Shown here: positions 1 to 64,000 of the stretch, in pieces
How positions within the stretch are numbered: the first letter of the stretch is position 1
Layout of the letters: every line of letters starts with the position of its first letter
The notes under the pieces: model-generated
What the model saw: only the letters and a program-made list of their open reading frames with translations
What the model was told of the DNA's origin: nothing
Databases searched by the model: none
IMG/VR virus record: IMGVR_UViG_3300046648_000213
Location: 1-64,000 of that record
Strand: one strand, 5' to 3'
Length of the DNA: 64,000 bases
DNA from: a virus
Position numbers and translations under genes: made by a program

Positions 1-62
1 AGAACGGCAACATCGAGCCTGCCGGTAAGATCGGCCGACTCACTTTCTGGAGATGGAAAAAT

Positions 63-187
63 GAAGTAAATCGAACTGGACTCAGTTGAACTGAACCACT
101 ATCATCTCAACCCGGTTGTTATCAACCGAACTGAACTGAAGCGAAGTTAAATAAAATCAAATGAACGCCAACGAACTCAACCGAATC
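63..187. repeat. 5-bp-periodic degenerate array, (G/C)AACT units; candidate centromere
   Basis: In-phase pentamers GAAGT AAATC GAACT GGACT CAGTT GAACT GAACC ... CAACC GAACT GAACT; same style as the array upstream of parA. Confidence 0.6.
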
Positions 188-1438
188 TTCCTGACGCTCG
201 CCGACACCAGCAAGCCGAAACAGAAGCAGCTGCTGCTCGAGACGTGCTTCGACTCTGACGTTTTCCAGCGCGTGCTGCGCGCCGCGCTCGACCCGTTCGT
301 CACGTATGGCATGACCGCCCTGCCCGCTTCGCAGCCGCAGGTCGAGCTCCGCGAGCACCTCGACGCCGAGTTCTGGTCCCTGCTCGAGCGACTTGCCAAG
401 CGGGAGATCACCGGCAACCACGCCAAGTTCGAAGTGGCGACGGCCATGTCGAAGTACACGTCCGACGTTTGCGACATCCTCCTGCGCATCGTCACGAAGG
501 ACCTGCGCTGCGGCGTCACGGCGACGCTCGTGAACAAGGTGTGGCCGAAGCTGATCCCCGAATACTCATGCATGCTGGCGAAGGACTACGACGCCGCCAA
601 GCAATCCTTCCCCTGCTGGTGGGAGCCTAAGCTGGACGGCTTTCGCGTCAATGTCCATGTGGACACTGACAACGGCACCGTCGACTTCGTGACGCGCAGC
701 GGCCTCTCCTATGGCGAGACGCTGAACCATCTGAAGGATTACGTTCTCGAGGCATGCGAGCAGTTCGCCATTCACCACGGCAAGCCGTTCTCGCGACTTG
801 TCCTTGATGCTGAAGCGATCAGCGGCTCGTTCGCCGAGACGTCTAGCTCCCTGCGCAAGAAGAGCAAGGTCGCGACCGATGCCTGGCTGAACCTGTTCGA
901 CGTTGTGACGAAGGAAGAATTCGACGCTGGGAAAAGCACGAACGAGTACGAAGTCCGCCGCCAAATGCTTCTGGACATCCTCGCCGTCTCCAACCCGGAC
1001 GGCGCGCTGCGCCTCTCCCGCGCTACCCTCGCCCACTCGCACGCCGATCTCGACGCCGCGTACGAATTCTGCCGCGATCGCGGAGACGAGGGGATCATGG
1101 TCAAGGATTGCGGCCACCTGTACGAGACGAAGCGCAGCGCCGCATGGCGCAAGCGCAAACCGGAGGACTCGCGTGAGTTCATGGTGGTCGGCTCCTTCGA
1201 GGGAGAAGGCAAGTACTTCGGCATGCTCGGCGGCCTGACGGTCGACGTCGACGGCGTTTCGGTGAACGTCGGCACCGGCCTCACGGACAAGCAGCGCGCC
1301 GATCTCTGGCCGGTCCGCTTCGACCTTCCCGGCCGACTTGTCGAAGTCGAGTACATGGAGAAGACGCCGGACGGCAGCCTGCGTCACCCTCGCCTGAAGC
1401 GCTTCCGCGACACGATCGAGGCGGGCGTGAAAGAATAA
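161..1438 (+). CDS. lig: ATP-dependent DNA ligase
   Basis: Motif I EPKLDG, LDAE, EGIMVK, WRKRKP; OB-fold end GSLRHPRL. Confidence 0.95.
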   Translation: MNANELNRIFLTLADTSKPKQKQLLLETCFDSDVFQRVLRAALDPFVTYGMTALPASQPQVELREHLDAEFWSLLERLAKREITGNHAKFEVATAMSKYTSDVCDILLRIVTKDLRCGVTATLVNKVWPKLIPEYSCMLAKDYDAAKQSFPCWWEPKLDGFRVNVHVDTDNGTVDFVTRSGLSYGETLNHLKDYVLEACEQFAIHHGKPFSRLVLDAEAISGSFAETSSSLRKKSKVATDAWLNLFDVVTKEEFDAGKSTNEYEVRRQMLLDILAVSNPDGALRLSRATLAHSHADLDAAYEFCRDRGDEGIMVKDCGHLYETKRSAAWRKRKPEDSREFMVVGSFEGEGKYFGMLGGLTVDVDGVSVNVGTGLTDKQRADLWPVRFDLPGRLVEVEYMEKTPDGSLRHPRLKRFRDTIEAGVKE

Positions 1439-1555
1439 CGATCAACGGACGACGGCGAGCGGTGCGCGCGGCACCGGCCCGGACGAGCACGCCTAACCGG
1501 TTTGGGCATAGCAGCAGTCTGGAAAAGGGCCGAGGGTGAAAATCCCCACGTTGTC

Positions 1556-1705
1556 CACCCAATTCAACTGAGTTGAGTCGATATGGACTGTGTTCGATGG
1601 AACACGGTCCATTTCGTTTGCGTCGATTGAAATAATTTGAATCGATGGCCACTCAATTTATACTTACTCAACCCGTTTGAACTGAACTCATCTGGAGTCA
1701 ATTGA
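1556..1705. repeat. 5-bp-periodic array in the parA promoter (centromere/operator-like)
   Basis: AATTC AACTG AGTTG AGTCG ... ACTGA ACTCA ...; contains TCAACTGAGTTGA; lies directly upstream of parA. Confidence 0.65.
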
Positions 1706-2359
1706 ATGACGACAATCGCATTCGTATCAGGGAAGGGCGGCGTCGGCAAAACGACGTGGGCGTTTGACAACGCCGTGCAGCGCGCGCTCGCCGGCCGCGA
1801 CGTACTCGTCATCGACGCCGATCCCGAGCGCATCATGGCGATCGCGAACGCGCGTCGCGACAAGATCGAGGGCGTGCCGCACCTCACCTGCGTTTGCCTG
1901 TACGGCGACGAGATCACGACCGAAGTCCCGAAGCTAGTGAGGAAATACGACGACATCATCATCGACACGCCGGGGCACGACGCGCCCGAGTCGCGTAGCG
2001 CGATGGTCGTCGCGAAGAAGGTCATCACGCCCGCACAGACGAGCCAGTTCGATCTCGACGCCTACGCGAAGATCGACAAACTGGTGAAGCTGGCGCGCGG
2101 CTTCAATCCGAAGCTGGAAGCACTCGCACTGGTGAACCGCGCGTCGACGAACGTGCGCAAGGCCGACGCCGACGAGGCGCTGACCCTCATGAAGACGCTC
2201 CAGCAGTACCGTCCGATGGAATCGATCATGCGCGAGCGCGACGTGTTCAAGCGGATCGCTAAGGAGAACCTTGCCGTGTGTGAGTTGAAGCTGCGCAGCG
2301 ACAGCGACAAGTCGGGGCTCGCCGAGTCGAAGGCACTTTACGAGGAGATTTGGGCATGA
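1706..2359 (+). CDS. parA: ParA-family partition ATPase (short, type Ib-like)
   Basis: Deviant Walker A GKGGVGKTT, IDADP, IIIDTPG; no N-terminal HTH. Confidence 0.93.
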   Translation: MTTIAFVSGKGGVGKTTWAFDNAVQRALAGRDVLVIDADPERIMAIANARRDKIEGVPHLTCVCLYGDEITTEVPKLVRKYDDIIIDTPGHDAPESRSAMVVAKKVITPAQTSQFDLDAYAKIDKLVKLARGFNPKLEALALVNRASTNVRKADADEALTLMKTLQQYRPMESIMRERDVFKRIAKENLAVCELKLRSDSDKSGLAESKALYEEIWA

Positions 2360-2679
2360 ATGCCGCTAAGAAAGGATTCGCGACCGACGCGTCGTCGTTC
2401 ATCGCTGACGCCGGCCGCCGGCCGAACGTGGAAGAGCCGGTGAAGCCCGCGCGCACGGCGCGCAAGACCGCGCCGGCGCCGGCCGCCGACGAGCCCTATC
2501 CGTGGATCGCCGCGAACGAGCGCGTGCCGAAGCACTTCGGCCTGCGCATGCCGGAGCCCGAGCACGAGAAGCTGAAGTGGATCGGGGAGCGCATCCCCGG
2601 CTCCATGCACGACTTCGCGCTGAAGGCCGTCACCGAGGCGATCGCCGCGAAGCTAAAGGAGCTCGGCATCGAGGGCTAG
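2356..2679 (+). CDS. Putative ribbon-helix-helix centromere-binding partner (ParG-like)
   Basis: ATGA-coupled to parA; flexible N-terminus, then beta-strand KHFGLRM and two helices. Confidence 0.7.
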   Translation: MNAAKKGFATDASSFIADAGRRPNVEEPVKPARTARKTAPAPAADEPYPWIAANERVPKHFGLRMPEPEHEKLKWIGERIPGSMHDFALKAVTEAIAAKLKELGIEG

Positions 2680-3071
2680 AGCTTCAGGTGCCGCAGGCCG
2701 ATGTAGAGACTGCGGCGCACCAGCTTCAGAACAGGGGAGATTCTGCCCGCCTTGGGCAGTCCCGCGTAGGCCCTTGCCATCTGCGCCTCTCGGCGCTTCG
2801 TGACAAGGTACGGTTGGACCTCCTCCAGCACCTGCGCGGCGTCCGCGCCGCACGCGCTCCAGACGAACACGCGTTTGTCGTCCTTCTTCCGCGTCTCCGA
2901 ACGCAACTGCCCGCAGCCGAAGATCGCCTGCAGCTTCTGCACCGTCACTTCACTGGTCATCGCGACGCGCACCAGCAGCGAATAGCTCGTGTGCGTGATG
3001 CGCACGGTGATGTAGCCTTCGCCGTCGATGATGCCTGCCGCCCACGCGTGCTCGCTCAAAAGTGCGCCCAT
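2676..3071 (-). CDS. Free-standing single-motif LAGLIDADG homing endonuclease (alternative TTG start 3059)
   Basis: WAAGIIDGEGYI motif, LQAIFGCG, VQPYLVTKR. Confidence 0.8.
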   Translation of the reverse strand: MGALLSEHAWAAGIIDGEGYITVRITHTSYSLLVRVAMTSEVTVQKLQAIFGCGQLRSETRKKDDKRVFVWSACGADAAQVLEEVQPYLVTKRREAQMARAYAGLPKAGRISPVLKLVRRSLYIGLRHLKL

Positions 3072-3649
3072 GCGCCCACCCCGACGAATGCGTCCGGCCG
3101 CTTCCAGTTCATCGGCTCGTCGACATATCCGACGAGGCCCACATGCACAGCTTTGACCTGGAGGAGATCGGCGCGCGCCTCGATGTGGAGCACCGGCGTG
3201 ACCGAGCGCGTCGTGTAGCCGGTCGCGACCATGATGTCGTAGCCGCGCTGCGCGGCGAACCACGGAAGGGCAAGGCGGGTGTCCATTGTCGTGACCTCGC
3301 CGGTCTTCTGGTCGACGACCGTCGACACCTCGTGCGGGTGTGAGTCGGCGACCACCTGCGACTGCGCCACCACGAACTTGTCCGAGTCCTTCTTCACCGC
3401 GTCAGGCAAGTGCAGCTGCTTCTTCACGCTCTGCGCGTAGACCTGCACCTTCGGCGGGGCGATCGTCTCGCTCGCAGCCATCGCGACGGCGGGCGTCGCC
3501 GCCTCCGGCACATCGACCGGCGCGACAATGGACGCCGACATCTGCGGCTGATGGTACGAGTCCCACACCGTCTTCCCTGCGCCCCACACAATCACGATCG
3601 CGGCGAGTGCCATGAGCACGTCGAACGCAATGTCCAGAATCCGTTTCAT
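3056..3649 (-). CDS. Lysis-cassette membrane protein, spanin-like
   Basis: N-terminal TM helix, Pro/Ala linker, C-terminal amphipathic beta-strands ending FVGVGAWAHF; in the Rz position. Confidence 0.55.
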   Translation of the reverse strand: MKRILDIAFDVLMALAAIVIVWGAGKTVWDSYHQPQMSASIVAPVDVPEAATPAVAMAASETIAPPKVQVYAQSVKKQLHLPDAVKKDSDKFVVAQSQVVADSHPHEVSTVVDQKTGEVTTMDTRLALPWFAAQRGYDIMVATGYTTRSVTPVLHIEARADLLQVKAVHVGLVGYVDEPMNWKRPDAFVGVGAWAHF

Positions 3650-3696
3650 CTAGGTCCCCATGTGAACGGGGCCGGTCAGTGCCGGCCCCTTATCAA

Positions 3697-4080
3697 TTAC
3701 TGCGCGACCGCGCCGGCCGGCGGCGCTGCCGCAGGCGCAGCCGTTGCATCGGGCGCGGAAGGGGCAGCCTTCACCTCGGCCTCGACGGCGGTGATGACGT
3801 TGTTCACGACCGCTGCGGCGGGGGCGGGCAGCACGTCGTTGATCGCGGTCGTGACGACCGGACCGACCGCATCGGCGATCGCGGCCGACAGCTTCACGCC
3901 GTTCTTCGTCTCGTCGTAGACGATCAGCGCGGCGGTCAGCGCGGAGACGATCAGGTCCATCACCGTCAGCGCTGTGTGCGAGTCGACCTTCACGCCGAAG
4001 TACGCGGCGCCGGCGACTATGCCGGCGAGAGTGGTCGGTTGCTTCAGGGCATTGCCGACTGCTTGCAGCAGTTCTTTCAT
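3697..4080 (-). CDS. Putative holin/antiholin (2 TM helices, Ala/Pro tail)
   Basis: Two hydrophobic segments; directly after the endolysin. Confidence 0.55.
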   Translation of the reverse strand: MKELLQAVGNALKQPTTLAGIVAGAAYFGVKVDSHTALTVMDLIVSALTAALIVYDETKNGVKLSAAIADAVGPVVTTAINDVLPAPAAAVVNNVITAVEAEVKAAPSAPDATAAPAAAPPAGAVAQ

Positions 4081-4096
4081 CTTCTTCTCCAGTGGT

Positions 4097-4636
4097 TTAG
4101 ACGCCGCACTCGCGGCGCAGGTGCTCGCAACGGTTCATCCAACCGTTGTAGAACTTCTTCTGCGTGGGGTCGTTCTCGACGATCTGCTCGTAGAACTGCT
4201 CACGCTGGTTGATGTAACCCGCGATGGTGTCCTTCGTGCGCGAGGTGTTCGCGGCGTGCGCAGTCATCACGCCAGGCACGCCATCGGCCTTGATCTTCAG
4301 GGCAAGCTGGAGGAAGCGCACCGCGCGTGCGGGGTTGTGCTGGACCGCGCCGTCGAAGACGACCATCGCGAGGTCATTGGATTGGAAGCCGGGGCAGCCG
4401 GCCGGCGCGTAGAACATCGTGTAGTAGATGTCCTGCATCTCGTCGTCGCTCATCTGCGACACGGGGCGCTTCGGCAGGTTGCACTTCAGGCGGTAGGCGT
4501 CGTACGTCAGCTGCGTGACGCCCTTGTAGGTGAGGCCGCCGCGATCGCCGGGGACGTTCGCGAGGCCGCCTTCTTCGCCGAGCACGCACTTGAGGGCGTA
4601 CTGGAACTTGGTATCAACCGAATGGTCTGTTGCCAT
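4097..4636 (-). CDS. Endolysin, GH108 family with C-terminal peptidoglycan-binding domain
   Basis: EGGLANVPGDRGGLTYKGVTQ, VFDGAVQH, FYNGWMNR. Confidence 0.92.
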   Translation of the reverse strand: MATDHSVDTKFQYALKCVLGEEGGLANVPGDRGGLTYKGVTQLTYDAYRLKCNLPKRPVSQMSDDEMQDIYYTMFYAPAGCPGFQSNDLAMVVFDGAVQHNPARAVRFLQLALKIKADGVPGVMTAHAANTSRTKDTIAGYINQREQFYEQIVENDPTQKKFYNGWMNRCEHLRRECGV

Positions 4637-4677
4637 TTTCGTTCGGCGGCTTTAGCCGCTCTCTCTTTTTGGCAGCC

Positions 4678-5001
4678 TTAGAAGGCTTGCTCGATTTTGA
4701 TTTGCAGGTGACCGTCGTTCGGAACAGAGAGCTTCTCACCACCGGCGGTCGTTACCAACCAGTGCCCGTGATAGTCGCCGCTCTCTGCCGTGTCGCGCTC
4801 GGACCACGGGTAGCTTACCTTGCCCGCCGCTGCGTCCGCAACCGTGGCGTTCCCGCCGACCACGCGCGACGTGTTCACGCGGCGCATGAAGAACTGCACG
4901 GTACAGTCGTCGAGCTTGATCGCCTGGCCGTTGCTGTCGGTGAGCGTGGACGACATGATGGGCAGCGTGTCGCCCTGACGCAGCGTGAAGTCATAGATCA
5001 T
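4678..5001 (-). CDS. BppU-like Ig-fold structural protein
   Basis: FTLRQGDT...GKVSYPW...DTAESGDY...PNDG pattern. Confidence 0.65.
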   Translation of the reverse strand: MIYDFTLRQGDTLPIMSSTLTDSNGQAIKLDDCTVQFFMRRVNTSRVVGGNATVADAAAGKVSYPWSERDTAESGDYHGHWLVTTAGGEKLSVPNDGHLQIKIEQAF

Positions 5002-8000
5002 CGAAGTCTCCTGCTGATGGTTGTCGAGTTGTTGATCTGAACGCGCGAGCGGCTCGAGCTCACGCTCGCGGTGTTGGCCGAAGGCGGCAGGGCCGCGTCG
5101 TTAGAGGAGGGCGGCACCTGCGCGGCGTTGGACGACTTGTCCTGCGCCGCACGCGCGGCGTCGTATGGTTGCTGTGAGACAAGTGTCGAGCCATCGGTGC
5201 GGGCGCTCACCGGCTTGCCGGTCAGCTTGATCGCACCGCGCCAACCCGGCACATAGATCGCATCTCCATCGTTGAGCGGCACGAAGATGAGCGGCGACGC
5301 GCCGGAGCTCGTGGCCGGCACAAACAGGTCCGCGCTGAGGTCGAGCGACGGCGCGCGCACCGTGAGCCCGCGGCTGGAGAACGCCGGCTGCATCACTGCC
5401 TCGTCGACGTCGATCGCCGGTGCCACAATGGACTGCGCGGCCGAGGCGAAGCGCGGCGCTGGCATCGAGCTCGAGGTGTCGAGCGTCGCGACCTTCGCTG
5501 GCGCGGCGAGGCCGGTGAGCGCAGGACCGAACGCGGCCGGCGCAACATCGAGTGCCGGAACGCTCAGCGTCGAAGGTGCGATCGTCGAGATCGACGGCGT
5601 GAAGAAGTCGGTCGTCAAGGCAAGTGTTTGAGCCGCCACCTTCGCCACCGACGCCTGCGATGGTTGGTACACCGTAGCGTCGGTGTTCAGTACGCCTACC
5701 GAGACGCTGTTGCTCACCGGGCGGACGGACGGAGCCGGGAAAGTGGCGCTCGAGCTCAGTGTTGCCACTGAAATAGGCACCATTCCAGATGGTGAAAAAA
5801 TCGGCGCAAATGCCTGATAAATAGGCAGCAGGAGAGGCGCTATAACCGCTTCGGGAGCCTCTCCCAATACCAAACTGAGGACCTCCGCGCTCGAATCGAA
5901 TAGCGGGGCCGTAATCGATTTTGCCCCTGCCGAGACGCTGATCGAGGTGAGCGAAACGTTCGTATCGAGCAGCGGCGCAACTAACATTCCGCCGCGGGCG
6001 GCCCACACAGGATCGAGCAGCGCCGGAGCGACATCGAGCGTCGGCGCGGCCACCGCGCGCGCGCCGATGCTGAACGTGGAAGCGGGCAGGTCGGCTGCGG
6101 TGTCCATTGCCGGCAAGTGCAGCGCGATCGCGGCCGGCGCCAGCGCGGGCATGCCGAGATCAGCCGCGATGTCGATGGTCGGCGCAGTGTCCAATTGGAC
6201 ACCGGCACCGACGCTAGGCGTGAAGAGTGCAGCGGGCGCGTCGATCGTCTGAGCGGCGAGCGTGGCAGCGATCGGCGCGAGGGCAGGGGCCGCGAGTTGC
6301 TCGCTCGAATCGAGCAGCGCGAGCGCAACGCGCACGGCGGGCGTGGCCGTGGCCGGCGCGTAAACGGCAGGCACTGCGTCGAGCGCGGCGGGGACCCATG
6401 CCTGCGCGCGAGGGGAGATCACCGGGTTGAAGACGCCGGCCGCTGCGTCGAGCAGCGGCATGCTGAGTTGTGCAGCGCCGATAGTTAGTTGCGCCGGGGC
6501 CTGACTGTCGTCGAGCACCAGCGTCGTCGGACGCAACACGTCCGCGAACGTCGCGCGCGCCGTACTCACAGCTTGCCCTTGCGCAGCGAGTGCGATCACC
6601 GTGGCAAGGTCCGCTGTGGCCATCGCCCGCGCAGCAGCTGTGCCGCCGAGCGGGATCGCAGTGTGGAGGTCGGCCTGCGCCGCCGCGCTCGCCGCGCCCG
6701 CGCCGGCCAGCGTTACTGCCGTGCTGAGCGCGCCGCTCGCCGACGCCGAGACGACGCCGCTGCCGTACAGCAGCGTGCCGGTCTTCAGGTCTGCGCTCGA
6801 GCTCGCGCTCGCCGCGCCCGCGCCGGCCAATGCGATCGCCGTGCTGAGCGAGCCGCTCGCCGCGCTCACGCCGCTCGCCGTGCCTGAGAACTGGACTGCC
6901 GTGCTGAGGTCGGCGCTCGAGCTCGAGCGACACACGGCGCTGCCCGCAAGCACAATGGACGTCGACAGGTCGCCGGCCGACGCCGGCTGCACATGCGCAG
7001 ATGCGGCAAGGTTGATCGCCGTGCTGATGCCGGCCGTCGCCGATGAGGCCACGGTGCCCGCACCGGCCAGCGTCTTTTGAGTGGCGAGTGCAGCCGTCGC
7101 CGTGCACACGGCCACCGCGCTCGCTGCGAGCCGCTTCTGCGTCGAGAGCGTCGCAGTGCCGGTCGCGACGCACGATCCGGTCGACGCGGCGAAGTTCGGG
7201 CCTGTCGCTGGCTGCGTGATCGTGTACGTGCGCGTCTCGCCCGCTGTCCAGGCTGCGACGTTCGTCTGCGCATCGACCTGCGTCCACGTCTTGCCGCCGT
7301 CGCTCGACTGTTCGAACGTCCAGCTTTTCAGCATCGCGTTCAGGTACGAGGTCTGGACTCCGAGCGTATAGCTCTTCAGCTGCGTGTTCGGATAGACGTA
7401 GGCGTACGCGGCAAGCACGCCGGTCTTTGTCTGCCAGCCGGTCGTGACCGAGCCATCGCGCAGATAGTCCGCGGTGTTGTTGCCGTCGTCGAGGTCTGTG
7501 CCGAAGCCATAGCCGCTGAGCACCACGCCGGTCGTGTCGGTGACGTCGAGCGAGCCGAGCGCGATGTAGTTCTGGCTCGCCGAGTTCTGGACGGCCGTCA
7601 CGTGCAGGCGGTACTGGTACTTGCCGAAGGTGATCGTCTGACTCACCTTCCAGCAGTACTTGTTGTAGTCGTACGTGTAGAGGTCGGTGAACGTCGTGCC
7701 GTCGTCCGACCATTGCAGCCGGAACTTGCAGGGCAACTCGTCGGGCCACTGGCTATAGGACGAGATCGCGACGCTCGTGATCGCGCGCGTGACGCTCGCG
7801 CCGAAGTCGTACTGCCACCAACCGCTCGTGGCCGAGTACTCCCATATGTTCGACGTGCTCGCAACGGAGCCGTCGCACGCGCCCGCCGCGACCCGCCCGC
7901 TATACGAGCCGGCTGCGGACGGCGTGCCGCCGGTGAGGACGTTCGTGCTCGAGCCGTCCTCATACATCGCGACCTCAGCCAGCAACATGTACGGCGTCGT

Positions 8001-8060
8001 TGCTTGAATGGTCGATTTGGTCGAATCAATCTGAATTCGCCAATAGCGATGTCCGGCCAT
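4998..8060 (-). CDS. Large virion appendage protein: two F5/8 (discoidin)-like domains plus about 20-aa repeats
   Basis: HRYWRI, FRLQWSDDG, WTFEQSSDGG motifs; repeats LSTAIxLAGxG; Pro-rich periodic C-terminal half. Confidence 0.6.
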   Translation of the reverse strand: MAGHRYWRIQIDSTKSTIQATTPYMLLAEVAMYEDGSSTNVLTGGTPSAAGSYSGRVAAGACDGSVASTSNIWEYSATSGWWQYDFGASVTRAITSVAISSYSQWPDELPCKFRLQWSDDGTTFTDLYTYDYNKYCWKVSQTITFGKYQYRLHVTAVQNSASQNYIALGSLDVTDTTGVVLSGYGFGTDLDDGNNTADYLRDGSVTTGWQTKTGVLAAYAYVYPNTQLKSYTLGVQTSYLNAMLKSWTFEQSSDGGKTWTQVDAQTNVAAWTAGETRTYTITQPATGPNFAASTGSCVATGTATLSTQKRLAASAVAVCTATAALATQKTLAGAGTVASSATAGISTAINLAASAHVQPASAGDLSTSIVLAGSAVCRSSSSADLSTAVQFSGTASGVSAASGSLSTAIALAGAGAASASSSADLKTGTLLYGSGVVSASASGALSTAVTLAGAGAASAAAQADLHTAIPLGGTAAARAMATADLATVIALAAQGQAVSTARATFADVLRPTTLVLDDSQAPAQLTIGAAQLSMPLLDAAAGVFNPVISPRAQAWVPAALDAVPAVYAPATATPAVRVALALLDSSEQLAAPALAPIAATLAAQTIDAPAALFTPSVGAGVQLDTAPTIDIAADLGMPALAPAAIALHLPAMDTAADLPASTFSIGARAVAAPTLDVAPALLDPVWAARGGMLVAPLLDTNVSLTSISVSAGAKSITAPLFDSSAEVLSLVLGEAPEAVIAPLLLPIYQAFAPIFSPSGMVPISVATLSSSATFPAPSVRPVSNSVSVGVLNTDATVYQPSQASVAKVAAQTLALTTDFFTPSISTIAPSTLSVPALDVAPAAFGPALTGLAAPAKVATLDTSSSMPAPRFASAAQSIVAPAIDVDEAVMQPAFSSRGLTVRAPSLDLSADLFVPATSSGASPLIFVPLNDGDAIYVPGWRGAIKLTGKPVSARTDGSTLVSQQPYDAARAAQDKSSNAAQVPPSSNDAALPPSANTASVSSSRSRVQINNSTTISRRLR

Positions 8061-8071
8061 CTAACCCCCGA

Positions 8072-8512
8072 TCAGTTGTCGATCTGGATCGACAGTGCGG
8101 CAGCAGGGAACGACGGCGCAGGGTCGCCGTTGTTCACGGTCTTCGCGTTCGTGAGCGCGCCGTAGAACAGCAGGTTGCCGCCGGTCTGCGCGTCGAGGAT
8201 GCCCCACGCGACGATGGACCCCCAATTGGCGGTCGGCGTCGGAAAGGTCACCGCGCCGTTGTTCGACGTGGTGCCGCTCGACCCGCTCGATGCGGCGGTC
8301 GTGCCCGCGCCTTGCGTGCCTGCCCAATTGGCAAGTGCTCCCGCCACCGCGACGCGCGCGTATGCGCCGCCCGACACTTCCGTGCCGCCGCCGGCGTCGG
8401 CCGGCGAAGCGGTGTAGAGCGCGACATAGACGTTCGACGGAGGCGTGTACGCTTGCCCGCGCAGCACGCAGTCGACCAGCTTGTTCTCGAGGTAGTCCGA
8501 CATTGCGGCCAT
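8072..8512 (-). CDS. Phage structural/fibre protein
   Basis: MSDYLENKL...VYVALYTASP...EVSGGAYAR...GGNLLFYG, a pattern common in phage structural modules. Confidence 0.65.
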   Translation of the reverse strand: MAAMSDYLENKLVDCVLRGQAYTPPSNVYVALYTASPADAGGGTEVSGGAYARVAVAGALANWAGTQGAGTTAASSGSSGTTSNNGAVTFPTPTANWGSIVAWGILDAQTGGNLLFYGALTNAKTVNNGDPAPSFPAAALSIQIDN

Positions 8513-8523
8513 GATCTACCTCC

Positions 8524-8958
8524 TTACCAGCGCAGAATGCCGGAGGCATTCCACTGCAGGTCGACTTCACCGCCGTTCGTCACGAGGTCTGCCGGATCGA
8601 GATAGGCGATCAGCAGGCTGTCGTTGTCGGAGGTCTTCTCCTGAATCAGGACGACCGCGGCGATCGTGCCCGCGTTGATGCCAGGCCACGCGAGGTTGTT
8701 CGCGGTGAAGACGGCCTTGTGGTTCGTGCTGTCGACGCTCACCGACTTGCCGGAGAGCGTCTGACGGCCTGACTGGTTGAAGCCGGCCACGTAGCCGGTG
8801 CCCGACAGTTCGGCCGCGTTCGCCGCCGACACGAACTGATCGCTCGCGGAGGGCGAGTAGCTCGGGCTGACCAGCATGGCCTTGATGGTTGAGCTCGTGA
8901 GGGACAAGTTGCCTTGCAGCAGCTGTGCCTTCGCGTTGTCGTAAAGCAGCGATGCCAT
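8524..8958 (-). CDS. Phage structural protein
   Basis: IKAMLV...ELSGTGYVAG...LIAYLD...TNGGEVDLQWNASGI pattern. Confidence 0.6.
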   Translation of the reverse strand: MASLLYDNAKAQLLQGNLSLTSSTIKAMLVSPSYSPSASDQFVSAANAAELSGTGYVAGFNQSGRQTLSGKSVSVDSTNHKAVFTANNLAWPGINAGTIAAVVLIQEKTSDNDSLLIAYLDPADLVTNGGEVDLQWNASGILRW

Positions 8959-8964
8959 GAGGAT

Positions 8965-9342
8965 TTACTCCTTCTTCTCGTTTTCTTCGTGGGGGATTTC
9001 AGCGTGGAGCTCGAGCTCGCCGTCCTTGCGCCCGACTTTCAGCGAGATGCCGCGCTCCTTGATGAGCTTGAGGATGCCTTCGGCGCCAGCAATGGACAGC
9101 GCGCATGCGATGCCGCACACCGCTATCGGCGGCAGGTTCGGGAACCACACCAGCAGACCGTAGGCGCTCATGCCAAGGCCGCCGCCGACGACGGCCTTGC
9201 CTACGATCTTCTTCCAAGTGAGGGGGTCATCGGACAGAAGCATCTGTCCGAAGCTGACGGCGACGGCAAGGGCTGCCGGCGCGTAGAAAGGGATATTTTT
9301 CAGCCCCTCGGTGTACTGGCTCGGGTCGTGGTCCGGCGTCAT
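8965..9342 (-). CDS. Holin, P2 gpY-like family
   Basis: 3 TM segments; DPLTWKKIVGKAVVGG...FPNLPPIAVCGIACALSIAG resembles P2 holin; charged C-terminus. Confidence 0.75.
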   Translation of the reverse strand: MTPDHDPSQYTEGLKNIPFYAPAALAVAVSFGQMLLSDDPLTWKKIVGKAVVGGGLGMSAYGLLVWFPNLPPIAVCGIACALSIAGAEGILKLIKERGISLKVGRKDGELELHAEIPHEENEKKE

Positions 9343-9407
9343 TAGCACCCTCCGGGGCGTCTTTTTGTTTCCCCGGAGTTTACAGGAACCCGATCTCATG
9401 AACCACA

Positions 9408-10841
9408 TCAGATCGGCATTAACGCCTCGCACGCGACACCGTATAGGCGCACAGTTACCGACTGCGCCAGCGCACAATTTCCGACCCCTGCGTACGAATA
9501 AAGCGGCGTGGCGGCCGGCGGCAGGTCCACGTTCACCATCTGGTTGTCGAAGATCAGCGCGCCGCTGTTCAGGTCCTTCAGCGTGACGTACGCCTGCGTC
9601 GCGCCGGGAGCCATCGTGATCTTCACGCGGTACGTCGTCACCGTGTTGAGTGCGCCGCTGCCGCCCGCAATCGTGCCGCTCGCCGTGCCGTTGCCGACGA
9701 TGATCTGCAGCGGATCGGTCGCCGCGTTCGACGCGTTCCAACCCACGCCGATGCCGATGTCCGTTGCCGCGAAGCTGCCGTAGGTCTGCGAGCGGCTCGC
9801 GCTCACGCCAAAGAAGCCGCAGCCGCCGGCCACGAAATCGAAGCCGAACAGCGCCTCGAATACGAAGCCGCCGAGCGCGCCGGTGCCGTGCTTCACGACC
9901 GGCTTAGCCGACGTGTTGCCGGCCGCCGAGTAGGTCGTCGCCGCGCTCACGAACTGGCTGTACGGGTAGTTCGACTTGAAGTCGGTGCCGCTGGCCGCGA
10001 TGTCCGTGTAGGTCGCCGTGCCGATCGTGTGGTAATCGTTGATCGACGAGCCCGCGTTGGAGTTCGAGTCGACGTACCAGCGGTAGCCGGCGAAGATGCG
10101 GTTGCGCTGGAGGTTCTTCCACTTGCCGCCAGAATAGACGAGCTCGTCGCCTTCCTTCGGCGTCGCGATGGTGGCATCAGTGAGTCCGGCAAGGGTTGAC
10201 GAGCCGCCGTTTCCGCCTGCCCCCGGCGTCGACGGAACCCACTTCCCGCCCTGCGAGGTCAGCACCTGCCCATCGGCCGCGCCAGCTGCTGCAACGTCGC
10301 CAAGGTCCTCGAGGTTCTTCGGCACTGCCGGAACGTCGGTCAGGTCCTTGTAGGAGCCGCTGACCGCGATCTGCTTCAGCTGCGTGTATGCCTGATAGGC
10401 TGCCGCCGGCATGAAGCCTGACGTGGTGGACGTCGCGTCGGGGTGAGCTTGGTTGCCGGCCGCGCCGACGTGACTCGCCGGGGCCGCGCCGAGCGCAGCA
10501 AGCGATAAGTCGGGGCGGCCGGTCAGGTCGCTATAGACGTTCGTCGTCGCGGCCTTCCCCAATCCCGTGATGGTGTTGGCGCTCTGCGTGCCGGTATGCG
10601 TCGCCCGGTCGCGCAGCGACGCGTCGGACGAGTTCGCCGTCGCGGCGTTCGCTATGCCGTCCAGCTTCTGCTTGTCGGTCATGCTCATCAGACCGGCAAC
10701 GGTCTCCGTCGCGTTTCCGATCCAGTTCTTTATCATCGCGATCGTCGCGCGGTAGTTCACTCCGCCCTTAGCGACAGGGAACGATTCGTTCCCATCCATC
10801 CCGTTCAGCAGGTCGAGTTCTGATATTTTTTTGCCCGCCAT
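9408..10841 (-). CDS. Tail fibre protein
   Basis: N-terminal KKISEL; AGLMS..DKQKLDGI; SGSYKDLTD; LEDLGDV/DGQVL fibre motifs. Confidence 0.75.
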   Translation of the reverse strand: MAGKKISELDLLNGMDGNESFPVAKGGVNYRATIAMIKNWIGNATETVAGLMSMTDKQKLDGIANAATANSSDASLRDRATHTGTQSANTITGLGKAATTNVYSDLTGRPDLSLAALGAAPASHVGAAGNQAHPDATSTTSGFMPAAAYQAYTQLKQIAVSGSYKDLTDVPAVPKNLEDLGDVAAAGAADGQVLTSQGGKWVPSTPGAGGNGGSSTLAGLTDATIATPKEGDELVYSGGKWKNLQRNRIFAGYRWYVDSNSNAGSSINDYHTIGTATYTDIAASGTDFKSNYPYSQFVSAATTYSAAGNTSAKPVVKHGTGALGGFVFEALFGFDFVAGGCGFFGVSASRSQTYGSFAATDIGIGVGWNASNAATDPLQIIVGNGTASGTIAGGSGALNTVTTYRVKITMAPGATQAYVTLKDLNSGALIFDNQMVNVDLPPAATPLYSYAGVGNCALAQSVTVRLYGVACEALMPI

Positions 10842-10865
10842 ACGCCTCTCCGATTTATTTTTGTT

Positions 10866-13847
10866 TTAGTACTCGGTCAAGATGAACTTCGTCGCGTCCG
10901 CTTCAAGGTCGATCTCGTAGTCGTCCTCTTGAGTGATCGGAACCAGCGCGTTGGTCGTCATGGGCGCATTGTAGAGGAGGTCCGTACCGTCCTCCAGCAG
11001 CACCTCATCACCGTTCTCCGCCTCGACGAAGTACAGGTCCACCGGCGTCTGCGCCGCGCCGAGCAGCTTCCAGTTGCGATACCCGATGTACAGGCCGAAC
11101 GCGCGAATGATCTCCCCGGCCCAAAAGCCGTAGAACATGTTGCCGCCGACCCACGGCGAGAAGCTGCCGCTCATGTGCGCGTCTTCATCGTACGCGCGCA
11201 CGTAGGTGCGCTCGAACTCGATCATGCAGCCTTCGATGATCGTTTCGCAGTCGGCCTGCCGCGAGCAGCCGTTCATCGCCACCAGCACCGCCCCGCCCAA
11301 CCAGTGCGCCGTCATGTGCCCTGTGTCGTCCGGATTCGACTTCTCGGGGTCCGGGTCCCAACCGTCGTTATAGGGCACGCCGGTCGAAGGGAACACCGTC
11401 GGCGTGTAGTTGTCATGCGTGCGCATGAAGTCCGCGATATAGGCGATGTAATTCTCGACCACCGTCCGCAGCTTGGCCGGCACCGGCTGACCGGCTGTGA
11501 CAAGTGCTTCCCACAGCCTGCAGGCCGAATAGAACGCGCGCGAGAAGTAGCCGCCCCACGGCTCCTGCGTGCCGTACTCGACGTCGACGAACGTGTCGGC
11601 CTTGCCATACTGCACGTTGTCGTAGCGCGGCCACACGTACACCGGCGACATCGGCCCGACGATTCCATGCGCTGCCGTATAGGCTTGCTGCGCATCGTAG
11701 AAATAGTCGATGACGTTGTTCATGTAGTCGGTGTAGCCACCCATCTGCCACACGATCGGAATCTGGTATCCGGTGTACGGCGTGCTGCGCCAGTACTCCC
11801 GCAGGCCCTTCTTGCGCGAGTAGTTCGTGTCGAACGGGACAAGTCCCGGCGAGTAGCGCGGGATCAGCGGTTGCGTGTTCATCACCTCAATGTCGCCGAT
11901 GTAGGCAGCGAACGCCTCGTGCACCTGCGTAACCATCTTGAAGTGCGACATGAAGCGCGTGCCGCTGTACATCGGCGGCACGTCGTTGAAGCAGTAGAAC
12001 TCGCCCCAACACGGCGCGCTCGATCCGGACGGCGAACCGACCGTGATCTGCGTCAGCGCGTTGTGCACCGCCGGCGCCGAGGGCCGCGTTCCGGTGTTCG
12101 TCTGATACGTCGACAGCGTGAACATGCTCCAGTCGAGCGGGCACGTGTACCAGTCGGTGACGAAGGGCAGGGTGTATTCCCACGACCAACCGTTCGCGTC
12201 CTTAATGGACACTGCCAGCGGACCGGGGATGCCCTGCTGCTGCCGGTACGTGATCGACTTGAGCGGGCGCGTCGTCGGCGTCGAGCTCCAGAAGCCGAGC
12301 ACGCATCCAGACGAGCCGTCAGGAATATAGACCGTGCCGGTGAAGTCGTTCCGGTTGGGGTCGCCGAAGAGCCCCCATTGCAGGTTGACGGCCGACGACA
12401 CGGCGTTGCCGTAGGGCACGAACGACTTGCCGTCGAGCATCACATACTCGGTTCCGGAAGCGTCGGCGTCCATGATGAAGTTGCGCAGGGCAAGAGTCTG
12501 CTCGATCACTCCCTTGGCCGTCGTCGTCCACCACGGCACCGGCGTGCGCCATACGGTCTTAGGCGCGTCGAAGTCGATCGTGTCCCCGGTCGTGATGAAG
12601 ACGTTGATGTGCGCTTCGTTATCTAGCCCGGTCGAGAACCACCAGTCGCCGCGGATATAGGACCACTCGTTCACCTTGTTGATGAGCGCACTCTGCTCGA
12701 TCGCCACCTGCGAATCATCTTCGTCGAAGAGCTCTTCGGTCTTCGATATGTAGATGTAGCCGTTCGGCGCGCGCGTGATGCTCGCCTGCGCGTTGTGGCA
12801 GTAGTTCCAACCGAACGAGATGCCTTCTGTGTACGGCGTCTGCGCATCCTTCGTGTAGCGGAACAGCAGCGTCTGCTCGCCGAGATTCACCGCGTTCACG
12901 AGCGTGAACATCGAGCTCTCATGCGCGCGCAGATACTTCACGTCCTTCGTGATGTCGAAAAGCATCCAGGCGACTTCACAGAACCACTGCTCCGCGTCTT
13001 CCGCGTTACCGTACTCGGCCGGATCGACGTGCTGCCACATCGGCCAACCTTCGAACGGCTGATTGCGCCCGATGCTGAAACCGCTGCGCGTGCCGAACGC
13101 GATGTTGAGCGTGCCGTTGAAGGTGTCGTATGGCGCGGCGAGCTTGATCGTGCCGATCGGCGTGCCGGCCGCGACCGGCGTGTCGAGCGTGTCGCCGTCG
13201 AGCGTCATGTACTGGTTGCCGTCGAACACGAACCACTCGACCGGATAAATCTTCCCGGAGGGCGTGCCGGTCACCGAGTTCCAGTTCATCTCCCCTTCGT
13301 ACACGTTCCAGATACGCGCGAGCTTCTCGCCGTAGTACGGATAGCCACGCGGCACATATCCGTAACCGTTCACGAACTGCACCGGGAAGTCCCACATGCC
13401 GGACTGCGACGGCGAGCCGTAGTTCACCGGCCCGATCGTCTCGAAGGGCTGCTTGCCGTTGACTGCCCAATGGCAGTGCCATTCCTGCGGTGTCGGCGGG
13501 ATCGGCAAGTTGGGGTAGAAGACGCTGAGGTACGCGTCGAAGTACAGCTTCGCCTTGTCGAGGAAGTACGTGTCGCCGGTCGCCTTATACGCGTAGACGT
13601 ACCCGAGAATCAGGAGCGACTGCCCCTCCGTCGTCGCAGTGCCGTTCGGCATGTAGCCCGACAGCGCGATTTCGAAGTGCATGTTGTTGAGGATGATGTT
13701 TCGGGTGTTCATGCAGAACACCCCGGTCCCATCGCTCGCCGCGTCGCCGATGTGCCGCTGGATGAAGTTGTCCAGGCCCCTAAGCATACTCAGCGCGTTC
13801 TCGGCGCGAGTGTCGAACCCCATTGAGCGAACAGGCGTGATTTCCAT
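10866..13847 (-). CDS. Tail-associated glycoside hydrolase-like protein (GH8-like motifs)
   Basis: TTEGQSLL resembles GH8 SEGQ; NAEDAE resembles GH8 ATDGD; aromatic-rich; lies between fibre genes. Confidence 0.5.
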   Translation of the reverse strand: MEITPVRSMGFDTRAENALSMLRGLDNFIQRHIGDAASDGTGVFCMNTRNIILNNMHFEIALSGYMPNGTATTEGQSLLILGYVYAYKATGDTYFLDKAKLYFDAYLSVFYPNLPIPPTPQEWHCHWAVNGKQPFETIGPVNYGSPSQSGMWDFPVQFVNGYGYVPRGYPYYGEKLARIWNVYEGEMNWNSVTGTPSGKIYPVEWFVFDGNQYMTLDGDTLDTPVAAGTPIGTIKLAAPYDTFNGTLNIAFGTRSGFSIGRNQPFEGWPMWQHVDPAEYGNAEDAEQWFCEVAWMLFDITKDVKYLRAHESSMFTLVNAVNLGEQTLLFRYTKDAQTPYTEGISFGWNYCHNAQASITRAPNGYIYISKTEELFDEDDSQVAIEQSALINKVNEWSYIRGDWWFSTGLDNEAHINVFITTGDTIDFDAPKTVWRTPVPWWTTTAKGVIEQTLALRNFIMDADASGTEYVMLDGKSFVPYGNAVSSAVNLQWGLFGDPNRNDFTGTVYIPDGSSGCVLGFWSSTPTTRPLKSITYRQQQGIPGPLAVSIKDANGWSWEYTLPFVTDWYTCPLDWSMFTLSTYQTNTGTRPSAPAVHNALTQITVGSPSGSSAPCWGEFYCFNDVPPMYSGTRFMSHFKMVTQVHEAFAAYIGDIEVMNTQPLIPRYSPGLVPFDTNYSRKKGLREYWRSTPYTGYQIPIVWQMGGYTDYMNNVIDYFYDAQQAYTAAHGIVGPMSPVYVWPRYDNVQYGKADTFVDVEYGTQEPWGGYFSRAFYSACRLWEALVTAGQPVPAKLRTVVENYIAYIADFMRTHDNYTPTVFPSTGVPYNDGWDPDPEKSNPDDTGHMTAHWLGGAVLVAMNGCSRQADCETIIEGCMIEFERTYVRAYDEDAHMSGSFSPWVGGNMFYGFWAGEIIRAFGLYIGYRNWKLLGAAQTPVDLYFVEAENGDEVLLEDGTDLLYNAPMTTNALVPITQEDDYEIDLEADATKFILTEY

Positions 13848-13850
13848 AGC

Positions 13851-14669
13851 TTAGGCCGGTATCTGAGAGCCGACGAAGAAACCGATCCACGTCGATCCGT
13901 TGTCGTCGGACATGAAGTCGATTCGATCCTTCACGCCAATCTGCGTTGACAGCATCGGCGCGCGCGACTGGTTCCACTTCACGTTCGTCGGCCACGGGGA
14001 GATCGTGTTCGATCCGGTCGTCTGCTCGAGGATGACAGAGAAGTGCTGGACGACGTTGGCCTTCGTCGTCGGATTCTTGAACACGATCTCGCAACTCGTC
14101 TGGTTCAGCTTCAGATGGAAGTGCGAGCCGGCATTCAGGTCGAGCGACTGCCAGTAGCCGGGATTGTCGTATTCGACTTTCGTCCGTAGGCCCGTATCGA
14201 TCGACGTGTCCGCCGCGGTGCTTGTGGGCTGCGTGCCTGCAGCCTTGTCGATCAGCGCAGGGCAGGGGATGAGCATCGTGTCACCGGCAAGTGTTGTCAC
14301 CGGGTAGTGACCGTCGCCGTTCGGCCCGCCGGTCGCGCTGCCCGACAGCCACGCGACCATCTGGTCCTCGCGATCGCGCTGCCGTTGAAGCAGGTCCGCG
14401 ACCTGCGATGCAAGGTCCGCCGCCGGCGTGTTCGTGAAATTCTGTACAACCGCGTACGCGCCGGCCGTGACGTTCAGGCCGGTGTAGGCGTCGTGCAGGA
14501 CAAGGTGCGTGTCGTCGGTGACGGAGGCGACCTCGTAGAAGTCGTTTTTGTTCGCCGTCAGAAAGAAGATGTCGCCATCCTTGATCTGCGAAGACCACGT
14601 GGTGCCGACACCTGTCACGGTCTTCGAGCCGTTGGTGAGGGCAACGGTGCCCGCGCGATACCAGGCCAT
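13851..14669 (-). CDS. Tail fibre protein
   Basis: N-terminal WYRAGTVALTNGSKTVTGVGT.W; C-terminal ISPWPTNVKW...DRIDF..DDNGSTW. Confidence 0.8.
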   Translation of the reverse strand: MAWYRAGTVALTNGSKTVTGVGTTWSSQIKDGDIFFLTANKNDFYEVASVTDDTHLVLHDAYTGLNVTAGAYAVVQNFTNTPAADLASQVADLLQRQRDREDQMVAWLSGSATGGPNGDGHYPVTTLAGDTMLIPCPALIDKAAGTQPTSTAADTSIDTGLRTKVEYDNPGYWQSLDLNAGSHFHLKLNQTSCEIVFKNPTTKANVVQHFSVILEQTTGSNTISPWPTNVKWNQSRAPMLSTQIGVKDRIDFMSDDNGSTWIGFFVGSQIPA

Positions 14670-14890
14670 TACGCTGACAGCCCGAGTGCGGTCGCGTGTT
14701 CCTGCACGAACGCGTCAACGGCAGACTGCAGGTTCGCGTCCAGCTGCGTGAACTTCCCGGTCAGCGAGAACGTGATCGTGTCGACCGCGCGCTTGAACGG
14801 GCCGGTATCCTGCACGATCGTGATGCTCACCGTCGTCTGGTTGTTGAGGTAGTCGCAGCTGAATGATTTGATCTCGTTCGTGTAGCTCAT
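14669..14890 (-). CDS. Small tail-region hypothetical protein
   Basis: Coupled ORF with AAGGGG RBS. Confidence 0.6.
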   Translation of the reverse strand: MSYTNEIKSFSCDYLNNQTTVSITIVQDTGPFKRAVDTITFSLTGKFTQLDANLQSAVDAFVQEHATALGLSA

Positions 14891-14900
14891 ACGTTTCCCC

Positions 14901-15602
14901 TTATTTGAAGCGCCCAATCCATACCGTTAGGTCTACGTCCCATCTCGTGTGGGCTGTAGGTGGCACGTCATATGGATAGGCTGAGTCGACACTTTGCTGA
15001 AACATCGCGTACAGCGACTGATAGGCCCAATCCGGCTTGTACACGTGCAACGCTCGGTTGGCATAGGGCATGCCCTGATACGAGGCGTTGTAGCCCCATA
15101 CGCCGTAGCCAGTCTCGAGCATCAGCGAGCCCTGAAAGAACTGAGCCGATGACTGCGCGACGCGTGCCCACGGAAGGATGCGTTGCTCCGCTGTCTGCAG
15201 CGTCGTCGACCCTGCGATGAAGAGCTCGCAGCTGTTGTCTCCCGGCGAAGGGGAGTACGTGACGATGTTGCCGAGCGTCGCACCGGTTTGCCCCGAGAAA
15301 ATCACGGCAAGTGCTTCATCGTTGACAACGTAGTTGCCCGCCGTGACGCCCGTTCCCCAGTCGTCGGGGACGACCGAGGCAGCTTGCGACGTACACGCGG
15401 CGCGGCAGATGATGAAGTCGTACTCGTCCGGAAGGTCGCAGACCTTCTGATACTCCTCCGTGTAGTACTTCTCGTAGAAGTCCTTCGATAGGTGCGTCTG
15501 CGACACCTGCAGAATCTGCGGAATATCCCGGTCGGTCGTGAACACGAGCGAGCCGTCGGCATCGGTCACCGTGATTTTGTTATTCGAGGCGGTGAAGGCC
15601 AT
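14901..15602 (-). CDS. Tail-tip-associated protein
   Basis: N-terminal DADGSLVFTTD motif; follows the J module. Confidence 0.55.
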   Translation of the reverse strand: MAFTASNNKITVTDADGSLVFTTDRDIPQILQVSQTHLSKDFYEKYYTEEYQKVCDLPDEYDFIICRAACTSQAASVVPDDWGTGVTAGNYVVNDEALAVIFSGQTGATLGNIVTYSPSPGDNSCELFIAGSTTLQTAEQRILPWARVAQSSAQFFQGSLMLETGYGVWGYNASYQGMPYANRALHVYKPDWAYQSLYAMFQQSVDSAYPYDVPPTAHTRWDVDLTVWIGRFK

Positions 15603-15627
15603 TTTTATTGTTCTGGTTATTTGCGCA

Positions 15628-16428
15628 TCATATCTGGATGCCTATCGGCTGGCTAGGCCACCACGACCCCTCGTACGGACCGGTGTCCGTGACCGTGTTT
15701 GCTCCGTCGCTGTTCGCGTATCGCACGCCTCCATTGCTCAGGTCCATCGTGCGCCCCGGAAGCAGATAGGTGTCGGGCGAGTTGGATCGCGCGAGGTAGC
15801 GCAGCCGGGAGTCGATCTTTCCTTTCGACGCGATGAACAGCGTCGGCTCGATGTGCAGAGACTCCGAGGACGTCGGGTTCGCGCTCCCGAGGTTCAGCTT
15901 GAGCGCCACCACGTCGTTGAGCGTGTACCCCGGAACTATGCCGCCGCCGATGGACAGGTACGTTTCCGTGACGATGATGTTCCCGCCGCTGATGCCGAAG
16001 CCTACCGAGCGGTACGCTCGCGTGGGAATGACGGCTCCGCCCGAGACGGTTTCGCTCGAGCTCAGGTCGCAGAGCAGGAGCGGCCCGGTTACCGGGCGGC
16101 CCTGATACAGGATGATGACCGGTCCGTTCAGGTCACCGAGCACGTTCGCAACGGCGTACGTCCTAACGCCCTGCACGATCTTCGGCTCCGTGAAGACGTA
16201 GGTGCCCTTCTTGCCGTTCTGGAAGACGCGTGTCGTGTAGCCGGCCTGAATCGGAGGCATGTAGACGCCCGCGATGTACGCCTTCTGCACGATGGACAGG
16301 TAGTCAAGGTCCGAGTGGAAGTAAATCTTGTCCATGTGGTCGGCCGGCGAGTCGAACGCGTGGCGCGAGCCGCCTTCCATGATGGCGACTCGCCCGGTCA
16401 CTCCGTCTGCGATCAGGCGCTTTGTCAT
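15628..16428 (-). CDS. Tail-tip-associated protein
   Basis: MTKRLIADG...KIYFHSDLDYL; ATGA-coupled. Confidence 0.6.
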   Translation of the reverse strand: MTKRLIADGVTGRVAIMEGGSRHAFDSPADHMDKIYFHSDLDYLSIVQKAYIAGVYMPPIQAGYTTRVFQNGKKGTYVFTEPKIVQGVRTYAVANVLGDLNGPVIILYQGRPVTGPLLLCDLSSSETVSGGAVIPTRAYRSVGFGISGGNIIVTETYLSIGGGIVPGYTLNDVVALKLNLGSANPTSSESLHIEPTLFIASKGKIDSRLRYLARSNSPDTYLLPGRTMDLSNGGVRYANSDGANTVTDTGPYEGSWWPSQPIGIQI

Positions 16429-17138
16429 AGCTTGCTCTCGTGCCGAAAGACCATGTTCGTCCTGCGCGCCCACACTCCGTCGTACGCCTCGATGCACGAC
16501 AGCCGGTTCGCGGGGTGATGGAGCACGTTCCCGTTCTCGACCATCACCATGACGTGCTCGGGGTTCCCCGGCGAGGCGCAGATGATGACGTCGCCAGGCT
16601 GCGGCAGCGCGACGTGGACGAAGCCGAGATCGACCAGCATCGGCTCCATGAACGAGCGCCCGAAGCGCTCAGCGAGCTCCTCCGCTCGGTCCGTCGTGGC
16701 GTCAGGGATCGGCAGCCCGTAGGCGTCGCGCAGGTACTCGCCGGCCAGCGTCACGCAGTCCGCCTTGAACACCTCGTAGACGCGCCCCGTGTACGGCTCG
16801 GCCCGCTGGTAGGAGAGCGGGTAATACGTGCGCGCGACGCCGCCCGGCCAGAAGAATTCCAGCACCGGACGGTTCTTCTCCTCGAGGTAGGCAAGTGTTT
16901 CCGCCGCCGGTTCCGGGCTGTACGCCTCGCGGCGCACGCGCACGCGGAACACTGGCTCGTGCTCCGGATGCTGCAGGTCGAAGAGGTGCGCAAAGGGCTT
17001 GCCGCCCTTGTCGCTGCCGATCCAGAACTCGGCGTGCTCGTCGGTGATCTGCCGTGCAATGTCCACGAGCACGTTACCGAACGGGAAGCGCCCGGTCCCG
17101 TACTGCTCGTTGAAGGTAATTTGCTTGGCGCGCTGCAT
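16425..17138 (-). CDS. Second gpK-like NlpC/P60 protein
   Basis: YEVFKADCVTL, PGDVII, EHVMVMV, VLHHPANRLS. Confidence 0.75.
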   Translation of the reverse strand: MQRAKQITFNEQYGTGRFPFGNVLVDIARQITDEHAEFWIGSDKGGKPFAHLFDLQHPEHEPVFRVRVRREAYSPEPAAETLAYLEEKNRPVLEFFWPGGVARTYYPLSYQRAEPYTGRVYEVFKADCVTLAGEYLRDAYGLPIPDATTDRAEELAERFGRSFMEPMLVDLGFVHVALPQPGDVIICASPGNPEHVMVMVENGNVLHHPANRLSCIEAYDGVWARRTNMVFRHESKL

Positions 17139-17139
17139 G

Positions 17140-20100
17140 TCAAACCTCGATGGAGATGAGCTTGTTGTTGAGGTCGATCCGGAACTTGTTGTCGGGCGAG
17201 TGAAGAAGGGCGGCCGTGACCTCCGTTATGAAGGCGCTGTTCATCGAGATCATCGGAATGCCGTTGATCGTCTGGATGATGAACGGGTACTGCGCTTCGG
17301 CTGCGCCCTGCGAGTTCGGCGCGACGATCGCGAAGCGGTCCGCGACGATCGTCACTTCGGAATCGGGCACGCCATTGGCTGTCGTTGAGGCAAGTCCGAT
17401 ACCGGCGATAGCGCCGTTCGCGTCGACCTTGATCGTGTACTGCGCCGACAGTCCGTTCAGCGTTTGCGCCGTCACCTGAATGCTGGCGAACTGCTGATCG
17501 ACCGCCGTCTTCAGGTTGGTGATCTGCTGCGCGATCACACCACTCGGCCCGTTGTAGACGCCGTTGATCTGGTCCACCGCCGCCTGCACGAGCTCGTTCT
17601 GGACGTTCAGCAGCGTCTCTTGCGTGACGAACTGCGTCGTGTCCGACTTGCCGGTGTTCACGAAGTTTTGCAGCACGGCGACCGCCTGCTTGAGCGACGC
17701 GATGTCGGCCGATGCCTGCGACTGCTGGTCGAAGTAGCTCAGCAGCTGCGCTGCGGCGCCTGAGTTCGCCGTGATCTCGGAGAGCAGCGTCGGCGCGAGC
17801 AGCGAGTTGTCGATGAACTGCTGCACCATGTCATCGTGCGTCGCCTGCGTCGTGGTCGCGACCGTGCCTTCGTTGCTGTTGAACTGCGAGGCCATGCCGC
17901 GCATGTTCACCGCCTTGATCCAGTACCAGCGCGTCGTGAGGCCAGGAAGTCCCGTGCGGACGTATTGAGTGCCGTGCGCGGTGCCAACCATCACCGCCGT
18001 CGACACGTCATCCCGACTGGACTCCCATATCTCGATGTGGTCGAGATCGATCGAGCTCGGGTTCGCCCAATTCAGAATGACGGAGCGGAAGTCGCCCTTT
18101 GCCGTCAGGTTCGTCGGCGGTCCCGGCGGGTTCGTCGTGCCGAGCACCTTGTAGGTGATGTCCGACTCGGGCGACACCTGCCCCTGCGTCGTGACGGCCG
18201 ACACCGCGAAGTCGTACTGCCCATCTTCCGCCACCGGCTCGAGATCGAACTGAGGCGACTGAACCTGAACCTCTGTCCAATTGGACACGTGGCCGTCGTC
18301 GCTTCGCCGCCACTTCACGTTGTAGAGCGGCGACGAGGCCGACCACGAAAAGTGCAGCTTCACACCGAGCACGCCCGGTGCGAGAAAGTACGTCGACTCG
18401 TCCACGCGCAGGTTGATCGGCTGCGCAGCCGTCGCCGGTACGATGGAAGTCTTCGGCACCTCGAGCGTCAGACCGTCCTCGATCGCGCCGAACTTGCTCG
18501 CGTTGTACTCCAGCGCCGTCACGGTGTACGTGCCTTCGGAGGTGTTCTCCTTCACGTTCAGCACGCGGAAAAGCTGCGGCTCGAGCGCCGGCTCGCTCAC
18601 AACCCACACCGCGTCGGCTTCTGGCGCCGTAGGCAGCGCCTGATTCACGTGGAGGACATTCGTCGACCCGGCAGGGTTCGAGATGTTGCGCGTCACGAGC
18701 GATCCGCCGCTCATGAGCGAAAGCGTGTACGTCTTGCCGGCGTCGAGATTGAGCGGCTGATCGATGTTGATCGCGCTCGTCGTGCTGCCGGACAGCACGC
18801 GCCCGCCACGGCGCGCGCCGGCGCGGACCTGATCGGCGATCTGGATCACGTGACCCGGCCGGAGCGGGACGCCCTCGAGGCCGGTGTCGAAGCTAACCGT
18901 CTCCGTCTCGTAGATTTCAGAGTAGAGAATCCACTTGCCGACGCGGTGCGCCTGCCCGCGCGACGTGCAGCCGAAGGCGACGACATCCGTCTTGTTGTAG
19001 CCAAGTCGGGCCACGCCGTCATCGTCTTGCACGTACTCGTAGGCTTGGTTGTACATGTTCAGCGGATCGTTCCACTGGACAAGTGCCACCGTGTGGCGTG
19101 CGTTGCGCGCGGTGCCGGAATACTCGAAGTTTCCGTTGACGACGTTCGACTGGTTGAACTGCCAGAACACATCCTGCGGCGCGTCCTGATTGAGACTCAC
19201 CGATCCGACGCCCCAATACACCATGCCGCGGAAGACAGCGGCGAGGTCGGCCAGCACCTTCCACGCATCCTCCTCCTGCTGCAGGTAGCAGTTGCAGGTG
19301 AAGCGCGGCTCGTACGTCTTGTTTCCGGCCTCGTCGAGGAAGCCGGTCGGGACCAGCTGATCGCAGTAAGCGGCGATCGAGTACAGCTGCCACTTATCGA
19401 TGTGCGTTTCGTCGATGTAGTTGCCGAGCCCGTAGCGCTTGTTCGTCGCGAGGTCGTAGAAAATCCACGCCGGGTTGTCCGTCCACGCGACCTTGAAGGT
19501 GCCGTCCCACGTGCCGTTGTAGCCACGACTGGCCGGGTCATAGTTCGACGGCACCTTAACCTTGATGCCGTAGATATGGTACGAGCGCCGGGGAATTGAA
19601 CTGAACTGAGTTGCATCGACTCGAAGTCCGACGATCGCCGACAGCGGGTAGCGCAGCTTGGCTTCAATGACCTCGGTGTACGAGTCCCAATACAGGTCGT
19701 TCGTGACGTTCGACTTCACGTTGTCCGGCGTGTCGCGCACGAGGCGGATCGACCACGGGGCCTGCCCGGTGAGCGGCATGTAGAAGCTGCGCTCGTACTT
19801 AGCTGTCGTCTTGCCGGAGATCGTGTCGGTGTTCGACGTGCCAGGCACGCGCCCGCCGTAGATGTAGATGTCTCCGTTGCCGCCGGTCTTCGTGAGCCGC
19901 ACCTCGTACTGGCCGTTCACGAGCGGAATGTCGATCACGCGGGCCGACTTCTTCATCTGCAGAAGGGCCGACTGCGAGCCGGAGCTCGACATGCCGGCCG
20001 AGGCGTTCCCCGAGTTGGCCTCATAGGTCAACTGGATGTCGAGGTCGCTCTTGTTGATCGTCTCGGTGGTGTAGGTCACCCACTCCGTCGTTCCCACAAG

Positions 20101-20712
20101 CCTGTAGTCAAGCTGGTACGAGACGTTTCCGTTGCCGTCCCAACCGAGCGCCACGCCGATGCCGTAGGCGGCAGACGGTGCTTGCCACTGGTATTGGTGC
20201 ATGCCGGTGACCGCGTTCGACCATGATGAGCCGACCGGCATCGGGACGAAGGGGCCTCCGCCGTTCGAGAGCTCGACGTGGTACGAGACGGACGAGCCGT
20301 GAATGTCGCCTGTGCCGGTGTCCGTTGAAGTCAGCGCCGGTACGCTCACCGTGAGCCGCACCGCGTTGGTTTCCGGATTCGTGATCGTGCGCACGAGCGG
20401 CGTCTGCGCGGACACCTTTTGTCCGACAGTGACTTCGTTCTCCGCTTCCGGAAAGCCAGCGATGTACGCCTGATCCGCCGTGCCGGTACGCACGTCGACG
20501 CGCACATTGGAGAAGTTCCACGAGCCGTCCGTCGCCTGGAGCGGCGTGTCGTCGAGATAAATGGACTGGAGGCCGTTGACCAGACCGCCGATCTCACCCT
20601 CGCTCAACAGGTCGAGCACGCGCGCGTACTCGGAGGATCGCAGCGTATTGGGGTCTTCGTTTCCGCCGCCGCCCCCGCCGCCCTTGTAGCCGATGATTCC
20701 TTTACGTGCCAA
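17140..20712 (-). CDS. Tail tip/host specificity protein J
   Basis: DLLSEGEIGG, WTDNPAWI, CTSRGQAHRVGKW, Fn3-like domains, C-terminal ADRFAIV. Confidence 0.95.
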   Translation of the reverse strand: MARKGIIGYKGGGGGGGNEDPNTLRSSEYARVLDLLSEGEIGGLVNGLQSIYLDDTPLQATDGSWNFSNVRVDVRTGTADQAYIAGFPEAENEVTVGQKVSAQTPLVRTITNPETNAVRLTVSVPALTSTDTGTGDIHGSSVSYHVELSNGGGPFVPMPVGSSWSNAVTGMHQYQWQAPSAAYGIGVALGWDGNGNVSYQLDYRLVGTTEWVTYTTETINKSDLDIQLTYEANSGNASAGMSSSGSQSALLQMKKSARVIDIPLVNGQYEVRLTKTGGNGDIYIYGGRVPGTSNTDTISGKTTAKYERSFYMPLTGQAPWSIRLVRDTPDNVKSNVTNDLYWDSYTEVIEAKLRYPLSAIVGLRVDATQFSSIPRRSYHIYGIKVKVPSNYDPASRGYNGTWDGTFKVAWTDNPAWIFYDLATNKRYGLGNYIDETHIDKWQLYSIAAYCDQLVPTGFLDEAGNKTYEPRFTCNCYLQQEEDAWKVLADLAAVFRGMVYWGVGSVSLNQDAPQDVFWQFNQSNVVNGNFEYSGTARNARHTVALVQWNDPLNMYNQAYEYVQDDDGVARLGYNKTDVVAFGCTSRGQAHRVGKWILYSEIYETETVSFDTGLEGVPLRPGHVIQIADQVRAGARRGGRVLSGSTTSAINIDQPLNLDAGKTYTLSLMSGGSLVTRNISNPAGSTNVLHVNQALPTAPEADAVWVVSEPALEPQLFRVLNVKENTSEGTYTVTALEYNASKFGAIEDGLTLEVPKTSIVPATAAQPINLRVDESTYFLAPGVLGVKLHFSWSASSPLYNVKWRRSDDGHVSNWTEVQVQSPQFDLEPVAEDGQYDFAVSAVTTQGQVSPESDITYKVLGTTNPPGPPTNLTAKGDFRSVILNWANPSSIDLDHIEIWESSRDDVSTAVMVGTAHGTQYVRTGLPGLTTRWYWIKAVNMRGMASQFNSNEGTVATTTQATHDDMVQQFIDNSLLAPTLLSEITANSGAAAQLLSYFDQQSQASADIASLKQAVAVLQNFVNTGKSDTTQFVTQETLLNVQNELVQAAVDQINGVYNGPSGVIAQQITNLKTAVDQQFASIQVTAQTLNGLSAQYTIKVDANGAIAGIGLASTTANGVPDSEVTIVADRFAIVAPNSQGAAEAQYPFIIQTINGIPMISMNSAFITEVTAALLHSPDNKFRIDLNNKLISIEV
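19593..19627. repeat. Short pentamer array embedded in gene J
   Basis: GAATT GAACT GAACT GAGTT GCATC GACTC GAAGT, using atypical codons. Confidence 0.45.
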
Positions 20713-21313
20713 GGGGAATGTCTCCTGCTTCGAGGCCGGCGGAGATCACTTGCGAGCCGACAACCATCTTTCCGTAGCAGAGCGGTACGGGAGAGCCTTG
20801 CGCCGTCGTATTGACCGCGCCGGAGAACGAATAGGACGGTTGCTGATTGGCTGCGTTGCGCAACGTCGGCGCGCGGTTGCCGAGCAGCAGGGCCGAGATG
20901 CCACCCATGACAAGTCCGACCGTGACTGCCGATACCGTCGAGGCGGACATGACCGTCGCGCCGGCGATGACCAGCGCCCCGCCCGCGCCCATCGTGCAGA
21001 CGGTCAGCGCGACCGCTGCGGCGATCATCAGAATGCCGGCGACTGCGCCGCTCTTCTGACCGCGCACGACAGGCGAGATGCGGATCGTCTCCGCTCCGGT
21101 CGGGCTGAGGAACGTGTCCTCGCCGATCGGGCGGTTGTCGACGAACACGCGGTAGGAAAGCCCTTTTTGGGCGGCTTGTGCGAGGTGGGCGACGAAGCCC
21201 TTATTGTTCGCGGCGAGCGCTCGAAACGCTTCGGCCGGCGTGCGAATGTCGAATCGCCACTCCCGGCCGAACTTCTTCCCGAGCGCGCCCGACAGTTTGA
21301 CTGTTCGGAGCAC
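20702..21313 (-). CDS. Tail assembly protein I
   Basis: VKLSGALGKKFGR; NTTAQGSPVPLCYG..VGSQVISAG. Confidence 0.92.
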   Translation of the reverse strand: MLRTVKLSGALGKKFGREWRFDIRTPAEAFRALAANNKGFVAHLAQAAQKGLSYRVFVDNRPIGEDTFLSPTGAETIRISPVVRGQKSGAVAGILMIAAAVALTVCTMGAGGALVIAGATVMSASTVSAVTVGLVMGGISALLLGNRAPTLRNAANQQPSYSFSGAVNTTAQGSPVPLCYGKMVVGSQVISAGLEAGDIPLGT

Positions 21314-21334
21314 GGCCTCTCCTTATTCTTGTTT

Positions 21335-22057
21335 TTATAGAAGGCTCTTGTGGCGGTACACCCCGCGCGTCAGCCTGCGCCACGAGTCGGTGTACACCTC
21401 TCTGACCGACATTCTATTGTAGAGGTGGTGAATGATCCAGTTGCGAGAAGCGTCGGCGTAGACCGCGCCGTGGTTCGGCGTGCGCGCACCGATCTGCATC
21501 AGAATGCCGTCGTGCTCGCGCAGATCGCTGATCGGCACCTGCACGAAGCCGGCCTCGTCCATGTACTTCAGGTACGGGTTCTCGTCTCCGGGACGCATCC
21601 ACCAGTGGTCTTTGCGCGGGAAGTCCGGGAGCTTGATGCCGAGCACCTCGTCGTAGTAGTCGCGCACCAGCGCCCAACAGTCGAGCACGCCGTGATAGAA
21701 GTTGCGGCCGATCAGTGGTGCTTTCCATCCGGACGGCTGAAGGTCGAAAACCGCACCGCCAGGCCACGCCATGATGTGCCACGGCACCGCCATCTCCTCG
21801 CACGCGACGCGATCCGCGTCGGACGGCAGCGGGCTCGCGTTCGGATGCGTGTGGCAAACGGCGATGATCTCGCCTTCACTCTCCGCGCGCGCGAGCTCCT
21901 CGCCCGATATTTCGAAGCCCTTCGTCGGATCGTACGCAACGTTCTGGCAAGCGCGGAACACCTCCGCGCCGTTGACGAGCATGACAAGTCCGCACGCCTC
22001 CTTCGGAAACTCAGCTTCTGCGAGCCGCTTGAATTCGTTCAGGGTCTGTTCGTTCAT
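21335..22057 (-). CDS. Tail tip protein K (JAB + NlpC/P60)
   Basis: PKEACG, HTHP...PSDAD, LDCWALVRDYY, NHGAVY, IIHH. Confidence 0.92.
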   Translation of the reverse strand: MNEQTLNEFKRLAEAEFPKEACGLVMLVNGAEVFRACQNVAYDPTKGFEISGEELARAESEGEIIAVCHTHPNASPLPSDADRVACEEMAVPWHIMAWPGGAVFDLQPSGWKAPLIGRNFYHGVLDCWALVRDYYDEVLGIKLPDFPRKDHWWMRPGDENPYLKYMDEAGFVQVPISDLREHDGILMQIGARTPNHGAVYADASRNWIIHHLYNRMSVREVYTDSWRRLTRGVYRHKSLL

Positions 22058-22758
22058 CACGCTTGGTTCATGAATTGAGAGGCGGGGAATCCGCCGTACG
22101 GCAGGATCGCCGTGGCGCCCCATCGGCACTTGCACCCTGTCGGCGTCTTCGGGCACTGGTCCTTCGCCGCGTCGGTCGTCGGCTGATTGTTGATGTCATA
22201 CATGCTGCCCGCGTACCCGCAACCTTCCTTACGGTAGGTGAAGGTGCAGACATTCGCGATGACCTTGCGCCCCGGCACCTTGACGCCAGTCACCTCGCTC
22301 GCCGGCCCGAGCTCAAGCTGCACGATCAGGTTGTTGTCCTTCGCCTTGCGGGTCACGAAGTAGATGTCGACCGGGTACTCAGCCGTGGGGTCCGCGTACG
22401 GATTCACTCCGCCTTCGAAGTTCACCGCGTCGAGGTACTTGTACGGAACCCGGTGCCGCGTCACCCGCGCGTTGATGTAATCGTTCAGGCTTTTGATAAG
22501 CTGGCCGATCACGCCATCGATATTGAACAAGGTGAGCGTCGGCTGCGGCAGCCGGTTCTGGCCATCGAACTCGAAGCCTTCCGCCTGGACAGGGAAGGGC
22601 GTGTACGTCACGTTCTGCCAAACGACCGGCTGCTTCATCTCGTTCGAGCCGGCGTAAAAGTGGAACACGTCTCCGCCGAACGACGTGCCGTCGAGCTCGA
22701 AGAGGACGATCTCGGCCGTCGTCTCGAGCTTGCTGTAATAGTCGAGGCTCAGGCTCAT
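22057..22758 (-). CDS. Minor tail protein L
   Basis: KYLDAVNF; Cys cluster C..YRKEGCGY...DQCPK...GCKCRW; YGGFP. Confidence 0.92.
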   Translation of the reverse strand: MSLSLDYYSKLETTAEIVLFELDGTSFGGDVFHFYAGSNEMKQPVVWQNVTYTPFPVQAEGFEFDGQNRLPQPTLTLFNIDGVIGQLIKSLNDYINARVTRHRVPYKYLDAVNFEGGVNPYADPTAEYPVDIYFVTRKAKDNNLIVQLELGPASEVTGVKVPGRKVIANVCTFTYRKEGCGYAGSMYDINNQPTTDAAKDQCPKTPTGCKCRWGATAILPYGGFPASQFMNQA

Positions 22759-23096
22759 GGGTTCAAGTCCTCCACGAAGGTGCCGGTGAAGGTGTTGCCG
22801 TTGAACTCATCGAACGACACCTGCCACTGCTTGCAGGTCCACTTCCGCTGCGTTTTGCGCGGCGGTGTCCAGAGAAAGGAGACTGCCCCCTTTCTCGCTG
22901 CGAGCCATTCGTCGATCGCGTCCGCGTCCGCGTCGCTCAGCACGTTGATGGTGATGGCGTAGGTGAGCGGTGCGTTGTTGATGCCATCGGGCGCGCGCCC
23001 GATGTATCCGTCCCCGAACTTGACTTCCCTGACCGTAGGCTGCCGGGTCAGGTTCGTCGAGTAGGACGGCTTCCACGTGAAGTCGTCAGCTGCCAT
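22755..23096 (-). CDS. Minor tail protein M
   Basis: VKFGDGY..RAPDGIN; SFLWTPP. Confidence 0.92.
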   Translation of the reverse strand: MAADDFTWKPSYSTNLTRQPTVREVKFGDGYIGRAPDGINNAPLTYAITINVLSDADADAIDEWLAARKGAVSFLWTPPRKTQRKWTCKQWQVSFDEFNGNTFTGTFVEDLNP

Positions 23097-23102
23097 TTTT
23101 TA

Positions 23103-26100
23103 TTATCGTTTGTTGAGCAAGCCGCCCGGTTTCATCTCAGTGTTCAGTTGCTGCTGCACCAACTGCTTCACACTGTTCGCGAGCTTCGTCCACTGCGAGT
23201 TGTTCACGTCACCGAGTCCGCTGCCGCCGGAGGAGTCGCTGCTGCTCGACGCTCCGTTGCTGCCGCCGACGTTGATCGTGATCTGCACGTTATTCTGGTT
23301 CGCACCGCCCGAGCCGTCAACCGGGGCAAGGCTCCTCATCTGCTCCTTCGTGAATACGCCTTCACCCTGCTTCGCGATGATCGGCACCTCGTCACCGACG
23401 ATGCCGCCGGTGTGGAAGCGCGGCGCACCGGAGAACAGACTGCTGCTCACCGACTTCGACGGATTGTCGGAGACGCCAACGATACCGCCGCTGTGCTTGG
23501 TGCCGACCGCCGCAGTGAACAGCGAGCTCGCCCCCATCGTGATTCCGCCGGCGATACCAGCGATCGCCTTCTCGATCGCGATCTTTGCGAGCATCTCGAG
23601 AATCGACGCGCCGAGCTCCTTCCACTGCGCCTTCTGGCCCATCACCATCCTCGTGAGGCTGTTGGTGAGGCCGTCCATTGCCGACGTCCAGACACCAGCC
23701 ACCGCCTTCGCCGCGTTCTCGTGCTGGTCCTGATACTGCTGCGTCGCGCGCTGCATCTGCTCCATGACGCTGTGCTCTTGATCGTACGATGCGGCCACCT
23801 CGTCTACGGCCTGCTTCTCAGCGGTTGCACGGTTTACCTTCAGCGCATCGAGCGCGTCTTGCGCCTTCGATAGCGACAACCCCTTGGCCTTGAGATCGTT
23901 AAGGTGCTGCTCGGCCGCAGCGATCGCCGGGTTGTACTGCTGATCGACCTTGAACGTCGCGTTGGACTTGTCGGCGTCGAGCTTCGACATCCCGAAAGTG
24001 GCGCGCTTCTGCGCGGATTTTTCAGCCGCAGTGTCTCCTTTGGCGCGCAACTCGGCCGCCTGCACGCGCGAGAGGTTCAGGTAAAGTTCGTCGAGTTCCC
24101 TGTTGGCGCTCTCCGTCTGTTCGGTGAGCAGTTGAACTGGTGACTTACCGACAGCCCCGGCGCGGCGCCAGGAGTCCATCGCAGCGGTAGCTGCCTTCAG
24201 GCGCTCCGCCACACCTTCCTCGCTCAACTCAAGCTGGAGGTTGTCGATTGCCGCGTTCTTCGTCGACTTGCGCGTGAGTTCAAGTGCTTCAGTTTTTTCC
24301 TTCAGCGCGCGAATTTCCTTCTCGCCGGACTCTACCGCCGAGCCGATCTTCTTGTCCGCGCCAATGAAGTTGTCTATGGCTCGCTGGTCCTTCAACCTCT
24401 GCGCGTTGCTTTGCTCGACCTCAACCCGCGTCCGGGCATCCTTCTCCACCCGGTTGATTTCGTCCTGCGCTTCCTTATCTCGCGCAGTTGCGCGCAGCGC
24501 CTCGAGTGCTGAAATGAGCTTGCGCTCCGCTGCAATGTCGGCGGCGATGCGGCGGCTCTGGATAGCATCAGTCTGTGCGAGATACTCCCCATCCTCGAGC
24601 AGCTTCGCCTTATTCAGTTCGTCAGCGATCTTCTGCTGGTCGCGCGCGGCGGACTCGGCAAGTGTCGTCTCGTTCTTGTACGCGTCGCGCGCATTCGACA
24701 CGCGGTCGACCCAAAGGCGCTGCGCGGCGGCTGCGGCTTCCTTGTCCGCCGGCTGATGCGTTTCGGTGCCGTACTGTTGCGTACCTACCGCCGTGGCCTT
24801 CGCGTCGCCGTCTGCGGCGGCCTGCAGCTTTTCGGCCTCGTGCACTGCCGTGACGAACTTTTCACGGTCGGACTGCAGCGTCGAGAGCAGCTTCTTCGAG
24901 ATTTCGTCGCTGTAGCCCTTCAACTGGCTGATGCGGTAGTCAAGGTCGCCGGCAACGTTCGCCTGCGCCATCTTTCCGTTCAGGCTCATGTCGAGCGGCT
25001 GCTTGAGCAACTCCTCCGACTTCGCCGCCGCCGCGCGCGCGTCATTCTGCTCGCGCTCGCGTCGCTCCTTCATGCGCTGGTCGTTGATGACCCCGCCGAG
25101 CCAGGACGAATCGCCGACCTCTGACTTTCCGTGGCCGGGGCCGACGCCGTTGGCCGGATCGAACACCTTGTTCCAAGCGTTCGCGATCGCGCTCGTCACG
25201 CCCGCCGTGTGCAGGGCAATACGGTCGAGCACGCCCTTCACGCCGAGCTCGAACGTCTTCCACCCGGACTCCTGCTTGCGCAGGCTATCCTCGGTGACGC
25301 GCTCCGCCTGCGCGTACGACGTCGCCGCCTTGATGACCATCTGGTCGAACTGCTCGTTCTCGACTCGGCCCCACTCGGCGTAGATTTTCTTGACGTTATC
25401 GATGAAAGCGGCGAGCGCGGTTTCCTTGTCGCCGCTGCTCTGCTGATAAGCGCGCAACGCGTCGTTTAGGTGCGTGCGCAGCGCAGTGAACTCCATGCTG
25501 TTCAACTGCTGCTGATGCTCGTAGTCCTTATTGCGCGAATCCACGCGCCGCGCGTCGAAGTCCTGCTGCAGATGACCGAGCGAGTCGTAGTGCGGCTTGG
25601 CCTTCTCCATCGTGGTCGCCAGCTTGGCCTGCACATTGTCGGCGGCCAGATACACCGTGTCCTCGAGGCCCTTGAACGCCGCTGCCGTACCGGAGACGGA
25701 CTGCTTGCCGTCGTCGGCGAACGCCCACCACGCGACGCCTGCCGCGACGAGCGCGCCGACGAGCAGCGACAGCCCGCCGGTCGCCGCCGCGAGAGTCGCA
25801 GCCTCGACTTCTTCGGCAGTCGCCAGCGACACGAAGCCGATCCGCACGAAGTCCAGCGCCTTGCGCAGGTTCATGAAACCCGTGACGGCGGCGCCAGCAA
25901 CGTCGCCAGCAAGCATGCCGGCCTTCAGCGCGATGTACGCCTTCGCCACGGCTTCGACCGCCGGACCGGCCTTGATGAGCTCCTCGACAAGGTGTGCGAC
26001 GCTCGATGCGGTGGAGTTGACGCCGTTGCGGAACTCAGCCGATGCAAACGTCTGCTTCAGGTAGACGGCGAGATCGTGCATGCCGCCCGAGTTGCTCTGG

Positions 26101-28580
26101 AACGCGGAGATCAAGTCGGCCTGGAGCGTGTTCATCGCCTCGGACAACTGACCCTTCGTCGTGTCCTTCAATTCGGACGCGGCGCGCTGCATGAAGCCAA
26201 GGTTGTCGGAGGCGTGCAGCAGCTGCTCGTTGATGCCCTGCAGTTCCCCCTTCGCGCCCTCGAGCAGCGTCAGCAGCACCTTGCCGCCGCGCTGGCCTGC
26301 GATCTCGTTGATGAAGTTGTTCTGGCCTTGCTGCGTCTGCGTGCTCAGCTTGGCCTTCATCTCCTCGATGATTGAGACGATGCTGCGGAAGCGGCCTTCC
26401 GAGTCGTACATCTCGACGCCGAGCGCTTGGATCGCCTTGCGCGCCGCAGACGTGCGGCCCATCAGGTCCTCCATCATCGCGCGGATCGCCGTACCCGCCG
26501 CGGAGCCGCCGATGTTCTTCCGGCCGAGCTCCACGAGCACCGCGCCGGTTTCTTCCATCGAGATGTTGAAGCGCGACGCGATGCTCGAGGCTTGCTTCAT
26601 CGACTCGCCGATCGCTTCGGGCGTTTGCCGCGCGAGCTTACCGGCCTTCGCGAACACGTCGCCGATATGCGGCAGGTCAGCGGCTGTCTCCTTGAACGCT
26701 GTCATCGAACCGAGCAACAGATTCGTGCCAGTCTTCGCGTCCGTCTCGCCGACCTGCGCGAAGTTCATCGCCGCCGGCAGCGCGCGCAGCGAGTCCTGCG
26801 CCGACAGACCGGCCTGCGCGAGCGTGCGCATCGCCGTCGCAAGGTCAAGGCTGCTCGCCATCATGCTGCTGGACATCTCGAGCACGCGGCGGCCGGCGGA
26901 CTCCATCGTCTCGCCAGTCGCTTCCGAGATGACCTGCACGAACTTCATCTGGTATTCGAATTCGCTGCCGGCCTTCACCGCCTGCACAAGCGCGGAGGCA
27001 AGTCCGAAGCCCGCTGCCATGCCCGCCGTCTGCGTAAGCATGCCGACGCCGCCGCCGAAGCCGGAAGACAGCCCCTTGTTGAGGCCGGCCATCTGCGTGC
27101 TAACCTCAGCCGCCTGGACGCGCTGCAGGCGCAGAGCCTCAGTGTGCTCGACGGTGGCCGCAGTCCCCTTGGCCTGTGCCGCTGCCTCCTGCTCGAGCTC
27201 GATGCGCAGCTGGTGGACGTTCGCGGCTGCCGCTACGGCTGCCGATCCGTAGCGCGCGATCGCCGCTTCTTCGGAGACGCCGCCCGCCATCGCGAGGCCG
27301 GCCGACTCCGCCGTGCGCAGGCGCGAGCGCGGGGAGGAGGTCGCGAAGGACGCATTCCTGAACGCGTCCGCGTCCGCCATCTTCTCCGCGGCCCACCGCT
27401 CGTTCTGCAACATCAGATCGAGCGCCTGCTTCTGCGCCGCGAGGCGCTTCTCGTCCGACCAGCGCTCGCGCTGCGCGAGCATATCGAGCGCCTGCGCTTG
27501 CGCCTCGAGGCGCTTCTCCGCGCCCCAACGTTCCTGCTGCGCCATCAGGTCGACAGCTTCGACCTGCGCTTTGATGCGCTTCTCTTCGGACCAGCGATCC
27601 CGCTGCGCGAGCAGGTCCAGCGCCTCAGTCTGAGCCTGAAGGCGCTTCTCCGCGCCCCAACGCTCCTGCTGCGCAATAAGGTCAATGGCTTGATTCTGTG
27701 CCGAGACGCGCTTCTCAGCGGACCAGCGCTCGTTCTGCGCGATCACGTCGAGCGCTTCGAGTTGCGCCTGAAGGCGCTTCTCTGCGCCCCAACGCTCCTG
27801 CTGCGCCATAACGTCGATGGCTTCGTTCTGCGCGGCGATGCGCTTCTCAACGCTCCATCGCTCGTTCTGCGCAATGACGTCCAGCGCCTCGAGTTGCGCC
27901 TGCAGGCGCTTCTCCGCGCCCCAACGCTCCTGCTGTGCGAGCAGGTCGAGGGCTTGTACCTGTGCCTGAATGCGCTTGTCTTCCGACCAGCGCTCCTGCT
28001 GCGCCAGCACGTCAAGTGCCTCTACCTGCGCCTGAAGGCGCTTCTCCGCGCCCCAACGCTCCTGCTGCGCCATGACGTCTAGCGCCTGCATCTGGACGCG
28101 AATCTTCGCCTGCTCGCCGGCCTCAAGCGCGGCAAGTTCCACCTGCTGCCGCTGGTCCGCACCCTCGAGCGAGTTATAGACGTTCGCGCCGGTGCGCCCG
28201 AGCACGCTGTTGCGCGCGTTCAGGATGTCCGCGCGCTGCTTGGCGATCGCTTCGAGCTTCGCGTTGAGGTTGGCCTGCGTGCGAAGCTGCTCATCGGCAG
28301 CCTCCGTCGCCGCCTTCGCTTCGGCCTTCGCCGACGCCGCGACGCCCGACGCCCGCCGCTCGGCAGACGCGAGCACCGATTGCGTCATCGCATCGGTCGC
28401 TTGCGTGACTTCCACCTGCGCGGTGCGCGCGGCGGTCGCCGCTTCATTGCCGCTCACGCGAACGGCGTTCGCGAGGAGGGCAGAGGCGGAGGTGATCTGA
28501 TCGGTGAGGCCCTTGACCGACTCCTGAAGCTGCTTCAGGGCCGATACGTCTGCCTCGATTTTGAGGGTGAGTTGCGACAA
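23103..28580 (-). CDS. Tape measure protein
   Basis: 1825 aa, Ala-rich, TP901-type core (GSAAGTAIR), C-terminal FHTGGIVG; position between chaperones and M. Confidence 0.93.
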   Translation of the reverse strand: MSQLTLKIEADVSALKQLQESVKGLTDQITSASALLANAVRVSGNEAATAARTAQVEVTQATDAMTQSVLASAERRASGVAASAKAEAKAATEAADEQLRTQANLNAKLEAIAKQRADILNARNSVLGRTGANVYNSLEGADQRQQVELAALEAGEQAKIRVQMQALDVMAQQERWGAEKRLQAQVEALDVLAQQERWSEDKRIQAQVQALDLLAQQERWGAEKRLQAQLEALDVIAQNERWSVEKRIAAQNEAIDVMAQQERWGAEKRLQAQLEALDVIAQNERWSAEKRVSAQNQAIDLIAQQERWGAEKRLQAQTEALDLLAQRDRWSEEKRIKAQVEAVDLMAQQERWGAEKRLEAQAQALDMLAQRERWSDEKRLAAQKQALDLMLQNERWAAEKMADADAFRNASFATSSPRSRLRTAESAGLAMAGGVSEEAAIARYGSAAVAAAANVHQLRIELEQEAAAQAKGTAATVEHTEALRLQRVQAAEVSTQMAGLNKGLSSGFGGGVGMLTQTAGMAAGFGLASALVQAVKAGSEFEYQMKFVQVISEATGETMESAGRRVLEMSSSMMASSLDLATAMRTLAQAGLSAQDSLRALPAAMNFAQVGETDAKTGTNLLLGSMTAFKETAADLPHIGDVFAKAGKLARQTPEAIGESMKQASSIASRFNISMEETGAVLVELGRKNIGGSAAGTAIRAMMEDLMGRTSAARKAIQALGVEMYDSEGRFRSIVSIIEEMKAKLSTQTQQGQNNFINEIAGQRGGKVLLTLLEGAKGELQGINEQLLHASDNLGFMQRAASELKDTTKGQLSEAMNTLQADLISAFQSNSGGMHDLAVYLKQTFASAEFRNGVNSTASSVAHLVEELIKAGPAVEAVAKAYIALKAGMLAGDVAGAAVTGFMNLRKALDFVRIGFVSLATAEEVEAATLAAATGGLSLLVGALVAAGVAWWAFADDGKQSVSGTAAAFKGLEDTVYLAADNVQAKLATTMEKAKPHYDSLGHLQQDFDARRVDSRNKDYEHQQQLNSMEFTALRTHLNDALRAYQQSSGDKETALAAFIDNVKKIYAEWGRVENEQFDQMVIKAATSYAQAERVTEDSLRKQESGWKTFELGVKGVLDRIALHTAGVTSAIANAWNKVFDPANGVGPGHGKSEVGDSSWLGGVINDQRMKERREREQNDARAAAAKSEELLKQPLDMSLNGKMAQANVAGDLDYRISQLKGYSDEISKKLLSTLQSDREKFVTAVHEAEKLQAAADGDAKATAVGTQQYGTETHQPADKEAAAAAQRLWVDRVSNARDAYKNETTLAESAARDQQKIADELNKAKLLEDGEYLAQTDAIQSRRIAADIAAERKLISALEALRATARDKEAQDEINRVEKDARTRVEVEQSNAQRLKDQRAIDNFIGADKKIGSAVESGEKEIRALKEKTEALELTRKSTKNAAIDNLQLELSEEGVAERLKAATAAMDSWRRAGAVGKSPVQLLTEQTESANRELDELYLNLSRVQAAELRAKGDTAAEKSAQKRATFGMSKLDADKSNATFKVDQQYNPAIAAAEQHLNDLKAKGLSLSKAQDALDALKVNRATAEKQAVDEVAASYDQEHSVMEQMQRATQQYQDQHENAAKAVAGVWTSAMDGLTNSLTRMVMGQKAQWKELGASILEMLAKIAIEKAIAGIAGGITMGASSLFTAAVGTKHSGGIVGVSDNPSKSVSSSLFSGAPRFHTGGIVGDEVPIIAKQGEGVFTKEQMRSLAPVDGSGGANQNNVQITINVGGSNGASSSSDSSGGSGLGDVNNSQWTKLANSVKQLVQQQLNTEMKPGGLLNKR
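27390..28100 (-). repeat. Eleven 66-bp (22-aa) repeats in the tape measure N-terminus
   Basis: AQQERW(G/S)xEKRxxAQxxAxD repeated, alternating G/S units. Confidence 0.9.
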
Positions 28581-28658
28581 ACGGCCCCCTTCTTATTGTT
28601 TTTTTAGGCGTTTTATGTTCCGCATTATCCTTTCCGGAGCATAAAAAAACCAGCCCGA

Positions 28659-28991
28659 TTAGGGGCTGGTTTTCTTCGAAGCGGTGAACTCCATGTACGC
28701 CGCGTCGAGCCTTCGCACCACGCGGAGCAGACGGAGCCGTTCATCGGCCGTGTAGTCCCCGAGCAACTGAACGTAGGCAAGCACTTCTGAGCAGGGTATC
28801 GGCCCGATCGTCATGCCTATTTGTCGGCTTGGATTCAGGTCGTAAAACGCCTCCAGAAAGTGCCTGTTCTGCTGCTGCAGGGTCGGCCGATCAACGAGCG
28901 CCTTCGGCTTGATACCGCTCACCTCGTAGACCTCGAGCAGGGTCGGGTACTGGTCCCCCCACTCGAGCTCCCAAAGCAAGCAGTCGATCAG
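28659..28991 (-). CDS. Tail assembly chaperone, -1 frameshift extension (gpGT-like)
   Basis: Open -1 frame after the A AAA AAC slippery site; typical AFYDL..SRQIG..IP motif. Confidence 0.8.
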   Translation of the reverse strand: MIDCLLWELEWGDQYPTLLEVYEVSGIKPKALVDRPTLQQQNRHFLEAFYDLNPSRQIGMTIGPIPCSEVLAYVQLLGDYTADERLRLLRVVRRLDAAYMEFTASKKTSP

Positions 28992-29383
28992 TTTTTTTCG
29001 GCTTCGGCCTCAGCTTGCGCGCGGAAGTTTTCGAAGTTGTCGGAGTGCTGCGCGACCACGCGGCGGAAGTCCTTGTGATTCAGGACCAGGCGCGCGTTCT
29101 CGAGGCTATACGGCAGGGTCTTGCCCTTGTACTTCAGGCCGTCCCAACCCTTCAGCAGCGTCTGCGCCATCACCTCGACCATGATCTCGTCCGACTTCGC
29201 GTCAGCGGTGTCGTCGCCCTTGTCGAGCACGGCCTTGTTCTGCTCGACCAGCTTCGCCAGCAGCTTCGAGTACGCGCGGCTATTCGAGCGCGCGACGCGG
29301 ATCGACGCGCCTTGGCCGAGATCGACGCGCGCGCCGTTCTTCTCGAGGTCTTCGTTGGTGGCGAAAGATGCAAAGATGTCCAC
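28988..29383 (-). CDS. Tail assembly chaperone (gpG-like)
   Basis: LLKGWDGL...PYSLENA; ends AEKN at the slippery site. Confidence 0.85.
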   Translation of the reverse strand: MDIFASFATNEDLEKNGARVDLGQGASIRVARSNSRAYSKLLAKLVEQNKAVLDKGDDTADAKSDEIMVEVMAQTLLKGWDGLKYKGKTLPYSLENARLVLNHKDFRRVVAQHSDNFENFRAQAEAEAEKN

Positions 29384-29420
29384 GGTGTTCCTTTGTCGTT
29401 GTGGTTATGAGAACGGGCGG

Positions 29421-29449
29421 AGTATGTCCCGTACAGCTAAATATGTCAA
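29421..29449 (-). promoter_or_regulatory. Sigma70-type promoter for the tail chaperone
   Basis: TTGACA-17-CATACT, overlapped by the GTCCC-N12-ATGTC motif. Confidence 0.65.
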
Positions 29450-29498
29450 TCAGGGATACAGAAAATGCCGGGTTTCCCCGGCATTCTCAGTTTGCTGC

Positions 29499-30461
29499 TT
29501 AGGACACTGCGCCGATGCGATCGATGATGATCGTGTGGCCGCTGGTCGGATCGAGCAGCGCCTGGTAGGGCAGGGACACCATCACGTCCTGATCCAGCGC
29601 GCCGGCGTTGATCTTGCCGTCCGAGTACTTCATCTTCGGCAAGGTGAACGTGTAGCCGTTGCCTGCGCCGTCGAGGGCCTTGAACGACAGGCTCGTCGAG
29701 GTGTTGTTCAGGAACTTGTCGTACAGCGCGCCGTCAGCGAAGTACACCTCGAGCGTGCCGGTCACCTTCAGCGTGCCCGACGCGACGCCGGCCGTGCCGA
29801 ACACGCCGACCGCATCCTGCGCGCGCACCGCGTTGTCGAGGTCCAGCTTGAGCGACTTCACGAACGTGTTCGCGAGCGCAACGCCGCCTTCGAGGATCGT
29901 GCCGACACCCTTCACGCAGTTCATCGTGTCGTTGGTGTGCGAAGCCGTCAACGTGCCCGGAAGCGTCGTCGCGGTTGTGCGCACCGAATCCTTGCCGGTG
30001 AACTCGAAAGAGCCAGTCAGGATCGACCCGGACTTCAGGTCGAGCGACATCTTCGAGGCGACCATGCCGCGGTACGCGAATACCTGGTTGACGTCGGAGA
30101 ACGCCTTCTCGAGCGTGAACGAGCGCTGCGTCGTGCCATTCACGAGGCGGCCGGACGTCTGCACAGGATTGTTCGTCGTATCCCACGTGCCTTGGAGCGC
30201 CGCCTGCATGAGCGCGTCGTACTCGAGGAACGAGAGCTCGAAGTTGAAGCCGCCGGATGCGTCGGCGCCAACCTGAATCAGATCGGTGATCTGGCGGTCG
30301 GGGCGGATTTCCTTGCTGCTTTCGGTCTTGAGCTTGAATGCGAGAGACTCGCCCGTGAAGCGCAGCGCGCTGCCGTTGCCGGCGATCGGGGTCTGACCGA
30401 AGACCGTTTCCTGAATGTAGCTCAGCTGTGCGCGTGAGCTCGTGGAAAGCAGATTACTCAT
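29499..30461 (-). CDS. Major tail tube protein
   Basis: YIQETVFGQTP...LRFTGESL...SKEIRPDRQI; VTGTLEVYF. Confidence 0.88.
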   Translation of the reverse strand: MSNLLSTSSRAQLSYIQETVFGQTPIAGNGSALRFTGESLAFKLKTESSKEIRPDRQITDLIQVGADASGGFNFELSFLEYDALMQAALQGTWDTTNNPVQTSGRLVNGTTQRSFTLEKAFSDVNQVFAYRGMVASKMSLDLKSGSILTGSFEFTGKDSVRTTATTLPGTLTASHTNDTMNCVKGVGTILEGGVALANTFVKSLKLDLDNAVRAQDAVGVFGTAGVASGTLKVTGTLEVYFADGALYDKFLNNTSTSLSFKALDGAGNGYTFTLPKMKYSDGKINAGALDQDVMVSLPYQALLDPTSGHTIIIDRIGAVS

Positions 30462-30522
30462 GGGGGCTGTCTCCCTCTTATTGTTATCGATGTGCTTCTA
30501 TTTTGCGCCGAATCTACTACAT

Positions 30523-30933
30523 TCAGCCTCTGTCGTCAAAGTAAAACCTGAGCATCAGAGGCTGCTTGTACCAACCCGGTCCCGGCACGGGAGACAAGGG
30601 TTGTCCCTGCTGGAACGTGATGCCGCCGAGCATCGCGCCGCGCAGCAGGCGGTCGACGAAAGTCAGCATCTCGTTCCCTTGTTTAGTTCCCGCGCCGACC
30701 TTCGTGAACGCCTCGCAGTGCAGGTATCCGTGATACCGCCACGTCGGGCTCGCGTTCATGTCGACCTGATGCGAGTCGTGGTACTTGATGAATACGTTCA
30801 TGAACGGATTCGGCTCGGTCGCGAGATCGACGTTGCCGACGTTCTCGAACTGGAGCTTGAACTCCGGGAATTGCGCAGTCCAGGCGGTCTGCAGTGCCGC
30901 GGCGATCGCGCGGCGCGCGTCATCGAATGTCAT
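30523..30933 (-). CDS. Tail terminator
   Basis: Synteny; FEN and GAGT motifs. Confidence 0.7.
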   Translation of the reverse strand: MTFDDARRAIAAALQTAWTAQFPEFKLQFENVGNVDLATEPNPFMNVFIKYHDSHQVDMNASPTWRYHGYLHCEAFTKVGAGTKQGNEMLTFVDRLLRGAMLGGITFQQGQPLSPVPGPGWYKQPLMLRFYFDDRG

Positions 30934-30934
30934 C

Positions 30935-31489
30935 TCACACCCCTGCCGGCAACTCGAAGTCGCCGAACGTCATGCGTGCCCGCTGCAGCCGGCTCGCGTA
31001 GTTGCTGTCGATCTGCACGTCGCCGTACAGGTTCGCAGCGCGCTCGAGCATATGCCCCGGAAGGTTAACTGGACGCAGGAATCCGTCCGGACTGCTCTCG
31101 ATGCGCGCAACATAATCGTCGGTGAGCGCGTTGACGATGTACACCGCCGGCAGGCTCAGCCCATCATCGAACTTCACTTCGTCCGGCTTGCTGCTGTTCT
31201 GCCCTGCCGCGTAGTCAATCGCCTCTGCCTCACCCTTGTGCAGCGGATCGACGCCCTTGTCTCGCGCGCGTGTGACAAGTGTCGGGTCACCGCCGCCTAC
31301 CTCCGGCGAGCCGACGCTGTACTTCCAGTTCATGACGACCGTGCCCTGATACTGCGGCGTCTCGAGCGCGACGAAACCGAACACCTTGATCGTGTAGCCG
31401 CGGAAAACGGCTTCGACCTCATGCAGGGTTTCTTCAAACCATGCGTTGAGGCCGTTGGAAAACTCGATCGGGTTCGTGATCCGGATCAT
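30935..31489 (-). CDS. Tail completion/neck protein
   Basis: ETPQYQG...NWKYSVGSP; VYIVN; synteny. Confidence 0.65.
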   Translation of the reverse strand: MIRITNPIEFSNGLNAWFEETLHEVEAVFRGYTIKVFGFVALETPQYQGTVVMNWKYSVGSPEVGGGDPTLVTRARDKGVDPLHKGEAEAIDYAAGQNSSKPDEVKFDDGLSLPAVYIVNALTDDYVARIESSPDGFLRPVNLPGHMLERAANLYGDVQIDSNYASRLQRARMTFGDFELPAGV

Positions 31490-32331
31490 GCACGCCGCGC
31501 ATGCAGCAGCCAGCACTCGTCGGCGCTTGTGAAGTCGAGCACGCGCCACGCCGCGCCGTCGATGGTGACGTTCTCGTTCTGGACAGGCTGAGCCATATCG
31601 AGCTTTCGAACCATCACGGCAAGGTCCCCGCGCGAGTAGCTGTCGGAGTCCGCGTTGCGGTACTGGTAATTGTTCTGGAAGCGCATGACGACGGCCGGCA
31701 TCTGCACGCTCGACCCCGGCGACATGACGTCGTTCACGGCATCGTACGCGCCCTTCGTCGCGTAGCCGATCGTCTTCACGCCGTAGCCGGCGTCCATCTC
31801 GATCCCTTCGACAGCGAGGAAGCCGGCGGCGGACCAGTAGCGGTTGTTCGTGTAGTAGAGGATGCCGTTGAGCGTGACGAACATACCGGCCACGACAGTC
31901 TCATGCTCCGGGAAGTAGAGCGTTGCCTGACTCCATTGATTCGAGTCGGTCGTCGCGTCCTTCAGGTCCTTCACCCACACGAGGCCGCTGTAGGCCGACG
32001 TGCCGCCGCTTCCGGACAGCAGCTGCGCGGTGGTTTGCGCCAACGCGAGGCCGTCCGCCCGCTGCACCGGATACTTGTGTCGGATCGGCACGTTGCGGAA
32101 GTCATCCACATTGCACCGCCCGAGTATCCAGTGCTCCCCATTTGCCGTGAGCACGCCGCGCGCCGGCATGACGACCTCCGGGGAAAACGAGAACACGCGC
32201 CGCGTGTTCATCAGACCATCGCGCTTCGAGTCGTCGTAAACGTCCATCTGGCCGTAGATCGGCTTTCCGGGCGTGTACGCGTCGAGGAAGACGGTCGAGT
32301 CGAAGTGCGAAGCGGCGCGTGAGAGTTTCAT
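31486..32331 (-). CDS. Head closure/head-tail adaptor
   Basis: Synteny; C-terminal VTIDGAAWRV. Confidence 0.6.
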   Translation of the reverse strand: MKLSRAASHFDSTVFLDAYTPGKPIYGQMDVYDDSKRDGLMNTRRVFSFSPEVVMPARGVLTANGEHWILGRCNVDDFRNVPIRHKYPVQRADGLALAQTTAQLLSGSGGTSAYSGLVWVKDLKDATTDSNQWSQATLYFPEHETVVAGMFVTLNGILYYTNNRYWSAAGFLAVEGIEMDAGYGVKTIGYATKGAYDAVNDVMSPGSSVQMPAVVMRFQNNYQYRNADSDSYSRGDLAVMVRKLDMAQPVQNENVTIDGAAWRVLDFTSADECWLLHARRA

Positions 32332-32819
32332 CAGCCGGTCACCGGGTCATAGGTGGGAACACCGCCGGCAACGTACGTCTGGATCGCGTGGCGGGTCACG
32401 GTCTTACCGTTGAACTCGGTCACTGCGTCCTGAACGAGCACCTTCAGGCGGTTGTATTCGTCCATCAGCACCTGCATCGTCAGCGTGAACGGAGCAGCGG
32501 CGTCGCGAGCGACGGAGGCTTTGCCGTCCGCGATCTGCTTCGGAGCGCCGAGCGGCAGCGTGCTGCGCAGCTGCATGCCGACCACAAACGGCACCCACAA
32601 CCGGACCGCTTCGAACAGGTTCTGCTCCGCATCGATGCGCTCCTCTTCGGCTTTCTCGGCAATGTACATGTACGCGACCAGCGCACTCTGCGCGCGGAGC
32701 TCTGCCTTCACGGAGAACAGCAGGTACTCCGCGCCGAGCGCGTTGTCCTCGAGCTCGTCGTCATCCATGCCAAGGGCAAGTCGGATCGAGTCGTAGCTCG
32801 TCAGGTCCGAGAGTTGCAT
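32331..32819 (-). CDS. Head-tail connector
   Basis: TSYDSIRLALG; ends YDPVTG; synteny. Confidence 0.6.
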   Translation of the reverse strand: MQLSDLTSYDSIRLALGMDDDELEDNALGAEYLLFSVKAELRAQSALVAYMYIAEKAEEERIDAEQNLFEAVRLWVPFVVGMQLRSTLPLGAPKQIADGKASVARDAAAPFTLTMQVLMDEYNRLKVLVQDAVTEFNGKTVTRHAIQTYVAGGVPTYDPVTG

Positions 32820-32828
32820 GCCGGCTCC

Positions 32829-33173
32829 TTACGCGAGGGCCAGAATGCGATGGTCAAGCTGGTGCACGAGCCACTCGTCGGCGACGACGGTTTCGGGCGT
32901 GCCGGCGCGGAACCAGTGGCCTTGTCCATTGTTCGCGAACGGGTTGCGCAGGTCGCCGTAGTTCGACTTGACCGTCACCTCGTCGCCGACCGACACGCCG
33001 TGCTTCGAGCGCGCGGCCACGAGCGACGCAGCGTTTGCTGCGCGCGCGGCGTCGACGCTTTTCTCGATCGCGTCCGGCGCCGGTGCGCCCGGTGCGCCAG
33101 CGCCCGGTGCGCTCGCAGCTTCGACTTCGCCGATGTTCTCGGGCGCTTCTTGCGCCGCAGTGGTCTTTGCCAT
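32829..33173 (-). CDS. Hypothetical protein (post-capsid)
   Basis: ORF with AAGG RBS and a disordered N-terminus. Confidence 0.6.
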   Translation of the reverse strand: MAKTTAAQEAPENIGEVEAASAPGAGAPGAPAPDAIEKSVDAARAANAASLVAARSKHGVSVGDEVTVKSNYGDLRNPFANNGQGHWFRAGTPETVVADEWLVHQLDHRILALA

Positions 33174-33232
33174 CTTCAATCCTTGTCTGGTAGTTCAACG
33201 AACAGAGAGCAGGACGCGCCTGCTCTCGGGGC

Positions 33233-33325
33233 TCAGCGCACGGGCGGCTTGAGCGGGGGCTTCGGTGCCGGGGACTGCTGCACTGGATGACGCCAGGGCG
33301 AGTTCGGCAAGGGCTTCTCGGTCAT
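33233..33325 (-). CDS. 30-aa Pro-rich peptide MTEKPLPNSPWRHPVQQSPAPKPPLKPPVR
   Basis: GGAGG RBS; below the ORF-track cutoff. Confidence 0.55.
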   Translation of the reverse strand: MTEKPLPNSPWRHPVQQSPAPKPPLKPPVR

Positions 33326-33338
33326 CGCGACCTCCGGT

Positions 33339-33446
33339 TTAGATTCCGGGTGTCGGACTCGTATTCGGGCCGAGCGGCTTCGCCGGCTTAGCCGGCGGCA
33401 TCTGCTTGACCGGGATACGGTTCGGCGCGGCGGGGTTGCTTGCCAT
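33339..33446 (-). CDS. 35-aa Pro-rich peptide MASNPAAPNRIPVKQMPPAKPAKPLGPNTSPTPGI
   Basis: GAGGAG RBS; below the ORF-track cutoff. Confidence 0.55.
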   Translation of the reverse strand: MASNPAAPNRIPVKQMPPAKPAKPLGPNTSPTPGI

Positions 33447-33470
33447 GTCGTTCTCCTCGGGAGTTTCAGC

Positions 33471-33496
33471 GAAAGAAGGGGCCATCGGCCCCTTCA
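33471..33496 (-). terminator. Hairpin terminator after the major capsid gene
   Basis: GAAGGGGCC-GAT-GGCCCCTTC-TTT on the minus strand. Confidence 0.6.
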
Positions 33497-33505
33497 CTCA
33501 GGTGC

Positions 33506-34693
33506 TTACTGGAGCACCAGCACGTCGAACGCGTCGTCGAACATGCGGTAGGCGACTTCGCCGAAGTCCCAGCGCAGCGCTTCCGACTTGCTCATCACGT
33601 ACTGCTCGACCGCGCTGTACGAAGCCTGCGCGTTGCGCACGCGGCGGATCGCGTAGCGGCTGTCGATGCCCATGATCGTGCCCGTGGGGATCACGCCGTC
33701 TTCCAGCAGGAAGATGTTGACGTTCTGCCACTGCGGGTTCTGAACGTGCGGCAGCGGGTTGATACGCGGCGAGTTCGGATCGTCCTGAACGATCACCGGG
33801 CGGCCGGTGCGGTTCTCGATCGCGAGCGCGGTCTTCAGGTCGCAGAAGACCCAATCGATGTGGCGCTTGCGGAAGTTGCGGCGCAGCCAGCTGACCCACG
33901 CGAGTTGCGTGAGGTTGCCTGCCGTCGTGATCGACGAGTCGAAGTCCGAAGCCTTCGAGGTGGACAGAGCAGCGGAGCCCATGTCGATGTCGCCGTTCAG
34001 GAACGACTGGATGTAGCCGTCGACGAGGTATGCCTGCTGGAATTCAGCCTGGCGGCTCATCGCCATCGCCACGAGGTCGAGCGTCGTCGCCTTCATGGCT
34101 TCGAACGACACCTGCAGACCGAGCGAGAACGTCGGAATCTTGCGCGCGACGTCGCTGATCTTGATGCCGATCATCGATGCCGGCTCGGACAGCTGAGCGA
34201 TCGGCTGCGCGACCGTGCCGTTCACGTTCGAGTAGTCGAGCAGCGGCTGTTCGAAGCGGTTGCTGTTGATCGAGTCGTCGACCGCGACAAGCTGGTTGAA
34301 CAGGCCGACGTACGACGAGTAGTCGTTGTGCAGCGCGCTGTCGATCGCTTCGAGGAACACGGCCGGGAAGATGATCCGCGAGGCCGGTTGCGCTTCTTGC
34401 ACGATCACGCCAGCTTGCTTGCCTTCGAGGGCGTTGAAGTTGAGCTCGGCACCGCCGTTCACGATGTCGTGCATCGTCGGCGGCTTGATGCCGGCCGAGC
34501 GATTGGCCTTGAAGAACAGGCCGCACGATGCCATGAACTGTTCGAAGGCCGTACCATCGCGATCCGCGTTGGTCTGGTACTTCGCGTTCAGGTACTGAGG
34601 CACGGTCATGTTGCGTGCTTCAGCTTCCTTGTAAATCGTCACGTCCAGCTTGACGTCCTGACGTGCGCCTTGTGCATCGATAAAGACCGGCAT
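33506..34693 (-). CDS. Major capsid protein
   Basis: About 395 aa, strong AAGGAG RBS, highly biased codons, follows protease and decoration genes. Confidence 0.85.
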   Translation of the reverse strand: MPVFIDAQGARQDVKLDVTIYKEAEARNMTVPQYLNAKYQTNADRDGTAFEQFMASCGLFFKANRSAGIKPPTMHDIVNGGAELNFNALEGKQAGVIVQEAQPASRIIFPAVFLEAIDSALHNDYSSYVGLFNQLVAVDDSINSNRFEQPLLDYSNVNGTVAQPIAQLSEPASMIGIKISDVARKIPTFSLGLQVSFEAMKATTLDLVAMAMSRQAEFQQAYLVDGYIQSFLNGDIDMGSAALSTSKASDFDSSITTAGNLTQLAWVSWLRRNFRKRHIDWVFCDLKTALAIENRTGRPVIVQDDPNSPRINPLPHVQNPQWQNVNIFLLEDGVIPTGTIMGIDSRYAIRRVRNAQASYSAVEQYVMSKSEALRWDFGEVAYRMFDDAFDVLVLQ

Positions 34694-34766
34694 ATCCGCT
34701 CCTTGGTTTTTGTTGTTGTGCTTCACGGTCCCTTTCGGGACCGTTGTCAGAGCTCGGTGCTGCTGC

Positions 34767-35216
34767 TTACCAGATGAATTCGATCAGCGCCTGCGCGCCG
34801 TCGATCGAACCACCGGAGATCGTGCGCCACGGACGGATGCCGGGCGCGGTCGGCGTGGCCGACGCCTTGACCTTCGGAGTTCCGGTGAGCTTCGTGCCGC
34901 GCGCGACCGGCGTGCCGGCCACGACGAAGTTGCCGAAAGCAACCGGGCCTTCCAGCGTCACTTTGACGCGAATGTCTTCCTTCGCCACGGTGCCGAAGCT
35001 GTAGCCGTCGATCGTCGCCGGCTCGACTGCGGTCAGCACGCCTTCGATCGGGTCGCCTTCGGCGCACAGGCCGTAGGTGTCCGGAGCGACAAGTTTGACG
35101 AACTTGCCGACGTCAGCGTCCGTCAGGCCGCCGCCGTTCGCCACGGTGTCCGTGCCGAGCTTGGCCGAGAAGGTGCTGTCGACCGGAACGGTCGGTTGGA
35201 ACGTGAACTTTGCCAT
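34767..35216 (-). CDS. Head decoration/cement protein
   Basis: DVGKFVKL...LCAEGDPIEG; lies between protease and capsid. Confidence 0.7.
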   Translation of the reverse strand: MAKFTFQPTVPVDSTFSAKLGTDTVANGGGLTDADVGKFVKLVAPDTYGLCAEGDPIEGVLTAVEPATIDGYSFGTVAKEDIRVKVTLEGPVAFGNFVVAGTPVARGTKLTGTPKVKASATPTAPGIRPWRTISGGSIDGAQALIEFIW

Positions 35217-35222
35217 GCTGGA

Positions 35223-35804
35223 TTACCCCTTTTTCTGGTTGAAACGAGTGGCCGCGACTGCTGCACGACGCACGTCCGAGGCAACAGCAGGAGCTTCCGC
35301 TTCGGCAGGCTTCGTGACTTCTGCTGCGACGCCGCCGACCTTGAACTTCTCGACGAACTCGCCGCTCAGGCGCTTGTGCTCGCCGACCAGTGCGACGCCG
35401 CTCATGGCCGACAGGTCACGCTTCGAGCCGCCGAGCGCGACGTGCATGTTGTGCACGGCGCCGCGCGCGATCTCTTCGAGAGCGGCATGCGTATCAGCTT
35501 GAGCGGTCAGTTGCGCGCGGGCTGCGGCCAGTTCGACGGCGCCTTCGGCGACCTTCGCGTTCGCAGCCTGGAGTTCGCCGCGCAGGAACGCGACGATTTC
35601 CGAGTCGCCTTGCGTGGCGACTGCGGGAGCAGCGGCGGCGGCGGCAGCGGCGGGCGCGGCGGCGGCAGCGGCTGCTGCGACGGCTGCGGGATCGGGGGTT
35701 TCGGTGGTTGCGGCAGGGGTTTCAGCGACCGCGCCAGCAGCTGCTGCTGCGGCACCGCCCGCGGCGAGCGCCGCGATTTCCTGTTCCGTCAGGGTCTTTT
35801 TCAC
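35223..35804 (-). CDS. Nested scaffolding protein (internal GTG start, Nu3-like)
   Basis: In-frame GTG with AAGGAGG RBS; TTGACA-17-AACAAT at 35860-35832. Confidence 0.65.
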   Translation of the reverse strand: MKKTLTEQEIAALAAGGAAAAAAGAVAETPAATTETPDPAAVAAAAAAAAPAAAAAAAAPAVATQGDSEIVAFLRGELQAANAKVAEGAVELAAARAQLTAQADTHAALEEIARGAVHNMHVALGGSKRDLSAMSGVALVGEHKRLSGEFVEKFKVGGVAAEVTKPAEAEAPAVASDVRRAAVAATRFNQKKG

Positions 35805-36695
35805 ATGCCCCTCCTTATTATTATGGGCCGAATTGTTGAACTGAAAGGGAGAATTGTCAACGCCTTTTTGCTGCATTTGCGCAAGAACTTCGTCGAAAGT
35901 AGCGACTCCATCGACAAGTCCTACTCCAACTGCGGCCTCGCCGACAAATTCTCGCCCCTGAGCCATCGTGCTGTCCGCTTTCGCGTACGTCACGCCGCGC
36001 GCGTCGGCGACGTGCTGCACGAAGACGCTGTACACCGCGTCGAGGCCGGCCTGCCACTGCGTGCGCGCCTCGTCGGTGAATGCTTCCATCGGATGCCCGA
36101 GCGCCTTGTACTTGCCGGCGCGCATCACCGTCGCCTTGACGCCCATCTGCTCCATCATGCCGGTGCGCTCGGTGTGCACGTTGATGACGCCGACCGAGCC
36201 GACGTCCGCCGTGTCGCTCGCGTAGATTTTGCTGGCCGAGCTTCCGAGCCAGTACGCCGCCGACGCCATCACGCCGTCCGCGTACGCGATGATCGGCTTG
36301 TGCTTGCCGACCATCTGGATGAGCTTCGCCGTATCGCTCACGCCCGACACTGCGCCGCCGCCCGAGCTCACGTCGAGCAGGATCGACTTGATGCTCGAGT
36401 CCTTCGCGGCTTCCACCAGCGCGGAGCGAATCTCCGGATAGCCCGTCGTGCCCATGTACGAGTTCATCCAGCTACGGTCGCTGTTCGTGAGCGGGCCGCG
36501 GATCGAGATCACGCCGACGCTGCCTTGCTTCGAGAGCAGGCGGCTGCTCGGGTCTTCGTCGTCGTAGCTGTAGCCGAGCTTCTCGGCAAGTTGCACCTGC
36601 TCGGCCGCGCTCATGCGCGCGACGCGCTCGTATGCTTCCTGCACGGCGATCAGCGCCGCCTCGCGGCCTGCCCAATGCTGTTCGTCAAAAATCAT
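35223..36695 (-). CDS. S49 prohead protease with C-terminal scaffold
   Basis: LLDVSSGGG, MASAAYWLGS, VGSVGV, RAGKYKA. Confidence 0.92.
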   Translation of the reverse strand: MIFDEQHWAGREAALIAVQEAYERVARMSAAEQVQLAEKLGYSYDDEDPSSRLLSKQGSVGVISIRGPLTNSDRSWMNSYMGTTGYPEIRSALVEAAKDSSIKSILLDVSSGGGAVSGVSDTAKLIQMVGKHKPIIAYADGVMASAAYWLGSSASKIYASDTADVGSVGVINVHTERTGMMEQMGVKATVMRAGKYKALGHPMEAFTDEARTQWQAGLDAVYSVFVQHVADARGVTYAKADSTMAQGREFVGEAAVGVGLVDGVATFDEVLAQMQQKGVDNSPFQFNNSAHNNKEGHVKKTLTEQEIAALAAGGAAAAAAGAVAETPAATTETPDPAAVAAAAAAAAPAAAAAAAAPAVATQGDSEIVAFLRGELQAANAKVAEGAVELAAARAQLTAQADTHAALEEIARGAVHNMHVALGGSKRDLSAMSGVALVGEHKRLSGEFVEKFKVGGVAAEVTKPAEAEAPAVASDVRRAAVAATRFNQKKG

Positions 36696-36704
36696 GGTGT
36701 CTCC

Positions 36705-38402
36705 TCACTTATTTTTCGGGTCGTTCTTCGGCGATCCCTTCGGCGCCTGCGGAGCCTTCGATTTGCCGCTCGAGTTGTTCGTCTGCTCCTGAACACCGCC
36801 ATTGGCAGCCGACCCGTTGTACGGGTTGCCGCCGCCCGGTGCGTCCATGCCGCCCTGCGCCATCGTCTGCGAGCGGAATCCGGTGCCCGACAGCGGCTTC
36901 ATGCCTGACGGCGGCAGCGCGCCGGTGAGCTCGATCGACGCTTCCTCGTCGGTCAGCATGCCGAGACTCAGGAGCTCGAGCACGCGCGACTGCTTCATCG
37001 AGCGGAAGGACTCGAGCTCGAGCTTCGGCCGCAGGTCGATCGACGCGAACTTGAACTCGACATAGACGTCCTGGCCGAACAGGCGCACGGCCAGCGTCAG
37101 GATGCGCGACAGGATCGCGTTGACCTTGTTCTGCACGGCCATCGCGTTCTTCATGAACATCATCGTCTCGGACGATGCGATGTTCTGCGAGCCCTGTCCG
37201 TGTCCAAGAATCGAGGGCAAGGTCTTCGCGCCGGTCGCCATCTTCGCGTCGAAGATGTCGTTGAGCACCTTCCACTCGGCGTCGAGGTTGGTGTTGCCGC
37301 CGGTGAGGTAGTCGATCTCGACCGTATCGAAGCCGACGATCGCGTCCTCGGGGTTCAGGCCGTTCACCATGTCCTCGATCTGCGACACAGTGTCGGAGAC
37401 GTACTGCTTGAACTTGTCCTGATCGTGGAGGATGTCCGGCGGCACCGACAGCTTGAACTTCTCCTGATCGATCGACGCGTGCAGGCGCGGGTGAATCGCG
37501 CGCTTGATGACGCGCCACAAGTCGTTCTGGAATTCGCTCGAGGCAAGCACCGACTGGACAGCGGATTCGATGGGGCTCGAGGGGTAGGGCTGCGTCAGGT
37601 CCTGATCCAGCGACTCGTAGAAGAACGTCGGGATGTTCAGGTCGATCCGCTGGCCGACGATGTACTGCTGCGGCTGCAGCGATACGTTGTCCGGCTCCTG
37701 AATGAACTTCAACTCGGGCACGTTCAGCGGCACGATGTTCGCCGGCAGGCGCGTCTTGTCGAGCACGAGCTCGGCGGAGCACGCGCCATACAGCACGACT
37801 TCCTTAGCAAGCTGCTCGGAAATCGCCATGATCGAATTCGTGTTCGAGAATCCGGCGCTGTAGTCGGGAACGTAGTTGAAGCGCGCGAGAATCTGCGCGA
37901 GAAGGCCCATCGCTTCGGTGTTGACCGTCCCATCGGCGCGGTTGCGCACGACGGCCGTCCATTCGTCGGTGATCGCCGTGTGGATCATCGCGAAGACAGC
38001 AGCAGACAAGTCCGGCGATGCCGCCGCGAGGTCGCGAATGACCTGCCAAGTGGCGACGCCGCCCCGGAACGTGGTGATGTCGGTCTGATAGAGCCGACGA
38101 TCGGTCTGAGGGAGCCAGTTTCCAGTCGGTTTGGCCGTGCGGACATAGGACGGCAGCGACGTTTGACCGGGCTTCGCCTTCAGCGGCTTCTGCTGAGTGA
38201 ATCCCGCCTCATTCGTAACGCTCCCGCCCGTGCTCCCGCCCGGTTTAGCTGCCGCCTTCCGTTCGGCCCGCCCTTCGCGTGTGGAAGCACCGCTTCCAAT
38301 GAGGGCTTTAACTGGCACCGGCGCGCGTTCTGCGTCTACTTCGGTGCCTCGGCCGAACAGGGACGACAACCTGGCCTTTATTTTTGTTGTTATTTCGGCC
38401 AT
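36705..38402 (-). CDS. Portal protein
   Basis: 565 aa directly after terminase; SPDLSAAV; LPSILG. Confidence 0.85.
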   Translation of the reverse strand: MAEITTKIKARLSSLFGRGTEVDAERAPVPVKALIGSGASTREGRAERKAAAKPGGSTGGSVTNEAGFTQQKPLKAKPGQTSLPSYVRTAKPTGNWLPQTDRRLYQTDITTFRGGVATWQVIRDLAAASPDLSAAVFAMIHTAITDEWTAVVRNRADGTVNTEAMGLLAQILARFNYVPDYSAGFSNTNSIMAISEQLAKEVVLYGACSAELVLDKTRLPANIVPLNVPELKFIQEPDNVSLQPQQYIVGQRIDLNIPTFFYESLDQDLTQPYPSSPIESAVQSVLASSEFQNDLWRVIKRAIHPRLHASIDQEKFKLSVPPDILHDQDKFKQYVSDTVSQIEDMVNGLNPEDAIVGFDTVEIDYLTGGNTNLDAEWKVLNDIFDAKMATGAKTLPSILGHGQGSQNIASSETMMFMKNAMAVQNKVNAILSRILTLAVRLFGQDVYVEFKFASIDLRPKLELESFRSMKQSRVLELLSLGMLTDEEASIELTGALPPSGMKPLSGTGFRSQTMAQGGMDAPGGGNPYNGSAANGGVQEQTNNSSGKSKAPQAPKGSPKNDPKNK

Positions 38403-38424
38403 GCAACTCCCCTTTGCGTGTGCA

Positions 38425-38453
38425 AGAGTACAGAAAACTCGGCACGTTTACAA
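38425..38453 (-). promoter_or_regulatory. Sigma70-type promoter for portal
   Basis: TTGTAA-17-TACTCT. Confidence 0.45.
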
Positions 38454-38460
38454 GTAACTT

Positions 38461-40158
38461 CTAGGTATTTTTGCCTTCAAACGGCGATTTATGGGCGGAT
38501 TTTACTCGGAACTTGTGCAAACTGACCGGAATTATTGCGCCGTTCTGTGATACACCCCGCAGACGCGCTGCGGCGTAGCAATACTGGAGGGCATGGTGGA
38601 AGTGGTCGATGCCCTTGGCCGACTTCTTCCAGACGAACGCCATCTCGTTGTCGGACGTGAATTCCTTGATGCGCTTCATGTCCATGCAGTGCTTCATGAG
38701 CTCTTCTTTGTTCTCGTCCTCGAAGAACGTGATGCTGCCGCCCCGGATGAAGTCCATCAGGCTGTCGAACGCCTTGTTCCGGTTGATGTTGACCTGCCGG
38801 ACCGCCTCTTTACCCGCGTCTTCGTCCTTCTCCTGCGCGCGCAGCTTGAAGATTTCGATGTCTTTCGTGTTCGTGTAGATGCCGCCGTACAGGTTGACGA
38901 ACCAACCCTGCAGGCGCATGAGCAGGTCGGTGTACGGGTACGAGTCCATCACCGCCATCGCGACGCGATACTCGGCGCAGAACTGCTTGAACTTCTCCTC
39001 GAACTGGCCGAGCGGCACGCGCGCGGTCTTCACGACGGTCATGCGCCCGGTGTAGTCGACGCCGGCGATCACGAAGTGGCAGGTCATGCCCATGTCGACG
39101 CCCATCACGGTCGTTCCGAATGCCGGCGGCTCGCCGCGCACATAGCAGCGCTCGAAGTCATCGAGCGTGAGGCTCGTCTCCTTGTCCTCAGCGGGCAGCC
39201 CGAGGTTGAAGTTGATGAAGTCGACGTAGCGGTCGTAGCTGGTGCTCGCCTGGATCAGGAAGGGCAAGCTGATGATGTTCGGCGCGTCGAACGGCGTGAT
39301 CTGGAAGCCGGCAGCGATGTGCTTGCTCTCGCTGTTCATGATGACCCACTCGCGGTGCGCGGGCAGCAGCGACGGTTCCTTGCCGCACTTCGGGCACTCG
39401 AGCCACGCCTCGCTGAAGCGCAGGCGGCCGATCGTCTCCTTCGTGATCGCGCGCATGTCGTCGAAGAAGTCGGGGATGCGCACGTGCTGGAAGTAGTCCG
39501 GCACGAAGTAGTGGTTGCAGTGGCAGCACTTCACCATGTTCCACTTCTGGCGGCTCGACTCAAAGTGTTCGGAGATGCCCCAACCCTCGACGGTCGGCGT
39601 CGACCACTTGAACTTGAACTTGTACTTCGAGTGCGTCAGGCGCGACTGGTAGTTGGACATCACCTCGCTGTCGGAGAAGTCCACCTCATCGTTGAAGATC
39701 GCGTCGGCCGGCACCGAGATCGCGGCGCTGGCGCCCTTCGTGCCCTTCACGTAGAGGAAGCTGTTGTTGAAGCGCTTGACCTCGCTGTTGTCGGTCGACG
39801 TGTGCAGGTTCGCCTTCATGATGGGCGACTCGTCGATCACCGTGTCGACCCGCGTCTTCGTGAACGTGCGCGCGAAGCCGGCGGTGGGCAGCGTGTAGAT
39901 CGTCGTGAAGCCGGGGATCATGTTGCACAGGGCAAGTGCGTAGCGCGCGGCGAGCTCGGAGATTCCGATCTGCGAGCACTTGCGCACGACCTTCTCCGGC
40001 GATGGGTCGCGCAGCACCGCTTCCTGATACTCGTGGTCGAGGAAGCTGTAGTTGCCGCCGCGGATCATCGTGTTGACGGTGAGCCATTCCGGGATTTTCT
40101 CGAGGCCCCACGAGTTCAGTAGAACTGTGCGCAGCCGCTCCATGTGAAGGTCGAACAT
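38461..40158 (-). CDS. terL: Terminase large subunit (GpA-like)
   Basis: RKCSQIGISE, FNDEVD, WSTPT, CCHC/CPKC zinc motif, MGVDMG, DHFHHA. Confidence 0.93.
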   Translation of the reverse strand: MFDLHMERLRTVLLNSWGLEKIPEWLTVNTMIRGGNYSFLDHEYQEAVLRDPSPEKVVRKCSQIGISELAARYALALCNMIPGFTTIYTLPTAGFARTFTKTRVDTVIDESPIMKANLHTSTDNSEVKRFNNSFLYVKGTKGASAAISVPADAIFNDEVDFSDSEVMSNYQSRLTHSKYKFKFKWSTPTVEGWGISEHFESSRQKWNMVKCCHCNHYFVPDYFQHVRIPDFFDDMRAITKETIGRLRFSEAWLECPKCGKEPSLLPAHREWVIMNSESKHIAAGFQITPFDAPNIISLPFLIQASTSYDRYVDFINFNLGLPAEDKETSLTLDDFERCYVRGEPPAFGTTVMGVDMGMTCHFVIAGVDYTGRMTVVKTARVPLGQFEEKFKQFCAEYRVAMAVMDSYPYTDLLMRLQGWFVNLYGGIYTNTKDIEIFKLRAQEKDEDAGKEAVRQVNINRNKAFDSLMDFIRGGSITFFEDENKEELMKHCMDMKRIKEFTSDNEMAFVWKKSAKGIDHFHHALQYCYAAARLRGVSQNGAIIPVSLHKFRVKSAHKSPFEGKNT

Positions 40159-40280
40159 CTCCGTGTCCTTTTTGTCGTGTGGTAAAGTCCGCTCTCCACT
40201 GCCGCATCTCCCTTTACGGATGCAATCGTTGGCAAAACGAGTGGCTTTTCAGGCCGGACGCTCAATACGTCCGGCTTTTT

Positions 40281-40547
40281 TTATTCCCCGAGCGCTCGGC
40301 TCAGGGAGTCCGCGGAAGCGGTCTTTGCGGCTTTCAGGGTCCTGGAAACGCTCACCTCATGAAGCCCGGTCGTCATCTCTGCTGTGACGACGTGCAGCCT
40401 CTCGTTCTCCCCGGCGTACCGTAGGGCAAGGTCGTGCAACGTGGCGATCAGGTGGTCCTCAGTGTTCGCGGCGTTGTCGCGCACGCGGTATAGCGCGAGT
40501 TGCAGCCGCTCGGACTGCGCGGCCGAGAGCTTGAAGTCGTTGAGCAT
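40281..40547 (-). CDS. Hypothetical protein
   Basis: GGAG RBS, typical codons. Confidence 0.55.
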   Translation of the reverse strand: MLNDFKLSAAQSERLQLALYRVRDNAANTEDHLIATLHDLALRYAGENERLHVVTAEMTTGLHEVSVSRTLKAAKTASADSLSRALGE

Positions 40548-40698
40548 GTCGTCTCCATATTCTTGTTGTTCTGAGCGCGAGGAAGACGGCGAATGTGAAG
40601 CAGGCCCCGCCAATGCACAGCGCGAATATCAGCAGCGCGACGGCGACCAGCAGCACCAGTCGGACCATGAGCACGAGGAGGGCGATCTCGAACGGCAT
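40459..40698 (-). CDS. Small membrane protein
   Basis: Long hydrophobic stretch; coupled to the upstream gene. Confidence 0.45.
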   Translation of the reverse strand: MPFEIALLVLMVRLVLLVAVALLIFALCIGGACFTFAVFLALRTTRIWRRHAQRLQALGRAVRAAATRAIPRARQRREH

Positions 40699-40913
40699 CA
40701 GAAGGCCGGCACCTTGTGCGGTGAGACGCTGCCGTCGTTGTGCAGGATCGCGGTGCGCAGCACGACGTTCAGCTGATTGACGAGCTCCTGCTGCAGGCGC
40801 TCGTCCATCGGGATTTCGTTGATCGCGGTGGTCACTTGCGCGATGCCGCGCGCGATCTCGAAGCGCCGGCCGCGCCGCGCGTCGTTGGTCTGAATCTGCT
40901 CGAGGGTCATCAT
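40698..40913 (-). CDS. Hypothetical protein
   Basis: Coupled ORF, typical codons. Confidence 0.6.
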   Translation of the reverse strand: MMTLEQIQTNDARRGRRFEIARGIAQVTTAINEIPMDERLQQELVNQLNVVLRTAILHNDGSVSPHKVPAF

Positions 40914-41365
40914 TTGCGGTCCGCTGCTGCTTTGATGAGCGCGTAGTGGCGCTCGTACGTGGCGAGGAACTTCTCCTTGAGCTCGGGCGTCTCGGACTCG
41001 AGCGTTTTGATGAGGGCGGCTTCCATTGCCTTCACGCGCTCGGCGTCGTACATCTCGGTCTGAATCTTGGACAGCTGCCCGAGGATCGTCGTGATCGAGT
41101 TCGCGACCTGCGCCTTCTGATTGGCCGGCGTGCCGCCGTCATTGATGACGTCATCGAGCATGCCCTTCACCTGATGCAGCTGGAGGACGAGCTCCGCCTC
41201 CATGTCGATGTCGGCCAGCTTCGTCGGGGGCAAGTAGGAGTCGATCTGCGCGCGCAGCTTGAGGAGCTCGGAGAGCGTCATGTGCTCGAACATGAGCGTC
41301 GGCGTGCCGCGCGCCGGCGGCAGCGGGTCGCGCTGCATCTCCTCGACCTTTTTCTTGTTCAGCAT
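40910..41365 (-). CDS. Helical protein, candidate terminase small subunit
   Basis: About 150 aa helical/coiled, upstream of terL. Confidence 0.5.
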   Translation of the reverse strand: MLNKKKVEEMQRDPLPPARGTPTLMFEHMTLSELLKLRAQIDSYLPPTKLADIDMEAELVLQLHQVKGMLDDVINDGGTPANQKAQVANSITTILGQLSKIQTEMYDAERVKAMEAALIKTLESETPELKEKFLATYERHYALIKAAADRK

Positions 41366-41709
41366 TGCCGTCCGCTCCCATCGCACACGCGGCAGGCGCT
41401 GTTTGCGTAAAGCGGAAGGCCGTCGACGAGGGCTTGGCGCTCGAAACGTGTGCCGCCGCACGCAGCGCAGGCCACAAATGGCTTGCCAGCTTCGTCTGCT
41501 GCTTGATCGATGACATGTTTGGCGCTGATTGCGGCCAATACACCTTTCAGAGAGCGCTCAGCGGCATGGCGAGAGACTCTTTTGGCGTGAATTTGGTGCG
41601 GAGAAGCCTGGACACTGCCAATGTCGCCCACGATTGGGGCAACACTGTCCATTGAAGGGTCGAAGTCAGGCTCGAGGAGCGCCTCGTGACCGTGGAAGTT
41701 GTCTTCCAT
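41359..41709 (-). CDS. Zinc-finger hypothetical protein
   Basis: CAAC...CRVC. Confidence 0.5.
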   Translation of the reverse strand: MEDNFHGHEALLEPDFDPSMDSVAPIVGDIGSVQASPHQIHAKRVSRHAAERSLKGVLAAISAKHVIDQAADEAGKPFVACAACGGTRFERQALVDGLPLYANSACRVCDGSGRQC

Positions 41710-42064
41710 CTTGTTCTTGTCCCAATGTCTTGACCATCCGATAGACCTGTCGAGTGGAAACCTCCAACTCTTCGGCAGCTTTCTCTATGGTCATGGTGCC
41801 TTTCAGCACTCTAATTATTGTTTGGCGCTGAACTTGACGCTTTTGGGCGACCCTCTCTCGGTCTAGGACCTTCTGAGATGGAGCTCTCGTCAAATTTCTA
41901 GCCTTCATCAACCTGCTCAAATGCCGCTCAGTGACACCAAGCATTCTAGCCGCTTCTGTGCGGCTTATCTGCTTGGTCGAATAGGCTTCCAGTACCGAGT
42001 CCCGTTGTTTTTCTTCTTCTGCCGAGAGTGCCCCGATTGCTGAGCCTTGCGGCTTTTTAGTCAT
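41666..42064 (-). CDS. Tandem double-HTH DNA-binding protein
   Basis: SRTEAARMLGVTERHLSRL and TIEKAAEELEVSTRQVYRM. Confidence 0.8.
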   Translation of the reverse strand: MTKKPQGSAIGALSAEEEKQRDSVLEAYSTKQISRTEAARMLGVTERHLSRLMKARNLTRAPSQKVLDRERVAQKRQVQRQTIIRVLKGTMTIEKAAEELEVSTRQVYRMVKTLGQEQDGRQLPRSRGAPRA

Positions 42065-42071
42065 GGCCCGG

Positions 42072-42100
42072 ATTGTGGACGACATGGCAGGAATGGGCAA
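42072..42100 (-). promoter_or_regulatory. Promoter probably giving a leaderless mRNA for the double-HTH gene
   Basis: TTGCCC-17-CACAAT, 7 nt before the ATG, no SD. Confidence 0.55.
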
Positions 42101-42249
42101 GTCCCTTTTTTCCGAGAATGTCAAAAAGTTCTGGAAAATGTCGGAAATTTCGTAGGGGAGAGGGACCCGGCGCGTCGGCGCAATGGACAGGGAAAGCCAC
42201 CCCGTCAAAGCCCCTAAACGGTCTTTGGCGCGCGCCGTGCGATGGAAAG

Positions 42250-42482
42250 CGTCATTGTCCATTGTCCCAATGATTCTAACGACTCAGACGGCGCACACGG
42301 CGCACACAATGGACACTGACAGCACATAGGACAGTGGATAGGACATAGGCACTGGCAGTGTCCATTGTCTAGGCACTGGCACTGGCACTGGCACTGGCAC
42401 TGGCAGCTGTCACTGCAATGGACACTGGCACTGGCACCGATCGTTAGCACTGGCATAGGCACTGGCACTGTCCATTGTCATT
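42250..42482. repeat. GGCACT tandem hexamers with TGTCCATTG/CAATGGACA motifs
   Basis: (GGCACT)x5 at 42372-42401 plus scattered copies. Confidence 0.85.
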
Positions 42483-42532
42483 AAGGGTGAAAGTTGCGAT
42501 GTCCGGGAAAAATTCAGGTGAAACGGGGTAGT

Positions 42533-42690
42533 GTCTTTATAAAATAATTTGAATATACCTATTGCTAATGGGATTATCAGTCTTTAAAATAGAGCCTGTA
42601 GTTGGTAGTTAGCTGTAGGCGGGATTAGGCAAAGCGCCTAGTCCATGCGGGCGAAAGCGCCGCGCGCCGTGTTCTCTAACAATTTAGCCG
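42533..42690 (+). promoter_or_regulatory. Strong early promoter with UP element, leader hairpins and boxA-like site
   Basis: AT-rich UP element; TTGCTA(42562)-17-TAAAAT(42585); GCGAAAGC hairpin; TGTTCTCTAACAATT at 42670-42684. Confidence 0.7.
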
Positions 42691-42766
42691 ATTTACTTAC
42701 CTTGCATTAGGCATGCCCTAATGTAAAGGGCATGCCATAACTCAACTTTTATAGGAAGTTTCAGAT

Positions 42767-43621
42767 ATGGCACGCAAAGCTCAAAACGCAGCAGCAGCAG
42801 CAGAAACGAACGCAGCAGCAGCGGATAACGCGGCAGCAGCAGAAACGAACGCAGCAGCAGCAGCAGCAGCAGCAGCGACGGATTATGACAGCGCACAGTA
42901 TGTCAGTGCTACTGTCATTGATATGCTTGTGGCAGTGTCCGAAAATAAGGTAGCAATGGATGCTAACGAAAAGACCCTTAAAGGGTTGATTCCGAAGATT
43001 CCGAAATTGTCTACTGCCCTTTCTCTTATCAATAGCGCAATTGACCGCGCATATGGTTTGCAGGAAGAAACGGCATACTTGGACGAAAAGGGTAATACCT
43101 GCTACAAAACGCGGCACGTTAAATTCTGCACTTTGCGCGCGTGCACGATGCTTGTGCAGTGGCATAAGGAAGTGGAGAAAAAGGACGTTAAGGTAAAGGC
43201 CAAGTTTGTAGGCAACAAGGCTTACAAGTTTGAAATTACCGAAAAGGAAAAGGAAGAAACGCAAAGCGCACCGTCCGAAGTGTCAGAGGAAGAAAAGGCA
43301 CGACGCGCGGAATTTGCAGCAGCAGAAACGCAAAGCGCAAAAATCCTTGCTCTGTTCAATGTGGCGCGTTCTATCGGTATCCCTGCTGATATGGTGGATA
43401 CGTGGGCAGCAGACATTGACCAATGGCAAGCGGTAGAAAACCAGCGCAAGGCAGCAGAAGCGCAAGCGGCAGCAGTGGCAGCAGCAGCAGAAGCAGCGCG
43501 CGCAGCAGAGAACGCGGCAGCAGAAGCAAAGCTTGCAGCAGAAAAGGCAGCAGCTACGCGTAACCGCAAAACGCGCGACGCGGCAGCAGCAGCAGATAAG
43601 CAAGGTGAGTTGATCGGCTAA
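42767..43621 (+). CDS. First early gene; Ala-rich protein of unknown function
   Basis: Own promoter, RBS and terminator; Ala almost always encoded by GCA. Confidence 0.8.
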   Translation: MARKAQNAAAAAETNAAAADNAAAAETNAAAAAAAAATDYDSAQYVSATVIDMLVAVSENKVAMDANEKTLKGLIPKIPKLSTALSLINSAIDRAYGLQEETAYLDEKGNTCYKTRHVKFCTLRACTMLVQWHKEVEKKDVKVKAKFVGNKAYKFEITEKEKEETQSAPSEVSEEEKARRAEFAAAETQSAKILALFNVARSIGIPADMVDTWAADIDQWQAVENQRKAAEAQAAAVAAAAEAARAAENAAAEAKLAAEKAAATRNRKTRDAAAAADKQGELIG

Positions 43622-43626
43622 ACCCT

Positions 43627-43668
43627 AAACCCCTAAACCCTTAAACGGTTTAGGGGTTTTGCCTTTTT
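43627..43668 (+). terminator. Rho-independent terminator
   Basis: AAACCCCTAAACC-loop-GGTTTAGGGGTTT followed by T-rich tail. Confidence 0.75.
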
Positions 43669-43671
43669 CAT

Positions 43672-43970
43672 TGTCCAATTTATCGATTGGACAGCGAAAA
43701 ACGCATAACCTGATTTTTCAGTGTCTTTTACACTGGCTTAGAGCCCCGCGCGGGGCTGTCCAATTGGACAGCCTATAGCGCGGGGCTCTATCGTTTTGTG
43801 TTTCGTTTTTTGCTGGCTGTCCAATTGGACAGCCGCGCGCGCTGCTGTCTTTTGCTGGCTGTCCAATTGGACAGCCGCACGGCGCGCGCTGCTGATGCGC
43901 TGATGCGCTGCTGATGCGCTGATGCGCTGCTGATGCGTTGATGCGCGGCACTGTCCAATTGGACAGCCGC
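43672..43970. repeat. Cluster of TGTCCAATTGGACA palindromes around a GCTGATGC tandem
   Basis: Copies at 43757, 43818, 43860, 43952; expanded variant at 43672; GCTGATGC repeats about 43890-43945. Confidence 0.9.
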
Positions 43971-43999
43971 GCCTTTTAACTTTGATAGGGAGTTTTGCT

Positions 44000-44212
44000 A
44001 TGCGCCGTTTCTTTAGCTGGCTGGAATTTTGGGTTTTTGTTCTGGCGTCCGCCGGTGCCTTTTGGGTGTTCCTTTTCGCCACGTTGGTATTTCCAGACGT
44101 GCTGACCCGTTATCAGGTCTGCTGCACTTTGGCACTGGTCCCGACCTGTGCATGTGCCGCTTTCATCCAATTTCTGATTATCAAGGATGAGGAGCGCCGC
44201 TATGGTTGGTAA
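44000..44212 (+). CDS. Small 2-TM membrane protein
   Basis: GGGAG RBS, hydrophobic. Confidence 0.6.
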   Translation: MRRFFSWLEFWVFVLASAGAFWVFLFATLVFPDVLTRYQVCCTLALVPTCACAAFIQFLIIKDEERRYGW

Positions 44213-44468
44213 GAATCCGGCGCTTCTCGAATTGGACATTCAGACACTGAATGTTGAGGCTATTCATTTGCGCGCTGACTTTGAGGCTCTGCGTGCCAAA
44301 ACGATGAATGAGCTATCCAGCGTTATGCCGACGCTGCGAGATGTGACGCGCGCGCTCGAACGCCCGACGCTCACTGACGAGAAACGCCTGATGTTGGCTG
44401 AAGTGCTGGCGCAACGTCTGGACGTTGTTCAGGACGTGATCGACAAGTTGGCAGCAGCGAAGAGATGA
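44202..44468 (+). CDS. Hypothetical protein
   Basis: GAGGAG RBS. Confidence 0.6.
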   Translation: MVGKNPALLELDIQTLNVEAIHLRADFEALRAKTMNELSSVMPTLRDVTRALERPTLTDEKRLMLAEVLAQRLDVVQDVIDKLAAAKR

Positions 44469-44547
44469 GAGCGAAACGCGCTTCGGCGCGTCTGCATGTG
44501 AGGCATGCACTGACGAGCTCAGACAACTTTGATTGGGGAGTGTCCAA

Positions 44548-44898
44548 ATGGACATTGGAAACGCACAGCGCCGCGCGCTCGGTATCACGGGCGATTCTAT
44601 GTGGATGCAGCTTGGCATGACCGAAGCGCAGTTCCTTACCGCGCAGAAGCAGCACGCGCGAGATCGTGCGGATCGCTCGGCAGGCGAGCGGGCCTACAAG
44701 CTGGATCGTTACGAGGTGTCCGCGCCGATCGGCCGCATGCGCACGATGCTGCCTATCCTCAGCACGAGCGACAAAGCGACGGCGGTCGAGTTCTACGAGT
44801 CCGGCAAGCACCTGGGCTACGAGAAGAACTGGCCGGACGATCCGAAGCCACGGCAGCTGTCGAAAGGGCAGCTGCGCAAGCTGCGTAAGCGCCACTGA
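44548..44898 (+). CDS. Hypothetical protein
   Basis: Start lies inside the palindrome TGTCCAAATGGACA; GGGGAG RBS. Confidence 0.65.
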   Translation: MDIGNAQRRALGITGDSMWMQLGMTEAQFLTAQKQHARDRADRSAGERAYKLDRYEVSAPIGRMRTMLPILSTSDKATAVEFYESGKHLGYEKNWPDDPKPRQLSKGQLRKLRKRH

Positions 44899-45040
44899 CT
44901 GAGTTCGCATCAACTCAACTGAGTTGATTCGATCTCACCTCATATGTATTGGGCTCGACCCGATTCATATGACGTGAGATCATCTCGCGCCTGCTCAACT
45001 CAACTGAGTTGATACCAACTTAACTGAAACCGAATGGAGT
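44896..45040. repeat. 5-bp-periodic array (centromere-like)
   Basis: CAACT CAACT GAGTT GAT occurs twice; in-phase pentamers throughout. Confidence 0.65.
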
Positions 45041-45044
45041 TTGT

Positions 45045-45260
45045 ATGAACACGAAAAATCTGAACGGCCTGACCGACGTCCGCCACATCTTGACCGACGC
45101 TCGCGGGAAGTTGGAAGAGGCGCGCGCACGGCGCCGCCACGCTGTCGCATACACGATCGTGTGCCTGGGCATCGTCGGCGCGCTGTGCGCCACCATGTTC
45201 ACGCCGCAGAATGCGCACGCCGCGCGCTCGCATCATTCGAGCGTGCGGTCGCATCACTGA
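45045..45260 (+). CDS. Small membrane protein
   Basis: GGAG RBS, one TM helix. Confidence 0.6.
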   Translation: MNTKNLNGLTDVRHILTDARGKLEEARARRRHAVAYTIVCLGIVGALCATMFTPQNAHAARSHHSSVRSHH

Positions 45261-45280
45261 CTGTCCAATTGGACACTGAC

Positions 45281-45306
45281 AAAGCCGGCGCAATGCCGGC
45301 TTTTTT
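45281..45306 (+). terminator. Rho-independent terminator
   Basis: AAAGCCGGC-GCAAT-GCCGGCTTTTTT. Confidence 0.8.
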
Positions 45307-45879
45307 GCTTTTCTGCTCTCTGTCAATACCCTGAAAAATATTTTTCCGGGTCTTTTTGACACACCCCTCTGACTGACATTTCTTGCCGTTCGGGACCGAA
45401 ACCGAATCGAGTCCGCAAAATTTGACAAAATCCTCCGCATGTGCATCAACCCCGAAAAACACAAGCCCTTGTGTTTGTAACTGTATGCCGACCTTAATTA
45501 CTCTTTTCGAGTTTGGCAGCCGCTCTCCCTTACCAGACAAGAGTTTGAACCCTTCTATATTCAAATTATTAGTTAAAAAAGTAGGGTATGAGGGGGGTAA
45601 GCTCAAGTGCCTTAAAGACCGAGGACTTTCTCGTATGTGCTTGATCTAACAGGGAAAAATATTTTTCCTCACTCAGATTTTTGCTCTCTCGACCTTGGCG
45701 AACCCCCAAGGGGGTACTTTTCGGCAAGTCATTAAACAGTTGCTGTAAGTCCTTGATTTACAATGGACATTTCAACCGTGTGGCGTAACTCACACAGTCA
45801 AGTCGAAAACCATTGACTTTTGAAAACCACCTCAAAATCGTCGCTTTCCTCAATACAATCAACCACTTACGTCGAAAAA

Positions 45880-46067
45880 TCGATGCATGGGTGTTGTAAA
45901 TCGATGCATGGGTGTTGTAGCTCGATGCATGGGTGTTGTGGGGTCGATGCATGGGTGTTGTGACCTCGATGCATGGGTGTTGTGGGTCGATGCATGGGTG
46001 TTAGGCCCCTCGATGCATGGGTGTTTGCCTATTTTTTGTGCAAAAACGGCTCGATGCGTGGGTGTTG
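45880..46067. repeat. Iteron-like direct repeats TCGATGCATGGGTGTT x8; candidate replication origin
   Basis: Starts at 45880, 45901, 45922, 45944, 45966, 45987, 46010, 46051 (last one degenerate); adjacent AT-rich non-coding 45310-45880. Confidence 0.85.
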
Positions 46068-46203
46068 CGCGTGTTCTTTTGCACACGACGTTTTCTGTCT
46101 GAAATAGACGTCCCTTTTGGCGGAAAATGTCGTACAATCTCAGCCTGAATCGCAAAACGTCTTCAACTAGAATTGAAACCGAAAGGTGTATGGAGAAATT
46201 TCA

Positions 46204-46449
46204 ATGACTGACAATGCTTCGATGAGCCCGATCGAGCGCGCCGTGAACATCATCGGCGGCCCGAGCGAAACGGCACGCAAGATGACCCTCGCCACCGGCA
46301 AGCTGTTCTCGCCGAGCGTGGTTTGGCATTGGGTAGCGAAAGATCACGTGCGCGTGGAATTCCTGACGGCGCTGTCCAGGCTGAGCGGCATTCCGGTGCT
46401 CGAGTTCGTTGACCACCTCGCCTACACGAGCGAGAAGGCGACCGTATGA
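46204..46449 (+). CDS. Cro/YdaS-like HTH regulator
   Basis: IERAVNIIGGPSETARK...SPSVVWHW. Confidence 0.75.
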   Translation: MTDNASMSPIERAVNIIGGPSETARKMTLATGKLFSPSVVWHWVAKDHVRVEFLTALSRLSGIPVLEFVDHLAYTSEKATV

Positions 46450-47315
46450 TCGTTGCGCCAATCGAGAAGGTGATCCCGTTCCGGTACGCGCCGGACACAA
46501 TGGACGGCCTCTTCGAATGTCTCACTGTCCAATTGGACAACGAGATCATCGTCCCGGCGCGTGCGCTGTTCGAGGTGCTCGGCACGGACTGGCCGACCTC
46601 GCGCAAGATGCTGCTCGGGCGTGGCGTTGAATTCCGCAAGCATCCGGTGAAGGCGGGCAGGCGCGTGGGCCTGGTCGATTGCATGACGCTGCCCGACGTG
46701 ACAGCCGCGCTCGACAAGATGAACCCGAACAAGGCACCGTCCGACGAGCTCAAGATGCGCCGGCATCTGTTCAAGGTCGGTCTGGTGCGCGAGATCGAGA
46801 ACGGTTGGGGATTGAATATCGCTGCAAAATCCGCGGACCCGGACACGATCATAGTGACGGACACGTTGGACGGCGCGGACCTGTTCCGGCGCGACGCATC
46901 GCGGCTCGGCATGCATCCGAACCACATCGGCGCCGTGGTGCGCACGGGCGGCTTTATCGAAGTCGTGAAGCCGCAGGTGGCGACGCGCGTGAAGCGCCTG
47001 ATGCAGCCGAAGGGCGCACCGGACTCGTTCGTCGAGATCATCGAGCAGCGCGCGTCGCGCGAGACGATCCAGCTTCCGCTGGACGCTTACGCACCGGGCG
47101 AGCTCGAGCGGCGCATGCGGGACGCCAAACCCATCGTGCCGGCGGACATATTCGAGCGTAAGGCGTCGGACGACCCACTTGCCCAACGCCGTGTGTTGCC
47201 GCGCCGGCCGGACGTGATCGACCTGAACCCGACGCTGGACGATATGAATCCGGACCGGTGGAAGTTCGTGATGCTGCCGGAAACCGTTGAGAAGAAGGTG
47301 TGGGACTGTGAGTGA
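46446..47315 (+). CDS. Antirepressor-like DNA-binding protein
   Basis: N-terminal IIVPARALFEVLGTDW..SRK resembles the P22 Ant N-domain. Confidence 0.5.
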   Translation: MIVAPIEKVIPFRYAPDTMDGLFECLTVQLDNEIIVPARALFEVLGTDWPTSRKMLLGRGVEFRKHPVKAGRRVGLVDCMTLPDVTAALDKMNPNKAPSDELKMRRHLFKVGLVREIENGWGLNIAAKSADPDTIIVTDTLDGADLFRRDASRLGMHPNHIGAVVRTGGFIEVVKPQVATRVKRLMQPKGAPDSFVEIIEQRASRETIQLPLDAYAPGELERRMRDAKPIVPADIFERKASDDPLAQRRVLPRRPDVIDLNPTLDDMNPDRWKFVMLPETVEKKVWDCE

Positions 47316-47382
47316 ACACTGACCAGCTTGCGAGGCTGGTCAGTGTCCATTTGGACACTGCAACCTACGTTGGAAGTCACAT

Positions 47383-47766
47383 ATGGAGGTAACTATGCTC
47401 GAAGCGCTGCGCACTGTGCGCCGCCTCACGGACGAAGGGATGAAGCGCGAGATCGCTGAAGCGCTCGTCGAAGAGATCAATGCGGGGATGAAAGACAACC
47501 TCGTAACGAAGTCGGACCTGAAGACTGAACTTGCCCTGCTGCGTGCCGATATTAAGGCGGACCTCTCGGAGCTCAAGTCGGAACTCGTCGGCACGCGCTC
47601 CGACCTGCGTGCTGAGATCAGGGAAGGGAAGAGCGATTCGCGCTCGTACATCGACGGCGTGCTGTCTGACTTCAAGACGGCGATCACGGTGCGCGTCGCG
47701 TTCCTGATGGTCGCGCAGCTTTTCGCGATGGCCGGGATCGGCATGTATCTGAAGCACGGCGGCTGA
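47383..47766 (+). CDS. DUF1640/CCDC90-like coiled coil with C-terminal TM anchor
   Basis: LTDEGM..EIAEAL, LVTKSDL, heptads, C-terminal TM. Confidence 0.75.
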   Translation: MEVTMLEALRTVRRLTDEGMKREIAEALVEEINAGMKDNLVTKSDLKTELALLRADIKADLSELKSELVGTRSDLRAEIREGKSDSRSYIDGVLSDFKTAITVRVAFLMVAQLFAMAGIGMYLKHGG

Positions 47767-47931
47767 CATGCTTGCGTGGATTCTCCGCCGCCGCTACTAC
47801 GCGTTGCGGTATAGCGCACATGTGACAGGCGATCCGATCGTGGCTAACGCCGCCGATATTCTGGAGGCGCGGCTCGACCGCCTGCTAGTCGCTCACGACT
47901 AGCCTCAACACAATCTGTAGTGCAATTTCAC

Positions 47932-47953
47932 AGCCCGCTTCGGCGGGCTTTTT
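47932..47953 (+). terminator. Rho-independent terminator
   Basis: AGCCCGC-TTCG-GCGGGCT-TTTT. Confidence 0.8.
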
Positions 47954-47995
47954 CGTGTCCAAATGGACAACAACTTTAATCGGAGTAGAACAAAA

Positions 47996-48712
47996 ATGAA
48001 CAAGCACTTTCGCGTCTTCCACGCTCCCGAAACCTTCGACCCGAACAACATGGGTCCGGCGCAGCAGTACGATTGCATGGCGATCGACGAGACGGCTGCG
48101 CGTCAGCAGGTGAACGCCAAGTTCCCGAAGCACGAGATTCGCATCGTGTTCGAACGCAACCGGTTCAAGGATGCGCTGTTCATCCAGTCGGCGTGCAACC
48201 CGGTGGCGATCACGACCGCGCTGGCCGACGCGATGCGCATGTGCCGCGCCGAGAACATGGACACGTCGGCGATCTGCAACGACCCGGCCGTGCGCCTCAT
48301 CGTGCACCAGCTTGCCCACCTGACGAACCAGTACGAACTCACGAACTCCATGAGCGCGTACAGCCATGCGACGCAGATGTGCGAGCTCGGGCAAGACGGC
48401 AAGCAGTTCCGTCTCCCGAAGAAGCTCCCGATGCTCGACCTTAGAAAGGAAGAGGCGGGCGGCGGCCAATACATCTATGCCTGCGCCTGGGCGACGGCCA
48501 GCGGCGGATCGTGCGACTGGTGGTATCGCCAGCAAGACGCGTGGGACCACGCGCAGTCGCTGGCACTGAATGAGAACTTCTCCGACACCGAAGTCTGCTT
48601 CTTCGAGGTGATGGTCGACACGTCGACGGTCATGCGCGGCAACGTGGTCGACGTGCTCGACGGTGCGTATGCAGACCACCTCGCGAAGCACACGGTGGCA
48701 GCTGATGCCTAA
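47996..48712 (+). CDS. Hypothetical early protein
   Basis: Leader motif plus GGAG; typical codons. Confidence 0.7.
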   Translation: MNKHFRVFHAPETFDPNNMGPAQQYDCMAIDETAARQQVNAKFPKHEIRIVFERNRFKDALFIQSACNPVAITTALADAMRMCRAENMDTSAICNDPAVRLIVHQLAHLTNQYELTNSMSAYSHATQMCELGQDGKQFRLPKKLPMLDLRKEEAGGGQYIYACAWATASGGSCDWWYRQQDAWDHAQSLALNENFSDTEVCFFEVMVDTSTVMRGNVVDVLDGAYADHLAKHTVAADA

Positions 48713-48866
48713 GTTCAAGGTCGGGCAGACCGTGCGCTACATCAGCTACGGCGTCGAGAAGACGGAAGTGATCGTCCGCATCGGCGAGCGTAGCGGAATC
48801 CTTTTCTTCTCCGGCGGCAGGTTCCTGTATCCGGAGAGCGTTATCGAAATCGTGGAGAAGTCATGA
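48705..48866 (+). CDS. Small SH3-like protein (FKVGQTV)
   Basis: Coupled ORF. Confidence 0.5.
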   Translation: MPKFKVGQTVRYISYGVEKTEVIVRIGERSGILFFSGGRFLYPESVIEIVEKS

Positions 48867-49117
48867 ACGAACAACAAATGCTGGAACTGCTGCGCGCCAC
48901 GGTGCGCGCCAAGCTCGCTTATTGGGACGAACTGCGCAAGCTCGAGCTCGCGCTGACGAACGGCGGCGAGTTCAGCGACAAGGCGAACGACCAAGTGATC
49001 GCGGACATCGACACACTTGCCGCCGGCCTGCCGCTCGACAACAACACCGACGCGATCACGAGTGTCCATTTGGACAACCTGAAGCACGCCGTCGCCGAAC
49101 ATCCGATCGAGGACTGA
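48863..49117 (+). CDS. Hypothetical protein
   Basis: ATGA overlap, GGAG RBS. Confidence 0.7.
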   Translation: MNEQQMLELLRATVRAKLAYWDELRKLELALTNGGEFSDKANDQVIADIDTLAAGLPLDNNTDAITSVHLDNLKHAVAEHPIED

Positions 49118-49118
49118 C

Positions 49119-49715
49119 ATGAGCACGAACATCACCGTCATGCCGACAATGGACATGACCAGCGACGAGCGCCACGTCTTCTACGCGGTCGAATGGCTCA
49201 CGGACGATGGACACCATGCCGTCGACGTCTATCACTACGAGGAAAGCCGCGACAGCCACGCCAAGGGGCTGAGCAAAGCGAAGGTCGTGGTCTACGACAT
49301 CGTGTGCCCGTTCAGCGCCGGCCAGGAGGAAGCGGAAGACTTCGCCCGCGACAACGCATACCTGAAGCAGCCGGCCGCCGTGCATCAGGCCGACCGCCGC
49401 GAGATGGAGATCGCGATCGTCACGAAGCTCGTCAACACGGCGATCCACCTCGGCTACGAGGTCAGCGTGTACGACGGCGAAGCGTGGCCGATCAAGCACA
49501 GCACCTTCGCGCTGAACGTGCTGGCCGAGATGTTCGCAACCTCTGAAGAGTCGCTGCACTTTCACAGCGGCAAGCGCTACATCGGCGTCGTCGATCTCGT
49601 GTACGGCAACGAGGGCTGGACTGTGATCGCCGACAACACGGAAAGCGCAGAGATGACCGCCATCCTCGCGCCGGCCGAAGAACTTGCCCGCCAACTGGAG
49701 TTTGAAAACGCATGA
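49119..49715 (+). CDS. Hypothetical acidic protein
   Basis: GAGG RBS; LVYGNEGWTVIAD. Confidence 0.7.
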   Translation: MSTNITVMPTMDMTSDERHVFYAVEWLTDDGHHAVDVYHYEESRDSHAKGLSKAKVVVYDIVCPFSAGQEEAEDFARDNAYLKQPAAVHQADRREMEIAIVTKLVNTAIHLGYEVSVYDGEAWPIKHSTFALNVLAEMFATSEESLHFHSGKRYIGVVDLVYGNEGWTVIADNTESAEMTAILAPAEELARQLEFENA

Positions 49716-50104
49716 ACCCGATCAAGATCACGCTCGAGACGGAACTGGACGACAGCTGGATGCAGGAGATGTTCGCGATGATCGATATAGGAGTCGCGTA
49801 TTGGGCGACGCCCAACGTCGAGCGCTTCGTCGACTATCGCGAGACGAACGGCGACCGCACGGTCGCGCTGCACATCATCGAGGATGAGGTCGTGCGCGGC
49901 CAGGATCACCCGCGCGAGCTCGCTATCGACGCAGCGGTAATCAACCGCGGCATCGAGCGCATCCTGCAGGGCGATGTGCACGCATACCCGGACGAGATCG
50001 GCGAGATCGTCAAGTCGCTGAACACCGGCGAGAACCTGATCGGCGCCGAACTTGCCGACACGATCGTGCAGGCCGGCCTGTACGGCGAACTCATTTGGGG
50101 GTGA
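49712..50104 (+). CDS. Hypothetical acidic protein
   Basis: ADTIVQAGLYGELIWG ending. Confidence 0.7.
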   Translation: MNPIKITLETELDDSWMQEMFAMIDIGVAYWATPNVERFVDYRETNGDRTVALHIIEDEVVRGQDHPRELAIDAAVINRGIERILQGDVHAYPDEIGEIVKSLNTGENLIGAELADTIVQAGLYGELIWG

Positions 50105-50105
50105 C

Positions 50106-50525
50106 ATGAAGCTGTTCATGATGTGTGGCCGCATCAGCGGTTGGGATGACGATCTCGCGATGCTTGTGGCAGCTGAGGACGACGCCGAAGCGTGCGCCAA
50201 GTTCCGGCGCGAGCTTCTCGACATTGACGGAAGCCAGTGCCCGCCGGACTGCGAGGAGCCGGAGCTCTACATCCACCAGACCGATCTCGTCGGCGCGATC
50301 ATGCCGGACGGCAAGGTGCAGACGTCGTTCGGCGGGGGCGCGGCGCCGGAGCCGGAACCGAAGCACTTCACGGTGCAGATCACCGAGTCGAGCCAGTATC
50401 AGGTCGATATCCTGTGGCCGACGCGCGAGGGTGTGGAGGACGAAGCGCGCCGGCTGCTGGTCGAAGGCGGAAAGGACGCGTTCCTGACCGATTGCAACGA
50501 ACTCTCGATCAAGGTGCACGAATGA
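50106..50525 (+). CDS. Hypothetical acidic protein
   Basis: Coupled ORF. Confidence 0.65.
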   Translation: MKLFMMCGRISGWDDDLAMLVAAEDDAEACAKFRRELLDIDGSQCPPDCEEPELYIHQTDLVGAIMPDGKVQTSFGGGAAPEPEPKHFTVQITESSQYQVDILWPTREGVEDEARRLLVEGGKDAFLTDCNELSIKVHE

Positions 50526-50944
50526 AGGTCAAGACGAAGGACCTGAGCGGCGCTGCGCTCGACTACGCCGTCGCGACGTGCGAAGGACTTCCGCTGCGTC
50601 TCGATCCTATGGGTTTTCGCAGGGACGCGCCAAAGTCGTCGCAAGCCGGATGGTGGGTGTGGGACGAGAAACCCGGCGTGTTGAAGATGGTCACGCAGTT
50701 AGTCGGGAAGGACTATTCGCCTTCGACAAATTGGGCGCAGGGCGGGCCGATCATCGAGATCAAGCGCATCGACGTTATCTCGGACCCGAACGGATCGGCC
50801 GGCTGGATGGGGCGCAACTATGTCGACTGGCGAGAGGTCCAGCGTTTCGGCGCGACGCCGCTTGAAGCAGCGATGCGCTGCTACGTGAGCGCCACGTATG
50901 GCGAGGAGCTCGACATCCCCGACGAACTCATGGAGAAAGCATGA
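50522..50944 (+). CDS. DUF2591/NinX-family protein
   Basis: LSGAALDYAVA, YSPSTNWAQGGPII, GATPLEAAMRCYV. Confidence 0.85.
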   Translation: MKVKTKDLSGAALDYAVATCEGLPLRLDPMGFRRDAPKSSQAGWWVWDEKPGVLKMVTQLVGKDYSPSTNWAQGGPIIEIKRIDVISDPNGSAGWMGRNYVDWREVQRFGATPLEAAMRCYVSATYGEELDIPDELMEKA

Positions 50945-51108
50945 AGAAGTTCACCGTGACGATCGAGGAGGTGATCCGCCACACGCTCACCGTCGAGGCT
51001 GACAGCGAAGAAAAGGCGAGCGAGATCGCAATGGACACTCTCCTCCAGCAGGGCGAGGACGCATTCAACTCGTCCATCGAAGACCGCAGCGTCTACATGG
51101 TGCTCTGA
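50941..51108 (+). CDS. DpnD/PcfM-like small protein
   Basis: MKKFTVTIEEV...VEADSEEKA. Confidence 0.6.
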   Translation: MKKFTVTIEEVIRHTLTVEADSEEKASEIAMDTLLQQGEDAFNSSIEDRSVYMVL

Positions 51109-51267
51109 TGTGGCAGATACGACACGCACACACGATGGAGGACCTCGGGACATACGTGACGACCAATGCGGCGCTCGCCGCATTGAAAGCCGATGGGTTT
51201 CGGGTCTACGCAACAATCCGCACGAAGGGAGTTATCTACGTCGTGCCTGACGAAAGGAAGAAGAAAG

Positions 51268-51507
51268 ATGGCAACGAAGACGGAAGTGAAGCTGCACAGT
51301 GACGGCGCGCTCTCAATCATGGAAGCGCACGACAAGGCAGGGATCGCGTACTGGTTCAACGCGATGGGGCACGAGCGTCGCTCGGGGACGGTGCTGGCGA
51401 TGTTCGTCGACGGCGACCAGGCGGACATGGAAATCACCCTGTGGCCGAACGGGACGTGGGACGCTAAGACGCGAATCGTCGTGGGTGATGAGGTGACCGG
51501 GGAGTAA
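51268..51507 (+). CDS. Hypothetical protein
   Basis: Typical codons. Confidence 0.55.
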   Translation: MATKTEVKLHSDGALSIMEAHDKAGIAYWFNAMGHERRSGTVLAMFVDGDQADMEITLWPNGTWDAKTRIVVGDEVTGE

Positions 51508-51738
51508 GAAAGCCGCTGTCCAATTGGACAGCACGACTTACGGAGGAAGTGATGCTTCACGAATACAACGGCTATTACGACTGCAAGGTTGTGAAGGTGT
51601 ACGCGGAGAATCAAACTGAGGCGTTGCGACTTGCCATTGCGGCAATCAACCCGCCGAAGCGCAAGGCATACATGGTCGGCGTTGCGCTGACCCGGTGGAA
51701 CGTGGAGCTCCCTTCTGACGAGGAGAAAGAGAGTGAGA

Positions 51739-51894
51739 ATGAAATTCAGCGAGATTCTCGACGAGTATCTCGACCTGCGCGAAAAGGGTCCGGACGAGAG
51801 TTCGGGCTACAGCGATAAGGCGTACTACACGCGAATGAACGAACTTAGCGAGGCGATGGACATGCTCGCGCCGGGGGAGATCACCTTCGAATGA
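51739..51894 (+). CDS. Small acidic protein MKFSEILDEY...
   Basis: Coupled to the next gene by ATGA. Confidence 0.5.
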   Translation: MKFSEILDEYLDLREKGPDESSGYSDKAYYTRMNELSEAMDMLAPGEITFE

Positions 51895-52166
51895 AGTGGA
51901 TTGAACTCATCACGAAGCTGCGCGCCGAGCCGCGCGCAGCGCACGTGTTCGTGGTCAGCCCGCACAACCAAGCTGACCTGCATCCGGTCGGCACCGTGCG
52001 CAGCGTGATCGAACGGCTCGGCATTCTCGAAGAGACGCCGCTCGAGCGCGTGCAGATCGTCACCGACGAGCGGCGCGGCGAGTATCGCTGGATCAAGTCG
52101 GTGCTCAGCTGGCGCACCGGTGTCACCGAAATCCCATGTAACTCGGTGTACCTCACCGTCGAGTGA
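51891..52166 (+). CDS. Hypothetical protein
   Basis: ATGA-coupled, typical codons. Confidence 0.6.
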   Translation: MKWIELITKLRAEPRAAHVFVVSPHNQADLHPVGTVRSVIERLGILEETPLERVQIVTDERRGEYRWIKSVLSWRTGVTEIPCNSVYLTVE

Positions 52167-52236
52167 ACACCAGCTTGCCCTGCGGGGCAAGCTAGTGTCC
52201 ATTTGGACACTGCATCATCAACCTACGGAGGAAGTG

Positions 52237-52638
52237 ATGAGCAAAGTATTGAGCGAGCGCCGGAAGGCGGACCGCGAAGAGATGGCGAAGCGCGTCGAGG
52301 CGCTGCTGAACGAGCTCGGCGTGGCGTATGAGCGCAGCGAGCACGACCGCGAGATCAACATCGACGTGCACGGCCCGCGCGGCCTGTGCGTGCTGGTCGA
52401 CTTCGACGGCGCGTCGTGGCAGCCGGACGTCCATGTGCTGTCGTGGCATATCCGCGAGCGCGGCGCGCAGCTGAGCGACGCGCGCTTCGGCGGCAACGTG
52501 AACCCGCATCACAAGGCCAAGGCGACCTACGTCGCGTATGGATTCGACAACCTGATGTACAGCCTGCGCCGCGGCCTCGAGCTCGCGATCAGCGGCAAAG
52601 CATTCCTCGACTACGAAGAACAACAAAAGGCGGCCTGA
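52237..52638 (+). CDS. Hypothetical protein
   Basis: GGAGG RBS after a palindrome; VNPHHKAKAT. Confidence 0.7.
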   Translation: MSKVLSERRKADREEMAKRVEALLNELGVAYERSEHDREINIDVHGPRGLCVLVDFDGASWQPDVHVLSWHIRERGAQLSDARFGGNVNPHHKAKATYVAYGFDNLMYSLRRGLELAISGKAFLDYEEQQKAA

Positions 52639-52640
52639 CA

Positions 52641-53135
52641 ATGGAAACCCCCTTCAAGAAGAAGCTCTTCCTCTCCGAGTCCGAACACGTTGGCGTCGGC
52701 CTGCTGCTGAAAGCGCCAGGCGAGCAGGTGATCTGCGAGTTCGATCAGACGCCCGACATGGCGTTCCATGCCGAGTACGTGAAGGACGCGGTGAACGCGT
52801 ACCCGGACCTGCTTGCCGAGCGTGAGCAGTTGAAGGCCGTGCTGATGCACGCGATCGAGCAGCAGAAGCAGGCGCAGCGCGTGCACGAGATCATCGCCGA
52901 TCTCGCGTTCGATCTCGGTCACAGGTGGCGCGACATGCCGGTCGCAAGCTGCCAAGGGATCATGGATCACGTCGGCGGCTCGCGCGGCTTGATGGACTGG
53001 CTCGTCGGCTGCGCGCACGAGTTCGACACGCTGTGGGAAGCGAAGCCGGAGGACGAGCAGGAAGACTACATCGGCGAGGTCGATGCGTTCGCGAACAGGA
53101 AGTTCGCCGAGCTCAAGCTGGAGGCGCTCGCGTGA
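52641..53135 (+). CDS. Hypothetical protein
   Basis: Typical codons. Confidence 0.65.
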   Translation: METPFKKKLFLSESEHVGVGLLLKAPGEQVICEFDQTPDMAFHAEYVKDAVNAYPDLLAEREQLKAVLMHAIEQQKQAQRVHEIIADLAFDLGHRWRDMPVASCQGIMDHVGGSRGLMDWLVGCAHEFDTLWEAKPEDEQEDYIGEVDAFANRKFAELKLEALA

Positions 53136-53764
53136 AGACCCACTTCAAGATTGTCGTGATCGACGAGACGGATCACTGGATCGATGACATCCAGAAGCGC
53201 GCCGGCGCCGTGTGGGTTGCGTACATGTTCGACTCGCTGCGCCACGTGCACGCCTGCGAGATCACGCCGTCGTACGAACTGTGGCCACTCTACGCGACGG
53301 CGTGGAACCGCACCGGAAACGATGAGGTCGACGAGGAGCTCGAGTCGGAGATCATCCAGTGGGTCGGCAGCGACGTCGAGTATCACCACGTCAGCAGCAT
53401 CGAGCGGCTGCCGGCCGCGCGCTTCTACGACTGCGGCGAGGAAGAGCACGATGACGACGAGACGTGGGAAGAGATTCGAGAGCGAGTCGAGGACCACTAT
53501 CGCGGCAACGTGGCGATCCAGTTCCCGGCAGGCTATGACGGCCCACCGCCGCCGCCCGTGCTGCACGAGTACGCATTCGACGTGAAGCTGTTCGCGTCGC
53601 TGCGCGTGAAGGCCGCCACGGAGGAAGAGGCGCGCGAGAAACTGCGCTCCGCGCTCGATTGTGCCGATACACACTTCGGGCAGTTGGACGGCGAGCCGCT
53701 GACGGCGGAAGCGTCGATCGACGGTGAGCCCGAGCTATATGAAATCGATGGAGAACCAACGTAA
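53132..53764 (+). CDS. Acidic protein with poly-Pro linker and DpnD-like C-domain
   Basis: GTGA overlap, GGAGG RBS. Confidence 0.65.
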   Translation: MKTHFKIVVIDETDHWIDDIQKRAGAVWVAYMFDSLRHVHACEITPSYELWPLYATAWNRTGNDEVDEELESEIIQWVGSDVEYHHVSSIERLPAARFYDCGEEEHDDDETWEEIRERVEDHYRGNVAIQFPAGYDGPPPPPVLHEYAFDVKLFASLRVKAATEEEAREKLRSALDCADTHFGQLDGEPLTAEASIDGEPELYEIDGEPT

Positions 53765-54123
53765 TGCAGAAAATCGAAGCGGTAAAGACCAGCGACGGCC
53801 GGCTGTTCGAGACGAACGAAGAAGCCGCCAAGCACGAGATCGAGGTCGCTGTGCCGGCGCGCATCGACGAACTCTGGAACGAGTACATCGCGCAGCGTGA
53901 TCGCCCGCACCTGCACAACGTGAAGGAGTTCGTCCTCACGGCGGCAGAGGACCTGAACCGGGTCACGGCTACGGTGAAGCGCGCGAAGCAGGTGCTCGAG
54001 CCGAGCCGCCAGCAGTTCGAGGCAAAGCGCCAGGGACACACGTACTGCAAGCACTGCGACAGCGCGATAGCCTCGCATGAAAAGATTGAAGGCAAGTGGT
54101 ATTGCCGAAAGGAGAACCTGTGA
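53764..54123 (+). CDS. Hypothetical protein with C-terminal CxxC
   Basis: KTSDGRLFET; CKHC. Confidence 0.65.
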   Translation: MQKIEAVKTSDGRLFETNEEAAKHEIEVAVPARIDELWNEYIAQRDRPHLHNVKEFVLTAAEDLNRVTATVKRAKQVLEPSRQQFEAKRQGHTYCKHCDSAIASHEKIEGKWYCRKENL

Positions 54124-54386
54124 GCAGGGAAATTCAGCTGTATTCCCCGAGCGGCAAGCGCATCGTGGGCACCGCCGAGACGATCCCCGGCGTGGCCTCG
54201 GTCGCGTACTTCGAGCGCGACGAAAGCGGTGAACTCGTGCCGGTGCACGGCGGCGGCACCGACGTGAATTGGGACGGCCAGGAGACGATGCTCGGCGCCG
54301 ACGATCAGATCATCGTCGTCGACGAGGACGACGTGGAGTGGTCGCTCTCGGACTGCAACGAGGCAGAGGAAGAGGTCGAGGAGTGA
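54120..54386 (+). CDS. Highly acidic hypothetical protein
   Basis: AGGAG RBS, GTG start. Confidence 0.6.
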   Translation: MSREIQLYSPSGKRIVGTAETIPGVASVAYFERDESGELVPVHGGGTDVNWDGQETMLGADDQIIVVDEDDVEWSLSDCNEAEEEVEE

Positions 54387-54879
54387 AGCACCTTGCCTGT
54401 GTGCTGTTGGGCGCGGCGCTGGTGGTCGCGCTCGACTACGTGACGGAGCGCGCCGCGGATCACCCGGTCTGCGAGCGCGTATCGGTTCAATCTACCGAGT
54501 GTCCAACTGGACACTCAAGCAAGCGCGTGTGAGGTCAACGAATGATGCTGTGCGGACGTTGTGGGCAAGCTGGAATCGAATGGAAAGGTCCCCTGAGCGC
54601 CCTAACCCATACAGAATGCCCACACTGTGGCGGTAATAATTGCCAGCAGGAAACAGAACCTGACGATGATCGAAAGGCAACGGACACAATTCCGTAATGT
54701 GCTGGTAAGTATCTGACGCGAAAACGGAAATTCTTTCGAGACCGTCGTCTGATCTGACGTAAATTTCCGATTGGGACACCTTTTGTCCATTACGCCCAGT
54801 TACAATGGCTCCCACTTTTACCTAATAGAGGCAGTAGAAACTGCCGCATTTGCCGGGTGTCCGTAAAGGGATTGTAATA

Positions 54880-55128
54880 ATGTTCAGCTACACGTATGCG
54901 AAGGGTTTCGTCAAGTGTCTGGAAGAAGTCGGCAAGCTCGGCCACAACATCGGGGCCTGCAAGGAGATCGCCAACCTGACCTTTGGCGAGGATGTATTGG
55001 AGACGCGGGCTGTGAAGGACAAGGTGTATATCCGGTTCACCGATCGCTCCGCCGTGGAGTGCTCACCGACCGAAGCAGGTGAGCGCTTCGTCGCGATGGA
55101 CCCGCCGGCACCGCCGACGTATCACTGA
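54880..55128 (+). CDS. Hypothetical protein
   Basis: Followed by a terminator. Confidence 0.55.
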   Translation: MFSYTYAKGFVKCLEEVGKLGHNIGACKEIANLTFGEDVLETRAVKDKVYIRFTDRSAVECSPTEAGERFVAMDPPAPPTYH

Positions 55129-55143
55129 GTAGCAGCACCGTTC

Positions 55144-55171
55144 AAAAAGGCCCGCTTTTGCGGGCCTTTTT
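55144..55171. terminator. Bidirectional terminator
   Basis: AAAAAGGCCCGC-TTTT-GCGGGCCTTTTT. Confidence 0.8.
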
Positions 55172-55236
55172 CATGTCCCAACAGGACGAAAATGTCATAG
55201 AATCCTTCACCACAAAAACAATAAAGGTGAAGAGCC

Positions 55237-55461
55237 ATGAGAAGTGCACTGAGCATGCTTGCCGCAACCGCACTGGTGATGTCCGGCGCGTCCGCGACAG
55301 CGTTCAACGACCCGAGCAGCGCGTTGTTCGGCCAGTGGGGCACAGCACAGGCTCCATTTAGCCGCAGCGCGCGTCGGCCAATTCGAAACAAACGCGTGGA
55401 GTTGCGCCGCCAGCGCGAGAAGATGGCAGCAGCATCCCGCAAACGAAACCGACTCAAATGA
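55237..55461 (+). CDS. Small basic protein with a signal-peptide-like N-terminus
   Basis: AAAGGT RBS. Confidence 0.55.
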   Translation: MRSALSMLAATALVMSGASATAFNDPSSALFGQWGTAQAPFSRSARRPIRNKRVELRRQREKMAAASRKRNRLK

Positions 55462-55853
55462 GAATTCTGTTCAATGACCGTGTGGGCAAAGAGTGCCGCA
55501 CCTGCTGCACCCGCCCGCGCGTCATCGACACCAGGCCGACCGATACCGGCTACGTCTATCGCCGCATGAAGTGCGAGTGTGGGCAGGAGCGGACGCTGGA
55601 GATTCCGATGTCCCTGTACGAGGGCATGGAGAAGCAGATCGCCGACCTGAAGGCACAGAGCGCCAACATGCAGCGCGAGATCGCTCGCATGGAAGCGGAG
55701 GCGGCAGCAATGAGCGACATTCACGCCACGCTCAAGCGCGTGGAGGCTGCGGTCACGCAGGTGCCGGAGAAGCCAACCTTGCTGATCGACGAGCCGGTGC
55801 CGCGCATGCCGCCGCCGCGCCACGTCATCGACCGCCGCTCTATGAGCATCTGA
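55458..55853 (+). CDS. Zinc-ribbon (NrdR-N/Ogr-like) coiled-coil protein
   Basis: CRTC...RVIDTR...YRRMKCECG. Confidence 0.55.
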   Translation: MRILFNDRVGKECRTCCTRPRVIDTRPTDTGYVYRRMKCECGQERTLEIPMSLYEGMEKQIADLKAQSANMQREIARMEAEAAAMSDIHATLKRVEAAVTQVPEKPTLLIDEPVPRMPPPRHVIDRRSMSI

Positions 55854-55918
55854 ACGAGACATTTAATGTCCCAACCGGGCTGTCCAATTGGACAGCCCTT
55901 TTACTTTAAGAGGAAGTT

Positions 55919-56449
55919 ATGGCAGCACATGTGACCCTGCACGACGACATCATCGACTCGCGCGACATCGAATCGCGCATCGACGAGCTCGAGGCCCTGA
56001 AGGAAGCAGTCGACGACGCGAAGGAAGCCGTCGACGAGCGGCGCGCGGAGCTCGTAGAGGAGTTCGGCGGCGAAGAGGAAACCGACCTCCGGCCGCGCGA
56101 GTGGGCGGACTTCTGCGATGCGGACGAGGAACTCAAGGGCCTCGTCGAAGCGCATGCCCGAGCGGATCAGGAACTCATCGACGAGATGGACAGCGACGAG
56201 GAGCTCGACCAGCTGCTCGAAGTGCGCACGGAAGTCGACGGCTACAGCCGCGAGTGGCGGCACGGCGTGACGCTCATCAACGACGACTACTTTGAGCGGT
56301 ACGCCGAGCAACTTGCCGATGACCTCGGGCTCATCAGCAACACAGCGCAGTGGCCGGCGACCTGCATCGACTGGAAACAGGCTGCGAAGGAACTGCAGAG
56401 CGACTACACGTCAGTAGAGATCGGATCGGAGACGTACTGGTATCGGTAG
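55919..56449 (+). CDS. Acidic antirestriction-like protein (ArdA-like C-terminus)
   Basis: Very D/E-rich; FERYAEQL...CIDWKQAAKEL..DY. Confidence 0.5.
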   Translation: MAAHVTLHDDIIDSRDIESRIDELEALKEAVDDAKEAVDERRAELVEEFGGEEETDLRPREWADFCDADEELKGLVEAHARADQELIDEMDSDEELDQLLEVRTEVDGYSREWRHGVTLINDDYFERYAEQLADDLGLISNTAQWPATCIDWKQAAKELQSDYTSVEIGSETYWYR

Positions 56450-56501
56450 CAATTTCATGCTCGTTGAAAACACATGAACAAAACCTAACCAGAGGGTCAA
56501 C

Positions 56502-57008
56502 ATGCAAGCTGTACATGCGTTAAATTCTGTGGCCGATTTCACATCGAAAGCTGTGATCTCGGCCAGCGTGATGCAAGTAGATCGTAATCCTGACGAGCCG
56601 TGGCAGGGGAGCGACAAGAACCATTGGCGCATCGAATTGCAGCACCGCGATCGCTCGATGGTTCTCTGGATGTCAATGGACCGCTCGATGGTAGAGCGCA
56701 ACGTGAATGGCAAGTGGGTCCGCCAGTTCACGCGCGACGAACCTCAGACGGACCTTCAGCGCATGCTCTGGCGCAACCGATACCGCGAGGCCCGACCAAC
56801 GGCCGAAGAGGTATTGAAGCTGGTGCGGCGCAACGCGGCACGCGCAACGAAAGCGATCAACTTCGGCGGCTGGCTTGCCGGATGCGGGTACGAAAACGAC
56901 CCGCGCGCGAACCGTGAGGTGTATCGAGCCTGCTTGAGACAGGCCGATGAGTTGTATTTGATGCTCGGCTCGAACCTCTACAGAGAGTTGCTCGAGCTCG
57001 ATGCGTAA
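56502..57008 (+). CDS. Hypothetical protein
   Basis: GAGGG RBS. Confidence 0.65.
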   Translation: MQAVHALNSVADFTSKAVISASVMQVDRNPDEPWQGSDKNHWRIELQHRDRSMVLWMSMDRSMVERNVNGKWVRQFTRDEPQTDLQRMLWRNRYREARPTAEEVLKLVRRNAARATKAINFGGWLAGCGYENDPRANREVYRACLRQADELYLMLGSNLYRELLELDA

Positions 57009-57020
57009 CTGAAAAGGAAA

Positions 57021-57371
57021 GTGAAAGTGTCCCGCTATACCGAACTGAAAGAACAGCACGAAAAGCTCACCCTCGAACTGCAGGCCGCATTCGAGGAAGA
57101 GAAGAAGCAGGCGATCGACGAGATCAAGGCCATGATCGACACGTACAGCATCACGGCTTATGACCTCGAGATCGAGGTGAAGGCGAAGAAGCTGCCGCCT
57201 GGAAAGAAGACGCACAGCACGTTCGCCGTGAAGAAGCCGCGCATCACTGTGCCGCCGCTGTACCGCGATCCGGAAAGCGGCAAGACGTGGAGCGGGCGCG
57301 GTCGAGAGCCGCTCTGGTTGGAAGGTAAGCGGGACGAGTTCCTCATCAAGCAGCAAGAGCAGCCAGCGTAA
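57021..57371 (+). CDS. hns: H-NS family protein (Bv3F-type)
   Basis: YRDPESGKTWSGRGREPLWL; N-terminal oligomerisation helix. Confidence 0.92.
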   Translation: MKVSRYTELKEQHEKLTLELQAAFEEEKKQAIDEIKAMIDTYSITAYDLEIEVKAKKLPPGKKTHSTFAVKKPRITVPPLYRDPESGKTWSGRGREPLWLEGKRDEFLIKQQEQPA

Positions 57372-57423
57372 GAATCGAGGGTGTCCAATTGGACACCCTC
57401 TCAACTTTAAGTGGAGTATAAAA

Positions 57424-58131
57424 ATGACATTCGAAATTAGGGGTCCTATTTACGGCGGCGAGATCATCGAGGTCGAAGGCTTCCGCTTCCGCATCGAGGT
57501 CGAGCAGGACGAGTTCATGGGTCCGCCGTGGGAAGAGCACGACGGCCACGGGATCGTGAGCGAGTGGACGTCGCGCGACAAGCGTCCGGGCGAGTGGATT
57601 ATCAACTCGGACCGCTTCAGCAAGCGCTTCTACGACTTCGCCGGCACGATGAAGAAGGCGAAGAAGGAAGGTTGGGGGCTCACTGAAAAGGCGAAGGCCG
57701 AGCTCATCGAACGGCTGAGCCGCAAGCGCATCATCCGTCTGCGCAAGCCGATCGAGAAGTTCGTCGGCCCGCTGGTGAACCCGATCCGATACGTCAGCGT
57801 GCTGGAGCGCCCCGGCCGCGACCCGAACAAGCCGCTGACGCGAGGCGAGATCACTGAGGAGGCCGTGCGCCGGGACTACGAGCACCTGCGAGGTTGGTGC
57901 AACGATCACTGGCAATGGCAGATCGTGTCAGTGATCCGCCTCGAGGACGAGGAGGGCAGCGAGGAGGAGCACGAGGACGGCACCAGCTTCAGCCTCGGCG
58001 GCGTAGAGAACTCGGACGACGCCTATGTGAAGGAGATCGTCTATGAGCTCCTGGACGAAGCTCTCCACGTGCTGAAGAAGGAGCGCAACGAGCGGCAGTA
58101 TTGGGCCGAGCGCGACGTCGAAACGGTGTGA
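57424..58131 (+). CDS. Hypothetical protein
   Basis: PWEEHDGHG; LRGWCNDHW; follows palindrome and leader. Confidence 0.7.
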   Translation: MTFEIRGPIYGGEIIEVEGFRFRIEVEQDEFMGPPWEEHDGHGIVSEWTSRDKRPGEWIINSDRFSKRFYDFAGTMKKAKKEGWGLTEKAKAELIERLSRKRIIRLRKPIEKFVGPLVNPIRYVSVLERPGRDPNKPLTRGEITEEAVRRDYEHLRGWCNDHWQWQIVSVIRLEDEEGSEEEHEDGTSFSLGGVENSDDAYVKEIVYELLDEALHVLKKERNERQYWAERDVETV

Positions 58132-58209
58132 GTCTCTAGCCTGCAGCCCCGCGTGCGGGGTTGTGGGGTAGCGGCATTCCGCCGCACCTAACTTTCAACG
58201 GGAGTCACA

Positions 58210-58692
58210 ATGGACATCACTATCAACTCTTGGCGCGACCTCGAGCAGTTCGGAATCAACGCCCTGACCGGCGAGTCGGACAAGCTCGGCCAGCGCATCC
58301 TGTGCGACTTGTCTGCCCGCGGCGTGGCCGCGATCGGCGAGTATCTCGGCATGGAGCCCTCGGGCCTCTCGCCCAACTGGAATTCGAAAGTCGGCGAGGA
58401 GCCGGCCGTGGCCTCGATTCTGTTGCCGCGCGACTACACGCCGCTCGCTATGTTCCTGCTGCTCGGCGTGGCGCGCGTCCCGTATATCGTGACCATGAAC
58501 GGGTCGATGATCGGCACCGACCGTAGGCAGTATGCGGACGAGAATGACAAGGCGATTGAGGAGCTCGTCAGGCGCAGCCCTGACGAGCCGTCGATCGGCT
58601 GGCGCCTGCCCTACAGCGTCATCCGGAACCCGCTGCCGGCCGACGCATTAAGTATTCGCAACATTCACGGGTTTACCGGACGGACCAGCTAA
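58210..58692 (+). CDS. Hypothetical protein
   Basis: GINALTGES...RILCDL; leader motif. Confidence 0.7.
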   Translation: MDITINSWRDLEQFGINALTGESDKLGQRILCDLSARGVAAIGEYLGMEPSGLSPNWNSKVGEEPAVASILLPRDYTPLAMFLLLGVARVPYIVTMNGSMIGTDRRQYADENDKAIEELVRRSPDEPSIGWRLPYSVIRNPLPADALSIRNIHGFTGRTS

Positions 58693-58830
58693 GCCGGTCG
58701 GAAGGTAAGTTTCGGGCTAAGGTCGGCTTAGGCGCCAAACTCCGTGCGGTAGCACTTGTCAAAGTTTTATATGGCTGAGCTACAATCTGGGTCGGCAAAA
58801 TAAAAGCCAAACTTACTTTGGAGGTTGGAA

Positions 58831-59151
58831 ATGTTCTGCAACTACGGTCAGTTGCCGCCCGAGAAGCAAGAGTTGGCACAGGAAAAAGTCTTCGAAGACC
58901 TGGTGGAAGCGGTAGTGACACGGGGTTTGCGTTTCAATGACTGTGCTAACGGCAGCAATCTGCAATTCAAGATAGACCGCGCATGGGAACGAGTTTCGAA
59001 CCTAGACGTTGATGCCGAAGATCAACCGGAATGGGTACGACATTTGGTCGCATCAGAGTGTGAGGTCGAACTTAAAGCGATCGCCGTTCAGACAGCCAAG
59101 GATGCAACGTATATCTCAAACGAGACTGTCATCAATTTAGATCAGCTTTGA
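58831..59151 (+). CDS. Hypothetical protein (low GC)
   Basis: GGAGG RBS. Confidence 0.6.
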   Translation: MFCNYGQLPPEKQELAQEKVFEDLVEAVVTRGLRFNDCANGSNLQFKIDRAWERVSNLDVDAEDQPEWVRHLVASECEVELKAIAVQTAKDATYISNETVINLDQL

Positions 59152-59174
59152 TTGTCCAATTGGACAGCAACTTG

Positions 59175-59199
59175 AACCCCGCCATGTGCGGGGTTTTTT
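59175..59199 (+). terminator. Rho-independent terminator
   Basis: AACCCCGC-CATGT-GCGGGGTTTTTT. Confidence 0.75.
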
Positions 59200-59217
59200 A
59201 CTTTAGAGGAAGTGAAA

Positions 59218-60063
59218 ATGCAAAACGCCAAACGCGCAAAGATCGACGAAACCGCAAAGCGCATCGTCGAGCAGGACGTCTACTACTGCGTCTCGTATCT
59301 GGTCAGGGGACTTGCCAAGCTCGAGGGCATGCTCAAGTACGCGCAGATGACGGAGATCGGCCTCGACCCCGATGAACTGCGCGGCGTGCTCATTCAGGAC
59401 GACTGGCAGTCGGCTGCTGAAGAGCAGGGCTGGGCGATGGGCGAAGACGAGGTGATCTCGAAGGCCGGTGAGGAGAACACCTACACCGACTGGCAGGACC
59501 TCTGCAGCAACGAGAACATCGACCCGCACACGACGGAGGCTTACGAGCACTGGATCGTGAGCGACTGGCTCGCCAAGAAGCTCGAAGACAAGGGCGAGAT
59601 GATCGTGCGCGACATGATGGGCCTGACGATTTGGGGGCGGCCGACGACCGGCCAGGCGATCTACATGGACTACGTGATGCAGCGCATCGCGGAAGACCTC
59701 AACGGCCCGCCGGGACTGACGCTGATCCTGATCGATCCGTTCAACCGCAAGGTAACGAAGATCGAGAGCGAGACGCCCGAGCTCGACCTGCACGAGACGT
59801 ACAAGCTGCTGGACGTCAACCTCATCACGTCGGTCGGGCTGCCGAACGGCGACGTGATCTACGTCGATGACGAAGGGCTGCTGATGAACGACTTGTCGAA
59901 GCAGGGCTTCTTCCAGTACGAGGGTCATCCGGAGCCGCTGGCCGGCAAGGGTCTGATCGTCGGCAGCGACGGCAAGGGCGGCAACGCTTCGGCGAAGACG
60001 ACGCTCGACGAGGCGGTCGCGAAGACGAAGTGGATGCTGTACGTTTCCGGCAACGAGCAGTAA
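59218..60063 (+). CDS. Two-domain protein, C-terminal DUF3846-like
   Basis: YEHWIVSDWLA...IWGRPTTGQAI, then IYVDDEGLL...LAGKGLIVG. Confidence 0.65.
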   Translation: MQNAKRAKIDETAKRIVEQDVYYCVSYLVRGLAKLEGMLKYAQMTEIGLDPDELRGVLIQDDWQSAAEEQGWAMGEDEVISKAGEENTYTDWQDLCSNENIDPHTTEAYEHWIVSDWLAKKLEDKGEMIVRDMMGLTIWGRPTTGQAIYMDYVMQRIAEDLNGPPGLTLILIDPFNRKVTKIESETPELDLHETYKLLDVNLITSVGLPNGDVIYVDDEGLLMNDLSKQGFFQYEGHPEPLAGKGLIVGSDGKGGNASAKTTLDEAVAKTKWMLYVSGNEQ

Positions 60064-60127
60064 AAAGGTGAGAGGGAAGTCCCCCTCTCTATCTGTAAAA
60101 TATAGGACAACTTAATAGGAAGTGAAC

Positions 60128-60862
60128 ATGCAAGAAAAATTGTTGGTCGAAGGCGTCGAGTACGTGAGCGATTCCTGCTTCGTCTACGGGGACTACGGCG
60201 GTGCCGGTTCGCTCGGTGTAGCGAACGTGCGGCACCTGAAAGAGAACTTCGACTGGATGGGGATCGGCATGAGCCAGATCGAGCCGGAGAAGTTGGCCGG
60301 CGAGTTCAAGTACCGCCTGCGCTACTACGGCGTCGACGAGGTGCAGGCGCACCTCGAGACTGGCGACCCGCTGCCTGATGTGCTGCTTGCGGAGGGACAG
60401 TTCGGCTCGGTGCAGGCGTGGCTGCGCGCCGACGCGGAAGGTGCTGACGAGATCATGGCAGCGATGGCAGACTATCCGGTGCTCGACGATCAGGAGCTCA
60501 GCAAGGTCGAGATGGAGTGGGAGCAGGAGGCGTGGGACGGTTGGCTGCGCTCCGATCTCATGAAGACGCTCCGATACGACTACTTCGACGAGGCGGACGA
60601 GGACGAGGACAAGTCGCTCGAGGAGCGCGCCGACGAGCAGCTAACCGACGCGCAACTGTTCGAGGCGTACCGCGCCGCGATGGACGAGTGCAACGTCTAT
60701 CCGACGCCGGAGCTCAACGGAGTGCACATCCCGGTCGAGCGCATCGCCGGGTCGTTCGGCGTGCACGTCGTCGAGGCGCTCAAACTCGACAATCACCTGC
60801 GGGCGCGCGAGATCGCCCGCGAGGCCGGCCAACTGGAACTCAACTTAGAGGAGGTAAATTGA
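60128..60862 (+). CDS. Acidic hypothetical protein
   Basis: DYPVLDDQELS motif. Confidence 0.7.
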   Translation: MQEKLLVEGVEYVSDSCFVYGDYGGAGSLGVANVRHLKENFDWMGIGMSQIEPEKLAGEFKYRLRYYGVDEVQAHLETGDPLPDVLLAEGQFGSVQAWLRADAEGADEIMAAMADYPVLDDQELSKVEMEWEQEAWDGWLRSDLMKTLRYDYFDEADEDEDKSLEERADEQLTDAQLFEAYRAAMDECNVYPTPELNGVHIPVERIAGSFGVHVVEALKLDNHLRAREIAREAGQLELNLEEVN

Positions 60863-61320
60863 CATTTTTTCCAAACGGGACAACAATCGAGCCTTCGATG
60901 TATTCCCCGCGCGAGCCGAGCGCCTACAGCGTTATGTGGGACGGCGCACGTTGGGGGTACGGAGCGCACGAATGGTTCCGGGACGACGTTCCGTACTGGA
61001 ACCTCTTCTGGCTTAGCTGCGCGGGGCTCGAGGCCCTGCTCGACTGGCCGGAAGATCGCGGCGGCGAAGTGCCGACGTTCTCGCCTCTCATGAACTGGAC
61101 GAGGCAGACCGTCGAGCAGCGGGTCAATGGGCAGAAGCTGCGGCGACTGCTTGTCGACCTGACGCCGCCGCAGTTCGTCAGCTTCGTGGGGATGCACAAG
61201 CACTCGCACCTGACTGTCGTCCGGGAGATGGGCGCGGCGTGGATTCAGACGATCACCGACCGCAGCCGGCTCTACGCGCCGCGGCAGGGGTTGGACTGGA
61301 AGTCCTTGGGCATCGGATAA
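60859..61320 (+). CDS. Hypothetical protein (start uncertain)
   Basis: GGAGG then TTG; TTGACA-17-AACAAT overlaps the start. Confidence 0.5.
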   Translation: MTFFPNGTTIEPSMYSPREPSAYSVMWDGARWGYGAHEWFRDDVPYWNLFWLSCAGLEALLDWPEDRGGEVPTFSPLMNWTRQTVEQRVNGQKLRRLLVDLTPPQFVSFVGMHKHSHLTVVREMGAAWIQTITDRSRLYAPRQGLDWKSLGIG

Positions 61321-61368
61321 GAGAACGGACAGCGCCTTCGGGCGCTGTTTCCACATAAAGGCCGACCG

Positions 61369-62796
61369 ATGACACCCTATGAATTGGTGACGTACCGCTA
61401 CAAGCTGCCCTTCCCCCTTTACCCCTATCAGGTCGATGCCGTAAACGACCTGTCGCCTCGACCGCGCGTCGGCTTCTACGCGGAGGTCGGCACCGGCAAG
61501 ACGGCGATGTCGACGGTGTGGGCGCTGTACAAGACGCTGACCGAGAGCGCCGTGCACATCGTGCTGATGCCGCCGATCCTGATGATGGGTTGGAAGCGGT
61601 GGCTCGACAAGATTCCCGGCGTGAAGAGCGTGCTGTACCGCGGCACGCCGAAGCAGCGAAAGCTGATCGAGCTCGACGCGGACTTCGTGCTGATGTCGAT
61701 GGACATCTTCAAGATCGACTTCGAATACCTGTCGCACATGTTTCAGCACCGCAACGTCAGCCTGATCGTCGACGAAGCGACCAGCGTGAAGAACTCGAAG
61801 TCGCAGAACCACAAGCGCGTGAACGAGTTCTCGGCCGGCGGCAACCTTGCCCTGCTGACCGGGACTCCGCTCTCGACGCCGTGGGACGCCTACGGCTACT
61901 GCAAGTTCATCGCCCCCGGCACGTACAGGAACCTGCGGCAGTTCGAGCGCGTGCACGTAGCCGAGACGGACTTCTTCGGCAAGGTCACGAAGTGGGGCAA
62001 TCTCGAGCTCATGGCCGACAACATGAAGATCAATGCGGTCCGGATTCTGAAGCGCGAGGTGCTGCAAAACTTGCCGGAAGTGCAGTATCTGCCGATCCCG
62101 TATGAGCTCACCGGTGAGCACATCAAGCTGTACCGGCAGCTGTGCGACGAGCAGCTTCTGATTCTGGAGGACGGCGGGAAGATCGACGCGACCGGCGAGT
62201 CGAAGATGTACCATCTTTCGCAGCAGATCATCTGGAACCCGGACCACTTCAGCGGCAAGCCGGAGACGCGCGCGTCGGGCTTCGACGTGCTCGATCAGGT
62301 GCTCGAGCAACTGGACACTGCGTCGGAGAGCGGCGAGAAGCTGCTCATCTACGCGAACTACAAGATGACGATCCGCGGCCTGCTGAAGTACCTGGCGCCG
62401 CTCGGCGCCGTCGCCGCGTACGGCGAGGTGCCGCGCGCGCAGCAGGACCGGAACGTCGACCGGTTCATGTCAGACCCGACGTGCCGCGTGCTGATCGCTC
62501 AGCCGCTGTCCGCCGGCGCGGGCCTGAACCTGCAGGAATGCTGCGGCAACGTGTTCTTCCCTGAGATGCCGGTCGTGCCGAAGGACTTCGCGCAGGCTGT
62601 CGGCCGCGTCGACCGGGACGGACAGATTAGAAAGGACGTTCGAATTTTCCTGCCGCAGGCGATGCGCACGATCCAGATGGAACTGGTGGATCGCCTGATG
62701 GATAAGGACTGGCTGGTCGGGAAGGTGCAGCGGCAGGCGGTCGATCTGCGCACGGCGATCTTCGGCGGCTCTGTCTCAGAACTGCAACCGGCTTAG
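61369..62796 (+). CDS. SNF2-like SF2 helicase
   Basis: GTGKT, IVDEAT, LTGTP, GAGLNLQ, QAVGRVDR. Confidence 0.92.
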   Translation: MTPYELVTYRYKLPFPLYPYQVDAVNDLSPRPRVGFYAEVGTGKTAMSTVWALYKTLTESAVHIVLMPPILMMGWKRWLDKIPGVKSVLYRGTPKQRKLIELDADFVLMSMDIFKIDFEYLSHMFQHRNVSLIVDEATSVKNSKSQNHKRVNEFSAGGNLALLTGTPLSTPWDAYGYCKFIAPGTYRNLRQFERVHVAETDFFGKVTKWGNLELMADNMKINAVRILKREVLQNLPEVQYLPIPYELTGEHIKLYRQLCDEQLLILEDGGKIDATGESKMYHLSQQIIWNPDHFSGKPETRASGFDVLDQVLEQLDTASESGEKLLIYANYKMTIRGLLKYLAPLGAVAAYGEVPRAQQDRNVDRFMSDPTCRVLIAQPLSAGAGLNLQECCGNVFFPEMPVVPKDFAQAVGRVDRDGQIRKDVRIFLPQAMRTIQMELVDRLMDKDWLVGKVQRQAVDLRTAIFGGSVSELQPA

Positions 62797-62863
62797 TGTC
62801 CAACTGGACACTGCGTATAATCCGACGCCAGCAAGGCATCGTAACTTACAACGGGAGTTTCAA

Positions 62864-63358
62864 ATGTATCTCACAGAAGAAGAGATCAAGGCCGACTTGA
62901 TCCGCCAGATGCCAGAACGAGAAAGAAAGTCCTTCGGGTCCTTCGGCCACCTGCGGGTCGAGGCGATCTTTAAGGACCGCGTGTTCGTGGTCTATCGCAG
63001 CAACGGCAAGTCCTCCGCGCCGGACATCCTGACCACGATCCGCGTGCAGGAAGTCCACGCCGACAACGAAGGCGCGAGCACGGTGCTGATCGACCAAGGC
63101 ACCGGCGACACGATGCGCGTCGCGTATCAGCCGGAGCGTCTGTTCCATTACCCGATCTTCGTCTCGCTTCCGCTGCACATGCGCATCCAGTTTCAGGCGC
63201 GCACGACAGGCGAGAGCGCATGGATCGGCACACTTGCCTTCGCGCTGCTGGTCAAGACGAAGAACAAGTCGGATTTCCACTCGGCGGGCAACGTGTACGT
63301 CGAGACGCCGAACGACTTCAAGACGAAGTTTCCGAATATCACCGGCCTCACCTTCTGA
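62864..63358 (+). CDS. Hypothetical protein
   Basis: Palindrome, TATAAT and leader upstream. Confidence 0.7.
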   Translation: MYLTEEEIKADLIRQMPERERKSFGSFGHLRVEAIFKDRVFVVYRSNGKSSAPDILTTIRVQEVHADNEGASTVLIDQGTGDTMRVAYQPERLFHYPIFVSLPLHMRIQFQARTTGESAWIGTLAFALLVKTKNKSDFHSAGNVYVETPNDFKTKFPNITGLTF

Positions 63359-63370
63359 TAGGGGAATCGC

Positions 63371-64000
63371 ATGTTCTTCTACTATCAGAACGAGGGCGGC
63401 GAAGAGGCGTGGCACGAGGCCCTGCTCGCGAAAAAGGAAGACCTGATCGCGACGAAGAAGCCGCGCTACGCGACCGTGCTCGGGCTCGTTCCCCTCGTCT
63501 CGAACGACATGACGCGCGAGGAGCTCGACGCGATCAAGTACAAGGGTCCCTTCTACGTTGATTGGGACGCCGAGTCACTGGACACCGCCATCGAGCAGTT
63601 CCAGAAGTTCCTGCGCAACCTCGAGAAAGAGGACATCAACCTCAACTCGCTGTACCTGTATGCGTCCGGCGGGCGCGGCTTCCACCTTGAGATGCCGCAG
63701 GAGGTCTTCCTCGAGAAGAAGAAGATACCGGCCACGGGCATGACGCACCTGCCGGCCATCTACAAGGAGATGGTCTACGGCTGCTACGTGGACACGATCG
63801 ACTTGCGCGTGTACACGGCGCGGCGCGGGCGCATGTGGCGCGTGATGAACGTGCAGCGGGAGAACGGCAAGTTCAAGGTGCCGATCACCGTCGAGGAAGC
63901 GTTCGACATGACGCCCGAGCTCTACGCAGAGCTCGTGGCCGCGCCGCGCACGATCCCGCCGCGCGCCACGCCGGAGATGAACAACGCGTGGGGCGTGCGC
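63371..64000 (+). CDS. AEP-family primase/primase-polymerase (truncated at window end)
   Basis: FYVDWD (DxD), YASGGRGFH, IDLRVY. Confidence 0.8.
   Translation, partial: MFFYYQNEGGEEAWHEALLAKKEDLIATKKPRYATVLGLVPLVSNDMTREELDAIKYKGPFYVDWDAESLDTAIEQFQKFLRNLEKEDINLNSLYLYASGGRGFHLEMPQEVFLEKKKIPATGMTHLPAIYKEMVYGCYVDTIDLRVYTARRGRMWRVMNVQRENGKFKVPITVEEAFDMTPELYAELVAAPRTIPPRATPEMNNAWGVR

Follow-up and report, generated by a model that had tools for sequence, protein, structure and literature searches.

The 64,000-nucleotide stretch of viral DNA analysed here, henceforth referred to as the window, comes from a complete phage genome of 83,209 bp and encodes, on the minus strand at 3056..3649, a protein of 197 residues (ATG start, stop codon at 3056-3058). 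Outer-membrane disruption is the last, required step of phage lysis, and the protein is tentatively read as a single-chain, spanin-like envelope tether with a candidate outer-membrane anchor of the outer-membrane-protein (OMP) type, a reading to which we assign a probability of roughly 0.45. A little more doubtful is the fuller proposal that its family forms a third spanin class, namely a unimolecular tether in which a BAM-assembled homo-oligomeric beta-barrel replaces the lipid anchor. The sequence features of the protein, their conservation across a family, a confident monomer fold, synteny with endolysin genes and the lack of a lipoprotein partner are established. An earlier note made from the DNA letters had proposed the spanin role; its sequence-level predictions stood and were strengthened by the family data, while the barrel, the uncleaved helix and the role in lysis are what we infer.

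Protein architecture and predicted fold

The N-terminal transmembrane helix, the linker, the approximately four amphipathic strands and the terminal FVGVGAWAHF described in the earlier note were each recovered in the protein or in its AF2 model, which was built on a 138-row alignment and reached a pLDDT of 89.7 and a pTM of 0.67 (95.7 and 0.74 for a second AF2 model). The hydrophobic segment spans residues 7-25 (3575..3631, minus strand) within a helix predicted at residues 2-33, and is read as a putative inner-membrane signal-anchor helix of type II topology. It is followed by a low-complexity tether rich in Pro, Ala and Val (residues 26-67; 3449..3574, minus strand), where model confidence is low, with block means of 58-60 for residues 31-50 and pLDDT values below 50 at residues 37-41. 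Residues 68-131 (3257..3448, minus strand) make up a conserved module with two short helices, three short strands and a PLPW motif, which is predicted to be periplasmic. The C-terminal residues 132-197 (3059..3256, minus strand; pLDDT >90) form the candidate outer-membrane sheet of four long, amphipathic, antiparallel strands at 132-145, 152-165, 168-179 and 186-195. Together with the three shorter strands at 91-125, seven strands are predicted in total, and the only helices past residue 60 are the two in the module, of 5-6 residues each. The beta-signal-like motif FVGVGAWAHF, recognised from the family C-termini and the published consensus, occupies residues 188-197 (3059..3088, minus strand). 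Near-invariant residues in the module are K76, L81, V93, T116, G117, P129 and W130; K166, R155 and D177 are also invariant. The window protein contains no Cys, and 120 of 153 family representatives have none in the periplasmic part.

The N-terminal segment was compared across the 148 family representatives of at least 165 residues. Its uncharged stretch has a median length of 18 residues, which fits a membrane anchor and a cleavable h+c region alike, and a third of it consists of Gly, Ala, Ser or Thr. Net flank charge averages +1.03 on the N-terminal side versus +0.19 on the C-terminal side, the N flank being the more positive in 83 of 148 sequences, the C flank in 26 and neither in 39. Cleavage of the hydrophobic segment would leave a protein that does not bridge the envelope. 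By eye, the family alignment commonly shows an aromatic cluster after the segment, not a small-x-small cleavage site. The tether that follows is narrowly constrained in length across the family (median 32 residues, 5-95% range 28-42; 15.7% Pro and 14.7% Ala), and a median of 94 residues (5-95% range 89-105) separates the end of the transmembrane segment from W130. By a rough estimate, 94 residues would have to be largely extended to cross a periplasm of about 20 nm or more.

A virus-associated family with an OMP-type C-terminus

By sequence comparison, the 197-residue protein is a member of a large, unnamed, virus-associated family. Searches matched 330 cluster representatives at E ≤ 1e-3, of which 149 reached E ≤ 1e-10; since representatives stand for clusters at 50% identity, the family comprises at least 330 clusters. 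Nearly all members are 175-210 residues long, and viral proteins make up 78-92% of the nearest ESM-Atlas clusters. Many homologues lie in temperate Mu-like phages and one in a Methylovorus prophage. Lipobox-like motifs were found in 8 of 152 representatives, mostly in the middle of the helix.

Annotation libraries returned little for this family. The best Pfam match of the window protein (DctQ, E 0.031) fell below its cut-off, and 138 members gave chance-level matches confined to single members (best E 0.0013), with no match to YadA_anchor (searched at E ≤ 5), Ail_Lom, OMP_b-brl or any other OMP Pfam among them. In PHROGs, nothing matched the window protein at E ≤ 0.001, weak matches standing at E 0.35 and 0.36, and one of the 138 members matched an unnamed PHROG. 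NCBIfam matches were at chance level, and a family-profile search of PDB sequences had a best E of 0.29. A lead to DUF6808, carried by 15-24% of neighbouring ESM Atlas cluster members and two BFVD rows, was dropped; PF20647 was absent from the phage genome at E ≤ 10 and from all 138 members at E ≤ 5.

Searches of cultured phages and host genomes were likewise sparse. No match was obtained by tblastn of the window protein, P0041 and P0007 against 50,697 GenBank phage records, or by megablast of window positions 1-12000 against GenBank phages. Scanning 400 genomes of the class of the Methylovorus prophage host with the family HMM recovered one, the seed genome itself (one further genome of that class was left unscored). 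Because the three queries did not find the family in GenBank phages and it was found in just one of these 400 genomes, no cultured system is at hand. Two cultured phages listed as spanin-less in 2018 were also scanned with the family HMM, and no member was found in the first 50,000 of 77,837 bases of Vibrio phage SHOU24 or in the whole genome of Rhodobacter phage RcapMu, where the gene after the endolysin, RcapMu29, is helical and unrelated to the family. Of two genome-contig scans, one yielded no relatives and the other two; one of these two, L007, matches over 36 residues at 2e-4 in an archaeal MAG and was set aside as doubtful. A metagenome scan yielded seven loci, of which L026 repeats the L009 type and L027 and L028 are probably the same contigs as L011 and L002.

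The C-terminus carries the clearest family signature. The last residue is aromatic in 139 of 153 representatives (W in 110, F in 28 and Y in 1), and among these 139 sequences Gly occupies position -6 in 110 and position -8 in 135. The BAM beta-signal consensus is given as zeta-x-G-x-x-[aromatic/hydrophobic]-x-[aromatic/hydrophobic] (PMC10945584, available in part). The ending GVGAWAHF of the window protein conforms to it and has an aromatic last residue. Such signals differ to some extent between species. The pattern G..[hydrophobic].[FWY]-COOH was found in 105 of the 153 representatives, compared with 2 of 495 six-frame ORFs of at least 80 residues in the 83-kb genome, one of the two being this gene.

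The strands that precede this motif are laid out as in an OMP. Sheet columns of the family alignment alternate between hydrophobic and Gly or polar residues, indels of the sheet are confined to 147-148 and 179-183, and a tight turn of two residues lies at K166-A167. The even strand number, short turn and variable loops are all features of the OMP layout. In OMPs the C-terminus lies in the periplasm; by this rule, the loops at 147-148 and 179-183 would face outward and the K166-A167 turn would lie in the periplasm. One face of the sheet carries the glycines and conserved charges and the other is uniformly hydrophobic; in the AF2 monomer models the sheet is open, and the hydrophobic face appears to have no second layer to cover it.

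Structural comparison of the four-strand sheet (VIA) gave matches to PagL (Z 5.0), OprF-N (Z 4.9) and NspA (Z 4.6, rmsd 2.2 over 65 residues) and to the trimeric autotransporter anchors AtaA and Hia (Z 5.1 and 4.6, rmsd 3.6 and 3.5, respectively, each over 57 residues). All matches are weak (Z ≤ 5.8), and the soluble sheets of DesVI, Vps39 and WD40 proteins are in the same list. The matches cover the four-strand sheet only, those to OMPs being to halves of 8-stranded barrels or to autotransporter anchors, and none covers the module at residues 68-131. They indicate no more than four long antiparallel strands. Foldseek searches with both models gave nothing in the PDB at E ≤ 0.001 and, in BFVD, uncharacterised phage proteins with a best E of 1e-3 and TM ≤ 0.35. 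When residues 60-197 were modelled as a homo-trimer, the scores (0.20 and 0.27) stayed below the mark of 0.42, which speaks neither for nor against an oligomer. Of the oligomeric barrel suggested in the earlier note, the beta-signal and the strands were borne out, and the trimer analogy amounts to a weak structural likeness (Z 4.6-5.1). A divergent Lom/Ail barrel was ruled out because there are just four long strands and no Pfam match.

Lysis neighbourhood and lack of a lipoprotein partner

The placement of the gene in the Rz position held on closer annotation, as it directly follows, on the same strand, a GH108 endolysin gene and a small membrane ORF. The endolysin at 4097..4636 (minus strand) was identified by Pfam matches to Glyco_hydro_108 (1.3e-17) and PG_binding_3 (2.8e-10) and by a match to phrog_315 (1.2e-38). 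Between it and the family gene, at 3697..4080 (minus strand), lies an ORF of 127 residues that has two hydrophobic stretches and a tail rich in Ala and Pro. It has no significant Pfam or PHROG match and, judging from its position, is possibly a holin or an antiholin-type membrane protein. A holin of 125 residues (8965..9342, minus strand; phrog_175 5.6e-20, phrog_126 1.7e-6) is encoded further upstream, parted from the endolysin by four structural-type genes. A homing-endonuclease ORF follows the family gene. No promoter-like or terminator-like site was detected on the minus strand across 2400-5200, and no Mu-like or prophage features were present in the examined parts of the 83-kb phage.

The association with endolysins extends to related loci. 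In 12 of 14 of these, a Pfam endolysin domain is encoded no more than two genes upstream of the family gene: SLT at L002 and L003, GH108 at L018 (as in the window), Amidase_2 at L005, L017 and L019, and Phage_lysozyme at L004, L009, L010, L012, L014 and L015. The remaining two have DUF5675 (L006) or no match (L011). Loci L008, L013, L016 and L020 lay outside the Pfam count, and their ORFs looked like those of L009, L012, L005 and L018. The family gene co-occurs with both SAR and canonical endolysins, from four unrelated families. In the Mu-like loci L003 and L009 the gene order is GemA, Mor, endolysin, family gene, TraR and Gp27/DUF1804, of which Mor was tested at L009 alone. The place of the family gene in this order is that of the spanin genes gp23/gp23.1 in Mu (PMC9239132, available in part), so in Mu-like phages the family gene fills the gp23/gp23.1 slot.

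The earlier note had reported no lipobox-bearing Rz1 ORF nested in or next to the gene, and the wider search agrees. A strict six-frame lipobox scan of the 83,209-bp genome gave 0 matches. A relaxed scan gave 49; none of these has a plausible signal peptide or lies within or next to the gene. No lipoprotein ORF embedded in or overlapping the family gene was present in 18 related loci, and neither the genome lipobox scans nor these loci revealed any other gene for outer-membrane disruption.

Candidate mechanism, alternatives and known systems

In the mechanism proposed for a spanin-like tether, the N-terminal helix would serve as an uncleaved signal anchor in the inner membrane with its N-terminus inside. 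The Pro/Ala tether of about 30-40 residues and the conserved module of about 60 residues would thread through the peptidoglycan, and the C-terminal four-stranded sheet would be handed, via its beta-signal, to BAM and assembled into the outer membrane. The outer-membrane form would probably be a homo-oligomeric barrel, because four strands cannot close alone. One polypeptide would then join both membranes, as proposed for T1 gp11, in reversed orientation and with an OMP-type in place of a lipid anchor. With the wall removed by the endolysin, the tethers may cluster or collapse, and the outer membrane would be destroyed by fusion or tearing. We know of no precedent for a protein that BAM assembles while its other end is still anchored in the inner membrane.

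The same beta-signal and amphipathic strands would also suit a pore-former that is released to the outer membrane, by signal peptide cleavage or SAR-type release, and perforates it as a multi-subunit barrel with four strands per protomer, as in secretins, gasdermins and TolC, with no bridging of the membranes. Gasdermin, MACPF and secretin protomers are among the VIA matches (Z 4.5-5.6), the hydrophobic segment is moderate, with a median of 18 residues and one-third Gly, Ala, Ser or Thr, and the synteny with SAR and canonical endolysins would be the same. We nevertheless consider this unlikely. A linker of 28-42 residues in 90% of members is hard to explain if there is no tether, the aromatic cluster seen by eye after the hydrophobic segment resembles that at a helix-membrane interface, and the gasdermin matches have rmsd values of 6-7.6 Å. 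An unregulated pore throughout late expression would, moreover, risk premature damage. Less probable again is that the protein is an accessory outer-membrane or envelope protein riding at the end of the late/lysis operon as a moron, unrelated to lysis and serving, for example, in superinfection exclusion, receptor masking or host fitness in the manner of lambda Lom or Bor. The end of the lysis cassette is also a site of lysogenic-conversion genes such as lambda bor, and the gene lies at the 3' end of its lysis cluster, before the homing-endonuclease ORF. The temperate Mu-like and prophage homologues and the OMP-like features of the protein suit such a role as well. It has, however, the same place after four unrelated endolysin families and in different phage types, and this constancy argues for a functional link to lysis. 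The absence of a detected promoter or terminator of its own, of another outer-membrane-disruption gene in these phages, and of Mu-like or prophage features in the examined parts of the window phage also weighs against a moron.

Two further alternatives concern the holin-endolysin step and BamA. A periplasmic regulator of the holin-endolysin step, tethered in the inner membrane (an antiholin, a releasin-like factor or an endolysin-binding factor), would have a soluble beta domain whose motif BAM does not use. Soluble four-stranded sheets do occur at the same Z in the VIA list, the second monomer model is very confident (pLDDT 95.7), and lysis cassettes hold extra membrane-tethered factors, among them Mu gp25 (PMC9239132) and LambdaSo Lcc6 (10.1101/2024.01.23.576932), both sources being available in part. 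We regard this regulator as improbable, since the aromatic end in 139 of 153 members and the glycines at -6 and -8 are an OMP signature with no obvious role in a soluble domain. The uniformly hydrophobic sheet face also appears to have no covering layer in the model (pTM 0.74 at pLDDT 95.7), and a regulator of one enzyme type is unlikely in a family that accompanies SAR and canonical endolysins of four families. Slightly more improbable still is that the canonical beta-signal docks on strand 1 of BamA as an unproductive or hybrid-barrel substrate, so that BamA itself becomes the anchor, a host 'o-spanin', or outer-membrane biogenesis is poisoned. Four strands cannot close a barrel alone, and BamA-inhibiting proteins that mimic the beta-signal have been reported (bioRxiv 10.64898/2026.09.25.754295, available in part). 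The three other conserved amphipathic strands and the OMP-like asymmetry of loops and turn suggest membrane integration instead, and a block of BAM would presumably be slow relative to the timing of lysis.

In a 2018 census, no spanin could be recognised in 91 of 677 phages, and its authors allowed for the possibility that 'an OMP could act as an o-spanin' (PMC6139136). An OMP-anchored spanin or outer-membrane disruptor was not found in the literature searched; the supplementary tables of PMC6139136 and PMC12596118 may list candidates. The topology proposed here was thus foreseen, yet is unreported in that literature. If the spanin-like reading is true, the family would add a new class to the lysis-gene repertoire for phage annotation, show that a client tethered in the inner membrane can be handled by BAM, and offer a compact means of disrupting the outer membrane under genetic control. 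As a third spanin class, it would account for part of the approximately 13% of phages of Gram-negative hosts in which no spanin can be found, and no other protein is known that BAM inserts before its release from the inner membrane. Should the reading fail, these proteins would still merit a name as a conserved part of lysis cassettes. It is a concrete and widespread candidate, in which the terminal aromatic residue, the tether length, K166, R155 and D177 are simple to mutate.

Several known systems share parts of this architecture. TonB has an N-terminal inner-membrane helix, a Pro-rich linker that spans the periplasm and a small C-terminal domain, which is soluble and meets outer-membrane barrels by beta-strand pairing. 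The family resembles it in the helix and linker and differs in its terminal beta-signal, which TonB lacks; no search of the family returned TonB by sequence or structure. Phages also encode 8-stranded OMPs of the lambda Lom, Ail and OmpX type, which are of similar size and end in a G-x-G-x-x-Y-R-F/W pattern. The last four strands of the window protein can be overlaid on the C-terminal halves of NspA, OprF-N, PagL and OmpA, with Z 4.6-5.0 and an rmsd of 2.2-3.0 over 60-68 residues. Unlike the Lom type, the family has four long strands only, a module and tether without counterpart, and a constant link to endolysins. Multi-subunit outer-membrane barrels with four strands per protomer are represented by TolC and by the trimeric autotransporter anchors of Hia, AtaA and YadA. 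In these anchors, as in the family, there are four C-terminal amphipathic strands with an aromatic beta-signal and glycines on the presumed lumen face. Here, in contrast, the PLPW motif and short strands precede the sheet, there is no lumen-filling helix or surface passenger, and the rest of the protein is predicted on the periplasmic and inner-membrane side.

Among proteins of phage lysis, disruptin (phiKT gp28) is a small, cationic, amphipathic protein resembling an antimicrobial peptide (bioRxiv 10.1101/515445, available in part), unlike the 197-residue, beta-rich and predicted membrane-anchored protein described here. The i-spanin of the Rz/Rz1 pair has a comparable N-terminal membrane anchor, judged by the type II topology that we infer, and Mu gp23/gp23.1 share the genomic slot. 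The family differs from the Rz type in its seven predicted strands and absence of coiled-coil helices, and from Rz/Rz1 pairs in that no lipoprotein gene is nested in, overlaps or adjoins the family gene and that periplasmic Cys is not conserved. A further parallel in design is the unimolecular spanin T1 gp11, to which no homology was detected (hhalign of the family alignment against the single gp11 sequence, probability 0.1%, E 0.44). The transmembrane segment is N-terminal here and C-terminal in gp11, and the candidate anchor is a beta sheet ending in a beta-signal, where gp11 has a lipoylated Cys. In both, a single polypeptide is proposed to connect the two membranes through a beta-rich periplasmic part of similar length (approximately 85 residues from lipobox Cys to transmembrane segment in gp11 versus a median of 94 here), and periplasmic Cys is usually absent, as in u-spanins generally (PMC6139136). 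Both accompany SAR and canonical endolysins, and both genes directly follow those for holin and endolysin, which in T1 are ST13 and ST12, with gp11 encoded by ST11.

Domain layout and predicted fold of the protein

Every element named in the earlier note was found in the 197-aa protein (3056-3649, minus strand), both in its sequence and in an AlphaFold2 model built from a 138-row family alignment (mean pLDDT 89.7). The model contains an N-terminal helix (residues 2-33), a Pro/Ala linker predicted with low confidence, a pair of short helices and seven strands, three of them short (91-99, 106-113 and 119-125) and four long (132-145, 152-165, 168-179 and 186-195), the long ones agreeing with the approximately four strands proposed; the chain ends in FVGVGAWAHF, as had been claimed. 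Residues 60-197 modelled alone adopted the same fold (pLDDT 95.7, pTM 0.74).

No solved or BFVD structure matched the full-length or 60-197 model as a whole. An exhaustive VIA search aligned only residues ~129-197, with matches to PagL (Z 5.0; rmsd 3.0 Å over 68 residues), the OprF N-domain (4.9; 2.8 Å over 65), NspA (4.6; 2.2 Å over 65), OmpA (4.6; 2.4 Å over 60), the AtaA (5.1; 3.6 Å over 57) and Hia (4.6; 3.5 Å over 57) anchors, a designed transmembrane barrel (4.9-5.1; 2.6 Å over 62-63) and gasdermin, MACPF and secretin protomers (4.5-5.6; 2.9-8.2 Å over 60-71), while unrelated soluble sheets scored equally and this Z range is common by the tool's own grading. These weak matches suggest only that, in length and curvature, the modelled C-terminal sheet resembles part of a membrane barrel; a lone four-stranded chain cannot close into one.

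Across the family, an uncharged hydrophobic segment (median 18 residues) carries a more positive flank on its N-side. A P/A/V-rich tether of median 32 residues (5-95%, 28-42) leads to the first conserved column, and the whole span as far as the invariant PLPW motif measures 94 residues in the median (5-95%, 89-105). Because its length is tightly held despite low complexity, the linker appears to act as a spacer, which speaks against reading it as a dispensable leader behind a signal peptide.

The last residue is Trp in 110, Phe in 28 and Tyr in 1 of 153 representatives, and 150 of the 153 have at least one aromatic residue in the last three. The 139 members ending in one of these residues have Gly at -8 (135) and -6 (110), Tyr at -3 (61) and Arg or Lys at -2 (96). 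Such C-termini fit the OMP beta-signal consensus, zeta-x-G-x-x-[aromatic/hydrophobic]-x-[aromatic/hydrophobic] (PMC10945584). Its strict form was present at the C-terminus of 105/153 members, versus 2/495 six-frame ORFs of the phage genome. Column statistics for the last four strands show one hydrophobic face and an opposite, Gly-rich face with conserved charges (R155 in 116, K166 in 134 and D177 in 118 of 138). Indels are confined to 147-148 and 179-183, and the 165/168 connection is a turn of two residues. If the C-terminus is periplasmic, as per the OMP rule, the two indel sites would be outward loops; with sides so assigned, the asymmetries of face, loop and turn would be textbook for outer-membrane strands.

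A word-indexed search returned three relatives only. Exhaustive phmmer against 1.84 billion cluster representatives gave 330 matches at E ≤ 1e-3, of which 149 reached E ≤ 1e-10; almost all are 175-210 aa long. The 138 aligned members had no meaningful match in Pfam or NCBIfam, one matched an unnamed PHROG, and the family profile found nothing among PDB sequences. The nearest ESM-Atlas clusters are labelled 'hypothetical protein' and are 78-92% viral. Nothing was found by tblastn with three members in 50,697 GenBank phage records, and among 400 bacterial genomes from a single class an HMM recovered the seed prophage only. The family is therefore large, with its members seen almost exclusively in uncultured viral sequence. 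It is new and unnamed.

Lysis genes in the phage and at related loci

The virus record is complete at 83,209 bp, and the window covers its first 64,000 bases. All genes of the lysis block lie on the minus strand. The holin (8965-9342; phrog_175, 5.6e-20) is parted from the endolysin (4097-4636; GH108 and PG_binding_3) by four structural-type genes inside 4678-9342, so that the lysis cassette is split. The insert comprises two ~145-aa genes (phrog_644; phrog_240, 'head protein'), a 1020-aa repeat-rich gene and a BppU_N-like 107-aa gene. Between the endolysin and the family gene lies a 127-aa ORF (3697-4080) with two weakly hydrophobic segments, an Ala/Pro-rich C-terminal tail and no family match in Pfam or PHROGs; membrane ORFs of 75-93 aa are likewise placed in loci L005, L015, L017 and L019. 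Since the minus strand of 2400-5200 yielded no sigma-70-like promoter or intrinsic terminator, the endolysin, the family gene and the 127-aa ORF that separates them are probably co-transcribed. A G+C-rich stem-loop (3660-3690; 8-bp stem, 6-nt loop, no T-run), not called by the terminator scan, is found in the gap that separates the 127-aa ORF from the family gene's start, directly upstream of a GGGGA Shine-Dalgarno-like site, and may serve in processing or translational coupling. A LAGLIDADG/HNH-like homing-endonuclease ORF (2676-3071; phrog_5046, HNH endonuclease, 5.3e-19; Pfam LAGLIDADG_1 weak, 0.0022) overlaps the 3' end of the family gene by 16 bases. With this free-standing LAGLIDADG-type ORF (~131 aa, MGALL... 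start) the leftward late or lysis block ends. The large terminase (38461-40158, minus strand) has ~31% identity to that of the SHOU24-group Vibrio phages of 77-85 kb; SHOU24, which is in the 2018 spanin-less list, has no family member within its first 50 kb.

Relatives' loci came from viral and genome collections (18) and metagenomes (7). Upstream neighbours were tested with Pfam at 14 loci, leaving out L008, L013, L016 and L020 as near-duplicates by eye. In 12 of the 14, a same-strand gene no more than two positions upstream encodes an endolysin domain: SLT (L002, L003), Phage_lysozyme (L004, L009, L010, L012, L014, L015), Amidase_2 (L005, L017, L019) or GH108 (L018). L006 had DUF5675 only and L011 no upstream match. 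In L002 and L003 the endolysin is itself preceded by Holin_2-3 genes. L002 also has, between its SLT endolysin and the family gene, an unusual lysis-cassette member, the gene for a papain-family cysteine protease (L002 5052-5792; Peptidase_C1, 1.6e-15).

In L006 the family gene is immediately preceded by a DUF5675 gene (5463-5996; Pfam 3.1e-31). By eye, DUF5675-like genes also precede it in L029-L032, directly so at L031 2818-3474, L029 7-222 and L030 21-272. Those of L006 and L029-L031 follow holin-like ORFs; from this placement, DUF5675 may be an unrecognised endolysin family. The H...GC motif of these proteins (H...T-x-G-C-I-L) may resemble that of YkuD-type L,D-peptidases, which are peptidoglycan enzymes.

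L003 and L009 are Mu-like. The gene order in L003 is GemA, endolysin, family gene, TraR-type zinc finger, Gp27 and large terminase (Terminase_6N); in L009 it is GemA, Mor, endolysin, family gene, TraR-type zinc finger, DUF1804 and a 537-aa ORF without Pfam match, taken for the large terminase by position only. In Mu, spanins gp23 and gp23.1 come after the SAR endolysin gp22 (PMC9239132).

Search for lipoprotein spanins

The earlier report of no lipobox-bearing Rz1 ORF nested in or adjoining the gene was upheld by six-frame scans of the whole 83-kb genome. The strict rule gave no lipoprotein signal; the relaxed rule gave 49 strings, all outside the gene and its immediate surroundings and all lacking a credible signal peptide. 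By the usual criteria, the phage has neither an o-spanin nor a u-spanin. At 18 related loci, scanned from 3 kb before the family gene to 1.5 kb past it, no lipoprotein ORF was embedded in that gene or overlapped it, and separate lipoprotein genes occurred in two lineages only. These are clear lipoprotein genes of 147 aa (L012/L013 4888-5331) and of 65 and 225 aa (L018 3169-3366 and 3679-4356; same in L020), situated 1-3 kb before the family gene; neither their placement nor their length resembles that of a spanin. Of 152 representatives, 8 (P0102, P0089 and P0044 among them) have a lipobox-like L/V-x-[GAS]-C within the N-terminal segment; in P0102, polar residues follow the Cys as they do in genuine lipoprotein signals. 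In a small number of members, a lipid anchor may thus replace the N-terminal helix.

Proposed role and comparison with known spanins

With at least four unrelated endolysin families as companions, the spanin slot occupied and no lipoprotein spanin found, a role in the last lysis step is the most economical reading of these sequences. The helix would sit in the inner membrane, followed by a ruler-like tether and a small conserved module, and the OMP-type sheet at the far end would serve as the outer anchor; a probability of roughly 45% is assigned to this single-chain tether. The spanin-like, barrel-anchored protein originally proposed is partly supported: the beta-signal, the spanin slot and the missing lipoprotein partner agree with it, and the structural matches to barrels are weak.

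To our knowledge, BAM assembly of a client tethered in the inner membrane has no precedent. A released pore-former is the most probable alternative to the tether, though an unlikely one. Unrelated morons can occupy lysis-cassette ends, and an envelope protein acting outside lysis is somewhat less probable again. A periplasmic regulator of lysis is improbable, and a BamA-docking mimic slightly more so.

No protein of the tethered kind was reported in the literature searched on spanins and outer-membrane disruptors. In the 2018 census, no spanin was found in 91 of 677 phages, and the authors noted that 'an OMP could act as an o-spanin', a case outside their criteria (PMC6139136, section 15). The family makes the way in which 'spanin-less' phages breach the outer membrane accessible to simple experiments. 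The T1 u-spanin gp11 consists of a lipobox, ~85 beta-rich, Cys-free residues and a C-terminal TMD (T1 sequence; PMC6139136, section 13). The family shows no sequence relationship to gp11; its proposed architecture mirrors that of gp11, with opposite polarity and an outer anchor of another kind.

Follow-up and report, generated by a model that had tools for sequence, protein, structure and literature searches.

Palindromic sites repeated through an early region are known from the Streptomyces phage phiC31, whose repressor binds many highly conserved palindromic operator copies between early genes; unlike in the phage analyzed here, the binder is known and is the immunity repressor. The closest described kind of element, however, is the 17-bp dyad repeats of Cluster O mycobacteriophages (the Corndog group). 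These repeats have invariant inverted arms and a variable, short A/T-rich centre. Each genome carries dozens of them but hardly any variants with a single mismatch; they accumulate in the short spaces between genes of the non-structural arm, with a minority inside open reading frames (ORFs), and are private to the phage group. They show G/C-rich flanks and occasional indels between copies, and carry no assigned function or binder (PMC4351075). The element described here resembles them in all these respects. Its geometry is 6-2-6 instead of 7-3-7, and sequence, host phylum and phage lineage differ. Furthermore, its copies are concentrated in one 20-kb arm with a five-copy array at the head, its flanks covary into stable hairpins, and related phages have different palindromes, not one in common. 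The Cluster O authors read their invariant repeats as sites for dimeric proteins but saw little likelihood of a function in transcription, given that the majority lie away from promoters (PMC4351075).

Three further systems show partial likeness. The stoperators of Cluster A mycobacteriophages are repressor sites across the genome (PMC9283540); they are likewise numerous, exact and mostly placed in short intergenic spaces, and they silence transcription beyond the promoter (PMC9283540, PMC4319613, PMC3203893). In contrast to the symmetric sites here, stoperators are asymmetric 13-bp sequences that point in the direction of transcription and to which a monomeric repressor binds, and neither a repressor nor an integration system was found in the present genome. 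The start-associated sequences of Cluster K resemble our element in being restricted to the non-structural half, just before start codons, and the associated repeats in their lineage-specific inverted-repeat consensus, with a function still unassigned in 2025. However, they are asymmetric, include the ribosome-binding site (RBS) and lie 3–7 bp from the start, whereas the palindrome here lies 21–53 nt upstream and also inside genes; two relatives, G014 and G009, come nearer to the Cluster K arrangement. Finally, the promoter-early stem-loop (PeSL) of T4-type phages is a conserved intergenic stem-loop among small early genes, whose cassettes are shuffled by recombination between copies, but it spans about 100 bp with a strong sigma-70 promoter (PMC2839356), whereas here promoter enrichment is absent and the conserved part comprises only 14 bp. 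This kind of element has already been described in other phages, without explanation, and the present palindrome adds another instance.

An exact palindrome concentrated in the early arm

The 83,209-bp genome of an uncultivated phage contains 21 exact copies of TGTCCA-NN-TGGACA, of which 20 lie within the window (the whole 64-kb stretch of DNA analyzed; Table 1) and one, at 68928, was located by a whole-genome pattern search. The original prediction had counted about 20 copies and named a lack of enrichment over composition-matched shuffles as a possible refutation; the pattern TGTCCANNTGGACA matches 20 times in the window, compared with a mean of 0.00 and a largest value of 0 in 100 dinucleotide-preserving shuffles, and the backwards pattern has no match in the whole genome. 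All 17 early-arm and two late-gene coordinates given there are exact matches, and the expanded variant was confirmed as well. Only the copy at 652–665 had been missed and, with it, the centre TG, so that the four centres named before were correct but incomplete (AT 12, TT 3, AC 3, AA 2, TG 1). Variation is confined to this 2-nt centre, while 12/12 arm positions are invariant over the 21 copies. The spectrum of sites in the genome is all-or-none, with 21 exact, one one-mismatch (80523) and three two-mismatch sites, and the window holds 23 sites with at most two mismatches (1.69 expected). No G-U-type, wobble or compensatory variants of the core occur in this spectrum; the symmetry is one of sequence and not of structure alone.

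Table 1. Palindrome copies, neighbouring elements and candidate binders within the window
Coordinates	Strand	Element	Context
652..665		copy, TG	inside ATP-dependent DNA ligase gene (161-1438)
6188..6201		copy, AT	mid-gene, minus-strand tail/structural gene (4998-8060)
18274..18287		copy, AT	mid-gene, minus-strand central tail fibre J-like gene (17140-20712)
41666..42262	-	candidate binder, 198-aa protein	two helix-turn-helix stretches; head of leftward late arm
42767..43621	+	candidate binder by position, 284-aa Ala-rich ORF	directly upstream of array
43627..43659	+	terminator-like hairpin (13 pairs + T-run)	closes ORF 42767-43621, before head array
43672..43695		expanded variant, 8-nt arms/6-nt spacer	first head-array element; sequence read directly
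43757..43770		copy, AT	intergenic head array; 3 Watson-Crick flank pairs; tip of longer inverted repeat
43818..43831		copy, AT	head array; 3 Watson-Crick flank pairs; local direct repeat with 43860
43860..43873		copy, AT	head array; 3 Watson-Crick flank pairs
43952..43965		copy, AT	first early start codon (44000) 34 nt on
44541..44554		copy, AA	ATG of ORF 44548-44898 falls inside
45262..45275		copy, AT	1 nt past stop of 45045-45260; then terminator-like hairpin 45281-45303
46186..46449	+	candidate binder, 87-aa ORF	Cro/YdaS-like by eye, no Pfam match
46526..46539		copy, AT	in ORF 46446-47315, 80 nt from start; no flank pairing
47344..47357		copy, TT	intergenic; start 47395 37 nt on; 3 flank pairs
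47956..47969		copy, AA	terminator-like hairpin 47932-47949 just before; start 47996 26 nt on
49063..49076		copy, TT	within 3' end of ORF 48863-49117; start 49119 42 nt on
51517..51530		copy, AT	intergenic; start 51552 21 nt on; 2 flank pairs
52196..52209		copy, TT	intergenic; start 52237 27 nt on; 2 flank pairs
54500..54513		copy, AC	start 54542 28 nt on; 3 flank pairs
55881..55894		copy, AT	intergenic; start 55919 24 nt on; 4 flank pairs
57382..57395		copy, AT	intergenic; start 57424 28 nt on; 5 flank pairs
59153..59166		copy, AT	1 nt past stop of 58825-59151; then terminator-like hairpin 59174-59196
62797..62810		copy, AC	begins one base past stop of SNF2 helicase gene (61369-62796); 2 flank pairs

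According to our gene list, 14 of the 21 copies are intergenic (including copy 54500, which counts as such only if ORF 54269–54532 is not a gene), one covers a start codon (44541) and six lie within ORFs (652, 6188, 18274, 46526, 49063 and 68928). Since 17/21 copies are confined to the 20-kb early arm, the earlier label "phage-wide" was overstated. The claimed placement at gene boundaries, in turn, holds: within the early arm (43622–63358), 14/17 copies fall wholly into the 18.7% of non-coding sequence (binomial P 2.5e-8), as do 10/13 copies in 17.1% when the head array is left out (P 3.8e-6). Typically, the next start codon follows a copy after 21–53 nt, and the previous stop precedes it by 0–53 nt. 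The early-arm copies share one transcription direction, and many are followed by a conserved leader sequence. The arm opens with five palindrome elements packed into 300 bp, downstream of the terminator that closes the gene before it; the head clusters of this phage (G000) and of G014 have no ribosome sites behind them. Sigma-70-like promoters are not enriched in the early arm (4 vs 5.1 expected) and no gene for a phage RNA polymerase turned up in the set of proteins scanned, so the sites are not obviously promoters.

Private palindromes in related phages

As the main new result, lineages of related phages were found to have private palindromes of the same design and different sequence. When 12 related uncultivated genomes were scanned whole, three turned out to have an early-arm palindrome of their own, namely TCGGAA-NN-TTCCGA in G014 (26 copies), the same core in G015 (12 copies) and TTTAC-N-GTAAA in G009 (13 copies). 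Among cultured Vibrio phages, SHOU24 has 10 exact and 2 one-mismatch copies of TTGGTCT-N-AGACCAA in 40 kb, and K478b has 36 copies of this palindrome, most of them 11–56 nt ahead of a start. In G014, AGGAG directly abuts 15/26 copies with zero spacing, and 7/13 copies of G009 overlap TGGAG. Conservation in relatives is found at the level of design in some of them, and the sequence differs per lineage. The early arms of G014 and G015 show no detectable nucleotide similarity, yet the palindrome core is common to both, which indicates that the site is conserved beyond its surroundings. Two copies of the G014 head cluster lie in a conserved ORF, at positions non-homologous to the copy in the G015 orthologue. 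As only three of the 12 genomes have the system, the clade as a whole does not need it.

Putative docking sites for a dimeric protein

The original prediction had offered RNA-processing hairpins, operators of a dimeric regulator and recombination sites without ranking them. Of these partly supported readings the operators fit best, and our leading explanation, which we hold tentatively, is that a symmetric, sequence-specific protein docks on the palindromes in double-stranded DNA and thereby controls the early arm. Invariant arms and the head array are consistent with this, and 6/21 copies lie in ORFs, among them the ligase gene and, mid-gene, two tail genes of the minus strand, where a ribosome-site or processing role would be senseless. 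The lineage-private palindromes of the relatives, with weak hairpins and no flank covariation, likewise favour DNA docking. In addition, the identical 14-mer occurs, in pairs or five copies, beside the parA/parB operons of two unrelated replicons; such a location is classic for centromeres or operators to which proteins bind, and it favours a protein-bound DNA site.

One dimeric, highly sequence-specific protein, most likely phage-encoded and lineage-specific, would dock at the palindromes and act on the whole rightward early arm. The dense array at its head would form the main control region, and the single sites in nearly every gap between early gene groups might act as roadblocks or local operators that strengthen silencing or shut-off. 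What is observed are the exact sites, where they lie and their private counterparts in relatives; we infer protein binding, DNA and not RNA as the target, and control of early transcription. Several observations stand against DNA docking. No binder was found, and the sole Pfam-detectable helix-turn-helix protein (41666–42262) is encoded in the late arm, and its look-alikes are all weak, some of them belonging to relatives without the palindrome. The register with AGGAG in G014 and TGGAG in G009 is not required by a DNA operator, flank covariation in this genome points to a hairpin, and the system occurs in few of the related genomes. Moreover, the Cluster O authors doubted a transcriptional role for their own repeats (PMC4351075).

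No protein family was found to be shared by every genome with such a palindrome and missing from those without one, and a PadR-like regulator is limited to the Vibrio phages. The 284-aa ORF upstream of the array has no family match and no DNA-binding signature and is absent from 20 relatives.

Flank complementarity and a possible role in RNA

Ranking second after DNA docking, and in our view less likely, is an element next to the RBS that works at the RNA level. Here, a polycistronic early transcript would carry a palindrome hairpin upstream of each RBS. A phage protein specific for the sequence would bind or cut it, be it a global translational repressor or activator or a cistron-separating endoribonuclease, or the hairpin would itself protect RNA ends. 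One argument comes from the flanks, which are often complementary, as had been noted before: at least two consecutive Watson-Crick pairs are found at 10/21 copies vs 7.9% of random windows (three of the ten, 43757, 43818 and 43860, have identical GGC/GCC flanks and are not independent, two lying in a direct repeat), and at least three pairs at 7/21 copies vs 2.2%. When the right flanks were permuted among the sites, the P values for three measures were 0.0002, 0.00115 and 0.0001. Copies within ORFs, six in all, show at most one flank pair (0 or 1). Ten intergenic copies have predicted stems of 7–10 pairs with −13 to −21 kcal/mol, copy 57382 forming the strongest hairpin (−20.6 kcal/mol), and copy 55881 with its T-rich tail was scored as terminator-like. 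The placement relative to starts and stops, the abutting motifs in G014 and G009, the position of most K478b copies, the single direction and the conserved leader fit as well, and a translational role has been suspected for the Cluster K sequences, the nearest positional analogue (PMC3203893).

However, selection for a hairpin is indicated in this genome and not in the relatives. The median RNA hairpin reaches −12.2 kcal/mol here, compared with −6.5, −7.4, −4.2 (G009) and −6.5 in relatives, where flank covariation is absent (permutation P 0.61, 0.40, 0.89, 1.0 and 0.75). An RNA-level role also has to face that the arms never vary and the presumed loop alone does, that copies lie mid-gene and antisense in late genes, and that head-of-arm copies lack a ribosome site. 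A search of Rfam returned no family match for the palindrome element. RNase III needs double-stranded RNA far longer than the 5–11 bp of the stems, so the proposed T7-like processing is unlikely in that form.

Less probable roles in partition, recombination and host-operator mimicry

Some plasmid prophages have dispersed partition sites with gene silencing as a by-product. By analogy, a partition or nucleoid-organising protein, such as the small protein that partners the ParA-like ATPase at 1706–2679, might bind the palindromes for plasmid-prophage segregation. Next to the ATPase (1706–2359) comes a 109-aa protein with a C-terminus that resembles a ribbon-helix-helix by eye, G014, the relative with most copies of the 12 scanned whole, has the same gene pair, a tyrosine integrase was not found in the genome, and the 14-mer flanks par genes elsewhere. 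Nevertheless, we regard this as improbable: a ParB_N domain is absent from the genome, no copy adjoins the par genes (the closest one, in the ligase gene, is 1 kb off), the region upstream of parA has different repeats of its own, G009, SHOU24 and K478b have no ParA despite 13, 12 and 36 copies, and 21 junction-tied sites far exceed the needs of segregation.

Recombination linkers, i.e. border sequences existing primarily to promote exchange of accessory genes, an idea put forward for the stem-loop cassettes of T4-type phages, are highly improbable as the main function. One clean case for exchange is a 753-bp methyltransferase segment of SHOU24 whose borders coincide with two palindromes; K478b has a single palindrome at that place. 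Between SHOU24 and K478b, 3/26 homology-block ends lie within 40 nt of a palindrome (P about 0.03). The similarity of a related metagenome contig ends 8 nt past copy 47344, seven early genes common to this genome and G014 differ in order, two indels lie between Cluster O repeats (PMC4351075), and recombination has been shown for PeSL elements (PMC2839356). The breakpoints at palindromes, which had been named before as a check, however, amount to only 1/5 contig ends and these 3/26 homology-block ends, the others lying elsewhere. Furthermore, 14 bp provide little homology, no dedicated recombinase (Y1 transposase or tyrosine integrase) was found, and exchange leaves the dyad symmetry, in-ORF copies, head array and G014/G015 core conservation unexplained. 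Cassette exchange at the sites is likely a side effect.

Least probable of all is a copied site of a host regulator, coupling early genes to a host signal or titrating the regulator: although the missing phage-encoded binder, one core in the unrelated early arms of G014 and G015, another common to Vibrio phages from different hosts, and the 14-mer beside par genes in bacterial and plasmid-like DNA would suit it, only three stretches, none a plausible host regulon, came up when one genome per species was scanned for two 14-mer copies within 15–45 nt.

Two additions to DNA docking are likely. The intergenic copies of this phage have gained G+C-rich complementary flanks that would yield stable transcript hairpins, which may act as attenuators or RNA-end protectors, and the identical short junction sequences probably serve as crossover points at which cassettes are gained, lost and reordered.

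Genome layout and an invariant palindrome between early genes

The 83,209-bp single virus record that holds the window (1-64000) is rated complete by CheckV. Its virion genes, whose large products are the tape measure and tail proteins, are those of a siphovirus, and from ~44 kb rightward the plus strand carries small early genes followed by replication genes. The G+C content is 0.52-0.53 in 42000-46000 compared with about 0.62 elsewhere; this low-G+C region contains the Ala-rich 284-aa ORF, the palindrome array and, at about 43885-43945, short tandemly repeated units of GCTGATGCG type. A 17-mer starting TCGATGCATGGG, repeated seven times by k-mer count, adjoins on the upstream side an 87-aa Cro-like-looking ORF and a 289-aa ORF, and these repeats look like an iteron array.

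Coordinates of selected features in the numbering of the virus record
Feature	Coordinates	Strand	Remarks
ParA-like ATPase, 217 aa	1706-2359		AAA_31 and CbiA above cut-off
J-like central tail fibre	17140-20712	minus	
Tape measure	23103-28580	minus	
Major head protein	33506-34726	minus	
Large terminase	38461-40158	minus	
Helix-turn-helix protein, 198 aa	41666-42262		
Ala-rich ORF, 284 aa	42767-43621		
Head array	43672-43965		Variant at 43672; copies 43757, 43818, 43860, 43952
17-mer repeats	45739-46069		
Cro-like-looking ORF, 87 aa	46186-46449		
H-NS-like protein, 116 aa	57021-57371		Pfam Histone_HNS C-terminal domain, E 1.3e-9; coiled-coil N-terminus
SNF2 helicase	61369-62796	plus	
Primase	63371-66208	plus	
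Family A polymerase, ThyX, dNMP kinase		plus	Among the rightward replication genes

The original prediction described about 20 copies of a TGTCCA-NN-TGGACA palindrome punctuating the early genes. All of its coordinates were correct when checked against the sequence, and a single copy, at 652, was absent from its list. Strong enrichment was confirmed as well: TGTCCANNTGGACA occurs 20 times in the window, compared with 0.00 expected from shuffles, and 21 times in the genome. Across these 21 exact copies the arms are invariant at 12 of 12 positions, the centre being AT, TT, AC, AA or TG; asymmetric centres have no clear orientation (AA in two copies and TT in three, AC in three and GT in none). 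The family is all-or-none, since beside the exact copies the genome holds a single one-mismatch site and three two-mismatch sites. In the variant at 43672, arms of 8 nt flank a 6-nt insert.

The early arm (43.7-62.8 kb) holds 17 copies, and 14 of them lie wholly within its 18.7% of non-coding DNA as defined by our own gene list (P 2.5e-8); with the four head-array copies set aside, the count is 10 of 13 (P 3.8e-6). Usually a copy is found 0-53 nt past a stop codon and 21-53 nt ahead of the next start, and copy 44541 has a start codon inside it. Six of the 21 copies are ORF-internal, including two mid-gene in minus-strand tail genes, one in a ligase gene and one outside the window. The five elements of the head array (the variant and four copies) are situated between the terminator of the 284-aa ORF and the first early gene. 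Many early genes in 43966-63000 also have a conserved leader of AACTTTAAG or ACTTACGG type directly 5' of a GGAG ribosome site, located between palindrome and start codon (for example at 43972-43999, 47970-47995, 55895-55918 and 57396-57423), which we take to resemble the translational-enhancer leader of T7 gene 10.

Some related phages carry the same design with private sequences

No nucleotide-level relative of this phage was found in the phage collection. Its terminase and SNF2 helicase point to a large clade of uncultivated 76-90-kb phages at 36-57% identity, with the SHOU24-like Vibrio siphoviruses more remote (about 30% for the same proteins). The TGTCCA palindrome is missing from the nearest TerL relative, and multi-copy TGTCCA-NN-TGGACA was not found in other viral contigs, where the 16-mer version occurs in one or two copies in seven contigs. 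Exact palindromes were then counted de novo in 12 related genomes taken whole. Conservation in relatives, a check suggested originally, applied to the design and not to the sequence: TGTCCA is not shared, and three of the 12 genomes have the same design in another sequence. In the other nine no dispersed palindrome rose above background, by exact-arm counting that degenerate motifs would escape. The related phage G014 has 26 copies of TCGGAA-NN-TTCCGA confined to 17.5 kb, the 52-kb fragment G015 has 12 copies of the same core, and G009 has 13 copies of TTTAC-N-GTAAA inside 20 kb. The core is common to G014 and G015, and their early arms are without detectable nucleotide similarity.

Cultured Vibrio phages carry such sites as well. 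In the first 40 kb of SHOU24 (L156, 1-40000) we found TTGGTCT-N-AGACCAA in 10 exact and 2 one-mismatch copies, and in K478b (L163/L162) TTGGT-N5-ACCAA in 36 copies, with full 7-1-7 arms in 33. The plus-strand non-structural arm of K478b holds 35 of the 36, and 26 are outside annotated CDS, although the arm is about 95% coding; in both phages the palindromes mostly occupy gaps ahead of genes. Literature searches on SHOU24 and on SIO-2/MAR10/SSP002, supplementary motif lists aside, turned up no description of these palindromes in SHOU24-like phages, and the excerpts of PMC7199398 make no mention of them. Judged by sequence, all palindrome lineages have a dyad whose arms are exact and whose A/T-rich centre varies, in 12-36 copies on the non-structural arm, mostly in pre-gene gaps with a minority inside genes; often several copies are clustered where the arm begins. 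The element is genuine and far from random, and its design is conserved over a broad phage clade.

Other repeats were seen in the same genomes. G009 (L107-L111) has a second palindrome, TCCCAC-N3-GTGGGA, with 8-10 copies dispersed over the whole 84.8-kb genome. In G007, where dispersed palindromes are absent, GGCAC-N5-GTGCC occurs eight times within 700 bp (81720-82411, L116), possibly an origin or control region. The palindrome-free relative G010 has ten copies of a non-palindromic 10-mer, CTCCTTAGGG, in 43068-63937 (L124-L125); on the gene strand it is conserved and joined to the ribosome site, resembling a start-associated sequence. GCACGT-N3-ACGTGC (five copies in the stretch L046) and GGCGCC repeats (L047) were set aside as local tandem repeats rather than dispersed palindromes.

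Comparison with known repeat families

Among the kinds of repeat compared, only the Cluster O repeats have defining features that the palindrome shares in full. Cluster O phages carry 17-bp dyad repeats with a variable A/T-rich centre and G/C-rich flanks; Corndog has 34 invariant copies, 14 of them intergenic, and no function is assigned to them (PMC4351075). The present phage likewise has invariant inverted arms around a short variable centre, in tens of copies that are concentrated in the short intergenic gaps of the non-structural arm; a smaller number fall within ORFs. As in Cluster O, the motif is not multi-copy in other phages, yet the 14-mer is present in unrelated non-phage replicons. 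Stoperators of Cluster A (PMC9283540) are asymmetric and oriented with transcription, and the present site is fully palindromic. The start-associated sequences of Cluster K are asymmetric, include the ribosome site and lie 3-7 bp from the start (PMC3203893), whereas the palindrome ends 21-53 nt before starts; the palindromes of G014 and G009, which abut or overlap the ribosome site, are closer to them. Related kinds are the 22-bp repeats of T1-like phages (PMC4319613) and the PeSL cassettes of T4-type phages, which contain a sigma-70 early promoter (PMC2839356) that is not part of the palindrome element. The crossover of PeSL cassettes compares here with one exact SHOU24/K478b case and one of five contig ends at a copy.

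Earlier work described exact genome-private palindromes between early genes for a few actinobacteriophage groups (PMC4351075; PMC3203893), where they have stood without explanation for a decade or more (PMC12699233). Siphoviruses of about 80 kb that infect Gram-negative hosts, forming a large clade, are now seen to have the same design, with a sequence private to each lineage. Our analysis adds four things: this clade-wide, lineage-private pattern, in which cultured Vibrio phages are included; flanks that covary in the present genome; use of the identical 14-mer again at par loci in replicons unrelated to the phage; and one exact palindrome-bounded cassette. Since cultured Vibrio phages carry the sites (36 in K478b), the question of binder, target and switch is testable in a tractable host. 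If one protein governs 20-36 sites, it would act as a master switch for early expression and give phage engineering a handle.

Possible DNA operators or RNA elements

The explanation that we rank first, tentatively and at slightly less than even confidence, is a genome-private regulator-operator network in which a symmetric dimer would read double-stranded DNA. It is preferred over RNA structure because the arms are exact and only the centre is tolerant, because wobble and compensatory variants are absent and in-gene and antisense copies occur, and because the hairpins are weak in most lineages. Control would then centre on the head array, with local operator or roadblock action at the single sites. 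The best mechanistic precedent is phiC31, whose repressor binds conserved inverted repeats.

An RNA-level role of the palindromes appears somewhat unlikely to us, and two observations argue for it. The first is the register with ribosome sites: in G014, AGGAG directly follows 15 of the 26 copies on the 3' side with the start codon 5-8 nt further on, and a near-ribosome site is found behind four further copies, whereas the six copies that open the arm have neither kind of site behind them; in G009, 7 of the 13 copies overlap TGGAG. The second is the flanks of the present genome, whose proposed complementarity was borne out. At least two consecutive flank pairs are formed at 10 of the 21 copies, compared with 7.9% of random windows, and at least three at 7 of the 21, compared with 2.2%; permuting right flanks among sites gave P between 0.0001 and about 0.001. 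Because at least five distinct flank pairs are used (GGC/GCC being common to three copies), this is covariation and not one unit copied. Predicted RNA hairpins of the ten flank-paired copies reach -13 to -21 kcal/mol, and ORF-internal copies have 0 or 1 flank pair. The further step from flanks to selection for a hairpin holds for this genome and fails in its relatives: none of the five palindrome sets of G014, G015, G009, SHOU24 and K478b has flank covariation, and their predicted hairpins are weak (medians -4.2 to -7.4 kcal/mol). In this genome the intergenic copies probably serve both DNA-site and RNA roles, as transcripts with predicted 7-10-pair stems would not be left unaffected.

A more specific version, which we judge improbable, is a phage-encoded sequence-specific hairpin-recognition system with the palindromes as its cis half and the nascent early transcript or the non-template strand as its target. 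One protein would sit at a hairpin before almost every early cistron, and once docked it would gate translation or cut polycistronic RNA into units. The protein-site pair would drift together in each phage lineage, and the identical sites would also be crossover points for the trade of early-gene cassettes. Such a system, if true, would represent in nature what hairpin-nuclease insulators do by design in synthetic operons.

Several other readings were rejected or judged unlikely. Processing sites of the T7 RNase III type are long irregular double-stranded RNA hairpins of about two helical turns, and this suggested analogy does not fit predicted stems of 5-11 pairs across the copies. No RNA run was listed as containing this phage; the three runs that appeared are rhizosphere DNA, one of them its probable source. 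As for promoters, 43200-63100 has 4 sigma-70-like sites compared with 5.1 in shuffles, and they keep no constant spacing to the copies; the right arm is -35-like, but a -10 hexamer at proper spacing was not seen on reading the sites. A phage-polymerase promoter was dismissed with no RNA polymerase family matched among 70 scanned proteins (a subset of the ORFs), and N4-type hairpin promoters because the virion genes are of siphovirus type. As an intrinsic terminator, a T-run scored only at 55881 and 51517 (minus strand); canonical terminator-like hairpins, separate from the palindrome, adjoin copies 45262, 47956 and 59153. A REP element with a RAYT was rejected as well, with the Y1 transposase PF01797 unmatched in a six-frame search of the genome.

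Candidate binding proteins

Family scans for a binder covered 70 proteins of this genome with Pfam or PHROG. Candidate binders are the 198-aa, 87-aa and 284-aa proteins and the 109-aa partner of the ParA-like ATPase. Cluster A stoperators are served by a cognate immunity repressor that the phage itself encodes; the helix-turn-helix candidates encoded here showed no link to the palindrome. An all-against-all BLASTP of this genome, 12 relatives and K478b gave no protein family that tracks the palindrome. The protein at 47996-48712, without known fold or domain, has homologues solely in palindrome-bearing G014 and G009 and none in G015. At the head of the arm, the Ala-rich proteins of this genome, G014/G015 and G009 occupy the same position with no detectable similarity. 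For the 284-aa protein an ESM Atlas search brought up nothing useful, and the related-locus search found no close relatives of it or of the 198-aa protein. The H-NS-like protein, with homologues in G014 (45%) and the related phage G016 (32%), was discarded as binder: proteins of its family lack sequence specificity, and neither G009 nor G015 has it. In the Vibrio phages, a PadR-like regulator (K478b 26377-26910, E 3.2e-8; a weak match in SHOU24) is a candidate binder.

Partition genes and the 14-mer in other replicons

Two copies of the 14-mer spaced 20-50 nt apart were found in five metagenome contigs. In four of them the copies belong to local repeats, either tandem or long-hairpin, while the fifth (L160 5131-9082, 39% G+C) has five dispersed TGTCCAATTGGACA copies around ParA, ParB_N and SMC-like genes, and three of the five have 5-bp complementary flanks that differ in sequence. 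A Nocardia mexicana contig from the species-genome collection (L164 2971-3028) has two TGTCCAATTGGACA copies that precede a ParA-like gene by about 100 bp. The partner proteins at both par loci have no resemblance to anything in this phage. From its par setting, the 14-mer can be read as a protein-bound site in other replicons.

A partition role, with the palindromes as a ParB/parS or KorB-type site network, gains from the ParA-like ATPase encoded by this phage; we nevertheless hold it to be very unlikely. No protein with a ParB N-terminal domain was found (PF02195 unmatched at E up to 1 in a six-frame search of the genome, the control matching 11 of 14 genomes), and the copies are not adjacent to the par operon, the nearest, 652, lying 1 kb upstream inside the ligase gene. 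Among 22 relatives G014 alone has ParA, and partition cannot be the general role, because ParA is missing from three palindrome-bearing phages. A 109-aa ORF (2350-2679) overlaps the end of the ParA-like gene (the pair spans 1706-2679), with a C-terminus that is ribbon-helix-helix-like by eye; in G014 a Rep-like ORF comes after the corresponding ParA-like and 109-aa-type pair. Several short repeats of GAACTGAA/TCAACTGA type, both inverted and direct, seen by eye upstream of parA (1439-1705) and at the contig start (1-160), are more likely than the 14-mer to be the centromere for the par genes. A tyrosine integrase was not found in the genome, and the par pair and iteron-like repeats, without integrase or ParB_N, suggest a plasmid-prophage lifestyle.

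Probable cassette exchange at palindromes

Cassette exchange as the primary function of the palindromes is, in our estimate, very unlikely, and we read exchange as a side effect of identical sequences at gene junctions. Exchange-type events at repeats were likewise reported by the Cluster O authors (PMC4351075). The clearest case involves SHOU24 and K478b, in which two homology blocks both stop at a single K478b palindrome (50095-50109) between primase and helicase. In SHOU24 these blocks are 753 bp apart and enclose a DNA methyltransferase gene exactly bounded by palindromes 26525 and 27295 (L156 26525-27309). The suggested mapping of gain and loss breakpoints to the palindromes found modest support: 3 of 26 SHOU24/K478b block ends are within 40 nt of a copy (P about 0.03). 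In the present lineage, compared with short contigs of about 88-95% likeness from two rhizosphere runs, one contig end lies 8 nt past copy 47344 and four other ends fall elsewhere. If the sites also steer cassette exchange, they would help to explain how accessory and anti-defence genes are traded with operons intact. Seven early genes are common to this genome and G014, and their order differs.
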